Positions 1 to 64,000 of a stretch of 64,000 nucleotides of DNA are shown piece after piece. The notes below the pieces were generated by a model. That model worked only from the letters and a program-made list of their open reading frames with translations, did no database searches and was not told where the DNA came from. This stretch comes from Hydrolagus colliei (Eukaryota), in NCBI GenBank assembly GCA_035084275.1, contig CM068779.1:1488001-1552000 (forward strand), in the 5' to 3' direction. A program made the translations under genes and the position numbers. Within the stretch, counting starts at the first letter, position 1. Each line of letters starts with the position of its first letter.

Positions 1-684
1 CCTTGGGACGTCCTCCTGACATGAAAGGCGCTATATAGGTGTAATTTTGTTGTTGTTGTTAGCAAATGAGCACATGAGTAGTTCAGAAGAACCTCAAGCA
101 GAGTGATTAGGATATGGAATGCCCTGCCGTGAATGGTGGTTGAGTGAGAATCTACATAGGGAACTGGAGAGATATCTATAAACGAGTAAACTACAGGGGT
201 TTGAGGAAAAAGGCAGATAAATAGGAGTGTAAGGAATGCTCTTAAATTAGCCAGCATGGGGACAATGAGCCAAATAATAATCCTTGCATTTGATATAATG
301 CCTTAACACAACTTCTAGGTATCTCAAAGCGCATCAAAGAATATACTGTAAAGTGAATTTATTGGCAAAAACAGTCTTATTCTGCACTGTAAAAGTCTAG
401 GTTTCTTTGGTTCTACTTGAGGCTAGAACATATACTAGTGCAGGAATAAAAAGCATTATATTAATGTAAAGCTAGAAACATTGACTATAGTGCCATACCA
501 CCATTTCAAGAACATTTAACAAACAAAATGACAGATTCCGTTCAGTTCCAATAGTTTATCCTGTTATTTTTGCGGCTCATGAAAGTAAAGATTTTGAGTA
601 TATGATGTACAGTAGAATTATGCTAAGAGTTGGTAATAAATAATTTTTGTGAATTAAATTACGTTCAAACTTTTTTTTACCAAA

Positions 685-801
685 TCACTTGAATTTCAAT
701 TCAGCGTAATCTGTTTTATTATCAACAATCTCTGTCATTGGGGCCGTCGGACGTCCTTGCAAAAGTTGGGGTTGGGCATAAACAATTTCATGGTCTCGGT
801 T
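685..801 (-). CDS. Gene 1 terminal exon NRDHEIVYAQPQLLQGRPTAPMTEIVDNKTDYAELKFK*
   Basis: Acceptor ttattcttcttccag, phase 0, TGA at 687-685; IVYAQP and TDYAEL motifs. Confidence 0.85.
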   Translation of the reverse strand, partial: NRDHEIVYAQPQLLQGRPTAPMTEIVDNKTDYAELKFK

Positions 802-3800
802 CTGGAAGAAGAATAAATATCATTTTACATACTGTAACACTCACACATATACAGTATACAGCTTGCATCAACTATTGTACACAAATTGTAGCAAACAGTT
901 CGCTCAAAATACACAATGACTCCTATTTAACTTGTGAAGCATTTGGGTATGTCCTCCTAGAGTCTCCCAGTCAAACATAAAGATTATTATTATAAAGCTA
1001 TTCAAGTGGTACATGCAGAATATGGTAGTTTGTATGGCATTGAAGACTCTCACGTGGCATAACACGGTAAATGTATAAATTGTGGAATCAACCTCCATGT
1101 CCATGCACAGTCTTGTGCGATGTTCCTCAGGGCTCTGTCCTTCAACAACCATATGCTCCCGTCTTCTTTTTGAGGGATTATCATTAGGTGTGGAGTAAGG
1201 AAACTTTCCCAAGGTTTTTCCCTGACCTACCTGGATTCGAACACAGGTCTCACACTTGTAAGGCGAGTGCTCTAACGACTGAACTGCAGTTATCTCCAGG
1301 CTCAGATCATCCAGAGTTCTGCAGCCCATGTCCTCTCCTGCACCAGACTCTGTGACCATATCAGCCTCATTCTTGCCCAGTTCCACTGGATTATCTTTCA
1401 TACAGTTCAAGATCCTGGTTCTCACTTTCAAAGCCTTCCATGACTCACTCCCTGTTCACTACCTCTGCGATCTGCTAATCCACTACCAACCTGCCCATTT
1501 GCTTTATGTCCCCCACGTCCTGCCCCTGTCAGGAAGGCCTTCAGGCACTCTGCTCCACCCTCTGGAACTCCATCCCACGGTCTTCAGCCTCTCCCTCTCC
1601 CTTGCCTCCTTCAAGATCCATCTCAAGACACCTCATCGACCACACCTTCAATCATCCTCATTCCCTCCCTGCCCTGCAGCCTCCCTGATTCCATCCCCCA
1701 GCTTGCTTCCAAAACACTGATTGTGAAAGGTGCTATATATATAGTTTGTTTTTGTCAGCCTGAGTTACAAGTTTGGGGATTCAAGCTCCATGTCGCGAGT
1801 TCAAACTCATATAGTCAAGGTTGACATGAAAACAATAATAATAATAAACATGCCAGTGCGGTGCTGGGGGTGAGCTGCATTGTCAGGGTTGTTGTCCCTC
1901 AGATAACAACAACAATAAATTAACACAGAGTCTTTCACATTAGGAGGACATCCCAAGGTGCTGGACACTCAGGGATCTGTCCCCAAGCTCATGGTTGGGT
2001 TCAGTAGGGGATGAATTTCCAGCCTTCCAAATTGTTTGTCAGAATAATGGGTTAAAAAAGAGAATTAAGTGTCTTACCGCTGTGGCCGTATTGGCTCCTC
2101 TGCTAGATTGTTGCGGAGCTGGAAGACAAAAAAATATGTGTTATTGGACAATGAAACGTTCATAGGAAACTGTGGAACCTGTTTCTTTCAGATGGACATC
2201 CTACTTTCTAATAGGAGCAAAAGGGTTCATATCACATAGATTCTCACAGTCAACATTGAGAAAATAACAGACAAACTGTGCTCATGAAATTCATTTGTGT
2301 AAAGAAATAATTAAGAGTCAAGGCACAGACAATCAGTTCAGTATAAACTGGTATCTTCTGTTTTTAGTTTCCGATAAGGGAAACCTACTAATGGTGAAGG
2401 GAATTTATGGAGGGTAACAGAATATGTGTATAAATGTGAACTGGATGAAATCGGAAGTCATATTTTTAACATGGGCATTAAAATAATTTGGAACATTTGT
2501 AGCCACTTCAATTTTAAACAATATGAAATGTTCTTAATAAAATAGTGCACATAGACATAATAGTTAGTGGACATGAAGTAATTATTCTTTAATGTAGACT
2601 GGTTATTCAATTTAGCAATCATTGCCCTATTTTACAGGTCAGATGCTGTCTCACATCTGTTACAGAGAACAATAGGATATACAAGAATGTCTTCTCTTAC
2701 GACTTCTGTCAACATTAATCCCTGGCAGCTGGTAGATCTTTTTCCTCATTCTCTCCTAAAAATAATGATTTATTTTTGTGCTTGTATTTTTTCTGTTTAA
2801 TTGAGGAAATCGGTTTGAAGTAGATACATTGTTTAGCTGAAAGCTACAGTGGAGGCAAGTGGCATGAGATGTGGCAAGATGCTGGCTAGAGCTCAGTTGT
2901 TTGAAACTGTCTCAATGTGATAAAGAAGAATACTGTAGGAATGACACAAAAAAGTATATGTACAGTAATCACTAAAAAGAATATACTCAGCATTCCTCCG
3001 ACTGAATGAATGGCTTTTCAATTTATAGCTTATAAAAATTTGACTTAAGGTGCCAGTCATTCCGCATCCTTTTTCCAATCTGTTCAAGGCACGTAAGTCA
3101 GTTGACGTCTCAAGAAATATTAATACAGATAAAATGTAGGTTATTGCTGAAATCCTTTTTATTGCCAGTTGGAATTCTCTGTAAATGGAAACCTGTGAGA
3201 GACACATCTAAGAAAAAGCAAGCATTAACTCCGAGCTCCAAACGCTCTGCTCTGCTTTGCAGATGAATCAGATTCTCCTTACCTCCCCGTTTGCTCATTT
3301 GCTAGCCATCTTAAATTGATGCAGTCTAGTCACCAGTAGAAATAATTCCTTCCTATTAAACCACTCATAATTTTAAAGACTTTCATCAGGTCATAGAATA
3401 ATATGGAACCGAAAAAAAGAAAGATTAGTTTACATACCGTATTAACATACTGTGCATATAAGACTATTTCAAAGCAGATTAACAAATGAGGAGATCTAAG
3501 ATCAAAAACAGAACTCGGTCCTTGCACTACATCCACTGTCAGCTGGTTTATAATAATGGCTTTGGTAACTTGCTCTCCGAATGCCCTTCGTCTGTTCAGA
3601 ACAACAACAACAACTTCAATTTATATAGCCCCTCCACGCCGGACGGCGCCTCAGTGTGCTTCACAACAACGGATCCCGGGACCGAGCCAGGGGCAGGGGT
3701 AGAAGCCCCTCACACGGTGCCTCCATGGGATTAAGATCTCACTATTGTAGAGATGCTCAATCAGTTCAATGTTCCAGGCCAAAATGCAGTGCAGTGGTGT

Positions 3801-6800
3801 TCGTATTTATCTATTATCAGAGTTTATCATGATTCTGTGAGTTCAGGTCGTTAACACAGTTGTTTAACTTGTGGATTTTAGCTGTGTGTAAGACTCCTAA
3901 ATGGGTTGTGAAGGTCCGTTCAGCCAATATATCCAACATTTTCTCAGTGAGAATGTTGCCCATTGCTACAGGGAAGAGTCATGTTACATGCTGCAGGGAA
4001 TATAGATTAACTGTCTCTATCACCAGCCAAAGGTAGGCCTAGTCTTTAAGACAGACACATTGGTACAGCAATCGTCAAGTCATATTGAGTTGTGGCCTCT
4101 TTAACCAATCAAAAGAAGTGCATTGAAGTGATCAATGGAAATAGAATAGACCAGTTAAATGTCACTGTGGTACATCAGGTATTGAAAGATACTTGTGTCT
4201 GGAATCATAACCAATAAATTAATCTGATCTTCTGTATTGGATTGCAGTGTGTGTCAGTCTGTGACTGAGTGCACATACTGTCCTTCTGAAGTTGGCTTAG
4301 GAAATGCATGAATGTGTGTAGGAGGATAAGAACAAGTGGAAATATGAACAAGGTAGAAAGTCGATGTTCAGAAACTTAAAAGAATCTACTTACATTGAGG
4401 GTTCTGCTCTTTTCTTTGTACTGTTGCATATTCTGTTTGTGATGGAGGGACTGTGTCGGAAAATATGATAGAACTTAGACCTAAGTTTGGGGTATCTAAT
4501 TTCTAAAGGGAAGCTCAAGCTTTGTCTTGTTTTAGCAGTAAGTATGCAAGGAGCTTAATTGCAAAGCACAATATGAGGATTGTATTAGTTTTTGTTAATT
4601 CAAAGCTACAGTGGGGTGTAGCATTAGATGTAAATTAGAGCATTTAAATTAAGTCAAATTACTGACATCTTGCATTGGCATAGCAGCTTGTTATACGCTA
4701 CAACTAGTTTACTTACTGTTTCCTGTTGCATCCATTGTGACACCATTTTGATGATTTGATCCACTTTTCTCCCTAAATGAATGTTACACAACAGATCGGC
4801 TTGTAGATTTCTCAACAAGAATAATTTACATAGATTTACATAGACTTCATAGCATGGAAAGAGGCCATTTGGCCCACTGTGTCCTTGCCAGCATTTATAT
4901 TGCACATGAGGGTTTACCTACTCCTTACTCCCTCCTACACCCGTCTATTCTCTTCTCCCTCATGTATCTACCGGGCTTCCTCTTAAATGCATTTTAATCC
5001 GTGCAGAAAGTTCCTGGTACCTATTAATCAAATTACAAGTGAAGGCTCAAACTCCATGCTTGTCAGATGAAAAATTAACATCTGGTCACTACCACCCTTT
5101 AGGGTTTTGGGTGAGGGGGGTGGAGAGAGAAGCTAAATTGGCTCCAAGATGACATTTTGGTAATCTAAGTGGTCCGGTTCCTGAGCCAGGTGGTTCTGCA
5201 ATAACCCGGGTCGCTGCTGATGACTGCCCTGGCTCATCAGCAGAACTTGGAAGGAAGTTCATTCACCAGGGGCAGGGAAACCGCCTACTTAGCTCCTGTT
5301 AACTCTGCAATCAAAGCCCTAACTAACAGGTAGAGTGGTCCTAGTTGTGTAAGCAGTAGGAAGTGCTTTCAACGGCAAACTATGATTTTTTTTACTGGTT
5401 ACCTCAACATATAGTGGGGTCCCCAAGCCAACTTGCACTTAATGCTCTTCATAAGTAGGTAAACAGATTGTTTCCCTCCAGGGAGTGTGTGGGCATTCCA
5501 TTCTAATAAATTTCTCAGGAATTTCCACATTTTGGTGAGATGTATGAAATTAAGTTCTCAGTTTGGTTTGGAATACTCTCAAGCACAGTAAAGGGTTTCC
5601 TCATATGTCAGACACCCAGCTGACTTAAATAAATAAATGCATCTATACTGTCTAATTTAACCACTTCAGACAGCAAGTTCCATATTCTCTGTGGGAAGGA
5701 TTTCCTCCTAAATTCTCTTTTTAAAGTGGCAACAGCCAATGTATGACAACCTTAATGAGTCCTTTGATAATTAAAAATATCTCTATTAAGTTCGCTGTTA
5801 AATGTTTCTTCCCTGATAACAAACATCTTTCCTCTATTTTGTGAAAAATTGCAGTTAGTTTTCTTATCCCTGTTGCACCTGCAGAATGTACTCGCAAATC
5901 CCAAGAGTGGTTTCCACCTGCACACCAAACTGTATTGTCACAATAACAATTTGATAGAGCGCTTTCTCATGACTTTGAGACGTCTCAAACCGCTTCACAG
6001 AATATACTGTAAAATGAAGTGACTGCATGTTTTGTGGGCAAAATTCGGCTGCTAATTAAACACAGCAACATCCTACAAACAGTCTTGGATTAAATGATTG
6101 ATTTCTAAAATCAAATTATTACCCCCGGAAAAGTGATCATTCAATTGACTAATAAACGGGTTCCTATTTACTGGTAGGTAAACAGAGGCATGTGTGTGGA
6201 GTAAAGAACCTTGCTCAACATTTCGCCCTTCCAGGAATCGAACCCAGGTCTGTTGCTTATGAGACGGGTGCTCTAACCATTGAGCTACAGGTCTCCACAT
6301 AGAGGTAATATTAAGTCTTATATTTGAATCACTAGTGCTGGACTCCCTATCAAGAACATTATGCTAATCTCATTGAACTCTATTGTAATTCTATTGCCCT
6401 ATAACTAAAAATGATCTGCAACCAAGTTGTTACATTGATTAGTATTCATGCATCATTAATAGGAACCATTATATAATTTGGGTTTACTTGCGCCGTGAGT
6501 TCCATTGAATAGATTGCAGGTGAATGTACAAGCAAGAGTATGCGGACAGGTTGAAACTGTCCAATAAATGAGTTGATGCAGATGAATAAATAAAGATATT
6601 GAATCGTATCTGAACATGATACATAAGTACAGTATTGGGTCATCAAGCATTAGATAGCTTGATGATAAAGACATTTTCAACACTGATTCCAGCAACAAGT
6701 ATACAATACAGTGTTAGTTTAATAATTTGCATATAAAAGACTGGAGTTTATCTAAGTAACATATAATCTGAAGCACGTTGAATATACATATAAATTGCAG

Positions 6801-9800
6801 TCAACATGAAAAGAGAAAAGTGAAGTGAAAATTTTATTAATCACAAAGTATGAAGGCAAAAACAGTACAGCACAAAAGGTAAACAATCAGCAGGCTTGAT
6901 TTTCAATAGTTCTGTCTCGTGAAAAGTACACTTGATTTTCTTGGTCATTCTTTTTTTGAATATTAGATTTCCTTTCCCTGATATGATAGGCCACAGCTAA
7001 TCTTATAAAGCCTTCAAGACATCTCGAAGCACTTCACAGAACATACTGCAAAATGAATTGACTATGTTTTGTGGGCCAAATGGGGTTGCCAATGTGCACA
7101 GCAGCGTCCCATAAATGGTAGAGCTACAGATTAAAAGTACTAAAATTGAATATGCAGTTTCATATGTGTTGTTCAATATTGCTGTTGAACTGCAGGCCCA
7201 GGGCATCAATATAAATCTATAGAGTACATCAGCTTCAATTTTTTTCTCTTTCAACAAATATATCCAATTGGAAATCTTATTCTAGGGTTAGCTTTGCTTG
7301 AAGCAAGGAAATAACATTCCTTTAAAAATCATGTTCATATAGAATAACCTGTCCACTCCCTCTGCTCAGCAGTCTGTGGCTTGCTGCACATCCCCCCACC
7401 CGGTCTACCACACCATTGGCACCCTTCAGTCTTTCTGCCACACCCTATGGAACTCTATCCCACATTCTCTTTGTCTCTCTCCCACGCTTGCTTCCTTCAA
7501 GGCATGTATCAAAACCCTCCTCTTCGACTGAGCCTTCAGCCACCTTCCTAACCAACTGCCCACCACCCTCCCCATTCCCGACCCCCCCCCAACTCTGGTC
7601 CAAATCTCTGACTGTCTATTGTTTTGGGACGTCCTTCCGATGTGAAAGGCACTGTACAAATGTAATATTGTATAGAATAATACAAAAACAAACTATGTAA
7701 TAATACAAGACATCTCAAAGCGCTTTGCAAGATATACCATCCCCAAAAAACGCAATAATAAAATTGGTCATTTCAATCCAAGATTGTTTATAGAGGACAC
7801 TGCTGTGAGCAATTGGTTGCCACATTTCACCCACAAATATACAGTCAATTCACTTTACATTATATTCTGTGAAGCGCTTTGAGACATTGATAAGATGTGA
7901 AAAGCACTATATCAAATGCAAGGATTATTATTATTTATTATTATTGTAAAGTGGTGTGACCATATTTGTTTTGTAGGAAAAGATGGCAGTCAATTTGCAC
8001 ACAACAATATCATGCAATCATGGATTCATATGAGCGATTTCATAAAGGAAAATGTCAATGGAGAATATATAACAGAGAGAAATTTGGATATTAAGCAGGA
8101 AATGATTATAACAAATACAGACAGGCATAAAGAATGAGACGTGCTTTACCATTTTCACAATACAATAGCATTAAAATTATGATAGAAATACAGTACGGGT
8201 ATTTACCTTCCTTTTCCTTTGACAAACCAGACTGCAAGTGCAACAATCAGAGCGACAACAACAATACAGGCAATCACTATGCCTGCTATTGCTCCACCGC
8301 TCAATCTGTTTGGGTCTTTTCCTTGGGGACTGTCTGTAAAATAGTAAAGTCCCATATATCAGTCAGATGAGACAACAACAAAATACAACAAAATTACATT
8401 TGTATAGCGCCTTTCACATCAGGAGGATATCCCAAGATGCTGAAGGGTACAATTTCAGATAAATAATGTTACCCAAATGCACATATTTATGAAACTAGTT
8501 GGATTTCAGGACGCTGAGAATTGAATCATCAATGACCTGCATAGAGCTTTCCAGCAGAAAGTTGAATTAATAATAGCTAATATTCTTCACATATGTAAGA
8601 GAATAGATCTAGCAATAGTGTGATTATGCCATATTATATTTCACTCCCTTATTTCCTCCTTCATTCATTTATGATTATCTAGAAATTCATCACAACAACA
8701 ACAAATTACACCTATATAGTGCACTTCACATTGCAAAGATGTCCTAGGGCCCTGGACAGTCAGGGTTTTTTGGAGCCAAGCTGGGAGTTGGGGTCAGGAG
8801 TAGTTGGATGGCAGGGGTAGAGAGGGATGTGGGGGTGGGAGGGTGGCCGAAGAGATTTGGAAAAGGCAAGAGAGGGGGTGAGTAGGAGGGATTGCAGAAT
8901 ATAGTTCCGGAAGGTGAGGACAGAGATGCTGAATTCCCAACCACCAATGGGGAGGTGGACAGTGTGGGACCTGAAGCAGGCCTGTATCTGCCGAGTGTGA
9001 AGGAGCAGACAGGCTGATATGGGGCTAGGTGGTTGGAGAGGTAGGAGAGAGAAGACCGTGGAGAGCTTTGAAAGTGAGAACAAGAGTTTTGGACTATTCT
9101 CTGAGAAATGGGGAGTCAATGAAACTGGACAAGAATGCTTAAGAGTACTAGAGTACCCCATATGCATAAAAAAAGTTTTGTCTGGAATGAAGTTCACATT
9201 CTCTCCTTAGATGAATCCCCGTACCCTGCATAGTCAAGGCTCAGGAGGCTTGGAAACTTCCCATTGCTTGTTCAGTGAAAATAGCACTATCACATTCAAG
9301 GTGAGATCTTGCTTTAGATATGGTCAGCTGGTCCCAATGTTTCAATGATAGCGCTATTAGAAGTGAAGTGCACTACAACACCCAATTTCTAGATGGACAG
9401 GCCTTTCTGATGTCAATTCCTGCACAAATGAGCAGAAAACCTTGAGTGAAGTCAGGGACACTTGTGTGATATTAATGTGCAGTGCTGTAGCTCAGTGGTT
9501 AGAGTGCTCATCTCATCTAGCATGTGAGAGGACCCGGGTTTGATTCCCAGACATGGCAAAACATTAGTCAAATTTCCTTACACACATACCTGTTTACCAA
9601 GCAGTAAGTAGGTACCTGGTTGTTACTCGACTGGCGGATTGCTTTCCAGGGGTAATAAACCCCTTCAAAAACTTATTTAAAAATTATAATTTGGTTACTC
9701 AATTTGTTTTTCTGTCTTACCATCCGTCTATCTATCTTTCTTTCTCTCAGGACTCCCCCTTTCACTATTATCCTTCAAGGCACAGAATAACTATTAATAA

Positions 9801-12800
9801 ACATTGTATACCTTATACCTTATGAGGCCCATTCACACCTTGCGCCAATACAATTTACATTATGTTTAGTATATATCAGGAATCCTGTAGCTCAATGGTT
9901 AGAGCACTCGCCTTACACCTTTGTTCAATACCAGGCAGGCTGAAACCTTGGGCAAGTTTCCTTACTTTCCACATGCCTAATAATAATCCCTCAAAGTAAA
10001 TAAATAATTTGGTCACTCAAAAGTTTGTGGGACACTGTTGTGCACAATTTGCTGCTACATTTTGCCTATAAATATACAGAAAATTCACTTTAAAGTATAT
10101 TCTGTGAAGCGCTTTAAGACATCTAGAAGATGTGAAAAAGCGCCATATTAAAAAATAAGTCTCATTACTATTGTCAAGAGTGCTTCACAGGATATACTGT
10201 AAAGTGTGCTTATATTTTCTGGACAAGTACAAGAACCATTTTGCTTTTAACAATACTTCATAAACAGTTATGAAGTCATTGAATAATTTTATTTTATCCT
10301 AAGTGAGTGGCATTATATAAATACAAGTGCTTGTTGTTGTTGGCTATGACACCCAAAGAGAGAAACTCCATTCTGTTTTCGAATAGTACTGTGGGGTCTT
10401 TAATGTCTACTTGAATATACTTTGATTTAATGTCTCAACCGAAGTACAGCACCTTTAACAAAGCACACCCCAGCACTGCATTAGTGTCAGCTTCAACCCA
10501 CAAAGCGAAAGTGTAACAACCTGAGTGACTGACAATGCATCAATCAAACTCCACCATAGTAACAGAAATGACCAACAAAGATAAGGACAAAAATGAACCC
10601 TAATACTGCAGTGTAATTGTTTCTTTAAGTACATCAGTATGTTCATGACAAGCGGACAGAACATCAGTGGGTCTGGATAAAAGAGTGAAATAGAAATAGA
10701 AATTAGCATACAGGTGTCGTCGGTGAATGATATGGAAACTACTTTTCAACTCTTTTGATTCTGGATACACTGATGCTGATAACTGTTCATAACTTATCAA
10801 ATCATAAAGCCTTATGGTTTTTGAAACACATGGTTATTGCTAAATAATAATAATCCTTGCATTTCATATAGTGCTTTTCATGTCTTCTGGACGTCTCAAA
10901 GTGCTTCACAGAATACTGTAAAGTGAATTGAGTGTATTTTTTATGGACAAAATGTGGCAGTCAATTGCGCACAGCAGTGTCCCACAAACAGTCGTGGATT
11001 GAAGTGACCAATTTATCAGTTTTTTTCAGGGATTATTATTCGGCTATATTATTATTGAATATCAATGCAATCTATTTGCTACCACTAACATTCACAGAAC
11101 AATACATTGAAATAACTCTCAATGTATAAATCAATAAATATCATGATCACATCATGATAGCACATCACAGTAAAGTGATATGTACAGTACATTCACTCAC
11201 CGTTTAACATGACATTCAGTGTTGTCTCATTGTCTCTTAAGGTAATGCTGTTATGAGCCTGACAAGTGTAAATCCCAACATCAGCCTGGGTTATTTTATC
11301 AATGGTGAACATTGGAGTTGTGTGTGACAAAATAGTGCCATTAAATCTCCATTTATACTGAGCTTCTGGGTGTGACGGAGCAGAACAAGACAATGTAAGA
11401 GAGTCTCCAAGTTCTGCTGGGTGTGTCCCAGCGATTGTCAGCTCAGGGACGTCTGGTCCATCTGCAACAGAAGCAAGAATGGCTTCTTTATTACCAGTGA
11501 ACGTAAAGCATAACATTGAAGTCTTATTGTGAGAGGTGGCTGATACTTACAGGCAATGCTCAGTGTATGGCTGCCAGAGTGAGAGCTAAGGGTGTTGTTT
11601 GCCTCACACCGATACGTTCCAACATCCTTCCTAGTCACATTGATGATGGTCAGGGTGTCATTATCCACAGAGATTGTGATCCTGTCACTGCTGTGGAGAG
11701 CTTGCACACCTTTAAACCACAACTGGGACTCAACAGTGCCAGTGACAGCACATGCCATAGTCACAGTGTCAGTGTATTCTATTGGGTTGGGATTGTTAGC
11801 TGTTATGTTGACACTGGTGATTTTTTCTGTAAATAGAATGATAATAGAATCATACAATTATTAACCTGAATTTTTTGAAAAAGTTATACTTTTGTTTTTT
11901 GTTTTAATAGTCCTGTGGCATTCGCCTCACAATGAAAAGTGGGTTCGATTTCCGGGCACGGTGAAACATAAGAAATAGGAACAGTAGGTCATTCGGCTCC
12001 TCATGGCTGATCTTCCAACCTAATTCCACTGACCCACTATTCCCATATTCGATAATAGCTTCAGCTTTTTAAAAAAAGTCGATTGATCCCAGTCTTGAAT
12101 ATATTTCTCAGTCTTGAATATGTTGAATGTTTCTTGTCTTGAAACATTGTGCAAGTTTCGAAGACGTGATAAGGCACTGTATCAAATGTAAGGATTGTTA
12201 TAAAAACTTGATCTGCATGTCACAAAAACAAGATGACAACAGCTGACCTTTATCTGAATTCTAACCCCATCAGAGGTCACTGGAGTCCAAAAAATTGTAA
12301 TATGCCTTATAGAGGAATATGATCAGGAGTGGCTGCTTGGCTTCCTGCATGGAAAAAAGCCAACTTCAGGGTCACCACGAAGGGTGCGACAGCTCCTGTA
12401 CCTTGCACATGTGCAAAGTTTGTACTTTGTTATGTGCAGAGTTTAGTACTTTATTTTGAAAACTAAACCGGAAGCCTTCCTTTCTTGTACAGTCGGGCTT
12501 GGAAGTAAACTCCACATTATAACAGGACACCATTAAAGAGAGTTCCATGGTGCCATTTTTTCAGAAGAAGTCCCAGCTCCTTGGAACATCCTCCACCATT
12601 ATTAATTATTACAGAAAGTTGAAAGGCAATTTACAAATATAGTTTTATTGTTTCCTTCATTTGTATCAATCATTTTTGATTTGCTGTAATAATCAATAAC
12701 TATATTAGTGAACTAACCATTCCGAATACTGATCCAAGAATAATACTGAAAGGAAACTAGTAGCAACTCAACCTAAAAAGTACCTAAAACTGACCTGATA

Positions 12801-15800
12801 ATAATCCTTGCATTTGACATCCCAAATACACTGGAAGAAACCGTAAAGTATATTGACAGTATGTTTTGAGGGCAATACATGACAACCAGTTGCGCACAGT
12901 AGTGTCCCACAAACAATCGTGGGTTGAGTGACCATTCTTTTCAAAAAGGTAATATTACCCCAGGAAAGCAATCCACCAATTGATTAACAGCCAGATTCCT
13001 ACTTACCACTAGGTGAACCGAATATTTGTAGTAAGGAAACTTACCCAAAGTTTTGGCCTAACCCTGGAGTCAAACAGTGGTCTCTCGCTTGCAAGGCGCG
13101 AGCACCCGACCACTAAGCTACAGAAATCCATTGAGCTAATGCTCTCCCATAGCACTAATCGAAAACAGAATGGAGTTCTCTCTCCTGGTATCCCGGTTGA
13201 TGAACCTACAAATAAAATTAGTCACTCATTTGAAGGTAGTTTGTGGAGATTGCTGTGTGCAGAATTGGCTACCGTATTTGCCAACAAATTACACTCATCA
13301 AAGTATCCTATGAACCACTCTGACATGTTTCAATGATGCGATAATGTGCCATACCAAAGGAAACAATTATTATCGTTATTATAATAAATTAAAATTGAAA
13401 CGCCTAATAATTTAGAATTATTTGTCATAGTTTATATAGTTTTAAAACCTGCTTTACTTTCAGATAGACCACCATGGCATTTCTCCAGTCCTGCACATTC
13501 TTGTATATATGGATTGATATTAAAAGAGTATTAAAAGACCCATACCATTAGCAGTTGAATTACTCTGTGATCTAACTTCTTGAGATTTAAAATCACTATT
13601 AAATCACATAACATTCTTTCTGAGGAGGAAGTCTTAAAGCGCTTCATTGGAATTACTGTGAAGGGAAGGGGCTGTGTATTTGTAGGCAAATGCAGCAGCC
13701 CAATTGTGCACAACAAACAGTTACCAGGAAACTCCACTTTAGGGTTCCTCTCTTTTCGAATAGTGCAGTGGGTATGCTGTAATATTCACTGGAAAAGGCA
13801 TATGGCAGCACCTCTGAACATAGGAATATGGGAGCATGAGTAGGCCATTCCACAACAAGAGAATACAAAATTCCCCCAGCACTGCATTGGAGTGTCAGCT
13901 TAGACTAGGAGAGTTCAAGTGGCCAAATTAAAATATTGAATCTACGGATGTTTATAGAACATTGCTGTGGACAAGCTGGTTGCCACATTCATACATTCAC
14001 AGAGTAGCAGCATTTTACAGTAAATCCTATGAAAGTACTTTGAGGCATCTTGACAATGTAATAGGGTGCTATAGCAAACGCAAGGATATATCAAATGCAA
14101 GGATATAATGGATTACACACTGATTACAATGATTTCTCTTGTTGCTGACCTGTACCTTTGGGTTACACTGTTAAAGGCCTGACAAATGTAATTTCCAGCG
14201 TTTATCAAGGTAATATTTATCAGGGTAATATCTACCATGCCCCAAAACTTTGGAATCCCCTCCGTCAACCTCTTCACCTAACCCCCACCTTTCCAATCTT
14301 CAGGTTGTGTCTGAAGACGTTTCTTTTTGACCATGCTTAAGATCACTTCCACACCCCCTGGCTCGGCCTCAGGCTCCGTCATTATGAAGCACTGTGAGAT
14401 ACCACCCAGCATGGAGGGCGCTATATAAATGCAAGATGTTATCGTTGACAACACATCCAACAATCAGCACACATCCCAGCACTTCATTGGAGTGTCAGCA
14501 AGGAGTATATGAACTTCAAGTCCCGACGACAACAACAACAATAACAACAAAATTACATTTATAGCCGTGGGGCTTGAACCTACAACTTTCTGATTCATAG
14601 GTGAGAATGCTACCAACTGAGTCAAGCTGACACATAGTATTGTTCAGGGACACAAATGAACGTTCAAGTTGCATTATCTTTCTGTGAGTTTTGTGTAAGA
14701 CAATGTCCTTTCAGAGAAGGTTCATACAGTTTACTGAATCCCAAATTGCCAAATCATTCATGTCAATGAACAAATCCAGTTTCTGGTCATATTTTCCATC
14801 CATCCATCCACACACACCCTCCCCCAATCCCCAACACTCCTCAGTTCCATGTCCAGCCAGAATTTTCAACAGATTCGGGATGCCCATCATATGTGAAAGT
14901 CCTTGTATAAGTATTAATTGCATTGTGATGGTAAATTGGCAATTTTGTATGAGTGAGTCCTGTTGCTCAGTGGTTAGAGCACTCGCCTCGCAAACAAGAA
15001 ACCTAAGTTTGAGCAAGTTTCCTTACTCCACACACTTCGGTTTACCAGCAGTAAGTAGGAAACCGGTAGTCGATTGGTAGATTTTCTGGGGTAATAATTC
15101 CTTAAAAAATAATAATAAATTGCTCACATTAATCCACAACTGGTTGTGGGACACTGCTGTACGCAATTGGCTGCCATGTTTCATCTGCAAAATATACAGT
15201 CAATTCACTTTACATGATATCCTGTGATGCAATTTAAGTCATCTCAAAGATGTGATATAGCAATATATAAAATGCAAGGATTAATATTATTAAATCCCAA
15301 CCACCACTGTCACAGGATTCGGGTGCTAATCAGCGCTTGTGCATTGTATATTGTGCATCCATTTCACAAGAGCGCAGAAAGCGAAAATGACAGTTAGTTG
15401 TGGTGAAATGAAACTGCCTAATTCTGGGTTAGTCAAAAACACTTATGCATTTACTCTGCCTCCACTGTTGGGTCTTCTCAAGCGCGGAAGGAGCTTTGGA
15501 TTTTCAGAATTCCTTCTCATTTTATCTCAGATCACAATCTTTGTCATTTTATTTAAGCCCCACTCTCTGGGCTACTTAAAGATGTTTTGAGTTAAAAGAT
15601 AAAGTACATAAAGGCTTTTACTTCAGGTAAGAATACCGTTTTACATACCTACAACACGGATTCCGATGGTTGCTGCGCTATACCTTTGTGTTACACTGTT
15701 AAAGGCCTGACAAGTATAATTCCCAGTGTTCTTCAGGGCAAAATTGGGAATGAAAAGGTCTGAGCCATTTTGTAGAAAAGAGGAAGTATTGCAATACCAT

Positions 15801-18800
15801 TGAAATTCACAAGGCGGGTTTGATTCCGCAGAACACGAGAGATTAACAGTTGATGCTGAACTAATTAATTGTAAATGTGGATTGACTGATATGTTGGGGT
15901 CTTCTGGTCCATCTAAAATAGATTCACAGTTTGGTTCAAACACATTCTCTACAGCATTTTATATAAGATCAACAGAACCCATCACCAAGATGTAATTTAC
16001 CCATTGTAAACAGTCAGTGCTGTGGCTGGATATATCTGCTGGGAGAAACTAAGGTTAAAGTATAGGTACATACGTATTAAGGTTTGCTTTAGTAGAATGG
16101 CTACTTTGCTTATAGTTATCAATTTGGCATAATATATTTATCACTTTAAGACTTTAAGACTGATTTCTATATTTATCACTTTAAGACCTCATTAATATAC
16201 CAACCACATACAGACTGAGAAGACAATGGTGACAATTATTTGTACTCTTCCACCCACTCAAGTAAAAGCTTGATGCTAAGACTAGGTATCTATTTAACAC
16301 CACTTGACAAAAGTTCACATTGTCCTGTTGAATATGGGCTCCAGTTTTACAACATGTCAATGTGACCATTAGTCAGGCATCAATTTATTGCCAACCCTAT
16401 CTCAATCAAAGTACAATTTGTGATGATATCTATTCTAAACATTGACCACACAGTCAAAGCATATAAATTGCCAATCTTACTGTAAGTGTGAGCAGATCTT
16501 TTTCCTAATTTAGTCAGGCAGGGTTGGTAATCAATTGACGAATATTAGAAACCCAAAATAGTGTTTGATCAGGTCACTTACAGTTAACATTGAGAAGATA
16601 AGAATCACTTGTCTTTCCATTAATTACGTTATACCCAAAACACATGTATTCTCCAATGTCAGACCTTAAAATTCCAGGTATCGTGAGGGTACTATTGTCA
16701 TCACTAAGAACCAGCCTTGTGTCACTGTGGATAGTTTCATTGTCTTTAAACCACAGATATGAAACAGCAGTGCCTGATGCAGTGCATGTCAGAGCCACAG
16801 TGTCAATATGTTCTACCGGAAAACTGACATTGGAGGTAACAACAGGCTCGAAAATTGGATCTATCAAAACACAGATTTGTTCAACATTAAATATGATAAT
16901 AGTCCTTCACAACACCTTCACGTCAGGAGGATGTCAACACGCTTTACAGGATATGCTGGGAGGTGTGGTGACTGTTTTGTGGCAAATGTGTCAGCCAATT
17001 TGTACAGAGTAATGTCCCACAAACAATCACAGTGTTTTTATTTGGGGATTATTGGCCAGGCCACCGGGAGAGACACTCTCATTACCATTTCGAATATACC
17101 TTGGGAGATCCTCCCGATGTGAAAGGTGATAAAAAAAATCTAACTTTGTATTGTAGCATGACATCTTTAACATCCACCTGAACAGGCAGATTGGAGCCTG
17201 TTTTAATATTTTATCAGAAGGGTAATACATCCACCAATGCAGCACGCATCCCAGCACTTCATTGGAGTGTCTGCATAGAGTATATGACCTTCAAGTCCTG
17301 GCATGGGACTTGAACCTACAATCTTCTAATTGATTAGTGAGAATGCGACCAACTGCGCCAGGCTGACGGACTATGTAATAATAATAATCCTTGCATTTGA
17401 TATAGCGCTTTCCACATCTTATCAACGTCCCAAAGCGCTTCACAGAATATACTGTAAAGTGAATTGACTGTATATATTTGTGGGCGAATCATGGCAGCCA
17501 ATTGCGCACAGCAGTGTCCCACATACAGTCGTGGATAGAAATGACAATTTTTTTTTTTTTTTCAGGGATTATTATTAGGCGTGTGGAGCAAACGTGCCCA
17601 AGGTTTCGTCCTGACCTGCCTGGATTCGAACACAGGTCTCCCCAGCTTGGTCTCCCCAGCTTGCAAGACGAGTGCTCTAACCACTGAGCCACCGGAGCTC
17701 CAGGGACACAAATGTCCAGAGACACAAATGAAGCAATGAACGTTCAATACAAGTTGTAGTTTGCATTATCTTTCTGTGGGCTTTATATAGAACAAGCCTG
17801 TTCAGGAAAGTTAATGCTTCATACAGCTCACTGTATTGGCAAATCACTCATGTTACTGAACAAATCCAGTTTCCAGTGATTTTTTCCTTCCTTCTTCTCT
17901 CTACCCCTCCCCCCAGGCCACGCCTCAGCTCCATGTCCAGGCAGAAGTTTCAAGAGATTGGGGATGCCCTTTCTGATGTGAAAGTCACTATTTAAGTGTA
18001 ATTTGTGTTATGATTGAAAATTTGGTAATTCAGTCCGGTAGCCCGGTGGTTACAGCACTCGCCTCTCAAGCGAAAGACCTGGTTTTGATTCTAGCCAGGG
18101 CAAAACCTTGGGCAACTTTCACTCCACACCTCTGTTTACCCAGCAGTCAGTAGGAAACCAGTTAGTTGTTAGTCGATTGACAGGCCGCTTTTTTGGAAGT
18201 AATATCCTGTAAAGCGCTTTGAGTTGTCTTGAAGATGTAATATTCTCCAGTGTCAGACCTTAAAATTATATTGAATACAATGATCACTATTATTATTAAA
18301 TCCCAACCAGCGCAATCACAGGATGCAGTCTCCAGTCAGTGCCTATTCATTGTGTATTCATTGCACATGAACGCACAAGGAGAAATAGATAGCTAGCATG
18401 TGGTGAAGCTAAACTGCCTACTTCGGGGCCACAGTTATTATAACTTCTTGCCTCACTTTGCCTCCAGTGTTGGGGCTTCTCAAACAAGGATGGAGCTTTG
18501 GTTTTTCAGAATTCCTTCTCATTTTATCACAGATTGCAATCTTTGTCATTCTTATTTCCTTATGTCCCTCTTCAAGGCTACTTAAAGATATTTTCAGTTG
18601 AAAGAAAAAGTACATAAAGGCTTTTACATCCGGTAACAATACTGTTTCACGTACCTATGACAAGGATTCCGATGGTTGCTGCACTATACCTTTGGGTTAC
18701 ACTGTTAAAGGCCTGACAAGTATAATTCCCAGTGTTCTTCAGGGCAATATTGGGAATGAAAAGGTCCGAGCCATTTCGTAGAAAAGAGGAAGTATTGAAA

Positions 18801-21800
18801 TACCATTGAAATTCACAAGGCGGGTTTGATTCCGCAGAACACGAGAGATTAACAGTTGATGCTGAATTAATTAATTGTAAATGTGGATTGACTGATATGT
18901 TGGGGTCTCCTGGTCCATCTAAAATAGATTCATAGGTTGAATAGGTTCAAACACATTCTCTACAGCATTTTATATAACATCAACAGAACCCACCACCATA
19001 GATTTAAAACTACCCATTGTAAACAGTCAGTGCTGTGGCTGTGATTTATCTGCTGGGAGAATCTAAGGTTAAAGCAAATAGGTGTAGAGGTTTGCTTTGA
19101 TAGAAAGACCACTTTGCTTGTAGTTATCAATTTGCCATAACAAAGACCAAAAGTATTGAAATTTGTAACATTAAATCCAGATGCGTTACCAAATTTCAAA
19201 TTGGCTGAATGCTTTCTTGATTAGTAACAAAGTTCCACCCAGGAACGTTTACTCCAGAAAGAGATTTCTCAGTACGTTTCAGTTGTAGATAGAGAATAAA
19301 ATTAAGAAGCTGGTAATTGAAACTGTAATTTCTGTATTTATTACTTTAAGACCTTGTTAACATACCAGCCACATACAGACTGAGAATATAATGGTAATAA
19401 TGATTTGTACTCTTGCAACCACTCACCCTGTAAAAGCTTGATGCTAAGACTAGGTACCCATTTAACACCACTTGACAAAAGATCACATTGTCCTGTTGAA
19501 TAATGGGTTCCAGTTTTACAACATGTCATTGTGATCATTAGTCAGGTATCAATTTATTGCCAACCGTATCTCAATCAAAGTACTGTACAAGTCATGATGA
19601 TTTACTGTATATTCTAACCATTCACCACAAGCAAACCATATAAAATTAAATTTTAGTGTAAGTGTGAGCAGATCTTTTTCCCAATTTAGTCAGGCAGGGT
19701 TGGCAATCAATTGACGAATATTAGAAACCCAAAATAGTGTTTGATCGCGTCACTTACAGTTAACATTGAGTAGATAAGAATCACTTGTCTTTCCATTAAT
19801 TACGTTATACCCAAAACACGTATATCCTCCAGTGTCAGATCTTACAATTCCAGGTAAAGTGAGGGTACTATTGTCATCACTAAGAACCAGCCTTGTGTCA
19901 CTGTGGATAGTTTCATTGTCTTTAAACCACAGATATGAAACAGCAGTGCCTGATGCAGTGCAGGTCAGAGCCACGCTATCATTATGTTCTACCGGAAAAG
20001 TGTCATTGGATAAAATAGTGGGCTTGGAAATTGGATCTAGCAAAACAAGTGTATAATGTTAGAAGACACAAACCACAGTGAATTAGAATGGGACACAATT
20101 GGACTATTCATTCATACATTTAACAACAACCACAACCACAAAATGCCCTTATATACAGTAGCTCCCTCCAAGCAGGCTAGCATCTCAGAGAGTATAATGG
20201 TGGCAGAGTCTGACTCCAAGCCGTAGGATCATTCATTACTCAAGCCGTGGTTTCCATTAACTTTATATAAATAAAATAAACCATGCTTTTATTGTCCAAG
20301 GTGGGTCTTGGGGCAAATGCCTGTTTCAGATCCCAGTAAATACTCTCCCATTTCCCAATTACTAATCTAGGTTCATGTCTTGCCCATGATACGTAATAGA
20401 ATGATCTTCAAATTAGGAGGTTATGGCGAACCTCGTAAAAGGTTAGTTAAGTCTCAGCTGGAGTGTCCAGTCCTGGCCATCACACATTAGGAAGAATGTC
20501 AGGCCTTGGAGAGGATGGAAAGGAGATTTAGCAGGGTAGTGTCAGAATGAGGGACTTCAATAAATGGAAGAGGCTAGATAAGCTAAGGTTATTCTCCTTG
20601 GAACAGAGAAGGTTCAAAGGAGACTCAAATGAGGTGTACAAAATTATGAAGGGACTTGATAGAGTTAACAGGGAGAATCTGTTACCACTGGCTGGTGGGT
20701 TGGTAGTCTGAGGACATAGATTTAAGATGGTTGACAAAAGAACTAAGAGAAGAGATAATTGTTCACACAGCAAATTGTTTGGATTTAGAATACATTGCCT
20801 AAAGAGGAAGCAGATTCAATAACAACTTTCAAAAGATAAGTGTTGATTCACAGATTCACTAGTCTTGTTTTAGGAAATAACATTATGGGATAGAGTACAC
20901 AGGTAGCTTCGGATGTAGGTGCAAGCACCCACTGGGAAGTGATGGAGGGCAAACTAGATGGACTATCTTTTCTCATGTTCTTGTGTTCTTAACACGATAG
21001 ATATTTGGGGAGGACAAATTTGCAGGGAGGGGGACTGATTGGGTAGCTCTTCCAAAGAGCTGGCGCAAGGACAATTAGCTGAATGGCCAGTTTCTGTGGT
21101 GTGATATTCTATGATTGTATCACTTCATATTTTAGTTATTCTATATACAGTATTTGGGTTCCTAAAATCTATACAGCAATAGATTATGTCTGTTCTCACA
21201 CTTTATTCTTACAGTAGCATATCTGTTAAGTAGTAAGTTATATCTCAATTTCTTTTATGAACATCTAACTGGATATGGATATATGCATGATCTGGAAAGT
21301 TCTATCCATCTTCATTTTCGATTTAGAAGTTCTAAGAGAATAGTTTTGCAATTCCAAGTTTTCCCATCAAAACAGGCAGATACTAGCTACTGAAACCCAT
21401 GAATAAAGTCATATAATTCACATAAAATTATGTGTATGTTAACTGTTCCATTTCTGCAAAGCAAAAATAGTTTTTCCTTCAAAATTAGGAATGAAAATGA
21501 CGTAAAAATGTATTGCTATTTAATATATTAGAATTACATACCTATAACTTGGATTTCCCTGGTCGCTTCATTGTACCTTAGTGTTACATTGTTATATGCC
21601 TGACAAGTGTAATTTCCAGTGGCGTTCATAGAAATATTATTAATGGTTATTTCTTGACCATTTTGTTGAAGAGCGACACCACTGTGAAACCACTGAAATT
21701 CAGAGGCTGGATTGGAGTCCGCGGAACACAAGAATTTAACAGTTGTTCCTGAACTGTGTAATGTTTTATCCGGGATGATGGACACATTGGGTAATCCTGG

Positions 21801-24800
21801 TCCATCTAGAACAAACGCACATCATTTGTAATATCACATAAATCACAAGTCTAGAACTATCTAACGTACAGCCCATCACCAGCACTACAAGTCACGATAA
21901 GCCTGAACACCATAACTGTGCAAACAAAAGGAAACAGATATTATAATAAAACGTGTCTGTTGTAATGTGTAGTAACAATAGTTTGTTTAACATATAAAAT
22001 CAATTCTATCCCTTTAAATTCCACTTGGGTCTCAAATGACGCTATTATTTAGCATTTCAGAGCAAGCAGAAATTTGCCCAATTTCTGTAGTTCAATAGAC
22101 ACTATTTAAGAATTTAATTCTATATGCTGTGAAATGGTAATGCAATAGATATGTCAAGACCCAAGGGGAAATATCTCATCCTACATTTTATCTGAGTCCC
22201 AATTTAGTGCTTTAATCAATGTTCATCATTAAACAAATGTTTCAATTATTAATATAGTTAGTGGAGTGAACAAGTGCTTTCATTCTTTTGGTATAAATGA
22301 AAGTTTAGTGATTCAAACAAAATCTGATAGTTTTATGATCATTTAGATTGAAATTCACAATGAAAATAGTTTCATTTCTGAATTTAAACTGGATGTTCTT
22401 TTACCGTTTCATTGTAAAATGTATCATCTCAAATCTTTTGTTAAATATCATCAAATTCAGTGTTTGGTGAAGGATTCGATTATTTGTTCATCTACAATGG
22501 ATAACTAGTGTATAATGCACGCGGAAGCAAATATTGCATAACATTAATCAAGATGATAAGAATAATTTACAGAAATATAACATTGAAGCTGCTTGCTGTG
22601 ACACTTACAGTTGATATCGAGAACATATGGATGGCTGGTACTGTTACTAACAGCATTGTAGACATAGCACGTATAATTCCCACTGTCAGATCTCAAAACT
22701 CCAGCTAAAGTCAGGCTGTTGTCATCCACATTTAGAATAATCCTGTTGTCATAGCTGATATTTTTATTGTCTTTCAACCATTGATATGAAACGTGTGAGC
22801 CTGATGCATTGCACTTCAGCCCCACAGTGTCATTATACTCTACTGGCTGGGTGACATTGGGGGTGACAACAATATTGGAAACAGATTCTGTCAAAACACA
22901 GCACAATATTTATATTATTTGTATTACATTCTGCGTAATATACAACAGCTTATTGGAAACTCAAGTCACTTAAAACATCTGCAACAACAACATGCATTTA
23001 TACAACAACTTTCCTGCAGCGTTGCGTCTCAGTGTTGACACAGTTAGAAACTGAGATGGAGAGAAAATGGAGGTGCACGGTCAAATCGATCTTCGGTGAG
23101 ATTTGAAGATTATTTTCAAAACAACAACTTGCATTTACATAGTGCCCCTCACATGGGGTATTGTCGAAGAGCATTTGGTATAAAGATTAAAGTGGAGGAA
23201 GGTGGAGAGGTTGAGGCTGTGAGCTCCAGGGATTCAGGGTGTAGTGACTGAAGGTGGAACAGTGGAGTCAGGCAATGTGCACAAGGCCTGAGCAAGTCAA
23301 CCAAAAGGGCTGGGAAGAGGTGTGAGGAGTGAGGTGTCAACAAGTTGGATAGGACTTAGGCCATTCAAGTGATTTGCTGATGAAACCTCAGTGATCAGTT
23401 GGTTCCTATGTTCAACAATATGACTCAGTTTTACGTGCAAGGGAAAACACATTCTTGCTTTTCACTCCAACCAAATTTATAATTTCTGAAGTAGAGCATT
23501 TACAATATGATTCTGATGTCAATCTAGAATATTTCATAAAAATATTTTGAACTGGATACTGACTGTCCATATCATCTTTATTAATCGGCGAGAATGCTGA
23601 TTTCCTGCTGTGTTCAGCAACAAATAACAACAACAACATGCATTTAAATAGCACCCTTCACACTGGGTAGAGTGTCCTAGTGCTTAACAACCTGACAAAA
23701 CATGTCTCCGAATCAGAAGGTTGCGGGTTTAAGTCACTTGAGGATCTGAAGTCACATTGTCTAAGATGACACTGCAATGCAGATGAGATGCCATCTGCTT
23801 GTGTAAAGAGAAGGGAGTTCCTCCCAGTGTTCTGGCCAACACTCACCAAATAAAATTAGGTATTAATTTAATGCCTGCTTGGGGGGACATTGCTTTGCTG
23901 TCCACGATTGTGCAATTGTGCTTGCCTCCAAATATACAGTCCCTCCATTTCCTAGGAAATCCTATGAAGCAGTTTCAGGCCCAAAACTCTGGAACACTCA
24001 CTCAATCCCTCCGTCATATCCCCTTGGTCTCCCTTTTCAAGTCCTGTCTGAAAACCTTCCTCTTTGACCGTGCTTTTGGCCACCTCCCACCTTTGACCCC
24101 CTGCTTCTAGTTAGGCTTCGCCACTGTTAAGTACTCTGAGACACTACCATGGTGTAGGGCTGCTAAATACAAGTTGTTGTTATTCTCAAAGCATGCTTCT
24201 GATGTGATAAGGCGCAACACAAAATACAATTATTATTATTACAGCTTAGTTACCATTTTAAATCATTGTGTAGAGGTCATTTCTAAATGTCTTTCAGTGA
24301 TGGTCAGACCAATAACACTGATGTTGCTTTTGTTTGATACTAAAATGTCCTGAATTAACTGCAGGACGAGGCTGATATTTTGTATTATTAATATTCCCAG
24401 TAGCACTGAAGATTATACGAACTGTTTGTTTTACATTGTTATACACACATCCGCATTTGATTTGTAGACTAATATGGTTCTTGATTGTTTTTCCTCATTC
24501 CTAATTTGTTACATTGTAATCACTTGGCGCACATCAACAATACTAATTTATTAAACTGTATACTAAATATATTATACATATTGCACTAGTCTTCATGCCT
24601 GCACTGACTGATCCCATCCATTCTGTAATTCAGTAATTTGGAAAGTTTTTAAAAATGCGTCTGCAATTGCTTTCCTGATTTCTCAAACCCAAATACTGTA
24701 TATACTTTTTTTTGTCAGACTGACATTTAAACTCCAGCAGTTACCCTCAACCCACACCCTTGGGTTCTGATGCCTTGGCTCTTGCCATCCTGTGCCTAAT

Positions 24801-26533
24801 ACTCTCAGGAATTAGGAAAACAGGATGTATCCAACCAGTGAGAGAGTGTGCATTCCATTCCAATACATGATTCTCAGACAGGGAAAAACCACAGAGCAGT
24901 TTTCTTACTCTATACACAAACACATTTGTTTAACCAGCAGTAAGTAGGAGCCCAGTTGTAAATTGAACGGCAGATCACTTTTTTGGAAGTAATAATCTCT
25001 CCAATAAATAAATAATAATTTGATCACTGTTTGTGGGACGCTGCTGTGCACAATTGGCTACCGTATTTCTCCCACAAAATATCATTACACTTTATTTGAA
25101 GCACATTGAGACGTTTTGAAGACATGATAAGGTGATATATCAAATGGAAGTTTTGGAAATGGAAGCTAACAAATATACAGTCAATTTTCCGACTCTTCTT
25201 CATGCTGCCCCGACCCGTCCCCCCTTGCTCTTGTCCCTACTTAACTGTCCAGCGCCTTGGGACGTCCTCTCGACATGAAAGGCACTATATAAATGTACAT
25301 TTTGATTGATTGATTGATTGATTGATTATTATAATTGATTCCATACTGTTGATAATCATCTGGGAAAAGTTCACATTGGTAGAAATTGTTTGTTATAAAT
25401 TGTAGCCACTGTTGACAGATGACACTGTTTGAAAATAGAAAGAAATTTATCCTAGCGCCCAAACAACAATCCCACAAATAAAATTGGTGACTTGATTCAG
25501 GCTGTTTGTTGGTTATCCATGCATTCAAAGTGGCGTGAACGGCATTTCTACAGGGTTAGCGTGAGTGGTGCAAAGTAGATTTAGAATAATTCATATAAAG
25601 AGCACTTCACATGGGATAGGGTTTCGGAACATTTAACAATGGGAAGACTGACGCTCAACCGGGGGAGGGAGGAGGTGACATGTGCCTATGAAACTATATT
25701 CCAGCAGACAGGACAGCGGGGAGAAAATAAGGTAACACATACTGTGTATCTATGTGGCAGAAATATTATTTCTCTACTTCAAGCAGCTGAATGACATGAA
25801 AATGAACCATCAGATCGTGAGCATCTCGTCCATTATCTGGATATAAAACATTTTGTGTGAAGATATCCATTTTCATTTTCACCCAGATTTCTCCCTGAAC
25901 GTGGTACAGTTAACAACAAATACCCTGGGACATGAATGGCACATAGATAGGTTATTGTCAGTGTAACTGTTACTTACCCAGCACTTTCAGGACGATTGAC
26001 ACTGATTTTGAATTTCCAGTGACTGGGGTCAAATTCAAGATATAAGTTCCATTGTCGGCAGTTGTCACTGATTTCAGGTGGAGAGACACGTCTGGGAGGA
26101 ATATCTCAGCCCGGTCTCGGTAATCAGGTTTGACAGATACCCCCAGTTCGACCCACAAAAGTACTTGCTTGGCGCCAAAACTCCAGGTCCCACTCTCCAC
26201 CTCCCCAGACACTGTCACTTTAAACTCAACTGTATCTCCGACAGCTGCTGTAATGGTGTCTGGTACAGTGACGGTGATTTCTGCTGTAACTGGAGAGAGA
26301 GAAAATCCCATCAAGGACTGCGAGGCATCACTGAATACATATCTACACAGTTCGTCCTGGCTGACGCCCTCTCTCTCTCTCTCTCTATTGTAGGGACGTG
26401 GTCAGCAAGTTCTCCCTGTCTCTATCGTTAAACATTTACAATAAACTCCCAACTGAGAGCAGGTGAGAAAGTGAGACTCACCCGCACATACACAGCAGCA
26501 AAGAGCAACTACCCCGAGCAGTGCTGTCTGCAT
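685..26533 (-). CDS. Gene 1: CEACAM-like inhibitory-type Ig receptor (L-N-A1-B1-A2-B2-A3-B3-A4-B4-TM-ITSM tail), spliced CDS 2928 nt, ~975 aa
   Basis: join(26533-26482,26289-25978,22887-22609,21805-21542,20036-19758,18918-18655,16860-16582,15912-15649,11826-11551,11461-11201,8333-8207,4772-4717,4450-4394,2118-2078,801-685). All junctions are GT-AG and phases are compatible; I saw no in-frame stop in the joined exons. Cys-less IgV, alternating A/B C2 exons (279 nt A exons) and an LSGGAIAGIVI TM are CEACAM-family hallmarks. Confidence 0.85.
1325..1745 (+). mobile_element. L2 3' fragment
   Basis: [16 protein letters not shown] similarity to the L2 RT C-terminus; decayed tail. Confidence 0.8.
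2078..2118 (-). CDS. Gene 1 cytoplasmic exon (S)PQQSSRGANTATA, 41 nt, phase 1-0
   Basis: Acceptor tttttttgtcttccag, donor gtaaga; phases fit both neighbours. Confidence 0.75.
4394..4450 (-). CDS. Gene 1 cytoplasmic exon (I)PPSQTEYATVQRKEQNPQ, 57 nt, phase 1-1, ITSM
   Basis: Acceptor ttttccgacacag, donor gtaagt; TEYATV matches TxYxxV/I. Confidence 0.85.
4717..4772 (-). CDS. Gene 1 cytoplasmic exon (R)EKSGSNHQNGVTMDATGN, 56 nt, phase 2-1
   Basis: Acceptor cattcatttag, donor gtaagt; bridges the TM exon (phase 2) and the ITSM exon (phase 1). Confidence 0.8.
5950..6295 (-). mobile_element. tRNA-head / L2-tail SINE
   Basis: A/B-box head, cctgtttacc..agtaa core, gaagcg(g/c)tttgagacgtc tail. Confidence 0.75.
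6887..6977 (-). CDS. Candidate alternative terminal exon of gene 1 (R)ERKSNIQKKNDQENQVYFSRDRTIENQAC*
   Basis: Acceptor cctatcatatcag in phase 2, 29 codons then TGA; AATAAA on minus strand at 6838-6833. Confidence 0.45.
8207..8333 (-). CDS. Gene 1 transmembrane exon DSPQGKDPNRLSGGAIAGIVIACIVVVALIVALAVWFVKGKGR
   Basis: Acceptor tattttacag, donor gtaaat, 127 nt phase 1-2; hydrophobic helix followed by basic stop-transfer residues. Confidence 0.9.
8695..9130 (-). mobile_element. L2 3' fragment
   Basis: Reverse-strand L2 3' end and caacaacaa tail. Confidence 0.7.
11201..11461 (-). CDS. Gene 1 IgC2 B4 exon (261 nt)
   Basis: GPDVP..C..W..DVGIYTC; acceptor ttctgttgcag, donor gtgagt; phase 1-1. Confidence 0.92.
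11551..11826 (-). CDS. Gene 1 IgC2 A4 exon (276 nt)
   Basis: C..W..DVGTYRC; GT-AG; 89-nt intron to B4. Confidence 0.92.
14121..14220 (-). pseudogene. 3' remnant of a B-type IgC2 exon ([32 protein letters not shown])
   Basis: Similar to the 3' halves of B1/B2/B3; 5' half missing and an L2 3' fragment (~14240-14450) abuts it. Confidence 0.75.
14950..15295 (+). mobile_element. tRNA-head / L2-tail SINE
   Basis: gctcagtggttagagcactcgcctc head; gtgggacactgctgt..aattggctgcc core; attatt tail. Related copies at ~1200, 9480, 9885, 12780, 18035, 39020. Confidence 0.78.
15649..15912 (-). CDS. Gene 1 IgC2 B3 exon (264 nt)
   Basis: GPEDP..LSC..WYCN..TGNYTC; acceptor ctattttag, donor gtatgt. Confidence 0.9.
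16582..16860 (-). CDS. Gene 1 IgC2 A3 exon (279 nt)
   Basis: LTC..WFKD..DIGEYMC; GT-AG, phase 1-1. Confidence 0.92.
17130..17365 (-). mobile_element. DeuSINE-like fragment (related copy ~37880-38050)
   Basis: Reverse-strand tRNA head ggacttgaacctacaatcttc and conserved body. Confidence 0.6.
17365..17700 (-). mobile_element. tRNA-head / L2-tail SINE
   Basis: Well-preserved reverse copy with ggattcgaa B box. Confidence 0.8.
18655..18918 (-). CDS. Gene 1 IgC2 B2 exon (264 nt; not in ORF track, no ATG)
   Basis: [52 protein letters not shown]; acceptor ctattttag, donor gtacgt. Confidence 0.9.
19758..20036 (-). CDS. Gene 1 IgC2 A2 exon (279 nt)
   Basis: LTC..WFKD..DTGGYTC; GT-AG. Confidence 0.92.
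20405..21115 (+). mobile_element. Decayed CR1 3' fragment (copy ~41370-42080)
   Basis: CR1-like RT C-terminus (cacattaggaagaatgtc..gaggtgtacaaaattatga) and 3' end. Confidence 0.75.
21542..21805 (-). CDS. Gene 1 IgC2 B1 exon (264 nt)
   Basis: YGPGLP..FLC..WFH..TGNYTC; GT-AG. Confidence 0.92.
22609..22887 (-). CDS. Gene 1 IgC2 A1 exon (279 nt)
   Basis: LKC..WLKD..DSGNYTC; GT-AG. Confidence 0.92.
25978..26289 (-). CDS. Gene 1 IgV-like N domain exon (312 nt), no cysteines
   Basis: W in C strand, DNGTY F-strand motif, both canonical Cys absent; acceptor ttttctctctctccag, donor gtaagt. Confidence 0.92.
26482..26533 (-). CDS. Gene 1 leader exon [17 protein letters not shown]
   Basis: ATG at 26533, hydrophobic signal peptide, donor gtgagt phase 1. 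Confidence 0.88.
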
Positions 26534-26541
26534 CCTGGCCT

Positions 26542-26670
26542 CAGCCTGTGTCCTGGTCTCTGGTCACTGAGCAGCCTGTGTCCTGGTCTCTGGTCACTGA
26601 GCAGCCTGTGTCCTGGTCTCTGGTCACTGAGCAGCCTGTGTCCTGGTCTCTGGTCACTGAGCAGCCTGTG
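26542..26670. repeat. 30-bp tandem repeat x4.3 (cagcctgtgtcctggtctctggtcactgag) just upstream of gene 1 ATG
   Basis: Four perfect units plus a 9-nt partial; paralogue at 47499-47627 has one substitution. Confidence 0.95.
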
Positions 26671-26730
26671 CTGGTTACACTCAGTCAGTCAGTAGAGTTT
26701 TCTCTTCTCCCAGCTCTGCACTTATTGAGC

Positions 26731-26741
26731 AAATAGGAAGT
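26731..26741 (+). promoter_or_regulatory. Candidate ETS/PU.1-type site (aaataggaagt) ~200 bp upstream of ATG; copy at 47688-47698
   Basis: Motif match and position only. Confidence 0.3.
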
Positions 26742-27404
26742 AGGGAGTGGGTGGGGACTGACTGCAGTGTGGTTCCTGGCCAGTGATATCAAATGTCTCG
26801 GGTATTTCAAGTCAGAACAGGGTTTGCACAAAGCCCAGGAGCCTGGACACTGTGACCTGTTAGACAGTAACAAGGCAGCAGTTTGGATCTCTGTTCAGCT
26901 TGTTTTAAAGTTAGTTTCTAAAATATAAAATACATTTAATAAACATGATGTTAATCCTTTATTTGATACAGTCCCTGATCCCATCTTTGAAAAGCTTCAC
27001 AGGATCTACTGTAAAGTATAGTAGTGTCTGTTTGTTTTGTGGCGAAACACTAAACCCAGCAGCCAATTGGGCACAGCAGTGTCCCACACACAGGCAAAGT
27101 CATGGTAACTATTGCACTTGATACACAGCCTTTCCTGTCAGGAGAACATTTCAAACTGCTTCACAGGATTTTTTACAGTAAATTATAGAATGTGGCAGGC
27201 GATGTAGGCACAGTGACACACACTGGCATGAAGTGTACAACCATAACGCTGAACAACAAAAACATTACATTTGTATATTGCCTTTCACGGTGGGAGAACA
27301 GCCCAAGATGAATGACAGCTCCCTGACTGACCAACAAACGGCTTAATGTCATTATTCAACACAGGGTTAGAAATCAAATGTGAGTCACTGTTTACCTGTT
27401 TACT

Positions 27405-27690
27405 GTCCTGTAGCTCAGTGGTGAGAGCACTCACCTTACAAGCAAGAGACTAGGTTTGATTCCCGGCAGGTCACAACAAAATCTTGGGCAAGTTTCCTTT
27501 CTCGACATGTCTAATAATAATCCCTCAAAAAAAATTGTCATTTTCAATCCACGACTGTTTGTGGGACACTGCTGCGTACAATTGGTTGCCACCCACAAAT
27601 ATACAGTCAATTCTCTTTACAGTTAATTCTGTGAAGCGCATTGAGACGTCTAGAAGACGTGAAAAGCACTATATCCCATGCAGGATGATT
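27405..27690 (+). mobile_element. tRNA-head / L2-tail SINE (copy ~48380-48665)
   Basis: tagctcagtggtgagagcactc head, family core and tail. Confidence 0.78.
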
Positions 27691-27889
27691 ATTATGATGA
27701 AGCTTTGTGTGATCTTACACTGTGTAACAGCCCCACAGTCTGGCAGATCAGTGCTATTACACAATAATAATAATAATAATCCTTGCATTTGATATCGCCC
27801 TTTTCACATCTTATCAATGTTATGCAAATGCCCTGCTGGTCGGTCTTCCTAATTCTTCCCTCCACAGGCTACAGATAATCTAGAATATT

Positions 27890-28390
27890 GTGTCCTTTAC
27901 CGTTCCAAACTCCATGACCCCATCTTCCCCATCCTCACCTGTCTCCATTGGCTCTCCATCATTCAGAAGATCCGATTCAAGATACTGGTGTTCACATTTA
28001 AAGCCCTTCACAACCTCACCCCACCCTACATCCGTGACCTCCTATCCCCTTACCAACCTGCCCGCCCCCTCCGCTCAGCAGGCTCTGGCCTGTTCCAAGT
28101 CTTCTGACCCACACGCCACACAAGTGGCCACTCTCTCCGTCACTCTGCCTTCAACGTCTGGAACTCCATCCCGCAGTCACTCCGCCTCGTTCCCTCCCTG
28201 GCCTCCTTCAAGTCTCGCCTCAAGACTCTCCTCTTCGATGGACCCATCGCAACTCTTAATCCCCCTTCCCTCCCCCACCCACCCCCCTGGCCTCAGCTCG
28301 GGTCTGATGCAGTAACTGTCCAGAGCCTTGGGACGTCCTTCTGACGTGAAAGACGCTATACAAGTATAATTTTGTTGTTTTGTTGTATAT
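27890..28390 (+). mobile_element. L2 3' fragment (copy ~48860-49360)
   Basis: LHWLSIIQKIRFKILVFTFKAL; gggacgtcc..gtgaaag tail. Confidence 0.85.
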
Positions 28391-28659
28391 TCTGTAAAGC
28401 GCTACCGGACGGTTCAAAGAAGAGAAAAACGCTTTATCCAATGCAAGGATTATTGTTATTGTATTCTGTGAAGCGCTGAGACGTACCAAGATATGGTAAG
28501 GTGTTATATCAAATGCTCCAATTATCATTCATCATTTTCCAGCTCTTCTACAATGAAACAACCAGTGATTTCAGCCATTTTAATTCTGTAGCCTGATTAT
28601 TGATACAATATAAAAATACTAAATGACATTTACAGCGTCTTTTACATCTGGAAGACAAC

Positions 28660-29340
28660 CACAACAAAATTACATTGATACATGTTGGAAGGACGTCCCA
28701 AGGTGCTGCACAGTTAGGGATTTGGATCCGAGCTGAGGATCAGGAGGGGTGGAGGGCAGTGAGGTTGGAGGATGGAAGGTGACCGAAGGCATGGTTAAAG
28801 AGAGGGTCTTAATTCTGGACTTGAAAGAGGCAAGGGAGAGGGTGAGGACAAGGTCAGTGTCTGTAGAGCAGAGGAACGGACATGTAGGTGAAGCTTTAAT
28901 AGGTGGCAAAGGTAGTGAGGAAGAAGGCCATGGATAGCTTTAAAGAGAGTTCTCATAGTCAAGCCTGGATTTAATGAAAGCGTGAATAAGGGTTTCAGCA
29001 CCTGAGGGCAGAGACAGTGGTGAAGGTGGGCAATGTTGTGGAGGTGGGGCAAGGCAGGATGGGTCATGGCACAGATGTAGAGTTTAAAGTACAGTTGAGG
29101 GTTGAACAAGACACCAAGGCTCAGTGACGGAGAGAGTAGATCCATGGATAGTGATCACTGGCAGCGCCTGAGGTGAGGAAGTGCTGATGGGAGCCAAGCA
29201 AGAGGTCCTCGGTCTTGTTGACGTTCAATTGGAGAAAGTCAGCTCTCAGCCAGGACTTGATGTCTGACAGACAATCCATCAGGACAGCAGTGATCCTGGA
29301 GTCGAGGCTGGGGGCAGAGAGATAGAGTTGACCACAGGCC
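28660..29340 (-). mobile_element. L2 fragment (copy ~49630-50310)
   Basis: Reverse-strand L2 RT C-terminal similarity and tail. Confidence 0.8.
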
Positions 29341-29508
29341 TGTGGATGATATCACACAGCAGGACACCACATTAGAATTACGCTGCCAGAGTTCATGAAC
29401 ACAGAGAAACACTGGGTGATACAAGCTGCCAGACTTGTTGGGGAGATGAATAAGCCGCACATCAGCACTTCGCATCTCCAGTCCTCGCACAGTCAGCCAT
29501 TCAGCCAA

Positions 29509-29568
29509 TTATCCAGCCATTTTGCCTCTCAGGTCACTGTACAGGGACTGATCGTGTGGCTGTAAAGT
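29509..29568 (-). CDS. Gene 2 terminal exon [19 protein letters not shown] (ITAM second half)
   Basis: Acceptor ctcttcctgtcttctctggacag, phase 0, TAA at 29511-29509. Confidence 0.85.
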   Translation of the reverse strand, partial: TLQPHDQSLYSDLRGKMAG

Positions 29569-32500
29569 CTGTCCAGAGAAGACAGGAAGAGAGTGTCACT
29601 AGTGTCACAGGGTGTAACAGTTATCTGAGGGTAAATAATAATAATAATCCTGGCATTTGACGCAGCGCCTTATCATATTGGTAAACAGTTAAAGTGCTTC
29701 ACAGGAAATACTGTCAAGTGTAGTGACTGTGTGTTTAGTGGGGGAAATGCAGCAACAATTGAGAAAAGCGATGCACTAACAAACAGCAGTGGATTGAGTG
29801 ACCAAAATATGTATATATTATTTAAGGCATTGTTACCCCCAGAAAGTGATCCACCAATCGACCCCCAAGCAGTTTCTTTGTTACTGCTGGTAAACAGAGG
29901 TGTGTGAGTGTGAGTGCATCTGTTTCTGTCTGTGTGTGTTTTTATGGAATAAGAAAACTTCCCTAAGGTTTCGCCCTGACCTGTAGCACCAGGGAATCGA
30001 ACCCAGGTCTTCTCGTTTGTGAAGCGAGTGCTCTAAGTACTGAACTGCGAGTGCTCTAACCACTGGGCTACAGAACACCACCAGTGTCCCAAGGTGTGGC
30101 AGTTATCTGGGGGACAATAGAAATCAAGGAGCCTGGTGTAGAGAGTGTGACGGAGTGACTGTCAGCAGCATGTATACAGTGAGCAACATAGACACACAGC
30201 TGACCCCTCTGTGGGCAGCAGATCTCAGCAGAGGGTTGGCAGAGGTCTGGAGGAGGGCACTTTGCCATCCTGGCCACTAATACATGGTGCGGGGCTTAGG
30301 ACAGAGGCTACAAGAGGATGTTTGGCTTCCCACACAATAAAATATTAATTATCTCTCACCGTGTAGGTGGCATTGGGATCAGAGGCCTCAGTGCGTTCCT
30401 GTGTAAGAAAGTGAGACAGTCAATATAGACAAGCAGTAGATAGGAAGAGTTGTGCTGAAGGCACAGAGAGCAACATTAACCTGACTTTGTATTTCACATC
30501 TGATTAACAACATCATCATAGATTGTGGTGACAGCACAGAACTGTGTCTGCGTCTGTGCTGGTGTTCGCTCCCCCACTGGAGCTCTCTACTCTAACCCCA
30601 TTCCCTGTTGTGTTCTATCATGTCTGTTCTGGTGCTCTCTGAGACAGTATCTTAATGAAGGGCGCTATATAAATACACATTATTATTGCTGTGCTGTGTT
30701 TGAAGCTAGACTGACACATCAGAGGAGTACTGAGGGAGACAGCAATGTCCATACATTATACAGTAAACATCTGTCTGCCTGTTGTGATGGTTCATGTGGA
30801 ATGATATAGAACATACAACAAACACACACCATTTAGTCCAACATGTTCATGGAGGTGTTTATATTCCAGCTGTGCCCCACCCCTGCTGTGATCCCCTCTC
30901 CTACTCTCTATTCCCTTCTCCCTCATCCATCCAATATGGTTCAACTTAATAACAACAACAAATGTCAGTTACACAGTCTCTTTCATGTCAGGAGGAATGT
31001 CCTAAGATACTGTCCTAAGACAGTCTGGGATCTGCACTCGAGCTGGGGATTGGGATCAGGAGGGAGTGGGGGGCAGGGAGAGTCGGGGTAGGAGGGTGAC
31101 CAAGGGCGGGATTGCTTGAAGAGCAGGTAATTGAGACAGCTCTTGAGAAGGAGGCGAGGGAGACTGAGGGATACAGTTCCAGAGGGTGGTGGCAGAGACG
31201 CTAAAGGCCTGTCTGTCTACGGTGTGGCGGGTGAGGCAGGACACATGAAGCAGGCTAGAGCTCTCTGAGGACGGCGTGCACAGTTTCTAGGGGGTTAGGA
31301 AATCACAGAGACCAAGGTGAAGAACAGGAACTTGAACTTTAATTTGCTGATGCTTCTTACATCAACCACATCAACTTCCTCGTTCTCTCGTCCCCCTGTG
31401 TCCAGCGGTTCCTCCTAATCTCCCTCACTATCTGGCTTTGATGTCCTGTGGCTCAGTGGTTAGAGCACTCTCCTCGCAAGTGACAGAACCTGGGTTCGCT
31501 TCGTGGCCAGGGTGAAATGTTAGGGAAGATTCACACATGCGCACACACACGTGCACACACACACAGGCCTCTGTTTTCTTAACAGTGGGTAAGAGCCAGG
31601 TTCTTAGTCGATTGGAGGATCACTTTTTCAGGACTAATCTGTTCAAAAAACTATTTGGTCACTGAACCCACTTCTGTTCGTGGGATGCTGTTGCTCGCAA
31701 TTGGTTGCTGTGTTTCACCTAAAATATATACAGTGAATTTCCTTACAGTATATCCTGTGAAGCGCTTTCAGACATCTAAAAGATGTTATAAGGAACAGGA
31801 TTATTATTATCGAGGTTCCTCTTAAAACTGCTAAAACTTTTCACTTCGACTACAGTTTCCTCATTCTCTCTGCCCTCTATGTAAACAAGTTCCCCCTAAA
31901 CACCCTTATGATCTGCTATCTCAATATATCTCTCAACATCCACCTTATTGAATTTTGCACAGTTTTTAACTCCTCTATCAGAGTTCACACTCCTGGTTCT
32001 CATCTTGAAATCCCTGCTCACCCCCATAACAATAATAATACTTGTCATTGATATAGAACCTTATCATGTTGTTAAGACATCTCAGCACTTCATAGGAAAT
32101 ACTGTAAAGTGTAGTGACTGTGACAGCCAATTGCACACAGCAGGGCCCCACAAATCGTCCTAGATTGAGAGACAAATTATTATTTTAAAAAGTCATTACT
32201 ACCCCTGGAAAAGCAATCCACCATTTCACTAACAACAACAACAAAATTACACCTTGTATACGTCACAAGGCACAAATGTGTTCCTACTTACTGCTGGTGA
32301 ACAGAGCACTTGTGTGTGCATGTCTCTGTGAGGAAACGTGCCTAAGGTTTCGCCCTGACCTGCCTGGGTATCGAACCCACTTGTGAGGCAAGTGCTCTAA
32401 TCACTGAGCTACAGGATCCACAAACAGAGCCAGAAGGCGAGTGAGTGAGAGACATGCGGAGAAGCTGTAGAGGTCTGGATCTTGTCAGGAGAAGAATAGC

Positions 32501-35500
32501 ACTAACCTGGGGCCTGGCTGAGAATGAAACATTCTCATAGGTCACTGCTGAGCTCTGAGCAGTTGGGGTGGAGCTTTCTGCAGGAAGATTGGGGAGAATG
32601 GGAGCAGGGTTAGGAGGAGAATTCATTCCTCTTACAATTGTGTTTATCATTAATATTACTGTAATAGTCCTTTAACAAACGGGAGGCAGGAACTTACCGG
32701 CTTGTTTTCTCAGAGACAGACGTCTTTTATAGACGAATAATGACATTATAGCGATTAGAATTAGGATTAGAATCACAGCCACTGGCACACCAACACTAAT
32801 CCCCAAATCGACGGCCACACTGGGATTGTTTACGTGATCTGTTTAGTGAGGAAATTATTTGATATAAATGAGTATGTGGGAAGACACTCAATTATCAGCT
32901 TTTTCTGCTTTAGTTTAAATAAAACATGGAAATCAGGGAAGATATAATATATATAATACAGTACAACTTTACATTGGTACAGTTCCAGCTCTAGTCTTCA
33001 CATCATGCTCAACAGTACAGGCTGGGAACCCGAGTTGCGCGTGTGAGGTGAGAGGTGTGAGGATGGGAAAGATCATTGAAAGCCAGACAGAGAGATAGGA
33101 CTTCAGACAAAAGCTTGAATGAGCTAAGGGAGGGAACAAGTGGCAGTTACAGAGATGGGGCCAAAACGGCTGAACGACCATCAGACATTGGGGGGGGGGA
33201 TGGACTTTTTCCCAGTGGGTGTCCTCCTTGACCTGTCTGCTGCGTTCGACACAGTCGATCACACCATCCTCCTCCAACGTCTTTCCTCAACCTTCAAGGC
33301 ACAGTCCTTGACTGGTTCCATTCCTACCTGACCCACCGTTTACACTTTGTATCTTCCAATGGTTTTTCCTCAAACCCCCGCACAGTTTCTCACGGCGTCC
33401 CTCAGGGCTCTGTCCTCGGCTCCCTCCTTTTCACCATTTATACGCTCCCTCTGGGCGATGTCATCCGCAAACATGGGGTAAATTTCCACATGTATGCGGA
33501 CGACACCCAGCTGTACCTTTCTGCCTCATCCCTCAACCCCCAGACCATCGATGTTCTGACAGCATGTCTGTCCGACATCGAGTCCTGGACGAGTGAAAAC
33601 TTCCTGCAATTGAACGTGAGTAAGACCGAGGCCCTCCTGATCGGCTCAAGCCAGCGCCTCCGCACATCGGGCGCTGCCAGCCTCAACATGCAAGGCTGTA
33701 CTCTCCACCTCACAAAGCCAGTCAGGAACCTCGGCATCATGTTCGACCAAAAACTCTCCTTCCTCCCCCACATCCGTGCCTTGACCGGCACCGCTTACTT
33801 CCACCTGCGCAACATTGCCAGGCTCCGCAATTATCTTACCCCCCACGCTGCTGAAACACTCATGCACGCGTACATCACCTCAAGGCTGAACTACGGAAAC
33901 TCTCTCCTCGTCGGCCTCCCCAGTTCCTCCAATCACAGGCTTCAGGTCATCCAAAACTCTGCTGCCCGTGTATTATCCCGCACCCGCCTCCGCGACCATA
34001 TAACCCCCATCCTCGCCCATCTCCATTGGCTCCCCATCCTCCAGAGGATCGAGTTCAAGATCCTCGTCCTCACCTTCAAGGTCTTACATGGCCTTGCCCC
34101 GCCCTATTTAACCAATTTACTCTCCCCCTACAAGCCCACCCGGACCCTCCGTTCAGCAGGACTTGGCCTGCTCCAAGCCCCCCGCCCGAACCGCCCCACC
34201 ATTGGAGGCCGGGCCTTCAGTTTTTCTGCTCCGACCCTGTGGAATTCCATCCCCCAATCCCTCCGTCTCGTTTCTTCTCTTTCCTCTTTCAAGGCCGGTT
34301 TGAAGACTTTCCTCTTCGACCGTGACTTTTCTTCCACCCCGAATTTTTCGACCTCCCCTATGTGTTTCACCCCTCCCCGTACACTCCCCTCCCAGCTCGG
34401 GTCACACGCCTCCTGTGCAGCGCCTTGGGATGTTCTCCCGACGTGAAAGGCGCTTTACAAGTGTAATTTGTTGTTGTGTTGTTGTTGTTGTCTGACATAT
34501 GAGAAACCATCACAGTGATTAAGAGGCACCAAACCAAGCACATAATCCACCTACACATAGAAATCCCAGAGATAGATATTGGAATGGATTGCACACCCTC
34601 TCTCTCTCTCTCTGGAGGGACTGCTGATTCCAGGAAGTATTAGGCGCTGGTTGGCGAGAGTCAAGGCTTGAGGGGAGCACACATTGTGCATTATGGTAAC
34701 TGCTGGAGTCTAACCAGCTAAACTTGTGGTTTCCAACCTTTTTTTTTGCTGCGACCCAAATTAGCCACCAACAGGTCCTTCCGACTCTTAGGGTGCAACA
34801 TCGCGACCGAAGTGAAGCTCAGCCAAGACGATATCTCTGTCTCTTTTGTGGACTCAGCGCAACTCGTAAGTATGGTCTTTCATAGAAATTGGACGGTGGT
34901 GTCGCCACGGACACTTTTCAGCACTAAAAAAGCATTGTCAGCGTTTAAAAAACAACAAAAAATTTCTAATGATCCTTCATGACCCTGATTTGGATTGGGA
35001 CCCGAGGTTGGGAACCACTGAGCTAAACCCACATAGCTTGCCATTGATATCTCTGTCTGGCAAGATTTCAGTGCCTCGGGACATCCTCCTTACGTGAAAA
35101 GCATTCTCTCACTGTAATATTTTTGTTGTTGTTGTTTCCCGCCGCTGCTCCAGCTAGGACCACCCTACACATTAGGACTTTGACTTGCAGGATTAACAGC
35201 AGCTGAGTGGGAAGATTCCCTTCCACCAGTGACTGGTCTGTTCAACCAAGGCCTGCTGGTGAGCCAGGCTGGGCTGTGCTGCCATCAGCAGAGAGAGCTC
35301 TGCAATACAAAACACCTGGCTCAGGAACTGGCACAGACGTCTGGCTCGATTCTCATATTCTGCTGCCAAAACATGTCACCTTGAGGCCTTTTCAGTTTAC
35401 AATATGATACAAGATGTGAAAGAGCTCAAATCAAGGCGAGTTTCTCCTGAGACCCCACACCCAGACTGTTTTCACCAGTGGCTTCCAAACTTTAAATACA

Positions 35501-38500
35501 GGCGCCTGCCCTGACTCAGCTAAATTTTTGTTGCGCCCCCCCCCACTCCCCACCCCCCCCCCTCCCCCCCCACTCCACCTTCACATTGAATAATTTTTGC
35601 AAATGATAACAGCAAATTCAATATTTTCTTTACCTGTGTTATTAAATATCAACAAAAAACATTAATTTGTTAGAACACTAACAAATTCACAGTTTGGAAA
35701 CCACTGGTATACACTATAAATAACTTATTGATAAACTGATGAGTTAGTGCAGATATCACCTCAGTGATCTGTCATTTACAAGATCAGGCTGTACAAGGTA
35801 CAAAGCCAAGAGCTGAGGGAACAGTGCAGTACATCACTCACCCTTTAACATGACATTCAGTGTTGTCTCATTGTCCCTTAAGGTAATGTTGTTTCGAGCC
35901 TGACAAGTGTAAATCCCAACATCAGCCTGGGTTATTTTAGCAATGGTGAACTGTGGAGTTGTTTCTGACTGAACAGTGCCATTAAATCTCCATTTATACT
36001 GAGCTTCTGGGTGTGACTGAGCAGAACAAGACAATGTAAGAGTGTCTCCAAGTTCTGCTGGGTGTGTCCCAGCGATTGTCAGCTCAGGGACGTCTGGTCC
36101 ATCTGCAACAGAAGCAAGAATGGCTTCTTTATTACCAGTGAACGTAAAGCATAACATTGAAGTCTTATTGTGAGAGGTGGCTGATACTTACAGGCAATGC
36201 TCAGTGTATGGCTGCCAGACTGAGAGCTAAGGGTGTTGTTTGCCTCACACCGATACGTTCCAACATCCTTCCTAGTCACATTGATGATGGTCAGGGTGTC
36301 ATTATCCACAGAGATTGTGATCCTGTCACTGCTGTGGAGAGCTTGCACACCTTTAAACCACAACTGGGACTCAACAGTGCCAGTGACAGCACATGCCATA
36401 GTCACAGTGTCAGTGTATTCTATTGGGTTGGGATTGTTAGCTGTTATGTTGACACTGGTAATTTTTTCTGTAAAAAGAATAATAATAGAATCATACAATT
36501 ATTAACCAATTGTTATCCTGAACTTGGGAAATCCACTCTCAGGTCAGGGTGATTTACAGCCTCCATCTTCTCTTTCAAAGTCACCTCAACACGTACCTCT
36601 TTGTCAAGACTTTCCCCCTCCCAGCGAAGTACATACACCCTCATCCCCAGTACCAGGCTTATCCGCTGAAACTATTTTGAGACGTCCCCTGACGTGAAAG
36701 GCGCTAAGCCAAAGGCAACTTAGAAACCCATCACCATGATTAAAAGCCACCAAACCAGGAGGAGAATTGCATGCATCCCACCTACACATGGAAATTCCCA
36801 GAGATAGATTATTTGAATGTAATGTGCTGCCCAGAATGTGCGTTGGGGTAACTACTGGAATCTGACCAGGTAAACCCACATAGCTTGGCCAAGCTACACA
36901 GCAAGCTTTCCCGCTGCTTTTCAAGCCAGGACCACCTTTCCCATTAGGACCTTGGCTTGCAGGATTAACAGCAGCTGAGTGGGAGGATTCCTTTGCAGGA
37001 TTCCATTAAATACCTCTCCACTTTCCCAGTTACTAATTTAGGTCCATGTCCATGATACTTTGTAGAATCATTTTCTAGTCACGAGGTTATGATGAACATT
37101 TGTGAAACATTTGTGAAACACTGTCTCAGCTGGAGTAACTGTGTTCAGTTTGGCCACCACACTTTAGGAAGGATGTCAGGCTTTGGAAAGGAGATTTACC
37201 AGGATGATACCAAGAATGAGGGATTTCAGTTATTGGGAGAGGCTAGAGAAGCTAGGGTTACTCTCCTTAGACCAGAGAAGATTGAAAGGAAACTTAAATG
37301 AGGTGTACAAAATCATTGTGGATTTGAGTTTTACATTTTACAAAACATTTTAGTTTTTCTACATACAGTATTTGGATTCCTAAAATGTATACAGCAACAT
37401 ATTATGCCTGTTCTCACTCCTTATTCTTACAGCCACGTATCTGTTGAGAAGTAAATTATATCTCAATTTGTTTAGTGAACACCTATCTGGATATCGATGT
37501 ATTCATGATCTGAGAAGTTCTATCCATCTTCACCTTTGCTTTAGAAGTTCTAAGAGAATAGTTTTGCAATTCCCAGTTTTCCCATCACAGCAAGCCGTTA
37601 CTGGCTACTGAAACCCATGGATAGTCATATAATTCACGTACAATAATGTATCTGTTAACTGTTCCATTTCTGCAAAGCAAAAACAGTTTTTCCTTCAAAA
37701 TTAGGAATTAAAATTACATAAGTATTTTAAGAATTTAAGTATTACAATTTATATATTAGAATTACATACCTATAACTTGGATTTCCCTGGTCGCTTCATT
37801 GTACCTTAGTGTAACATTGTTATATGCCTGACAAGTGTAATAACACCATGGGAGGTCCTCCCGACGTGAACGGTGCTAAAAAAATCTAACTTTGTATTGT
37901 ACCATGACATCTTTAACATCCACCTGAACAGGCAGCTAGGAGCCTGTTTTAATGTCTTATCAGAAGGGTAATACATCCACCAATGCAGCATGCATCCCAG
38001 CACTTCATTGGAGTGTCTGCATAGAGTATATGACCTTCAAGTCCTGGCATGGACACCAGGATTACGGACTATATTGTCCAGGGACACAAATGAAGCAATG
38101 AACGTTTAATACAGGATGTATCTCACCCCAAAAGCCGCTGAAACCTTGGTCCATGCTATTGTCACCTTTCGACTGGACTACTGCAACGCCCTCCTCGCCG
38201 GTCTCCCCTCCACCACAATCCACAAAATCCAGCAAATTCAAAACTCTGCCGCCCGCATACTCACCCACACCAAGCTTCACTCCCCCATTACCCCAGTCCT
38301 TGCCAGACTTCACTGGCTCCCTGTCCCTGAGAGGATCGATTTCAAGATCCTCACCCTTGTTTTCAAGTCCCTCCACTCCTCTGCAACCCCCTGGCTCTCT
38401 GATCTCCTCTCCCCCCAAACCAGCACCCGCTGTCTTCGCTTCACCGGGTCTGGCCTCCTCCATGTCCCGCGAATTCTCCGCTCCACCCTCGGCGGCTGTG

Positions 38501-41500
38501 CCTTCAGCCACTACACCCCAGGCTCTGGAACTCCCTTCTTCACTCCCTTCGCCTCGCCCCCTCTCTGCCCAGTTTCAGGTCACAGTTAAAGACTGTGACC
38601 GCGCGTTTGGTCACCTTTCTACCCCTGTCCCTGGCTCGGTCCCGGAATCCACTATTGTGAAGCGCTCTGAGATGCCATTCAGCGTAGAGGGCGCTATAGA
38701 AACTAAAAGTTTTGTTGTTGTTGCAGTTTGCATTATCTTTCTGTGGGCTTTGTATAGAACAAGTCTATTCAGGAAAGTTAATGCTTCATACAGCTCACTG
38801 AATCACCATATTTCCAAATCACTCATGTAACTGAACAAATCCAGTTTCCGGTGATTTTTTCCTTCCTTCTTCTCTCTCCCCCTCCCCCCAGGCCACGCCT
38901 CACTCCATGTTCAGCCAGAAGTTTCAAGAGATTGTGGATGTCCTTTCTGATGCAAAAGTCACTATTTAAGTGTAATTTGTATTATGATTGCAAATTGAAA
39001 ATTTGGTAATTCAGTCCTGTAGCTCAGTGGTTACAGCACTCGCCTCGCAAGCGAAAGACCTGGGTTTGATTCCGGGCAGGGCAACTTTCACTCCACACCT
39101 CTGTTTACCTAGCAGTCAGTAGGAAACCAGTTAGTTGTTAATCGATTGACAGGCCGCTTTTTTGGAAGTAATATCCTGTAAAGCACTTTGAGTTGTCTTG
39201 AAGATGTAATATTCTCCAGTGTCAGACCTTAAAATTATATTGAATACAATGATCACTATTATTATTAAATCCCAACCTGCGCAATCACAGGATTCAGTCT
39301 CCAGTCAGTGCCTATTCATTGTGTATTCATTGCACATGAACGCACAAGGAGAAATAGATAGCTAGCATGTGGTGAAGCTAAACTGCCTACTTTGGGGCCA
39401 CAGTTAATGTAACTTCTTGCCTCACTTTGCCTCCAGTGTTGAGTATTTTCAAGTGAGGATGGAGCTTTGGTTTTCAGAATTCATTCTCATTTTAGCACAG
39501 ATTGCAATCTTTGTCATTCTTATTTCCTTATGTCCCTCTTCAAGGCTACTAAAAGATATTTTCAGTTGAAAGATAAAGTACATAAAGGCTTTTACATCTG
39601 GTAACAATACTGTTTCACGTACCTATGACAAGGATTCCGATGGTTGCTGCGCTATACCTTTGTGTTACACTGTTAAAGGCCTGACAAGTATAATTCCCAG
39701 TGTTCTTCAGGGCAATATTGGGAATGAAAAGGTCCGAGCCATTTCGTAGAAAAGAGGAAGTATTGAAATACCATTGAAATTCACAAGGCGGGTTTGATTC
39801 CGCAGAACACGAGAGATTAACAGTTGATGCTGAATTAATTAATTGTAAATGTGGATTGACTGATATGTTGGGGTCTCCTGGTCCATCTAAAATAGATTCA
39901 TAGGTTGAATAGCTTCAAACACATTCTCTACAGCATTTTATATAACATCAACAGAACCCACCACCATAGATTTAAAACTACCCATTGTAAACAGTCAGTG
40001 CTGTGGCTGGATTTATCTGCTGGGAGAATCTAAGGTTAAAGCAAATAGGTGTAGAGGTTTGCTTTGATAGAAAGACCACTTTGCTTGTAGTTATCAATTT
40101 GGCGTAACAAAGACCAAAAGTATTGAAATTTGTAACATTAAATCCAGATGCGTTACCAAATTTCAAATTGGCTGAATGCTTTCTTGATTAGTAACAAAGT
40201 TCCACCCAGGAACGTTTACTCCAGAAAGAGATTTCTCAATACGTTTCAGTTGTAGATAGAGAATAAAATGAAGAAGCTGGTAATTGAAACTGTAATTTCT
40301 GTATTTATTACTTTAAGACCTCGTTAACATACCAGCCACATACAGACTGAGAATATAATGGTAATAATGATTTGTACTCTTGCAACCACTCACCCTGTAA
40401 AAGCTTGATGCTAAGACTAGGTACCCATTTAACACCACTTGACAAAAGATCACATTGTCCTGTTGAATAATGGGTTCCAGTTTTACAACATGTCATTGTG
40501 ATCATTAGTCAGGTATCAATTTATTGCCAACCGTATCTCAATCAAAGTACTGTACAAGTCATGATGATTTACTGTATATTCTAACCATTCACCACAAGCA
40601 AACCATATAAAATTAAATTTTAGTGTAAGTGTGAGCAGATCGTTTTCCCAATTTAGTCAGGCAGGGTTGGCAATCAATTGACGAATATTAGAAACCCAAA
40701 ATAGTGTTTGATCGCGTCACTTACAGTTAACATTGAGTAGATAAGAATCACTTGTCTTTCCATTAATTACGTTATACCCAAAACACGTATATCCTCCAGT
40801 GTCAGATCTTACAATTCCAGGTAAAGTGAGGGTACTATTGTCATCACTAAGAACCAGCCTTGTGTCACTGTGGATAGTTTCATTGTCTTTAAACCACAGA
40901 TATGAAACAGCAGTGCCTGATGCAGTGCAGGTCAGAGCCACGCTATCATTATGTTCTACCGGAAAAGTGTCATTGGATAAAATAGTGGGCTTGGAAATTG
41001 GATCTAGCAAAACAAGTGTATAATGTTAGAAGACACAAACCACAGTGAATTAGAATGGGACACAATTGGACTATTCATTCATACATTTAACAACAACACA
41101 ACCACAAAATGCCCTTATATACAGTAGCTCCCTCCAAGCAGGCTAGCATCTCAGAGAGTATAATGGTGGCAAAGTCTGACTCCAAGCCGTAGGATCATTC
41201 ATTACTCAAGCCGTGGTTTCCATTAACTTTATATAAATAAAATAAACCATGCTTTTATTGTCCAAGGTGGGTCTTGGGGCAAATGCCTGTTTCAGATCCC
41301 AGTAAATACTCTCCCATTTCCCAATTACTAATCTAGGTTCATGTCTTGCCCATGATACGTAATAGAATGATCTTCAAATTAGGAGGTTATGGCGAACCTC
41401 GTAAAAGGTTAGTTAAGTCTCAGCTGGAGTGTCCAGTCCTGGCCATCACACATTAGGAAGAATGTCAGGCCTTGGAGAGGATGGAAAGGAGATTTAGCAG

Positions 41501-44500
41501 GGTAGTGTCAGAATGAGGGACTTCAATAAATGGAAGAGGCTAGATAAGCTAAGGTTATTCTCCTTGGAACAGAGAAGGTTCAAAGGAGACTCAAATGAGG
41601 TGTACAAAATTATGAAGGGACTTGATAGAGTTAACAGGGAGAATCTGTTACCACTGGCTGGTGGGTTGGTAGTCTGAGGACATAGATTTAAGATGGTTGA
41701 CAAAAGAACTAAGAGAAGAGATAATTGTTCACACAGCAAATTGTTTGGATTTAGAATACATTGCCTAAAGAGGAAGCAGATTCAATAACAACTTTCAAAA
41801 GATAAGTGTTGATTCACAGATTCACTAGTCTTGTTTTAGGAAATAACATTATGGGATAGAGTACACAGGTAGCTTCGGATGTAGGTGCAAGCACCCACTG
41901 GGAAGTGATGGAGGGCAAACTAGATGGACTATCTTTTCTCATGTTCTTGTGTTCTTAACACGATAGATATTTGGGGAGGACAAATTTGCAGGGAGGGGGA
42001 CTGATTGGGTAGCTCTTCCAAAGAGCTGGCGCAAGGACAATTAGCTGAATGGCCAGTTTCTGTGGTGTGATATTCTATGATTGTATCACTTCATATTTTA
42101 GTTATTCTATATACAGTATTTGGGTTCCTAAAATCTATACAGCAATAGATTATGTCTGTTCTCACACTTTATTCTTACAGTAGCATATCTGTTAAGTAGT
42201 AAGTTATATCTCAATTTCTTTTATGAACATCTAACTGGATATGGATATATGCATGATCTGGAAAGTTCTATCCATCTTCATTTTCGATTTAGAAGTTCTA
42301 AGAGAATAGTTTTGCAATTCCAAGTTTTCCCATCAAAACAGGCAGATACTAGCTACTGAAACCCATGAATAAAGTCATATAATTCACATAAAATTATGTG
42401 TATGTTAACTGTTCCATTTCTGCAAAGCAAAAATAGTTTTTCCTTCAAAATTAGGAATGAAAATGACGTAAAAATGTATTGCTATTTAATATATTAGAAT
42501 TACATACCTATAACTTGGATTTCCCTGGTCGCTTCATTGTACCTTAGTGTTACATTGTTATATGCCTGACAAGTGTAATTTCCAGTGGCGTTCATAGAAA
42601 TATTATTAATGGTTATTTCTTGACCATTTTGTTGAAGAGCGACACCACTGTGAAACCACTGAAATTCAGAGGCTGGATTGGAGTCCGCGGAACACAAGAA
42701 TTTAACAGTTGTTCCTGAACTGTGTAATGTTTTATCCGGGATGATGGACACATTGGGTAATCCTGGTCCATCTAGAACAAACGCACATCATTTGTAATAT
42801 CACATAAATCACAAGTCTAGAACTATCTAACGTACAGCCCATCACCAGCACTACAAGTCACGATAAGCCTGAACACCATAACTGTGCAAACAAAAGGAAA
42901 CAGATATTATAATAAAACGTGTCTGTTGTAATGTGTAGTAACAATAGTTTGTTTAACATATAAAATCAATTCTGTCCCTTTAAATTCCACTTGGGTCTCA
43001 AATGACGCTATTATTTAGCATTTCAGAGCAAGCAGAAATTTGCCCAATTTCTGTAGTTCAATAGACACTATTTAAGAATTTAATTCTATATGCTGTGAAA
43101 TGGTAATGCAATAGATATGTCAAGACCCAAGGGGAAATATCTCATCCTACATTTTATCTGAGTCCCAATTTAGTGCTTTAATCAATGTTCATCATTAAAC
43201 AAATGTTTCAATTATTAATATAGTTAGTGGAGTGAACAAGTGCTTTCATTCTTTTGGTATAAATGAAAGTTTAGTGATTCAAACAAAATCTGATAGTTTT
43301 ATGATCATTTAGATTGAAATTCACAATGAAAATAGTTTCATTTCTGAATTTAAACTGGATGTTCTTTTACCGTTTCATTGTAAAATGTATCATCTCAAAT
43401 CTTTTGTTAAATATCATCAAATTCAGTGTTTGGTGAAGGATTCGATTATTTGTTCATCTACAATGGATAACTAGTGTATAATGCACGCGGAAGCAAATAT
43501 TGCATAACATTAATCAAGATGATAAGAATAATTTACAGAAATATAACATTGAAGCTGCTTGCTGTGACACTTACAGTTGATATCGAGAACATATGGATGG
43601 CTGGTACTGTTACTAACAGCATTGTAGACATAGCACGTATAATTCCCACTGTCAGATCTCAAAACTCCAGCTAAAGTCAGGCTGTTGTCATCCACATTTA
43701 GAATAATCCTGTTGTCATAGCTGATATTTTTATTGTCTTTCAACCATTGATATGAAACGTGTGAGCCTGATGCATTGCACTTCAGCCCCACAGTGTCATT
43801 ATACTCTACTGGCTGGGTGACATTGGGGGTGACAACAATATTGGAAACAGATTCTGTCAAAACACAGCACAATATTTATATTATTTGTATTACATTCTGC
43901 GTAATATACAACAGCTTATTGGAAACTCAAGTCACTTAAAACATCTGCAACAACAACATGCATTTATACAACAACTTTCCTGCAGCGTTGCGTCTCAGTG
44001 TTGACACAGTTAGAAACTGAGATGGAGAGAAAATGGAGGTGCACGGTCAAATCGATCTTCGGTGAGATTTGAAGATTATTTTCAAAACAACAACTTGCAT
44101 TTACATAGTGCCCCTCACATGGGGTATTGTCGAAGAGCATTTGGTATAAAGATTAAAGTGGAGGAAGGTGGAGAGGTTGAGGCTGTGAGCTCCAGGGATT
44201 CAGGGTGTAGTGACTGAAGGTGGAACAGTAGAGTCAGGCAATGTGCACAAGGCCTGAGCAAGTCAACCAAAAGGGCTGGGAAGAGGTGTGAGGAGTGAGG
44301 TGTCAACAAGTTGGATAGGACTTAGGCCATTCAAGTGATTTGCTGATGAAACCTCAGTGATCAGTTGGTTCCTATGTTCAACAATATGACTCAGTTTTAC
44401 GTGCAAGGGAAAACACATTCTTGCTTTTCACTCCAACCAAATGTATAATTTCTGAAGTAGAGCATTTACAATATGATTCTGATGTCAATCTAGAATATTT

Positions 44501-47490
44501 CATAAAAATATTTTGAACTGGATACTGACTGTCCATATCATCTTTATTAATCGGCGAGAATGCTGATTTCCTGCTGTGTTCAGCAACAAATAACAACAAC
44601 AACATGCATTTAAATAGCACCCTTCACACTGGGTAGAGTGTCCTAGTGCTTAACAACCTGACAAAACATGTCTCCGAATCAGAAGGTTGCGGGTTTAAGT
44701 CACTTGAGGATCTGAAGTCACATTGTCTAAGATGACACTGCAATGCAGATGAGATGCCATCTGCTTGTGTAAAGAGAAGGGAGTTCCTCCCAGTGTTCTG
44801 GCCAACACTCACCAAATAAAATTAGGTATTAATTTAATGCCTGCTTGGGGGGACATTGCTGTCCACGATTGTGCAATTGTGCTTGCCTCCAAATATACAG
44901 TCCCTCCATTTCCTAGGAAATCCTATGAAGCAGTTTCAGGCCCAAAACTCTGGAACACTCACTCAATCCCTCCGTCATATCCCCTTGGTCTCCCTTTTCA
45001 AGTCCTGTCTGAAAACCTTCCTCTTTGACCGTGCTTTTGGCCACCTCCCACCTTTGACCCACTGCTTCTAGTTAGGCTTCGCCACTGTTAAGTACTCTGA
45101 GACACTACCATGGTGTAGGGCTGCTAAATACAAGTTGTTGTTATTCTCAAAGCATGCTTCTGATGTGATAAGGCGCAACACAAAATACAATTATTATTAT
45201 TACAGCTTAGTTACCATTTAAAATCATTGTGTAGAGGTCATTTCTAAATGTCTTTCAGTGATGGTCAGACCAATAACACTGATGTTGCTTTTGTTTGATA
45301 CTAAAATGTCCTGAATTAACTGCAGGACGAGGCTGATATTTTGTATTATTAATATTCCCAGCAGCACTGAAGATTATACGAACTGTTTGTTTTACATTGT
45401 TATACACATCCGCATTCGATTTGTAGATTAATATGGTTCTTGATTTTTTTCCTCATTCCTAATTTGTTACATTGTAATCACTTGGCCCACATCAACAATA
45501 CTAATTTATTAAACTGTATACTAAATATATTATACATATTGCACTAGTCTTCATGCCTGTACTGCCTGATCCCATCCATTCTGTAGTTCAGTAATTTGGA
45601 AAGTTTTTACAAATGTGTCTGCAACTGCTTTCCTGATTTATCAAACACAAATACTGTATATACTTTTTTTTGTCAGACTGACATTTAAACTTCAGCAGTT
45701 ACCCTCAACCCACACCCTTGGGTTCTGATGCCTTGGCTCTTGCCATCCTGTGCCTAATACTCTCCGGAATTAGGAAAACAGGATGTATCCAACCAGGGAG
45801 AGAGTGTGCATTCCATTCCAATACATGATTCCCAGACAGGGCAAAACCATAGAGCAGTTTTCTTACTCTATACACAAACACATTTGTTTAACCAGCAGTA
45901 AGTAGGAGCCCAGTTGTAAATTGAACCGCAGATCACTTTTTTGGAAGTAATAATCTCTCCAATAAATAAATAATAATTTGATCACTGTTTGTGGGACGCT
46001 GCTGTGCACAATTGGCTCCCGTATTTCTCCCACAAAATATCATTACACTTTACAGTATATTTGAATCACATTGAGACGTTTTGAAGACATGATAAGGTGA
46101 TATATCAAATGGAAGTTTTGGAAATGGAAGCTAACAAATATACAGTCAATTTTCCGACTCTTCTTCATGCTGCCCCGACCCGTCCCCCCTTGCTCTTGTC
46201 CCTACTTAACTGTCCAGCGCCTTGGGACGTCCTCTCGACATGAAAGGCACTATATAAATGTACATTTTGATTGATTGATTGATTATTATAATTGATTCCA
46301 TACTGTTGATAATCATCTGGGAAAAGTTCACATTGGTAGAAATTCATTGTTATAAATTGTAGCCACTGTTGACAGATGACACTGTTTGAAAATAGAAAGA
46401 AATTTATCCTAGCGCCCAAACAACAATCCCCAATATAAAATTGGTGACTTGATTCAGGCTGTTTGTTGGTTATCCATGCATTCAAAGTGGCGTGAACGAC
46501 ATTTCTACAGGGTTAGCGTGAGTGGTACAAAGTCAATTTAGAATAATTCATATAAAGAGCACTTCACATGGGGTAGGGTTTCGGAACATTTAACAATGGG
46601 AAGACTGACGCTCAACCGGGGGAGGGAGGAGGTGACATGTGCCTATGAAACTATATTCCAGCAGACAGGACAGCGGGGAGAAAATAAGGTAACACATACT
46701 GTGTATCTATGTGGCAGAAATATTATTTCTCTACTTCAAGCAGCTGAATGACATGAAAATGAACCATCAGATCGTGAGCATCTCGTCCATTATCTGGATA
46801 TAAAACATTTTGTGTGAAGATATCCATTTTCATTTTCTCCCAGATCTCTCCCTGAACGTGGTACAGTTAACAACAAATACCCTGGGACATGAATGGCACA
46901 TATATAGGTTATTGTCAGTGTAACTGTTACTTACCCAGCACTTTCAGGACGATTGACACTGATTTTGAACTGCCAGTGACTGGGATCAACCTCAAGTTGT
47001 AAGTTCCATTGTCGGCAGTTGTCACTGATTTCAGGTGGAGAGACACGTCTGGGAGGAATATCTCAGCCCGGTCTCGGTAATCAGGTTTGACAGATACCCC
47101 CAGTTCGACCCACACAAGTACTTCATTGGCGCCAAAACGCCAGGTCCCACTCTCCACCTCACCAGACACTGTCACTTTAAACTCAACTGTTTCTCCGACA
47201 GCTGCTGTAATGGTGTCTGGTACAGTGACGGTGATTTCTGCTGTAACTGGAGAGAGAGAAAATGCCATCAAGGACTGCGAGGCATCACTGAATACATATC
47301 TACACAGTTCGTCCTGGCTGACGCCCTCTCTCTCTCTCTCTCTATTGTAGGGACGTGGTCAGCAAGTTCTCCCTGTCTCTATCGTTAAACATTTACAATA
47401 AACTCCCAACTGAGAGCAGGTGAGAAAGTGAGACTCACCCGCACATACACAGCAGCAAAGAGCAACTACCCCGAGCAGTGCTGTCTGCAT
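29509..47490 (-). CDS. Gene 2: CEACAM-like activating-type receptor (L-N-A1-B1-A2-B2-A-B-TM-YENV-ITAM), spliced CDS 2298 nt, ~765 aa
   Basis: join(47490-47439,47246-46935,43853-43575,42771-42508,41003-40725,39886-39623,36467-36192,36102-35842,32838-32698,32577-32507,30398-30360,29568-29509). GT-AG with compatible phases; tail ..DPNATYT|[19 protein letters not shown]. Confidence 0.82.
29640..30070 (-). mobile_element. SINE with duplicated head segment, in the ITAM intron (copy ~50610-51040)
   Basis: gcgagtgctctaa occurs twice; family core and tail. Confidence 0.7.
30360..30398 (-). CDS. Gene 2 cytoplasmic exon [13 protein letters not shown], 39 nt, phase 0-0 (first ITAM tyrosine)
   Basis: Acceptor tctcactttcttacacag, donor gtgaga. 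Confidence 0.85.
31445..31810 (+). mobile_element. tRNA-head / L2-tail SINE (copy ~52415-52780)
   Basis: Head, core and attattatt tail. Confidence 0.72.
32035..32415 (-). mobile_element. tRNA-head / L2-tail SINE (copy ~53005-53385)
   Basis: gggtatcgaaccc B box, family core. Confidence 0.72.
32507..32577 (-). CDS. Gene 2 cytoplasmic exon [24 protein letters not shown], 71 nt, phase 1-0
   Basis: Long polypyrimidine tract with ctaac branch-like site and cag acceptor; donor gttagt. Confidence 0.82.
32698..32838 (-). CDS. Gene 2 transmembrane exon [47 protein letters not shown]
   Basis: Acceptor ttcctcactaaacag, donor gtaagt, 141 nt phase 1-1; uncharged helix followed by KRR. Confidence 0.88.
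33215..34490 (+). mobile_element. 5'-truncated L2-clade LINE; RT C-terminal ORF 33490-34446
   Basis: [30 protein letters not shown] motifs; (TTG)n tail. Confidence 0.93.
34724..35020. mobile_element. hAT-type MITE, 297 bp (copy 55694-55990)
   Basis: Imperfect TIRs ttgtggtttccaacct / aggttgggaaccactg; perfect 8-bp TSD agctaaac at 34716-34723 and 35021-35028. Confidence 0.88.
35476..35706. mobile_element. hAT-type MITE (related copy ~56455-56660)
   Basis: TIRs cagtggcttccaaact / agtttggaaaccactg; flanks gttttcac / gtatacac resemble a decayed 8-bp TSD. Confidence 0.75.
35842..36467 (-). CDS. Gene 2 membrane-proximal A (36467-36192) and B (36102-35842) IgC2 exons
   Basis: Paralogues of gene 1 A4/B4 with the same 89-nt intron. 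Confidence 0.9.
37090..37325 (+). mobile_element. Decayed CR1 fragment
   Basis: cagtttggccaccacactttaggaaggatgtc..gaggtgtacaaaatc. Confidence 0.7.
38116..38722 (+). mobile_element. L2 3' fragment inserted in a gene 2 intron only
   Basis: [27 protein letters not shown]; paralogous site at ~17745-17760 is empty. Confidence 0.88.
39623..43853 (-). CDS. Gene 2 A1 (43853-43575), B1 (42771-42508), A2 (41003-40725), B2 (39886-39623) exons
   Basis: Protein-identical to gene 1 A1/B1/A2/B2; B2 differs by two synonymous bases. Confidence 0.9.
46935..47490 (-). CDS. Gene 2 leader (47490-47439) and N domain (47246-46935) exons
   Basis: Leader identical to gene 1; N domain differs at 9 residues. Confidence 0.9.
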
Positions 47491-47498
47491 CCTGGCCT

Positions 47499-47627
47499 CA
47501 GCCTGTGTCCTGGTCTCTGGTCACTGAGCAGCCTGTGTCCTGGTCTCTGGTCACTGAGCAGCCTGTGTCCTGATCTCTGGTCACTGAGCAGCCTGTGTCC
47601 TGGTCTCTGGTCACTGAGCAGCCTGTG
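47499..47627. repeat. 30-bp tandem repeat x4.3 upstream of gene 2 ATG
   Basis: Duplicate of 26542-26670. Confidence 0.95.
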
Positions 47628-50480
47628 CTGGTTACACTCAGTCAGTCAGTAGAGTTTTCTCTTCTCCCAGCTCTGCACTTATTGAGCAAATAGGAAGTAG
47701 GGAGTGGGTGGGGACTGACTGCAGTGTGGTTCCTGGCCAGTGATATCAAATGTCTCGGGTATTTCAAGTCAGAACAGGGTTTGCACAAAGCCCAGGAGCC
47801 TGGACACTGTGACCTGTTAGACAGTAACAAGGCAGCAGTTTGGATCTCTGTTCAGCTTGTTTTAAAGTTAGTTTCTAAAATATAAAATACATTTAATAAA
47901 CATGATGTTAATCCTTTATTTGATACAGTCCCTGATCCCATCTTTGAAAAGCTTCACAGGATCTACTGTAAAGTATAGTAGTGTCTGTTTGTTTTGTGGC
48001 GAAACACTAAACCCAGCAGCCAATTGGGCACAGCAGTGTCCCACACACAGGCAAAGTCATGGTAACTATTGCACTTGATACACAGCCTTTCCTGTCAGGA
48101 GAACATTTCAAACTGCTTCACAGGAGTTTTTTACAGTAAATTATAGAATGTGGCAGGCGATCTGGGCACAGTGACACACACTGGCATGAAGTGTACAACC
48201 ATAACCCTGAACAACAAAAACATTACATTTGTATATTGCCTTTCACGGTGGGAGAACAGACCAAGGTGAAGTGAATGACAGCTCCCTGACTGACCAACAA
48301 ACGGCTTAATGTCATTATTCAACACAGAAACTACAGGGTTAGAAATCAAATGTGAGTCACTGTTTACCTGTTTACTGTCCTGTAGCTCAGTGGTGAGAGC
48401 ACTCACCTTACAAGCAAGAGACTAGGTTTGATTCCCGGCAGGTCACAATAAAATCTTGGGCAAGTTTCCTTTCTCGACATGTCTAATAATAATCCCTCAA
48501 AAAAAATTGTCATTTTCAATCCACGACTGTTTGTGGGACACTGCTGCGTACAATTGGTTGCCACCCACAAATATACAGTCAATTCTCTTTACAGTTAATT
48601 CTGTGAAGCGCATTGAGACGTCTAGAAGACGTGAAAAGCACTATATCCCATGCAGGATGATTATTATGATGAAGCTTTGTGTGATCTTACACTGTGTAAC
48701 AGCCCCACAGTCTGGCAGATCAGTGCTATTACACAATAATAATAATAATAATCCTTGCATTTGATATCGCCCTTTTCACATCTTATCAACGTTATGCAAA
48801 TGCCCTGCTGGTCGGTCTTCCCAATTCTTCCCTCCACAGGCTACAGATAATCTAGAATATTGTGTCCTTTACCGTTCCAAACTCCATGACCCCATCTTCC
48901 CCATCCTCACCTGTCTCCATTGGCTCTCCATCATTCAGAAGATCCGATTCAAGATACTGGTGTTCACATTTAAAGCCCTTCACAACCTCACCCCACCCTA
49001 CATCCGTGACCTCCTATCCCCTTACCAACCTGCCCGCCCCCTCCGCTCAGCAGGCTCTGGCCTGTTCCAAGTCTTCTGACCCACACGCCACACAAGTGGC
49101 CACTCTCTCCGTCACTCTGCCTTCAACGTCTGGAACTCCATCCCGCAGTCACTCCGCCTCGTTCCCTCCCTGGCCTCCTTCAAGTCTCGCCTCAAGACTC
49201 TCCTCTTCGATGGACCCATCGCAACTCTTAATCCCCCTTCCCTCCCCCACCCACCCCCCTGGCCTCAGCTCGGGTCTGATGCAGTAACTGTCCAGAGCCT
49301 TGGGACGTCCTTCTGACGTGAAAGACGCTATACAAGTATAATTTTGTTGTTTTGTTGTATATTCTGTAAAGCGCTACCGGACGGTTCAAAGAAGAGAAAA
49401 ACGCTTTATCCAATGCAAGGATTATTGTTATTGTATTCTGTGAAGCGCTGAGACGTACCAAGATATGGTAAGGTGTTATATCAAATGCTCCAATTATCAT
49501 TCATCATTTTCCAGCTCTTCTACAATGAAACAACCAGTGATTTCAGCCATTTTAATTCTGTAGCCTGATTATTGATACAATATAAAAATACTAAATGACA
49601 TTTACAGCGTCTTTTACATCTGGAAGACAACCACAACAAAATTACATTGATACATGTTGGAAGGACGTCCCAAGGTGCTGCACAGTTAGGGATTTGGATC
49701 CGAGCTGAGGATCAGGAGGGGTGGAGGGCAGTGAGGTTGGAGGATGGAAGGTGACCGAAGGCATGGTTAAAGAGAGGGTCTTAATTCTGGACTTGAAAGA
49801 GGCAAGGGAGAGGGTGAGGACAAGGTCAGTGTCTGTAGAGCAGAGGAACGGACATGTAGGTGAAGCTTTAATAGGTGGCAAAGGTAGTGAGGAAGAAGGC
49901 CATGGATAGCTTTAAAGAGAGTTCTCATAGTCAAGCCTGGATTTAATGAAAGCGTGAATAAGGGTTTCAGCACCTGAGGGCAGAGACAGTGGTGAAGGTG
50001 GGCAATGTTGTGGAGGTGGGGCAAGGCAGGATGGGTCATGGCACAGATGTAGAGTTTAAAGTACAGTTGAGGGTTGAACAAGACACCAAGGCTCAGTGAC
50101 GGAGAGAGTAGATCCATGGATAGTGATCACTGGCAGCGCCTGAGGTGAGGAAGTGCTGATGGGAGCCAAGCAAGAGGTCCTCGGTCTTGTTGACGTTCAA
50201 TTGGAGAAAGTCAGCTCTCAGCCAGGACTTGATGTCTGACAGACAATCCATCAGGACAGCAGTGATCCTGGAGTCGAGGCTGGGGGCAGAGAGATAGAGT
50301 TGACCACAGGCCTGTGGATGATATCACACAGCAGGACACCACATTAGAATTACGCTGCCAGAGTTCATGAACACAGAGAAACACTGGGTGATACAAGCTG
50401 CCAGACTTGTTGGGGAGATGAATAAGCCGCACATCAGCACTTCGCATCTCCAGTCCTCGCACAGTCAGCCATTCAGCCAA

Positions 50481-53400
50481 TTATCCAGCCATTTTGCCTC
50501 TCAGGTCACTGTACAGGGACTGATCGTGTGGCTGTAAAGTCTGTCCAGAGAAGACAGGAAGAGAGTGTCACTAGTGTCACAGGGTGTAACAGTTATCTGA
50601 GGGTAAATAATAATAATAATCCTGGCATTTGACGCAGCGCCTTATCATATTGGTAAACAGTTAAAGTGCTTCACAGGAAATACTGTCAAGTGTAGTGACT
50701 GTGTGTTTAGTGGGGGAAATGCAGCAACAATTGAGAAAAGCGATGCACTAACAAACAGCAGTGGATTGAGTGACCAAAATATGTATATATTATTTAAGGC
50801 ATTGTTACCCCCAGAAAGTGATCCACCAATCGACCCCCAAGCAGTTTCTTTGTTACTGCTGGTAAACAGAGGTGTGTGAGTGTGAGTGCATCTGTTTCTG
50901 TCTGTGTGTGTTTTTATGGAATAAGAAAACTTCCCTAAGGTTTCGCCCTGACCTGTAGCACCAGGGAATCGAACCCAGGTCTTCTCGTTTGTGAAGCGAG
51001 TGCTCTAAGTACTGAACTGCGAGTGCTCTAACCACTGGGCTACAGAACACCACCAGTGTCCCAAGGTGTGGCAGTTATCTGGGGGACAATAGAAATCAAG
51101 GAGCCTGGTGTAGAGAGTGTGACGGAGTGACTGTCAGCAGCATGTATACAGTGAGCAACATAGACACACAGCTGACCCCTCTGTGGGCAGCAGATCTCAG
51201 CAGAGGGTTGGCAGAGGTCTGGAGGAGGGCACTTTGCCATCCTGGCCACTAATACATGGTGCGGGGCTTAGGACAGAGGCTACAAGAGGATGTTTGGCTT
51301 CCCACACAATAAAATATTAATTATCTCTCACCGTGTAGGTGGCATTGGGATCAGAGGCCTCAGTGCGTTCCTGTGTAAGAAAGTGAGACAGTCAATATAG
51401 ACAAGCAGTAGATAGGAAGAGTTGTGCTGAAGGCACAGAGAGCAACATTAACCTGACTTTGTATTTCACATCTGATTAACAACATCATCATAGATTGTGG
51501 TGACAGCACAGAACTGTGTCTGCGTCTGTGCTGGTGCTCGCTCCCCCACTGGAGCTCTCTACTCTAACCCCATTCCCTGTTGTGTTCTATCATGTCTGTT
51601 CTGGTGCTCTCTGAGACAGTATCTTAATGAAGGGCGCTATATAAATACACATTATTATTGCTGTGCTGTGTTTGAAGCTAGACTGACACATCAGAGGAGT
51701 ACTGAGGGAGACAGCAATGTCCATACATTATACAGTAAACATCTGTCTGCCTGTTGTGATGGTTCATGTGGAATGATATAGAACATACAACAAACACACA
51801 CCATTTAGTCCAACATGTTCATGGAGGTGTTTATATTCCAGCTGTGCCCCACCCCTGCTGTGATCCCCTCTCCTACTCTCTATTCCCTTCTCCCTCATCC
51901 ATCCAATATGGTTCAACTTAATAACAACAACAAATGTCAGTTACACAGTCTCTTTCATGTCAGGAGGAATGTCCTAAGATACTGTCCTAAGACAGTCTGG
52001 GATCTGCACTCGAGCTGGGGATTGGGATCAGGAGGGAGTGGGGGGCAGGGAGAGTCGGGGTAGGAGGGTGACCAAGGGCGGGATTGCTTGAAGAGCAGGT
52101 AATTGAGACAGCTCTTGAGAAGGAGGCGAGGGAGACTGAGGGATACAGTTCCAGAGGGTGGTGGCAGAGACGCTAAAGGCCTGTCTGTCTACGGTGTGGC
52201 GGGTGAGGCAGGACACATGAAGCAGGCTAGAGCTCTCTGAGGACGGCGTGCACAGTTTCTAGGGGGTTAGGAAATCACAGAGACCAAGGTGAAGAACAGG
52301 AACTTGAACTTTAATTTGCTGATGCTTCTTACATCAACCACATCAACTTCCTCGTTCTCTCGTCCCCCTGTGTCCAGCGGTTCCTCCTAATCTCCCTCAC
52401 TATCTGGCTTTGATGTCCTGTGGCTCAGTGGTTAGAGCACTCTCCTCGCAAGTGACAGAACCTGGGTTCGCTTCGTGGCCAGGGTGAAATGTTAGGGAAG
52501 ATTCACACATGCGCACACACACGTGCACACACACACAGGCCTCTGTTTTCTTAACAGTGGGTAAGAGCCAGGTTCTTAGTCGATTGGAGGACTAATTTCA
52601 GGACTAATCTGTTCAAAAAACTATTTGGTCACTGAACCCACTTCTGTTCGTGGGATGCTGTTGCTCGCAATTGGTTGCTGTGTTTCACCTAAAATATATA
52701 CAGTGAATTTCCTTACAGTATATCCTGTGAAGCGCTTTCAGACATCTAAAAGATGTTATAAGGAACAGGATTATTATTATCGAGGTTCCTCTTAAAACTG
52801 CTAAAACTTTTCACTTCGACTACAGTTTCCTCATTCTCTCTGCCCTCTATGTAAACAAGTTCCCCCTAAACACCCTTATGATCTGCTATCTCAATATATC
52901 TCTCAACATCCACCTTATTGAATTTTGCACAGTTTTTAACTCCTCTATCAGAGTTCACACTCCTGGTTCTCATCTTGAAATCCCTGCTCACCCCCATAAC
53001 AATAATAATCCTTGTCATTGATATAGAACCTTATCATGTTGTTAAGACATCTCAGCACTTCATAGGAAATACTGTAAAGTGTAGTGACTGTGACAGCCAA
53101 TTGCACACAGCAGGGCCCCACAAATCGTCCTAGATTGAGAGACAAATTATTATTTTAAAAAGTCATTACTACCCCTGGAAAAGCAATCCACCATTTCACT
53201 AACAACAACAACAAAATTACACCTTGTATACGTCACAAGGCACAAATGTGTTCCTACTTACTGCTGGTGAACAGAGCACTTGTGTGTGCATGTCTCTGTG
53301 AGGAAACGTGCCTAAGGTTTCGCCCTGACCTGCCTGGGTATCGAACCCACTTGTGAGGCAAGTGCTCTAATCACTGAGCTACAGGATCCACAAACAGAGC

Positions 53401-56400
53401 CAGAAGGCGAGTGAGTGAGAGACATGCGGAGAAGCTGTAGAGGTCTGGATCTTGTCAGGAGAAGAATAGCACTAACCTGGGGCCTGGCTGAGAATGAAAC
53501 ATTCTCATAGGTCACTGCTGAGCTCTGAGCAGTTGGGGTGGAGCTTTCTGCAGGAAGATTGGGGAGAATGGGAGCAGGGTTAGGAGGAGAATTCATTCCT
53601 CTTACAATTGTGTTTATCATTAATATTACTGTAATAGTCCTTTAACAAACGGGAGGCAGGAACTTACCGGCTTGTTTTCTCAGAGACAGACGTCTTTTAT
53701 AGACGAATAATGACATTATAGCGATTAGAATTAGGATTAGAATCACAGCCACTGGCACACCAACACTAATCCCCAAATCGACGGCCACACTGGGATTGTT
53801 TACGTGATCTGTTTAGTGAGGAAATTATTTGATATAAATGAGTATGTGGGAAGACACTCAATTATCAGCTTTTTCTGCTTTAGTTTAAATAAAACATGGA
53901 AATCAGGGAAGATATAATATATATAATACAGTACAACTTTACATTGGTACAGTTCCAGCTCTAGTCTTCACATCATGCTCAACAGTACAGGCTGGGAACC
54001 CGAGTTGCGCGTGTGAGGTGAGAGGTGTGAGGATGGGAAAGATCATTGAAAGCCAGACAGAGAGATAGGACTTCAGACAAAAGCTTGAATGAGCTAAGGG
54101 AGGGAACAAGTGGCAGTTACAGAGATGGGGCCAAAACGGCTGAACGACCATCAGACATTGGGGGGGGGGATGGACTTTTTCCCAGTGGGTGTCCTCCTTG
54201 ACCTGTCTGCTGCGTTCGACACAGTCGATCACACCATCCTCCTCCAACGTCTTTCCTCAACCTTCAAGGCACAGTCCTTGACTGGTTCCATTCCTACCTG
54301 ACCCACCGTTTACACTTTGTATCTTCCAATGGTTTTTCCTCAAACCCCCGCACAGTTTCTCACGGCGTCCCTCAGGGCTCTGTCCTCGGCTCCCTCCTTT
54401 TCACCATTTATACGCTCCCTCTGGGCGATGTCATCCGCAAACATGGGGTAAATTTCCACATGTATGCGGACGACACCCAGCTGTACCTTTCTGCCTCATC
54501 CCTCAACCCCCAGACCATCGATGTTCTGACAGCATGTCTGTCCGACATCGAGTCCTGGACGAGTGAAAACTTCCTGCAATTGAACGTGAGTAAGACCGAG
54601 GCCCTCCTGATCGGCTCAAGCCAGCGCCTCCGCACATCGGGCGCTGCCAGCCTCAACATGCAAGGCTGTACTCTCCACCTCACAAAGCCAGTCAGGAACC
54701 TCGGCATCATGTTCGACCAAAAACTCTCCTTCCTCCCCCACATCCGTGCCTTGACCGGCACCGCTTACTTCCACCTGCGCAACATTGCCAGGCTCCGCAA
54801 TTATCTTACCCCCCACGCTGCTGAAACACTCATGCACGCGTACATCACCTCAAGGCTGAACTACGGAAACTCTCTCCTCGTCGGCCTCCCCAGTTCCTCC
54901 AATCACAGGCTTCAGGTCATCCAAAACTCTGCTGCCCGTGTATTATCCCGCACCCGCCTCCGCGACCATATAACCCCCATCCTCGCCCATCTCCATTGGC
55001 TCCCCATCCTCCAGAGGATCGAGTTCAAGATCCTCGTCCTCACCTTCAAGGTCTTACATGGCCTTGCCCCGCCCTATTTAACCAATTTACTCTCCCCCTA
55101 CAAGCCCACCCGGACCCTCCGTTCAGCAGGACTTGGCCTGCTCCAAGCCCCCCGCCCGAACCGCCCCACCATTGGAGGCCGGGCCTTCAGTTTTTCTGCT
55201 CCGACCCTGTGGAATTCCATCCCCCAATCCCTCCGTCTCGTTTCTTCTCTTTCCTCTTTCAAGGCCGGTTTGAAGACTTTCCTCTTCGACCGTGACTTTT
55301 CTTCCACCCCGAATTTTTCGACCTCCCCTATGTGTTTCACCCCTCCCCGTACACTCCCCTCCCAGCTCGGGTCACACGCCTCCTGTGCAGCGCCTTGGGA
55401 TGTTCTCCCGACGTGAAAGGCGCTTTACAAGTGTAATTTGTTGTTGTGTTGTTGTTGTTGTCTGACATATGAGAAACCATCACAGTGATTAAGAGGCACC
55501 AAACCAAGCACATAATCCACCTACACATAGAAATCCCAGAGATAGATATTGGAATGGATTGCACACCCTCTCTCTCTCTCTCTGGAGGGACTGCTGATTC
55601 CAGGAAGTATTAGGCGCTGGTTGGCGAGAGTCAAGGCTTGAGGGGAGCACACATTGTGCATTATGGTAACTGCTGGAGTCTAACCAGCTAAACTTGTGGT
55701 TTCCAACCTTTTTTTTTGCTGCGACCCAAATTAGCCACCAACAGGTCCTTCCGACTCTTAGGGTGCAACATCGCGACCGAAGTGAAGCTCAGCCAAGACG
55801 ATATCTCTGTCTCTTTTGTGGACTCAGCGCAACTCGTAAGTATGGTCTTTCATAGAAATTGGACGGTGGTGTCGCCACGGACACTTTTCAGCACTAAAAA
55901 AGCATTGTCAGCGTTTAAAAAACAACAAAAAATTTCTAATGATCCTTCATGACCCTGATTTGGATTGGGACCCGAGGTTGGGAACCACTGAGCTAAACCC
56001 ACATAGCTTGCCATTGATATCTCTGTCTGGCAAGATTTCAGTGCCTCGGGACATCCTCCTTACGTGAAAAGCATTCTCTCACTGTAATATTTTTGTTGTT
56101 GTTGTTTCCCGCCGCTGCTCCAGCTAGGACCACCCTACACATTAGGACTTTGACTTGCAGGATTAACAGCAGCTGAGTGGGAAGATTCCCTTCCACCAGT
56201 GACTGGTCTGTTCAACCAAGGCCTGCTGGTGAGCCAGGCTGGGCTGTGCTGCCATCAGCAGAGAGAGCTCTGCAATACAAAACACCTGGCTCAGGAACTG
56301 GCACAGACGTCTGGCTCGATTCTCATATTCTGCTGCCAAAACATGTCACCTTGAGGCCTTTTCAGTTTACGATATGATACAAGATGTGAAAGAGCTCAAA

Positions 56401-57422
56401 TCAAGGCGAGTTTCTCCTGAGACCCCACACCCAGACCAAGTTTGGAAGCCACCCCAGTGGCTTCCAAACTTGAAATACAGACGCCTGCCCTGACTCAGCT
56501 AAATTTTTGTTGCTCCCCCCCCCCCCACTCCACCTTCACATTGAATAATTTTTGCAAATGATAACAGCAAATTCAATATTTTCTTTACCTGTGTTATTAA
56601 ATATCAACAAAAAACATTAATTTGTTAGAACACTAACAAATTCACAGTTTGGAAACCACTGGTATACACTATAAATAACTTATTGATAAACTGGTGAGTT
56701 AATGCAGATATCACCTCAGTGATTTGTCATTTACAAGATCAGGCTGTTCAAGGTACAAAGCCAAGAGCTGAGGGAACAGTGCAGTACATCACTCACCCTT
56801 TAACATGACATTCAGTGTTGTCTCTTTGTCTCTTAAGGTAACGCTGTTATGAGCTTGACAAGTGTAAATCCCAAGATTAGTCTGGGTTATTTTATCAATG
56901 GTGAACTTTGGAGTTGTGTGTGACAAAATAGTGCCATTAAATCTCCATTTATACTGAGCTTCTGGGTGTGACGGAGCAGAACAAGACAATGTAACAGTGT
57001 CTCCAAGTTCTGCTGGGTGTGTCCCAGCGATTGTCAGCTCAGGGACGTCTGGTCCATCTGCAACAGAAGCAAGAATGGCTTCTTTATTACCAGTGAACGT
57101 AAAGCATAACATTGAAGTCTTATTGTGAGAGGTGGCTGATAATTACAGGCAATGTTCAGTGTATGGCTGCCAGACTGAGAGCTAAGGGTGTTCCTTGCCT
57201 CACACCGATACGTTCCAACATCCTTCCTAGTCACATTGATGATGGTCAGGGTGTCATTATCCACAGCGATTGTGATCCTGTCACTGCTGTGGAGAGCTTG
57301 CTCACCTTTAAACCACAACTGGGACTCAACAGTGCCAGTGACAGCACATGCCATAGTCACAGTGTCAGTGTATTCTATTGGTTTGGGATTGTTAGCTGTT
57401 ATGGTGACACTGGTGATTTTTT
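50481..57422 (-). CDS. Gene 3, 3' part: A-B-TM-YENV-ITAM; leader and N exon not in window
   Basis: join(57422-57147,57057-56797,53808-53668,53547-53477,51370-51332,50540-50481); TM and tail match gene 2; A-exon donor is gtaatt. Confidence 0.78.
54185..55460 (+). mobile_element. Duplicate of the L2 LINE at 33215-34490
   Basis: Identical 318-aa ORF 54460-55416. Confidence 0.93.
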
Positions 57423-57499
57423 CTGTAAATAGAATGATAATAGAATCATACAATTATTAACCAATTGTTATCCTGAACTAGGGAAATTCACTCTCAGGT

Positions 57500-58010
57500 C
57501 AGGGTGATTTACAGCCTCCATCCCCTCTTTCAAAGTCACCTCAACACGTACCTCTTTGTCAAGATTATCCCCCTCCCAGCGAAGTACATACACCCTCATC
57601 CCCAGTACCAGGCTTATCCGGTGAAACTATTTGGGATGTCCTCCTGACTAAACCAAAAGGCAATTTAGAAACCCATCACCATGATTAAAAGCCACCAAAC
57701 CAGGAGGAGAATGCATGCATCCCACCTACACATGGAAATTCCCAGAGATAGATTATTTGAATGTAATGTGCTGCCTAGAATGTGCGTTGGGGTAACTACC
57801 GGAATCTGACCAGGTAAACCAACATGGCTTAGCCAAGCTACACAGCTTTCCCGCTGCTTCTCAAGCCAGGACCATGTTTCCCATTAGCACCTTGGCTTGC
57901 AGGATTAACAGCAGCTGAGTGGGAGGATTCCCTTCCACTGATGACTGGTCTGTCCTTCCAGGTCCTGGAGATCAAACCCAGGTCTCCAGCTTGTGAGATG
58001 AGTGCTTCCC
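57500..58010 (-). mobile_element. ~500-bp unclassified element with a tRNA-like head
   Basis: Related copies at ~36545-36995 and ~34495-35330 (interrupted), and inverted at 58925-59458. Confidence 0.6.
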
Positions 58011-58924
58011 GCTATTGTGAAGCTCTGATATGCCGTCTGGCATGGAGGGCCCTATATAAATCCAAGTTTTGTTGTTGAGCTACAGGACTCCATTTAATAA
58101 CACTAATAATCCTTGAATTTGATATAGTCCATCTGCTCTCGTGTTAGAAAATATCAGTATTATTCGATACTGTTGATTATTATTTTGTCTCCGGAATTGG
58201 GTGGTAGTTAAAATAGTTGGTTAATTATGAATAGCTGTAGTGAGTTGGTATGCTGACAGTTTGCAGAGTGGTTAGACAAGTAACAAACCACAATGTCTGA
58301 GGTGCAAACATCAAAGGTTGTGCTTGCATAGTGGCCAGACACATCAAAACACATTGTCACAGGCAGGATGCTAAAGATAAAGGTGATAATACCAAGACCT
58401 CTGAGACGCCATCCAGCGTGGAGGGCGCTATATAAATTGAAGTTGTTGTTGTTGACCATAGGGAAAACTAACTGGTGGCCAAGTGGAAACAGGGTAACAC
58501 TTATACAAAGCAATACTGTTTAGCACTATAAAGGATAATCCACAATCAGAATTGTCACTTTACAGTATATTCTGTGCACTTTGAGACGTCTAGTAGATGT
58601 GAAAAGCGCAATATCAAATACAAGGATTATTATTGTTGTTGTAGTATTTATACTATCTTGTTAAACACTAAAACTGAACCCCATCCCCACCTCTCTCCTC
58701 ACCTCCCAGCTCCACCTCATGGCTCGTCTCCTAATCAACATCATCAATCTCTACTTATCCACCGGCACTGTTCCCATCCCTCTGAAAACAATTGTCGTCA
58801 CACCCACCCTGAAAAAACCTTCCCTGGACCTATCCCTCCTCTCCTCCCCATCTCCAACCTTCCATTGCTCTCATGATGTAATGTCCCAGCTTTGCTCATT
58901 TCTTTTTTGCCAGTCCCTCTTTGA

Positions 58925-59458
58925 ACTCCTAGAGCACTCACCTCACAAGCTGCAGACCTGGGTTTGATCTCCAGGACCTGGAAGGACAGACCAGTCACTA
59001 GTGGAAGGGAATCCTCCCACTCAGCTGCTGTTAATCCTGCAAGCCAAGGTCCTAATGGGAAAGGTGGTCCTGGCTTGAGAAGCAGCGGGAAAGCTTGCTG
59101 TGTAGCTTGGCCAAGCTATGTGGGTTTACCTGGTCAAATTCCAGTAGTTACCCCAACGCACATTCTGGGCAGCACATTACATTCAAATAATCTATCTCTG
59201 GGAATTTCCATGTGTAGGTGGGATGCGTGCAATTCTCCTCCTGGTTTGGTGGCTTTTAATCATGGTGATGGATTTCGAAATTGCCTTTGGTTTAGCGCCT
59301 TTCACGTCAGGAGGACGTCCCAAATAGTTTCACCGGATAAGCCTGGTCCTGGGGATGAGGGTGTGTGTACGACTCTGGGAGGGGGAAAAGTCTTGGCAAA
59401 GAGGTACATGTTGAGGTGACCTTGAAAGAGGGAATGGAGGCTGTATGTCACCGTGAAC
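58925..59458 (+). mobile_element. Inverted copy of the same ~500-bp element
   Basis: Reverse complement of 57500-58010; ORF 58964-59419 resembles ORF 36604-36924. Confidence 0.65.
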
Positions 59459-59910
59459 TTCCTAAATTAACAAGGCTAATATTTTGTTCATCAGGTACTT
59501 TGTCAAGCTTTGAATAGTCTTATTAATACTCTCAGTTGATCACATGAACTATGTTTGTTTTACATTTGTTCCATATATCCGCATTCACTTTATAGATTGA
59601 CATATTTCCTGATTTCCTCTAGTTCCGTCCTCCTGACGTGAAAGGCGCTCTATAAATGTAATTTGTTGTTGTGTTGTTGTTCCTAATTTCTTACTCTGTA
59701 ATCACATGCGCTAGCCACATCAATAATACAGTACTGCATTCATACATATCAATATAATTGTTGTTATAATTGTTGGCACTAGTCTTCATGCATATAATAC
59801 ATGATCCCATCCATTTCATTCTGAGAGTATCTTGAATGCTTTTGGCATTCCTTTTTTTATTTGTCAAACCCAAATACAATGTTGTGGGGTCAGCCTGGCA
59901 TCTAAACTCC

Positions 59911-60435
59911 AGAGATAAAGAAACCCGGAAACAGAGACACAGAGAAACCTGGAGACAGAGACACGGACAAACCCAGAAACATAGACACAGAGAAATATAG
60001 ATACAGAGAAACCCAGAAACATAGACACAGAGAAACATAGACACAGAGACACAGAGAAACAGAGAAACATAGACACAGAGAAACCTGGAGACAGAGACAC
60101 AGAAAAACGGAGACACAGAGAAACCTGGAGACAGAGACACAGAGAAACCTGGAAACGTAGACACAGAAACATAGACACAGAGAAACCAGGCAACATACAA
60201 CAACAACAAAATTACATTGATAGAGCATAGACATAGAGAAACATAGACACAGAGGAACCTGGAAACGTAGACATAGAGAAATGGAGAAACATAGACACAG
60301 GGGAACATAGACAGAGTGAAACTCAAAAATATAAACACAGAGAAACATAGCAGCAAGAAACAAAGGACACAGGGAAACAGAAATATAGGACACAGAGAAA
60401 CACAGACACAGAGAAACCCAGAATCATAGACACAG
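59911..60435. repeat. Degenerate purine-rich minisatellite (gacacagagaaacata / gacacagagaaacctgga variants)
   Basis: Many 16-20 bp variant units, interrupted by an L2-type tail at ~60195-60225. Confidence 0.9.
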
Positions 60436-60844
60436 GATTCCATCCCTGATCCCCTCCTCTTCAATCTCTATATGGTACCACAAGGTGATGTCATCCACAG
60501 ATATAATCAGCTTCCATTCTCAAAAAGCAATTTGCCAAAGTCTAACAAGCGAGGGTTCCTATTTACTGCAAGGTAAAAAGAAGTGTGTGGAGTAAGGAAA
60601 CTTGCCCAATGTTACACCCTGTCGGGAATCGAACATGGTTCACTTGACATCCAAGAGAAAATACATTTTGCTTTTCATCCTAACCAAATGTGTACGTTCT
60701 GCAGTACAGCATTTATAATATAATTCTGGTGTCAATCTAGAATATTCCAGGACAGTATTTTTAACTGGATACTCACTGTCCATATCATCTTCATTAATTG
60801 GCAAGCATGCTATCAATAACTTTTCTGCTGTGTTCACCAACATA

Positions 60845-61625
60845 TAACAACAACAAAATTACAACTGTTTAGCGCCTTTCAAGTTGGGAGGACATCCCAA
60901 GCCGCTGGACAGTCATTTTTTCCGACCCGAGCTGGGGTCAGGGACAGGGAGGGTGGAGGGAAAAGGTGGCAGTTGGGGTGACCGATGCAACCGTCGAAGA
61001 GGAGGGTCTTGATGGGGACTTGCGAGGGGACGAGGCTGAGGGACTGCGGGATGGAGTTCCAGAGGTTGGGGGCAGAGTGACTGATGGCTTGCTTTCCAAT
61101 GGTGGGGTGGGTGTGTCGGGGTTCTTGGAGCCGGCCGAAGCGGGTTGGTAGGGGATTAGGACGTCGCAGATTGGGGTGGAGCAGGTGGTAGGGGACTAGG
61201 AGGTTGCAGATGTAGGGTTGGGCGAGGCCATGGAGGGCTTTGAATGTGAGGAGCAAGTTCTTGAATTGGATCCTCTGGGTGATGGGGAGCAATGGAGTTG
61301 GGCAAGGATGGGAGAGATGGTGTCACGGGGTTTGGAGTGATAGGGGACACAATCTGCAGAGTTCTGGATTATCAGCAATCTATTGAGGGCAGAATTGGGA
61401 AGGCCAATAAGCACGATATTGGTGTAGTGGAGGTCGGGATGTGATTTACGCGTGAATGAGGGTTTCAGCAGCCTTGGGGGTGAGGTAATGGTGGAGTCGG
61501 GCAATATTGTGGAGGGAGGGAAGGCAGAATGGATCATGGCTTGGATGTGGGGAAGGAAAGACAGTTGAGGATCTAACAAGACTCCTAATTCCTGACTGAC
61601 TTGGTGAGGTTAAGTGTGCAATCAT
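60845..61625 (-). mobile_element. L2 fragment
   Basis: LPITQRIQFKNLLLTFKALHGLA; tail. Confidence 0.85.
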
Positions 61626-61832
61626 GGAGGTAGCTGCTGCCTGATGCTTATGCTCATGCCTGATGATTAAAACAATTTGCAATTAAATAGTGCCCTTCAC
61701 ACGGGGTAGTGTTTCAAAGAGTTCAACTCCCTGACAAAACACTATAAAGGAAATCTACTTTGAGATGTCCTTCCAAAATGAAAAGTTCTATATATCAAAT
61801 TGCAAGATCCTTCTTATTATTAATAATCATTT

Positions 61833-62260
61833 GCCATCGTGGCTCAGTGGTAGCACTCTAACTCTGAGTCAGAAGGTTGTGTCCCACTTCAGGGATTGAA
61901 GTCATATTGTCTCAGATGACACTGCAAAGCTGTGCTGAGGTTTGGTTGCACTCTATTTATTGGAAGTGCCGTCCTATGGATGAGATGTTAAACTGAGATC
62001 CTGTCGGCCTGTTCAGGTAGATACTAAACAACTCCTGATAAAGAGAAGTGAATTTCTCCTAGTGTCCTGGCCAACAAGCCCCCAAATCAAATCGGTTATT
62101 AATTTCATGGCTGTTTGGGGCACATTGCTGTATGTGATTGTGCTGCTGTGTTTGCCTCCAGATACACAATCTCTCCACTTCGTAGGAATGTGATGTACTT
62201 TGAGCTGGCCTTCCAGTGTGATAAGGCGCTACACCAAAGGCAAGGATTATTATTATTATT
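61833..62260 (+). mobile_element. Decayed tRNA-derived DeuSINE (SacSINE1-like)
   Basis: Head gtggctcagtggtagcactc..gagtcagaaggttg, Deu-like core, L2-like tail; family assignment from recall, not a search. Confidence 0.65.
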
Positions 62261-62699
62261 TAATTACAGTTTAAATTGTTATCTAGAGGTAAGTTCTGAA
62301 TGATGGTCAGCCAGACCAATAATACAGCCATTAATCTTACTTTTCTCAGTATGTTTAAGCATTCTTTTGTAGGAGGCTAATATTTTGTTCCCTGGGTACT
62401 TCGTCAAGCTATTTGTGAATATTCCAATTAATATTCCCAGTTGCACTGAAGATTATAGGAACTATGTTTGTTTTACATTGTCACAAATGTCTGCAATCAA
62501 ATTGTAGATTGATATATTTCCTGATTTTCTTTTTTTTTCACGCAATGAGTTGTTCGAATCTGGAATGCATTGCCTGAAAGAGTGGTGGAGGTTGATTGGA
62601 TAACTTTAAGAGAGTGGTTATCTGGGGAGGATAAGTTTGCGGGCTTATGCGGAGAGAGCCGGGGAGTGGGATTGACTTTGAATAGCCACATTATTCTAC

Positions 62700-63400
62700 A
62701 TACATAATACATAATAACAACAACTTGGATGTATATAGCGCCCTGCACCCCGAAAGGAATCTCAGAGCGCTTCCCAATAACGGAGCCCGGGGCCGAGCCA
62801 GTGAGAGGGGGAAGTCAGTGACCAAAAGCTTGATCGATAAGAAAGGTGTTTATCCAAGACCTGAGGTAGGAAGAGAGGGGGCAAGATGAAGGAAGTGAAG
62901 AAGGGAGTTCCAGAGCCTCGGGGCGTAGTGGCTGAAGGCATGGCAACCGATGGTAGTGCGGAGGATTCGGGGGACAAGGAGGCGGCCAGATCAGGTGGAG
63001 CGAATGTAATGGGTGCTGTTGTGAGGAGAGAGGAGGTCAGAGATGTAAGTGTAGCAGAGTGGAGGGATTTAAATACAAGTGTGATGCCTCGGTTCCATAC
63101 GGGTTCGGGTAGGTGGAGGAGTTGGGAACCATTTGACTGAAGATGTTGATGAGAACCAAAGAGTATGGCTTCTGTCATATCAACATTTAGCGAAAGGAAA
63201 TTTGCGCTCATCCAGCCCATGATGGCTGACACAACATCAGGGGACTAGGGGGTCGCAAAGTGAGGTGGAAAAATTTAGTTGGGTGTCATCCGCATACACG
63301 TAGAAGTATTCCTGTGTCTGTGGATGACATCCCCAAGAGGGAGCATATAAATTAGGAAGAGGAGAGGGCCAAGGATCCTTGGGGTACCTGACAGGTAACT
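62700..63400 (-). mobile_element. L2 fragment
   Basis: Reverse-strand YADD region (gtgtcatccgcatac) and 3' tail. Confidence 0.8.
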
Positions 63401-63598
63401 GGGTGAGAGCGGAAGGAAAGGCCGTTTGTGTTGGCGGTTTGTGAGGTAGGACTCAAGCCAGACTCAAACCAGGCGAGTGCGGTCCCACTGATAATACTAC
63501 ATTATTATATATAGTTATACGTATTGGCACTAGTGTTTGTGCCTATGCTGCTTAATCCCATACACTCTATTCTGAAAGTAATTTGAAAGCTTTTGAAA

Positions 63599-64000
63599 GT
63601 GGCAATTTTAGTTAAGGACTCAGTGACTGCCTTAGAAAGGAACGAGGTGGAAGAAGGACTAAAAACCGAATCTATCTGGTTAGAAATGAGGAATAAAAAA
63701 GGTGCAGTTACACTGTTAGGGGTATACTATAGACCACCAAATAGTGGGGAGGAGATAGACAAGCAGATCTGCAAGCGTATCACGGAGAAATGCAGAACTA
63801 ATAGAGTAGTGATAATGGGTGACTTCAACTATCCCAACATAGACTGGCAGAATAGTAGAGTAAAGGGCAAGGAGGGAGAAGAATTCCTGAAGTGTGTGCA
63901 GGACAACTTTCTTGATCAGTATGTTTCCAGTCCAACGAGGAAAGAAGCATTGCTGGATCTAGTTTTGGGAAATGAGGTAGGGCAAGTTCAACAGGTTTCT
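63599..64000 (+). mobile_element. CR1 LINE ORF2 APE endonuclease region, open to the window edge
   Basis: 134 stop-free codons: VAILVK..ESIWLEMRNKKG..LGVYYRPPN..VIMGDFNYPNIDW..LLDLVLGNE. Confidence 0.9.

Follow-up and report, generated by a model that had tools for sequence, protein, structure and literature searches.

The window, which is the whole 64,000-nt stretch of Hydrolagus colliei DNA analyzed here, contains three CEACAM genes arranged head to tail on the minus strand and otherwise only repeats. This cartilaginous-fish cluster probably consists of an inhibitory-type gene, g1, and two ITAM-type genes, g2 and g3, with g2 being a chimera born by duplication and with g1 and g2 forming a paired inhibitory/activating set. 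In g1 (26533→685, minus), the leader is followed by an IgV N domain that lacks cysteine, eight IgC2 domains, a TM segment of the CEACAM1-like type, and a tail. In g2 (47490→29509, minus), leader and N domain are followed by six IgC2 domains, a TM segment unlike that of g1, the motif VTYENV, and a canonical ITAM. The gene g3 (57422→50481, minus) is cut off at its 5′ end and carries the same tail as g2. All features listed in the first-pass annotation are present at the coordinates stated there, and its span runs from the final base of the g1 stop codon (685) to the AG acceptor of the A exon in g3 (57422). The predicted models have canonical AG/GT sites and no internal stops and comprise 975 aa for g1 and 765 aa for g2. 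The splicing of g2 B2 to the last A exon and among the small tail exons is predicted.

As judged by sequence, the genes belong to the CEACAM family of the Ig superfamily, in agreement with the first-pass annotation, which had called them CEACAM-like. The N exon is followed by alternating A and B IgC2 domains, one per phase-1 exon; A exons have a length of 276–279 nt and B exons of 261–264 nt, all with AG/GT sites and in phase 1-1. Pfam finds one V-set and six Ig domains in g2. The best database matches are all chondrichthyan CEACAM models, the top matches also include sturgeon and paddlefish "CEACAM" models, and CD22, hemicentin, and HEPACAM2 score far lower. Among PDB sequences, CEA, CEACAM1, and CEACAM6 match best (E 3e-79 to 1e-30; CEA 2.7e-79, CEACAM1 6e-41, titin 2e-19). 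The N exons of g1 and g2 (103 aa) contain no cysteine and keep R59, D78, G80, and Y82. The AlphaFold model of the N domain features an IgV fold at a pLDDT of 94. This fold is a generic IgV: Foldseek ranks the IgV domains of TIGIT, nectin, and PD-L1 first (E ~5e-9) and the N domains of CEACAM6/8 at 39–48 (E ~3e-7). Conserved neighbors of the CEACAM synteny block are ATP1A3, PAFAH1B3, CNFN, LIPE, and XRCC1 (PMC3628338).

By sequence homology, g1 is a CEACAM1-like receptor of the inhibitory type. All five of its cytoplasmic exons align with the long tails of sharks and rays over the full tail length—with QTEYA, the tyrosine of VYAQP, and KTDYA being invariant. The TM segment matches those of sharks, rays, and Anolis, and the motif LSGGAIAGIVI also occurs in an Anolis CEACAM1-like protein. 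The tyrosine motifs of the tail are TEYATV, which is a canonical ITSM, IVYAQP, and the terminal TDYAELKFK. A strict ITIM, [SIVL]xYxx[IVL], is absent from the g1 tail, as TEYATV, IVYAQP, and TDYAEL all fail the pattern; hence, g1 is classed as an ITSM-bearing receptor, inhibitory-type by homology, and not as an ITIM receptor. Of the ITSM/ITIM-type tail proposed at first, the ITSM thus stands and the ITIM does not, TDYAEL having a T at −2. Skipping of exon C1 would break the frame because of its length of 56 nt (3n+2).

The signaling exons of g2 and g3 have lengths of 141, 71, 39, and 60 nt and encode the different TM segment, YENV, and canonical ITAM that had been described for them, with identical exons in both genes. 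The YTTL of the ITAM is not contiguous in the DNA of g2 but is predicted to arise by joining of the 39-nt exon (..ATYT|) to the last exon, both in phase 0. After predicted splicing, the tail follows YxxL/I-x6-8-YxxL/I, a canonical ITAM, and a spacing of 22 residues separates the YEN motif from it. The ITAM exons do not stem from an unrelated gene, a possibility left for checking in the first pass: the layout A-B-TM-YEN-ITAM is annotated in Mustelus, Pristis, and Callorhinchus.

It is unlikely that the genes are real and g2 is nevertheless not activating—either as a silent or decaying newborn chimera or because its tail serves mainly endocytosis, Grb2 adaptor binding, or mixed inhibition with VTYENV as an ITIM. 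VTYENV does match [SIVL]xYxx[IVL], and the ITAM-type CEACAM tails of reptiles carry an upstream "endocytic" Y motif 17–21 aa before the ITAM, which in some cases fits the ITIM pattern (PMC13278318). The TM segment is also unusual, and little time has been available for selection to act since so recent a duplication. However, the ITIM fit is not conserved: A or Q occupies −2 in other species, and what is conserved at the upstream tyrosine is Y-E-N. In addition, the reading frame and all 22 splice sites of the predicted g2 model are intact, and the canonical ITAM is invariant over >400 million years, which argues against this reading.

The ectodomains of g1 and g2 are nearly identical, as the first-pass annotation had it: leader, A1, B1, A2, and B2 are identical at the protein level, and differences occur in N (9/103, 91% identical), the last A (1/91), and the last B (10/86). 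Eight of the nine differing N residues lie on the C/C′/F/FG face, the presumed binding face; pN/pS between the two N domains is ~1.2 and not significant. The combination of near-identical ectodomains with an ITSM tail in g1 and an ITAM tail in g2 supports, at the level of sequence, the reading as paired inhibitory/ITAM receptors. The 5′ flanks of both genes share ~3 kb at 99.8% identity, which argues against a cell-type-restricted decoy like CEACAM3. A CEACAM3-type pathogen decoy is defined by a single N domain with an ITAM-like tail, expression restricted to phagocytes, and binding of adhesins that target CEACAM1; with its N plus six IgC2 domains and the 5′ flank shared with g1, g2 does not match this type. 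The resemblance to this decoy would be a functional analogy at most, and a functional equivalence of g1/g2 to CEACAM1/CEACAM3 is something we only infer.

The coordinates of all exons and of the duplicated segments are given in Table 1.

Table 1. Exons of the three CEACAM genes and segments of the tandem duplication (positions in the window)
Feature	Position	Strand	Remark
g1 leader exon (17 aa)	26482..26533	-	phase 1 out
g1 N exon	25978..26289	-	IgV-like, no cysteine
g1 A1 exon	22609..22887	-	
g1 B1 exon	21542..21805	-	
g1 A2 exon	19758..20036	-	
g1 B2 exon	18655..18918	-	
g1 A3 exon	16582..16860	-	older internal duplicate of A2
g1 B3 exon	15649..15912	-	older internal duplicate of B2
g1 A4 exon	11551..11826	-	within 685-bp A-B cassette common to g2, g3
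g1 B4 exon	11201..11461	-	within 685-bp A-B cassette common to g2, g3
g1 TM exon	8207..8333	-	127 nt, phase 2 out; CEACAM1-like, LSGGAIAGIVIACIV
g1 cytoplasmic exon C1	4717..4772	-	56 nt, EKSGSNHQNGVTMDATGN
g1 exon C2	4394..4450	-	57 nt, carries ITSM TEYATV
g1 exon C3	2078..2118	-	41 nt
g1 last exon	685..801	-	..EIVYAQP..NKTDYAELKFK, stop
g2 leader exon	47439..47490	-	identical to g1
g2 N exon	46935..47246	-	13 nt / 9 aa apart from g1
g2 A1 exon	43575..43853	-	identical to g1
g2 B1 exon	42508..42771	-	identical to g1
g2 A2 exon	40725..41003	-	identical to g1
g2 B2 exon	39623..39886	-	2 synonymous differences vs g1
g2 last A exon	36192..36467	-	
g2 last B exon	35842..36102	-	
g2 TM exon	32698..32838	-	141 nt; not CEACAM1-like
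g2 exon C1	32507..32577	-	71 nt, VTYENV (conserved YEN motif)
g2 exon C2	30360..30398	-	39 nt, ..DPNATYT; first half of first ITAM YxxL
g2 last exon	29509..29568	-	60 nt, remainder of ITAM, stop
g3 A exon	57147..57422	-	first g3 exon inside window
g3 B exon	56797..57057	-	
g3 TM exon	53668..53808	-	identical to g2
g3 YENV exon	53477..53547	-	identical to g2
g3 39-nt ITAM exon	51332..51370	-	identical to g2
g3 last ITAM exon	50481..50540	-	identical to g2
Tandem duplication copy I	17098..36997	.	g2 3′ half, intergenic region, g1 5′ half
Tandem duplication copy II	37845..57937	.	g3 3′ half, intergenic region, g2 5′ half
Junction-specific sequence	36999..37841	-	truncated B1-like exon relic + B1-to-A2-like intron
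g1 685-bp A-B cassette	11182..11866	-	97% identical to 35824-36507 and 56779-57462

The two copies of the duplication share 19.3 kb at 98.5% identity (~1% differences), with a mosaic divergence that ranges from near-perfect runs of 0–1 mismatches at 28000–35000 and 20500–22000 up to 5–6% at the edges. The 7 kb with 0–1 differences accord with the very recent origin of the pair suggested by the first-pass annotation. A ~21-kb tandem duplication with intronic breakpoints would have given birth to g2 as a chimera. One end would fall within the g1 B2-to-A3 intron and the other within the intron preceding the g3-type A exon, so that the junction would fuse the g1 promoter, leader, N, A1, B1, A2, and B2 to the half of a g3-like gene that carries A-B-TM-YEN-ITAM—in frame, because all Ig exons are in phase 1-1. 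Later, divergence or conversion would have affected individual patches: the N exon, the final A-B cassette, and the duplication's left edge.

That the copies of 19–20 kb are an assembly artefact—haplotypes or a collapsed and re-expanded repeat misplaced in tandem, with only a g3-like gene and g1 being real and g2 not—is quite unlikely. The long near-perfect runs would suit it, as identical stretches of 7 kb can be mishandled by assemblers, and so would the location of the diverged patches in N and A-B exons, where polymorphism is common among immune genes. However, N runs or assembly gaps are absent from the whole 64,000-nt window, and the divergence at the duplication edges is high for alleles. 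The junction is not a plain abutment of copy end and copy start: ~0.85 kb is absent from both copies and is 75–87% identical to the g1 B1 region, with the B1-like relic (37841–37762) retaining an intact donor. Copy II carries, in addition, a copy-specific insertion of ~0.6 kb at 38120–38719. Finally, at 11808–11399, within the A exon and the first part of the B exon, the cassette variants of g2 go with g1 and not with g3, the supposed allele.

The same cassette, membrane-proximal and 685 bp long, is a sharply bounded tract in which blocks of variants common to g1 and g2 alternate with blocks common to g1 and g3. As its flanks are unalignable and the shared variants form a mosaic, the sequence points to homogenization by gene conversion among g1, g2, and g3, a process that may be ongoing in all three genes.

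A single complex transcription unit, in which exons of g3, g2, and g1 are mixed by read-through and alternative splicing into multi-N isoforms or with a choice between ITAM and inhibitory 3′ ends, is very unlikely. All N, A, and B exons are in phase 1-1 and would permit such mixing, and Callorhinchus milii offers several hints in this direction: in the model XP_042202057, L-N-A-B from one unit is linked to N-A-B-A-TM from the unit after it; XP_042202058 ends in an ITAM; and one gene features a CEACAM1-like TM exon, C1, a cassette exon with the ITSM—which the NCBI model skips but the genome contains—C3, and then SEYSNL and YENI exons. In the window, however, g1 and g2 each have their own ATG leader exon, a stop-containing last exon with AATAAA within 0.6 kb, and a complete, near-identical upstream region of 3 kb. 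In shark and ray models, inhibitory and ITAM genes are likewise separate.

Established SH2 and immunoreceptor biology suggests how the pair may signal. Ligands of the shared ectodomain would lead to recruitment of SHP-1/2 or SAP-type proteins via g1, and the same ligands would act via g2 through a Src kinase with subsequent recruitment of Syk/ZAP-70; the pYEN of g2 would add Grb2 recruitment. As the tails would thus recruit opposite effectors, g1 and g2 would form a paired inhibitory/activating (endocytic) set as in tetrapod CEACAMs. The paired arrangement is real but expected, being already known in frogs, reptiles, and mammals.

The nearest relatives are two partial models of the holocephalan C. 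milii, XP_042202058.1 ("CEACAM1-like") and XP_042202057.1 ("CEACAM2-like"). Their leader is identical to that of the window genes in 15/17 residues, their A and B domains are close to the window ones, and the CEACAM1-like TM and C1–C3 exons resemble those of g1. The ITAM tail ends in (V/A)G and is 1 aa away from the window tail, whereas the N domains are just ~58% identical. The ITAM exons lie downstream of the CEACAM1-like TM and C1–C3 in one gene, without a g2-type TM exon, and no equivalent of the 21-kb duplication is seen on the C. milii contig. The pair had been called hidden, which goes too far: ITAM and inhibitory CEACAM models are already present in NCBI for ~19 other chondrichthyan species, although the C. 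milii models are partial and merge neighbors.

A profile search with the g2 tail yields 53 representative proteins, 27 of them at E<=1e-10, including ones from Callorhinchus, ~15 elasmobranch species, Amia, and Polyodon; the module of YEN and ITAM also occurs in sturgeon and alligator. Annotated proteins of sharks and rays align with the entire tail, and the 8/8 species in the alignment, which range from chimaera to alligator, all have Y-E-N and the two YxxL motifs unchanged. Sharks and rays have retained the two tail types as well as the ITAM-splitting intron; in Mustelus asterias, the intron inside the first YxxL has the same place and phase (..SNYM|ELQLQ..). ITAM-type models of elasmobranchs—for example, Carcharodon XP_041032829 ("CEACAM4-like"), Pristis pectinata P0085, Mustelus asterias P0040, and Rhinoraja ("CEACAM20-like")—feature, like g2, YEN[IFV] followed by DxxSxY(M/T)xL-x7-YxxL, with the same intron splitting the first YxxL. 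Their N domains are 82–94% identical to those of the inhibitory-type gene of the same species. Unlike g2, they have a CEACAM1-like TM segment plus an extra juxtamembrane exon, and no homolog of the g2 TM segment is detectable in other ITAM-type proteins. Their Ig domains are fewer in number, with N alone or N-A-B-A being common, and their overall identity to the window proteins is <50%. In a tree of N domains, the inhibitory and ITAM types are intermingled; in five species, namely the window species, Pristis, Mustelus, Pristiophorus, and Carcharodon, an inhibitory and an ITAM gene have N domains that are sisters of each other.

The locus and the cross-species comparison indicate that both the CEACAM1-type ITSM and the YEN+ITAM tail modules are present in chondrichthyans, with sister-N pairs in holocephalan-like, shark, and ray genomes. 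Tentatively, and with somewhat less than even confidence, both modules may be ancestral, paired inhibitory/ITAM CEACAMs with coevolving N domains dating back to the jawed-vertebrate ancestor and pairs being continually renewed in every lineage through duplication of segments, conversion of exon cassettes, and fusion within introns. If so, the window would capture the birth of a pair almost in progress: the activating g2 would still have the g1 promoter and five identical exons and be starting to differ mainly on the GFCC′ face. New pairs could form in one step, by tandem duplication with breakpoints in phase-compatible introns. On sequence grounds, the result is consistent with current models and would overturn none. 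Paired receptors in fishes have been stated as not yet investigated (PMC5112662), and those of chondrichthyans as not yet examined (PMC5112662; preprint PMC13278318); the origin of paired immune receptors becomes testable in the earliest-branching jawed vertebrates.

Human CEACAM1/CEACAM3 and the mammalian CEACAM1-related ITAM members (PMC2832619) share with this cluster an inhibitory long-tailed gene beside an ITAM gene with a highly similar N domain. As here, mammalian CEACAMs have a cysteine-free IgV N domain and A and B IgC2 exons in phase 1, and a small cytoplasmic exon of 3n+2 nt sets the long-tail frame (56 nt in g1, 53 nt in tetrapods). CEACAM3 is specific to primates, and the g1/g2 pair is not its ortholog. 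CEACAM3 consists of N only, whereas g2 keeps six IgC2 domains after its N domain; the g2 ITAM is canonical, with a YEN motif upstream. The pair would derive from whole-segment duplication and fusion including the promoter, in contrast to N-exon conversion in mammalian pairs. The tail of g2 is composed of three exons, as in reptiles, rather than four. The CEACAM pairs of Xenopus and reptiles (PMC5112662; preprint PMC13278318) differ from the window in several respects: here, the lineage is chondrichthyan, the converted tract is the membrane-proximal A-B cassette, and divergence within the young duplicate is greatest in the N exon. As here, they are species-specific ITIM/ITSM and ITAM pairs with N exons most similar within a species and with signs of gene conversion. 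Their tails equally feature three cytoplasmic exons and a Y motif ~20 aa upstream of the ITAM; the alligator protein P0097 reads VYENL...TYQTLQLGAGDLYQEL.

The window contains no N runs, and its Ig-like open segments all lie on the minus strand. Three CEACAM genes were modeled from AG/GT splice sites under the rule that Ig exons are phase 1: the inhibitory-type g1 with an ITSM tail and the ITAM-type g2 and g3. The exons of g1 follow the order leader, N (the IgV-like N-terminal domain), A1, B1, A2, B2, A3, B3, A4, and B4 (IgC2 domains of types A and B), TM, and four cytoplasmic exons, namely ..REKSGSNHQNGVTMDATGN, PPSQTEYATVQRKEQNPQ, PQQSSRGANTATA, and NRDHEIVYAQP..NKTDYAELKFK (stop). g2 features leader, N, A1, B1, A2, B2, A, B, a 141-nt TM exon, and three cytoplasmic exons of 71 nt, 39 nt, and, as the last, 60 nt. 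The YTTL of the ITAM of g2 and g3 is present only after splicing. The first-pass annotation, which had proposed paired inhibitory and ITAM-bearing CEACAM-like receptors at 685–57422, placed both ends correctly; its exon sizes agree with the gene models and its list of identical domains with the exon comparison of g1 and g2. Since Ig exons are absent upstream of the A exon of g3 (none were found in 57.4–64 kb) and this stretch has weak co-linear similarity to the N-to-A1 intron of g1 (75–81%), the N exon of g3 probably lies just past position 64000, making g3 probably a short N–A–B–TM–ITAM gene.

Coordinates of the genes, duplicated segments, and repeats in the window
Feature	Positions	Strand	Remarks
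g1	26533 to 685	minus	15 exons, 975 aa
g2	47490 to 29509	minus	12 exons, 765 aa
g3	57422 (first in-window exon, A)	minus	Four tail exons identical to those of g2
TM exon donor of g1	8207		Reading through gives ..VKGKGR, then an immediate stop
A3–B3 and A2–B2 of g1	15282–16871; 18288–20047		Older internal duplication, 85–89% DNA identity
Open segment in g2; g3	30526–30480; 51498–51452	minus	Just upstream of the 39-nt ITAM exon
Direct repeat, 19.3 kb	17753–36991; 38720–57931		98.5% identity
True extents of copy I; copy II	~17098 to 36997; ~37845 to 57937
Stretches with 0–1 mismatches	28000–35000; 20500–22000
Patches of 1–6% divergence	17753–19000; 24000–26500; 35000–36991		Left edge; including the N exon; including the last A and B exons
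Insertion, ~0.6 kb	38120–38719		Copy II only
Truncated B1-like exon relic	37762–37841	minus	In the B2-to-A intron of g2, at the duplication junction
Repeat, ~0.5 kb	57496–58006; 58933–59459; 36544–36997		Inverted pair upstream of g3 (first two); the third is the duplication's right edge
LINE-like ORFs	33490–34446; 54460–55416; 38116–38830	plus	In CEACAM introns
Purine-rich minisatellite	59919–60435		Units of 16, 24, and 40 nt, 63–77% matches
Short interspersed repeat, example sites	58555–58637; 17377–17462; 7850–7935; 27612–27693

Searches by tblastn with the tails of C. milii and g1 yielded neither a hidden CEACAM1-like TM exon in g2 or g3 nor ITAM exons downstream of g1. An open segment in both ITAM genes was considered as an alternative inhibitory last exon and rejected: Its phase 0 fits after the YENV exon, and its ITSM-like TxYxxV would, as an exon, add an ITSM to g2 and g3; its acceptor is purine-rich, and none of the ITAM-type tails of the other species compared has a counterpart. 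The segment could be a relic or chance and is treated as chance. Given the read-through at its TM exon donor, g1 may have a long and a short form, like CEACAM1; annotated short-tail isoforms are known in several shark genes (..RASAI, ..RTGAI). Within g1, A3 and B3 differ from A2 and B2 by 14 and 7 amino acids.

The best database matches of g2 are chondrichthyan "CEACAM5-like" models of Heterodontus, Stegostoma, Scyliorhinus, Pristiophorus, Heptranchias, and Carcharodon (42–49% identity), followed by chondrostean, teleost, reptile, and marsupial CEACAMs; the best sequence matches among solved structures are CEA, CEACAM1, and CEACAM6. Pfam recognizes one V-set and six Ig domains in g2. The N domain is free of cysteines, a hallmark of CEACAMs, and is confidently predicted as IgV (pLDDT 94). 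A fold search is uninformative as a family test because the fold is a generic IgV, and by fold alone the domain is not separable from TIGIT, nectin, or PD-L1. The closest relatives are XP_042202057/8 of the holocephalan Callorhinchus milii, with 15 of 17 leader residues identical and an ITAM tail one residue apart, and the N-domain tree groups the window genes with C. milii at 100/100 support; the suspected cartilaginous-fish source of the DNA was thus correct, and it belongs to the holocephalans or very near them. XP_042202058 ends in an ITAM.

In C. milii, one gene (WEZY01001957.1, 30457–36286) comprises a CEACAM1-like TM, C1 and C3 (small cytoplasmic exons), with an ITSM exon between these two, followed by SEYSNL and VYENI exons. 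The ITSM exon, PPSQTEYATVQRKEQNLQ, is in the genome and is skipped by the NCBI model, which also fuses two neighboring leader–N–A–B units. Through splicing, this gene may use inhibitory and activating motifs alternatively or together. An improbable rival reading, in which g1, g2, and g3 form a single complex transcription unit, is suggested by the merged NCBI models of C. milii and by this succession of CEACAM1-like TM, ITSM cassette, and YEN exons in a row.

The two copies of the tandem duplication align as a mosaic of nearly identical stretches and diverged patches. On the minus strand, each copy reads A–B–TM–YEN–ITAM, an intergenic region, and leader–N–A1–B1–A2–B2; hence, g2 would combine a g1-type 5′ half and a g3-type 3′ half, joined in frame from intron to intron. 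The junction between the copies contains ~0.85 kb that neither copy has elsewhere. This stretch includes the final 78 nt of a B1-like exon, its donor intact, followed by a B1-to-A2-like intron (75–87% identity), and a short interspersed repeat has taken the place of the 5′ part of this relic. The duplication has its right edge at a ~0.5-kb repeat, of which an inverted copy lies upstream of g3. Only seven substitutions separate g1 from g2 over the ~3 kb preceding their leaders, so that g2 appears to have inherited the promoter region of g1. Taken as sequence, the arrangement makes a clear case for a one-step origin of the pair by intron-to-intron tandem duplication.

Further repeats accompany these genes. 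The ~0.5-kb repeat copy at the right edge is closer to the inverted copy (94–98%) than to its tandem counterpart (~92%). The 318-aa LINE-like ORF shows a weak match, under the Pfam cut-off, to the C-terminal part of RVT_1; the minisatellite yields long artefactual minus-strand ORFs; and a short interspersed repeat translating as ..LYSAFHVRRTSQG.. is scattered in the introns of g1, g2, and g3.

The membrane-proximal A and B exons common to the three genes form a 685-bp cassette, present in three copies of ~97% identity. Compared with its g2 and g3 counterparts, the g1 cassette has 97% identity and flanks that cannot be aligned. Variant sites fall into alternating blocks common to g1 and g2, then to g1 and g3, a pattern indicative of recurrent gene conversion involving the inhibitory gene and both ITAM genes. 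These g1-like variants in the g2 cassette, the junction-specific sequence, and the insertion specific to one copy argue against a false duplication introduced by the assembly, which is therefore unlikely. In the duplication, taken as real, the N exons of g1 and g2 differ by 13 substitutions in 312 nt, changing nine residues; substitutions are 2.5 times as dense there as in the surrounding diverged patch (Fisher p = 0.008) and 4.5 times as dense as in the remainder of the duplicate. Positive selection on N was considered and dropped (pN/pS ~1.2, not significant). On the predicted structure, eight of the nine changes map to strands C (S36R), C′ (K40N, Q41E, L44V), and F (I83N, N85R, T87I) and the FG loop (N92S), those in strand F alternating and hence pointing to one side. 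In mammalian CEACAMs, adhesion and pathogen binding take place on the GFCC′ sheet, and by analogy, the same face may serve this role in the Hydrolagus colliei N domain.

A maximum-likelihood tree of 32 N domains labeled "inhibitory/short-tail" or "ITAM" features fully interspersed labels: Nine changes are needed, equal to shuffled labels. Inhibitory-type and ITAM-type genes are sisters within species in five species, with N identities within the pair of 91% in the window species, 89% in Pristis pectinata, 94% in Mustelus asterias, 94% in Pristiophorus japonicus, and 82% in Carcharodon carcharias. Both tail types, unlike the N domains, are each conserved across species. As judged from the sequences, this is the classic paired-receptor signature, similarity being kept by recent duplication or gene conversion, and it provides evidence that the paired CEACAM pattern is general in chondrichthyans and reaches the base of jawed vertebrates. 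CEACAM homologues of cartilaginous fish (PMC3628338, PMC4079198) and paired CEACAM receptors in mammals (PMC2832619), Xenopus (PMC5112662), and reptiles (PMC13278318) have been described, and many sharks and rays already have public gene models of both tail types; no paper describing paired CEACAMs in chondrichthyans was found. Two points are added here: the one-step origin of a pair, as read from the sequence, and evidence that the paired pattern extends back to the base of jawed vertebrates.

All cytoplasmic exons of g1, even the 56-nt exon with its weak splice scores, can be aligned with the long tails of proteins from Heterodontus, Heptranchias, Pristiophorus, Pristis, and Hemitrygon; none of these differs in QTEYA, in KTDYA, or in the VYAQP-motif tyrosine. 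The TM motif LSGGAIAGIVI also occurs in an Anolis CEACAM1-like protein with VQYSTL and TIYSEI in its tail. Among 1.84 billion representative proteins, a profile built from the g2-type tail matched 53, of which 27 reached E ≤ 1e-10. By their NCBI names, the matches are CEACAM-like and come from Callorhinchus, Carcharodon ("CEACAM4-like"), Scyliorhinus, Heterodontus, Hemiscyllium, Chiloscyllium, Cetorhinus, Pristiophorus, Pristis, Mobula, Hypanus, Hemitrygon, Narcine, Amblyraja, Rhinoraja ("CEACAM20-like"), Amia, and Polyodon. When the tail of the window genes is aligned with others as far as alligator, no columns are invariant outside Y-E-N and the two ITAM YxxL motifs. An intron in the genome of Mustelus asterias splits the first YxxL at a point and in a phase identical to g2 (..SNYM|gt...ag|ELQLQDQSVYNEL versus ..ATYT|gt...ag|). 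VTYENV fits the ITIM pattern in the window genes, but other species carry A or Q at −2 and so depart from it; what is conserved at this upstream tyrosine is pYxN, a Grb2-type SH2 motif by established SH2 specificity, and by analogy, g2 and g3 would possess a Grb2 site.

The phosphorylated tyrosines of g1 would recruit SHP-1/2 or SAP-type adaptors, whereas the ITAM of g2 and g3 would recruit Syk-family kinases and their YEN motif Grb2, so that the same or similar ligands would elicit opposite outputs. A g2 that is real but silent, or that signals differently, is considered improbable. Because g2 has the g1 promoter region in common and keeps the long ectodomain, it seems to fit the description of a newly made activating (endocytic) counterpart of g1 better than that of a CEACAM3-like phagocyte-restricted decoy. 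The reptile CEACAM1-related ITAM genes resemble g2 in their layout, with three cytoplasmic exons and a tyrosine motif ~20 residues before the ITAM (Zimmermann and Kammerer, PMC13278318).

Follow-up and report, generated by a model that had tools for sequence, protein, structure and literature searches.

Paired inhibitory and activating receptors are thought to arise repeatedly under pathogen pressure, and the rearrangement that founded a pair is rarely still readable. The hybrid KIR genes were made by recombination within an Ig-receptor cluster. Siglec-5/-14 and Siglec-11/-16 are tandem paralogues with a homogenized 5′ part and 3′ parts of opposite signaling (PMC4042635, PMC5701461). In the CEACAM family, pairs of CEACAM1 and an ITAM-bearing partner have been described in human (CEACAM1-CEACAM3), dog (CEACAM1-CEACAM28), and cattle (CEACAM1-CEACAM33/35), and pairs are also known among Xenopus ceacam genes and in crocodilians and turtles; this work notes CEACAMs of cartilaginous fish without analyzing pairs there (PMC2832619, PMC2110893, PMC7042247, PMC5112662, PMC13278318). 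Cattle CEACAM32 is a CEACAM1 paralogue that arose by duplication and has a different TM exon, with conversion kept in the leader and introns and excluded from the Ig exons, a pattern termed "escape from concerted evolution" (PMC7042247).

Here, we describe a locus from a cartilaginous fish, Hydrolagus colliei, in which three genes (A, B, and C) lie head to tail on the minus strand of the 64,000 nucleotides analyzed (the window). It resembles the known CEACAM pairs in belonging to the same family, in having ITIM/ITSM- and ITAM-tailed genes with very similar ligand-binding ectodomains in one cluster, in a similarity that appears to be renewed by conversion, and in the placement of non-synonymous changes on the CC′FG face of the N domain. 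It differs from them in its host, in the tandem orientation of genes A and B (published CEACAM pairs are usually in opposite orientation), in homogenization over about 10 kb rather than of the N exon alone, in an N exon that is less similar than any other common head exon, and in that the sequence itself still reveals the founding rearrangement. As in cattle CEACAM32, the N exon sits in a more diverged block (2.4%) between flanks at 0.2 to 0.5%, but only the N exon region escapes here while A1-B2 are identical, and the neighboring gene already carries the ITAM tail that is new in gene B. The Siglec and KIR hybrids share with this locus the intronic recombination between symmetric-phase exons that yields in-frame chimeras; however, those cases are credited to homologous recombination or conversion between paralogues, whereas the founding joints here lack extended homology and carry an inserted fragment. 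The breakpoints, the phase-1 logic that keeps the chimera in frame, and concerted evolution with a separate N-exon block are all readable from one sequence. It is likely that a segmental duplication placed about 19.9 kb in tandem and thereby created an in-frame ITAM chimera, and that conversion later partly re-homogenized the copies. If this is confirmed, cartilaginous fish would join the groups known to have CEACAM receptor pairs, and the locus could be used to ask whether the ITAM partner is a decoy or differs in specificity.

Three CEACAM-type genes and their tails

Genes A to C are of the CEACAM type, as seen from the alternation of A- and B-type IgC2 domains, an N domain without Cys, and clear similarity to bona fide CEACAM proteins. 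The A-type exons are 276 to 279 nt long and the B-type exons 261 to 264 nt, with one phase-1 exon for each IgC2 domain. The nearest database proteins come from shark and ray, are named CEACAM5-like or CEACAM1-like, and share 46 to 49% identity; no database protein was more than 49% identical. The best solved structures were CEA (1e07, E = 2.7e-79) and CEACAM1 (9gh5, E = 6e-41), and motifs such as ...NV.YGPD.P.IS... and ...SNPPA.Y.W... are conserved. The N exon translation contains no Cys at all, and hence no canonical intradomain disulfide, but it is recognized as a Pfam V-set domain (E = 7e-25) and modeled by AlphaFold as an IgV fold (pLDDT 94.7). Taken alone, the N domain gave weak, generic V-set matches among solved structures, and its nearest Foldseek neighbors were generic IgV folds (TIGIT, nectin, CD48) and not specifically CEACAM. 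Since both its sequence and its fold match generic IgV, the N domain by itself is insufficient for assigning a gene to the CEACAM family. The window holds CEACAM-type genes and repeats only, and no flanking marker gene of the conserved CEACAM chromosomal region was found within it.

Gene A (26533->685, minus strand; 975 aa) has canonical splice sites and an open frame and is an ITSM-type (inhibitory-type) CEACAM with the architecture N-A1-B1-A2-B2-A3-B3-A4-B4-TM followed by a shark-type ITSM tail. Its exons, all on the minus strand, are the leader (26533-26482), N (26289-25978), A1 (22887-22609), B1 (21805-21542), A2 (20036-19758), B2 (18918-18655), A3 (16860-16582), B3 (15912-15649), A4 (11826-11551), B4 (11461-11201), TM (8333-8207), and four cytoplasmic exons (4772-4717, 4450-4394, 2118-2078, and 801-685). 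The predicted tail contains SQTEYATV, in which TEYATV is an ITSM (TxYxx[VI]), and KTDYAELKFK (TDYAEL), and it aligns with the long tails of sharks (TEYA[AT]V, VYAQP, TDYAELKF), the last exon at 54 to 59% identity. No textbook ITIM ([ILVS]xYxx[ILV]) was found in the tail, and the term "inhibitory" for gene A is a call made from homology and motif only. An exon at 5136-5258 encoding LDYQNV was considered as an ITIM exon and dropped in favor of the exons homologous to the shark tails. The A3 and B3 exons (15649-16860, minus strand) are 84 to 89% identical to A2-B2, from which they derive by an older internal duplication of 3 kb.

Gene B (47490->29509, minus strand; 765 aa) is a chimera in which splicing connects the gene A-type leader, N, and A1-B2 head in frame with A4-B4-TM and a canonical ITAM. 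The 12 exons form an uninterrupted open reading frame with AG/GT splice sites: leader (47490-47439), N (47246-46935), A1 (43853-43575), B1 (42771-42508), A2 (41003-40725), B2 (39886-39623), A4 (36467-36192), B4 (36102-35842), TM (32838-32698), and three cytoplasmic exons (32577-32507, 30398-30360, and 29568-29509), all on the minus strand. Pfam finds one V-set domain and six Ig domains in the protein. The reading frame is kept across the junction because every Ig exon is a phase-1 cassette, and the predicted B2-A4 junction peptide reads ...ATIGILVI|EKITSVNIT.... Of gene C, the 3′ part lies in the window (50481-57422, minus strand), with A4 at 57422-57147, B4 at 57057-56797, TM at 53808-53668, and cytoplasmic exons at 53547-53477, 51370-51332, and 50540-50481, the last two being the ITAM pair. 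The TM and three cytoplasmic exons of gene B match these base for base. The head of gene C is not in the window; TBLASTN gave no Ig exon match in 57445-64000, and a search of 57938-64000 for this head or for a second copy of the insert that joins the two repeat copies (described below) returned repeats, satellite, and LINE fragments only.

The ITAM is split over two exons (in gene B, 30398-30360 and 29568-29509, minus strand), the first ending ...DPNATYT and the second contributing 19 residues. The motif, YTTL-x7-YSDL, spans 15 residues and fits Yxx[LI]-x6-8-Yxx[LI], and its homologues are YMEL-x7-YNEL in Mustelus P0043 and YMGL-x7-YSDL in Pristis P0082. The annotated Mustelus P0043 model mixes two A4-B4 pairs, and its domain architecture was not relied on. 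Judged from motif and homology, the ITAM in genes B and C is real and marks a candidate activating tail. A first model of the B/C tail, with an ITIM/ITSM-like end of 11 residues (30497-30586), was dropped because its acceptor is poor and because homology to the Mustelus and Pristis tails favors the exons at 30398-30360 and 29568-29509.

A tandem repeat out of register with the gene boundaries

The cluster contains a real direct tandem repeat whose unit is out of register with the genes. Self-BLASTN returned a single direct repeat, 17753-36997 versus 38720-57937, with a core of 98.4% identity over 19,293 columns at an offset of 20,967 bp, for which chance cannot be the source. Alignment of the left flanks pushes the homology out to 17098 and 37845, past two copy-specific repeat insertions. 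Copy 1 (17098-36997, i.e., the BLASTN core from 17753 plus the colinear flank alignment) holds the head and 5′ flank of gene A together with the A4, B4, TM, and ITAM exons of gene B, and copy 2 (37845-57937, from self-BLASTN and flank alignment) holds the head and 5′ flank of gene B together with the A4, B4, TM, and ITAM exons of gene C. On the minus strand, the unit thus carries B2, A2, B1, A1, N, leader, and 5′ flank of one gene and also the last exons of the gene upstream, i.e., the A4-B4 Ig pair and the TM and ITAM exons. Both A3 and B3 lie just outside the unit, downstream of the breakpoint, and are therefore missing from gene B. An earlier note on this DNA had proposed such an out-of-register duplication, and the self-BLASTN repeat and the gene models support it. 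Its description of the content (B2 to N, leader, and promoter plus the TM/ITAM end of the upstream gene) was accurate apart from the A4-B4 pair, which is also included, and so was its account of the middle gene as joining the promoter and ectodomain of the inhibitory gene to an ITAM tail also found in gene 3. In the models, the middle gene has the promoter region, leader, N, and A1-B2 exons of the ITSM gene, followed by A4-B4-TM-ITAM. The repeat it placed at 18900-56436 spans 17098-57937, 1.5 to 1.8 kb wider on each side.

Between the copies lies an insert of 847 bp (36998-37844) that consists of the final 72 bp of an exon of B1 type (37771-37841) and sequence of the B1-to-A2-type intron. Its best matches are 86.5% to 21129-21613 and 76% to 20329-20647, and no match at the roughly 95% expected of a fresh copy was found in the window. 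The homology ends within 0 to 4 nt at 36997/36998 and at 37841/37845. The right breakpoint cuts a repeat at 36541-36997, which in copy 2 continues to 58006 and of which an inverted copy lies at 58933-59459. Each copy also has a repeat of its own. An interspersed repeat at 17307-17712 in copy 1 is absent at 38052-38075 and has further copies at about 9.9, 10.9, 15.2, and 27.5 kb, while flank alignments show a LINE-tail-like repeat at 38121-38719 in copy 2 only.

Divergence along the unit and the N domain

The uniform low divergence of a simple recent tandem duplication is not what the unit displays. In six blocks along it, the divergence is 4.93, 0.23, 2.36, 0.51, 0.07, and 4.54%, and this heterogeneity is highly significant (chi2 = 495, df 37, p about 2e-81). 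The differences at the edges (4.9% and 4.5%) are spread over both copies. When the left-edge differences were polarized against the older A3-B3 paralogue, they split 12:10 between the copies, which rules out that the divergence of about 5% was imported from that paralogue and shows that it reflects real age. Edges that differ by 4.5 to 4.9% and repeat insertions private to each copy show that the duplication is not fresh. The A3-B3 pair is older still, being 11 to 16% diverged from A2-B2, and thus predates the unit.

The near-identical interior (0.07 to 0.5%) is best read as later gene conversion. The homogenized stretch of about 10 kb covers the 5′ flank, the leader, and five Ig exons with their introns, and because the 5′ flanks of the two copies are 99.5% identical, shared proximal regulation of genes A and B is plausible. 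The stretch at 0.07% is 7 kb, which is long for a single conversion tract. Conversion clearly appears to operate elsewhere in the cluster as well, in a 685-bp A4-B4 tract that genes A, B, and C have in common and whose sites follow a star-like pattern; the pair of gene A (11182-11866, minus strand) is about 97% identical to those of genes B and C, with flanks that cannot be aligned. The block of intermediate divergence (24301-26300, 2.36%), flanked by blocks at 0.23% and 0.51%, contains the N exon and the N-to-A1 intron.

The N (IgV) exons of gene A (25978-26289) and gene B (46935-47246), both on the minus strand, are the most diverged of the head exons common to the two genes. The domain is 91% identical at the amino acid level, compared to 100% for A1-B2. 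The 13 nucleotide differences (10 non-synonymous and 3 synonymous) result in 9 amino acid changes and a dN/dS of 1.2, a number of changes at which positive selection and relaxed constraint are inseparable. Mapping onto the AlphaFold strands placed 8 of the 9 changes on strands C, C′, and F or in the FG loop (p = 3e-4 to 2e-3). The tails of genes A and B are unrelated to each other. Near-identical ectodomains on linked genes with tails of opposite predicted sign are what is expected of paired receptors.

A different reading of the same data is that the duplication is real and gene B a functionless by-product, unexpressed or mis-spliced, that conversion keeps looking intact. Its intactness carries little weight, as recently homogenized blocks contain most of the coding sequence; the N, A4, and B4 exons have dN/dS values of about 1 or more; and a B1 exon remnant sits inside its long B2-A4 intron. 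However, none of the 12 exons and 22 splice sites is disrupted despite the 4.5% divergence of the A4-B4 region, the amino acid changes in N are clustered on one sheet and not scattered, and CEACAMs with an ITAM tail are also conserved in one shark and one ray. We therefore consider it rather unlikely that gene B is without function.

Origin of the unit

It is improbable that no out-of-register duplication took place and that the repeat instead reflects old, independently duplicated whole genes A, B, and C with one or more very long conversions that homogenized 20 kb across a gene boundary. Conversion is clearly active in the cluster, and concerted evolution is established for CEACAM paralogues (PMC7042247, PMC5112662), which counts in favor of this explanation. 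The flanks outside the unit nevertheless lack colinear older homology. To the left of 17098 lies the A3 exon of gene A and to the left of 37845 the B1-type exon remnant, the sequences to the right of 36997 and of 57937 are unrelated, and a repeat interrupted at the right edge is whole in the other copy. Both edges are also sharp and have the same divergence of about 5%, as a single duplication predicts. An assembly artefact, in which two haplotypes of a single unit were placed in tandem, is favored by the long 0.07% stretches beside others at about 5%, which could look like patchy heterozygosity at an immune locus, but is very improbable because the 847-bp insert matches neither flank at allelic identity (its best matches, 86% and 76%, are to a different intron), and also in view of the gap-free sequence between the copies (the window contains no N), the non-allelic sequences left of the two copies, the repeat insertion private to each copy, the intact in-frame gene at the junction, and the Mustelus ITAM-tailed and short-tailed proteins that are likewise near-identical in their ectodomains.

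Given a segmental duplication, homologous unequal crossover is unlikely as its origin because both breakpoints are sharp, with 2 to 4 nt of possible shared sequence at most. The joints suggest end-joining or replicative template switching, or a larger unit with later partial loss of intron sequence. In the duplication that we propose, one breakpoint would have been in the B2-A3 intron of the ITSM-tailed, CEACAM1-like gene A (at 17098), and the other upstream of A4 of the ITAM-tailed gene C, inside the repeat at 57937; a complete ancestral ITAM gene, i.e., gene C with a head, is assumed. The copies would have been joined via the 847-bp piece of old B1-exon/intron type, leaving gene B to span the junction from the gene A 5′ flank through B2 and on to A4, B4, TM, and the ITAM tail. 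Each copy would then have received its private repeat insertion, and conversion probably re-homogenized most of the interior and left the N exon and the downstream intron at 2.4%.

This history departs from the earlier note in several respects. Its proposed origin by unequal crossover or long conversion does not fit sharp breakpoints that flank an old insert, and its view of a receptor "caught while minting" is contradicted by the diverged edges, private repeats, and mosaic interior. The decoy role it gave to the new receptor is hypothetical, and the N exon has diverged more than any other head exon that genes A and B have in common. The locus is an older, partly re-homogenized case of a known route to paired immune receptors and not an event in progress. 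The direction of copying, which the note thought impossible to fix from this window, is partly fixable, in that gene B, spanning the junction, is the derived gene.

Genes A and B may act as an inhibitory and an activating receptor that share a proximal promoter, while their ligand-binding faces drift or are driven apart, a functional reading drawn from the motifs and from the known CEACAM pairs. More tentatively, the pair could have originated in a single step, when a segmental duplication placed a promoter and five Ig exons before an ITAM tail that already existed, and selection could since have barred conversion from the N exon, giving the two receptors different CC′FG faces. Among vertebrate lineages with a documented CEACAM inhibitory/activating pair, this would then be the one that branched off earliest. 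We regard this extended version as possible but doubtful; if true, the locus would bear witness, at the base of the jawed vertebrates, to a pathogen-driven arms race. The similar pair in Mustelus hints that this mode may be recurrent in sharks.

The duplicated unit and its genes

The window, which contains no N and has a G+C content of about 42%, is dominated by a single direct repeat. Self-BLASTN of the window aligned 17753-36997 with 38720-57937 at 98.4% identity over 19,293 columns and an offset of 20,967 bp, which confirms the tandem repeat claimed in the earlier note; the interval proposed there, 18900-56436, lies inside the true unit but falls 1.5-1.8 kb short at each end. A more sensitive search with alignment of the flanks extended the homology leftward to 17098 and 37845, past two interspersed repeats that interrupt it, one found only in copy 1 (17307-17712) and the other only in copy 2 (38121-38719). 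Copy 1 thus spans 17098-36997 and copy 2 spans 37845-57937, and between them lies an insert of 847 bp, J' (36998-37844).

Gene models were built from stop-to-stop open reading frames and inspection of splice sites. Throughout the window, coding sequence lies on the minus strand, and every Ig exon is preceded by AG, followed by GT and in phase 1. Gene A (26533→685, 975 aa) comprises a leader (L), an IgV-type N exon, A1, B1, A2, B2, A3, B3, A4, B4, a transmembrane (TM) exon and four cytoplasmic exons. Gene B (47490→29509, 765 aa) has L, N, A1, B1, A2, B2, A4, B4, TM and three cytoplasmic exons, and the part of gene C inside the window (57422→50481) consists of A4, B4, TM and three cytoplasmic exons only; TBLASTN found no Ig exon upstream of it in 57445-64000. 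In gene orientation, the unit carries A4, B4, TM and the ITAM exons, intergenic DNA, and then L, N, A1, B1, A2 and B2. Directly 5' of the start codons of genes A and B is a 30-bp tandem array of 4.3 copies (26542-26670 and 47499-47627; unit CAGCCTGTGTCCTGGTCTCTGGTCACTGAG), perfect in copy 1 and with 97% matches in copy 2, that could be part of the 5' UTR or promoter. In both copies, the B4-TM intron holds a plus-strand, 404-aa open fragment of a LINE reverse transcriptase (33232-34443 and 54202-55413; Pfam RVT_1, E = 3e-15).

Judged by sequence, these genes are CEACAMs. Their top database relatives are "CEACAM5-like" proteins of sharks and rays (Heterodontus, 47-49% identity; Pristiophorus, 48%; Heptranchias and Carcharodon, 46%), and the protein search found no near-identical database entry, the best match being 47-49%; these relatives point to a cartilaginous fish as the source of the DNA. 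The top solved structures were CEA (1e07, E = 2.7e-79), CEACAM1 and CEACAM6, Pfam recognized one V-set and six Ig domains, and the N domain has no cysteine, like CEACAM N domains.

The tail of gene A (...REKSGSNHQNGVTMDATGNIPPSQTEYATVQRKEQNPQSPQQSSRGANTATANRDHEIVYAQPQLLQGRPTAPMTEIVDNKTDYAELKFK*) can be aligned to the long tails of shark CEACAMs and contains an ITSM (TEYATV) together with TDYAEL; from these motifs and this homology, gene A is predicted to be inhibitory. The tail shared by genes B and C carries, as the earlier note had said, an ITAM: a canonical motif (YTTL-x7-YSDL), divided over two exons and homologous to the tails of a Mustelus protein (YMEL-x7-YNEL) and a Pristis protein (YMGL-x7-YSDL). 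An initial model of this tail that lacked the ITAM was ruled out by homology. The long tail of gene A begins with a 56-nt cytoplasmic exon (4717-4772). Shark homologues have short-tail isoforms (ending in ...SRTGAI or ...RASAI) alongside long-tail ones, which suggests a long/short splice switch for gene A, as in mammalian CEACAM1, where the tail is switched in this way.

Breakpoints and the origin of gene B

It is unlikely that the repeat represents two haplotypes laid in tandem by the assembly, since the sequence runs from one copy to the other without a gap, neither flank is allelic to J', the stretches to the left of the two copies are not alleles of each other, and each copy has a private repeat.

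In the direction of transcription, repeat-rich DNA is followed by copy 2, J', copy 1 and then A3, B3 and the remainder of gene A down to its ITSM tail. A single ancestral unit with these flanks yields two genes, C and A, and its duplication inevitably produces the junction-spanning gene B, which is therefore the derived gene. The A3-B3 pair is only 84-89% identical to A2-B2 and hence older than the unit, and gene B lacks it because the breakpoint lies upstream of that pair.

Both breakpoints are sharp, with possible shared sequence of only 2-4 nt at either joint. On the right, copy 1 ends at 36997 within a repeat that runs on to 58006 in copy 2; on the left, homology begins at 17098 and 37845, and a B1-type exon fragment ends 3 nt away. 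In J', the 3'-terminal 72 bp of a B1-type exon precede B1-to-A2-type intron sequence, and the exon fragment (37771-37841) has 23 codons identical in protein to B1. At 86.5% and 76% identity to its counterparts in genes A and B, J' is too divergent to have been copied recently from any sequence in the window. J' could be a templated insertion from another paralogue, acquired during a replicative, template-switching duplication, or the unit could first have begun within the B1 exon of gene C itself, copy 1 having later lost the repeat-rich part of the intron. Under neither reading is homologous unequal crossover indicated as the origin; the earlier note had put forward unequal crossover or long conversion.

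A second orphan 3' fragment of a B-type Ig exon lies in the B3-A4 intron of gene A (14122-14196), and both it and the J' fragment appear to be relics of past gain and loss of exon pairs. The repeat cut at the right breakpoint belongs to an inverted pair just outside copy 2 (57496-58006 and 58933-59459, 90.7% identical and about 0.9 kb apart), which could be a single element bounded by long terminal inverted repeats. Farther right are a degenerate satellite-like array (59919-60435; units of 16, 24 or 40 bp, rich in GAGACACAGAGAAAC) and a plus-strand LINE endonuclease fragment (63587-64000) running past the window end.

Divergence, age and gene conversion

Divergence between the copies is strongly heterogeneous (chi2 = 495, df 37, p about 2e-81). 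It reaches 4.93% at the left edge (17753-18700) and 4.54% at the right edge (35301-36997), and falls to 0.23% over the A1 to B2 region (18701-24300), 0.51% over the leader and 5' flank (26301-28250) and 0.07% over the ITAM, cytoplasmic and TM exons with their introns (28251-35300), while the N exon and the N-to-A1 intron (24301-26300) stand at 2.36%. When the left-edge differences were polarized against the older A3-B3 paralogue, derived states were split 12:10 between the copies, which indicates accumulated age and not import from a neighbour. The edge divergence and private repeat insertions place the duplication at about 5% divergence; with the neutral rates usually assumed for vertebrates, this probably means an age of tens of millions of years, the rate itself being uncertain. 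Later gene conversion best accounts for the near-identical interior. The event is thus older and more reworked than the fresh duplication that had been envisaged.

Gene conversion is independently visible when the A4-B4 pairs are compared. The pair with its 90-bp intron (gene A, 11182-11866; gene B, 35824-36507; gene C, 56779-57462) forms a 685-bp tract common to all three genes at about 97% identity, with unalignable flanks and star-like site patterns (A=B≠C, 16; A=C≠B, 16; B=C≠A, 5). The B4 exon of gene B has 12 private changes in 143 bp (35876-36018), a cluster that resembles a tract acquired from an unseen paralogue or the effect of strong selection.

The N domain and known CEACAM pairs

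Genes A and B differ at 13 of 312 nt in the N exon, at none in A1, B1 and A2, and at 2 in B2. Ten of the N changes are nonsynonymous and three synonymous (dN 0.045, dS 0.038), giving nine amino acid changes: D18E, S36R, K40N, Q41E, L44V, I83N, N85R, T87I and N92S. On an AlphaFold model of the domain (pLDDT 94.7; strands C 30-37, C' 40-46 and F 80-88), eight of the nine are predicted to lie on strands C, C' and F or in the FG loop (binomial p = 3e-4 to 2e-3, for regions chosen post hoc). In the alignment to human CEACAM1, positions 85 and 87 probably correspond to the F-strand residues Q89 and I91, on which homophilic and adhesin binding centrally depend. The elevated divergence extends to 26307, 18 bp upstream of the N acceptor, and the block is bordered on either side by recently converted DNA. 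The 13 changes are compatible with selection and with relaxed constraint alike, and the two cannot be separated.

The making of paired receptors by duplication and recombination, and their maintenance by concerted evolution, are already known. CEACAM ITIM/ITAM pairs held alike by gene conversion have been described in mammals, Xenopus and reptiles, and CEACAMs are known in cartilaginous fish, for which these studies contain no pair analysis (PMC2832619, PMC2110893, PMC5112662, PMC13278318, PMC11646289). In Mustelus asterias, an ITAM-tailed protein (P0043) and a short-tailed one (P0045) are 90% identical, with A and B domains at 99-100% and divergent B4 and TM regions. This pair suggests that such a mode is recurrent in sharks, although the annotation of the Mustelus gene is insecure. 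As annotated, the P0043 gene extends over 61 kb and takes its A4 and B4 exons from two different A4-B4 pairs; its locus (OZ172909.1, 5869250-5950343; exons at 10174-18484, 45401-46109 and 60492-63696) may hold a similar rearrangement or a misjoined model.

The N block agrees with the pattern of Xenopus pairs, in which the CC'C''FG face quickly accumulates nonsynonymous changes once conversion has occurred (PMC5112662), and with that of cattle CEACAM32, where conversion was kept in the leader and introns and the Ig exons were excluded (PMC7042247). In contrast to the known pairs, which usually lie in opposite orientation and are homogenized over one exon, the genes here are in tandem and homogenized over about 10 kb, N shows the lowest similarity among the shared head exons, and the founding breakpoints can still be read.
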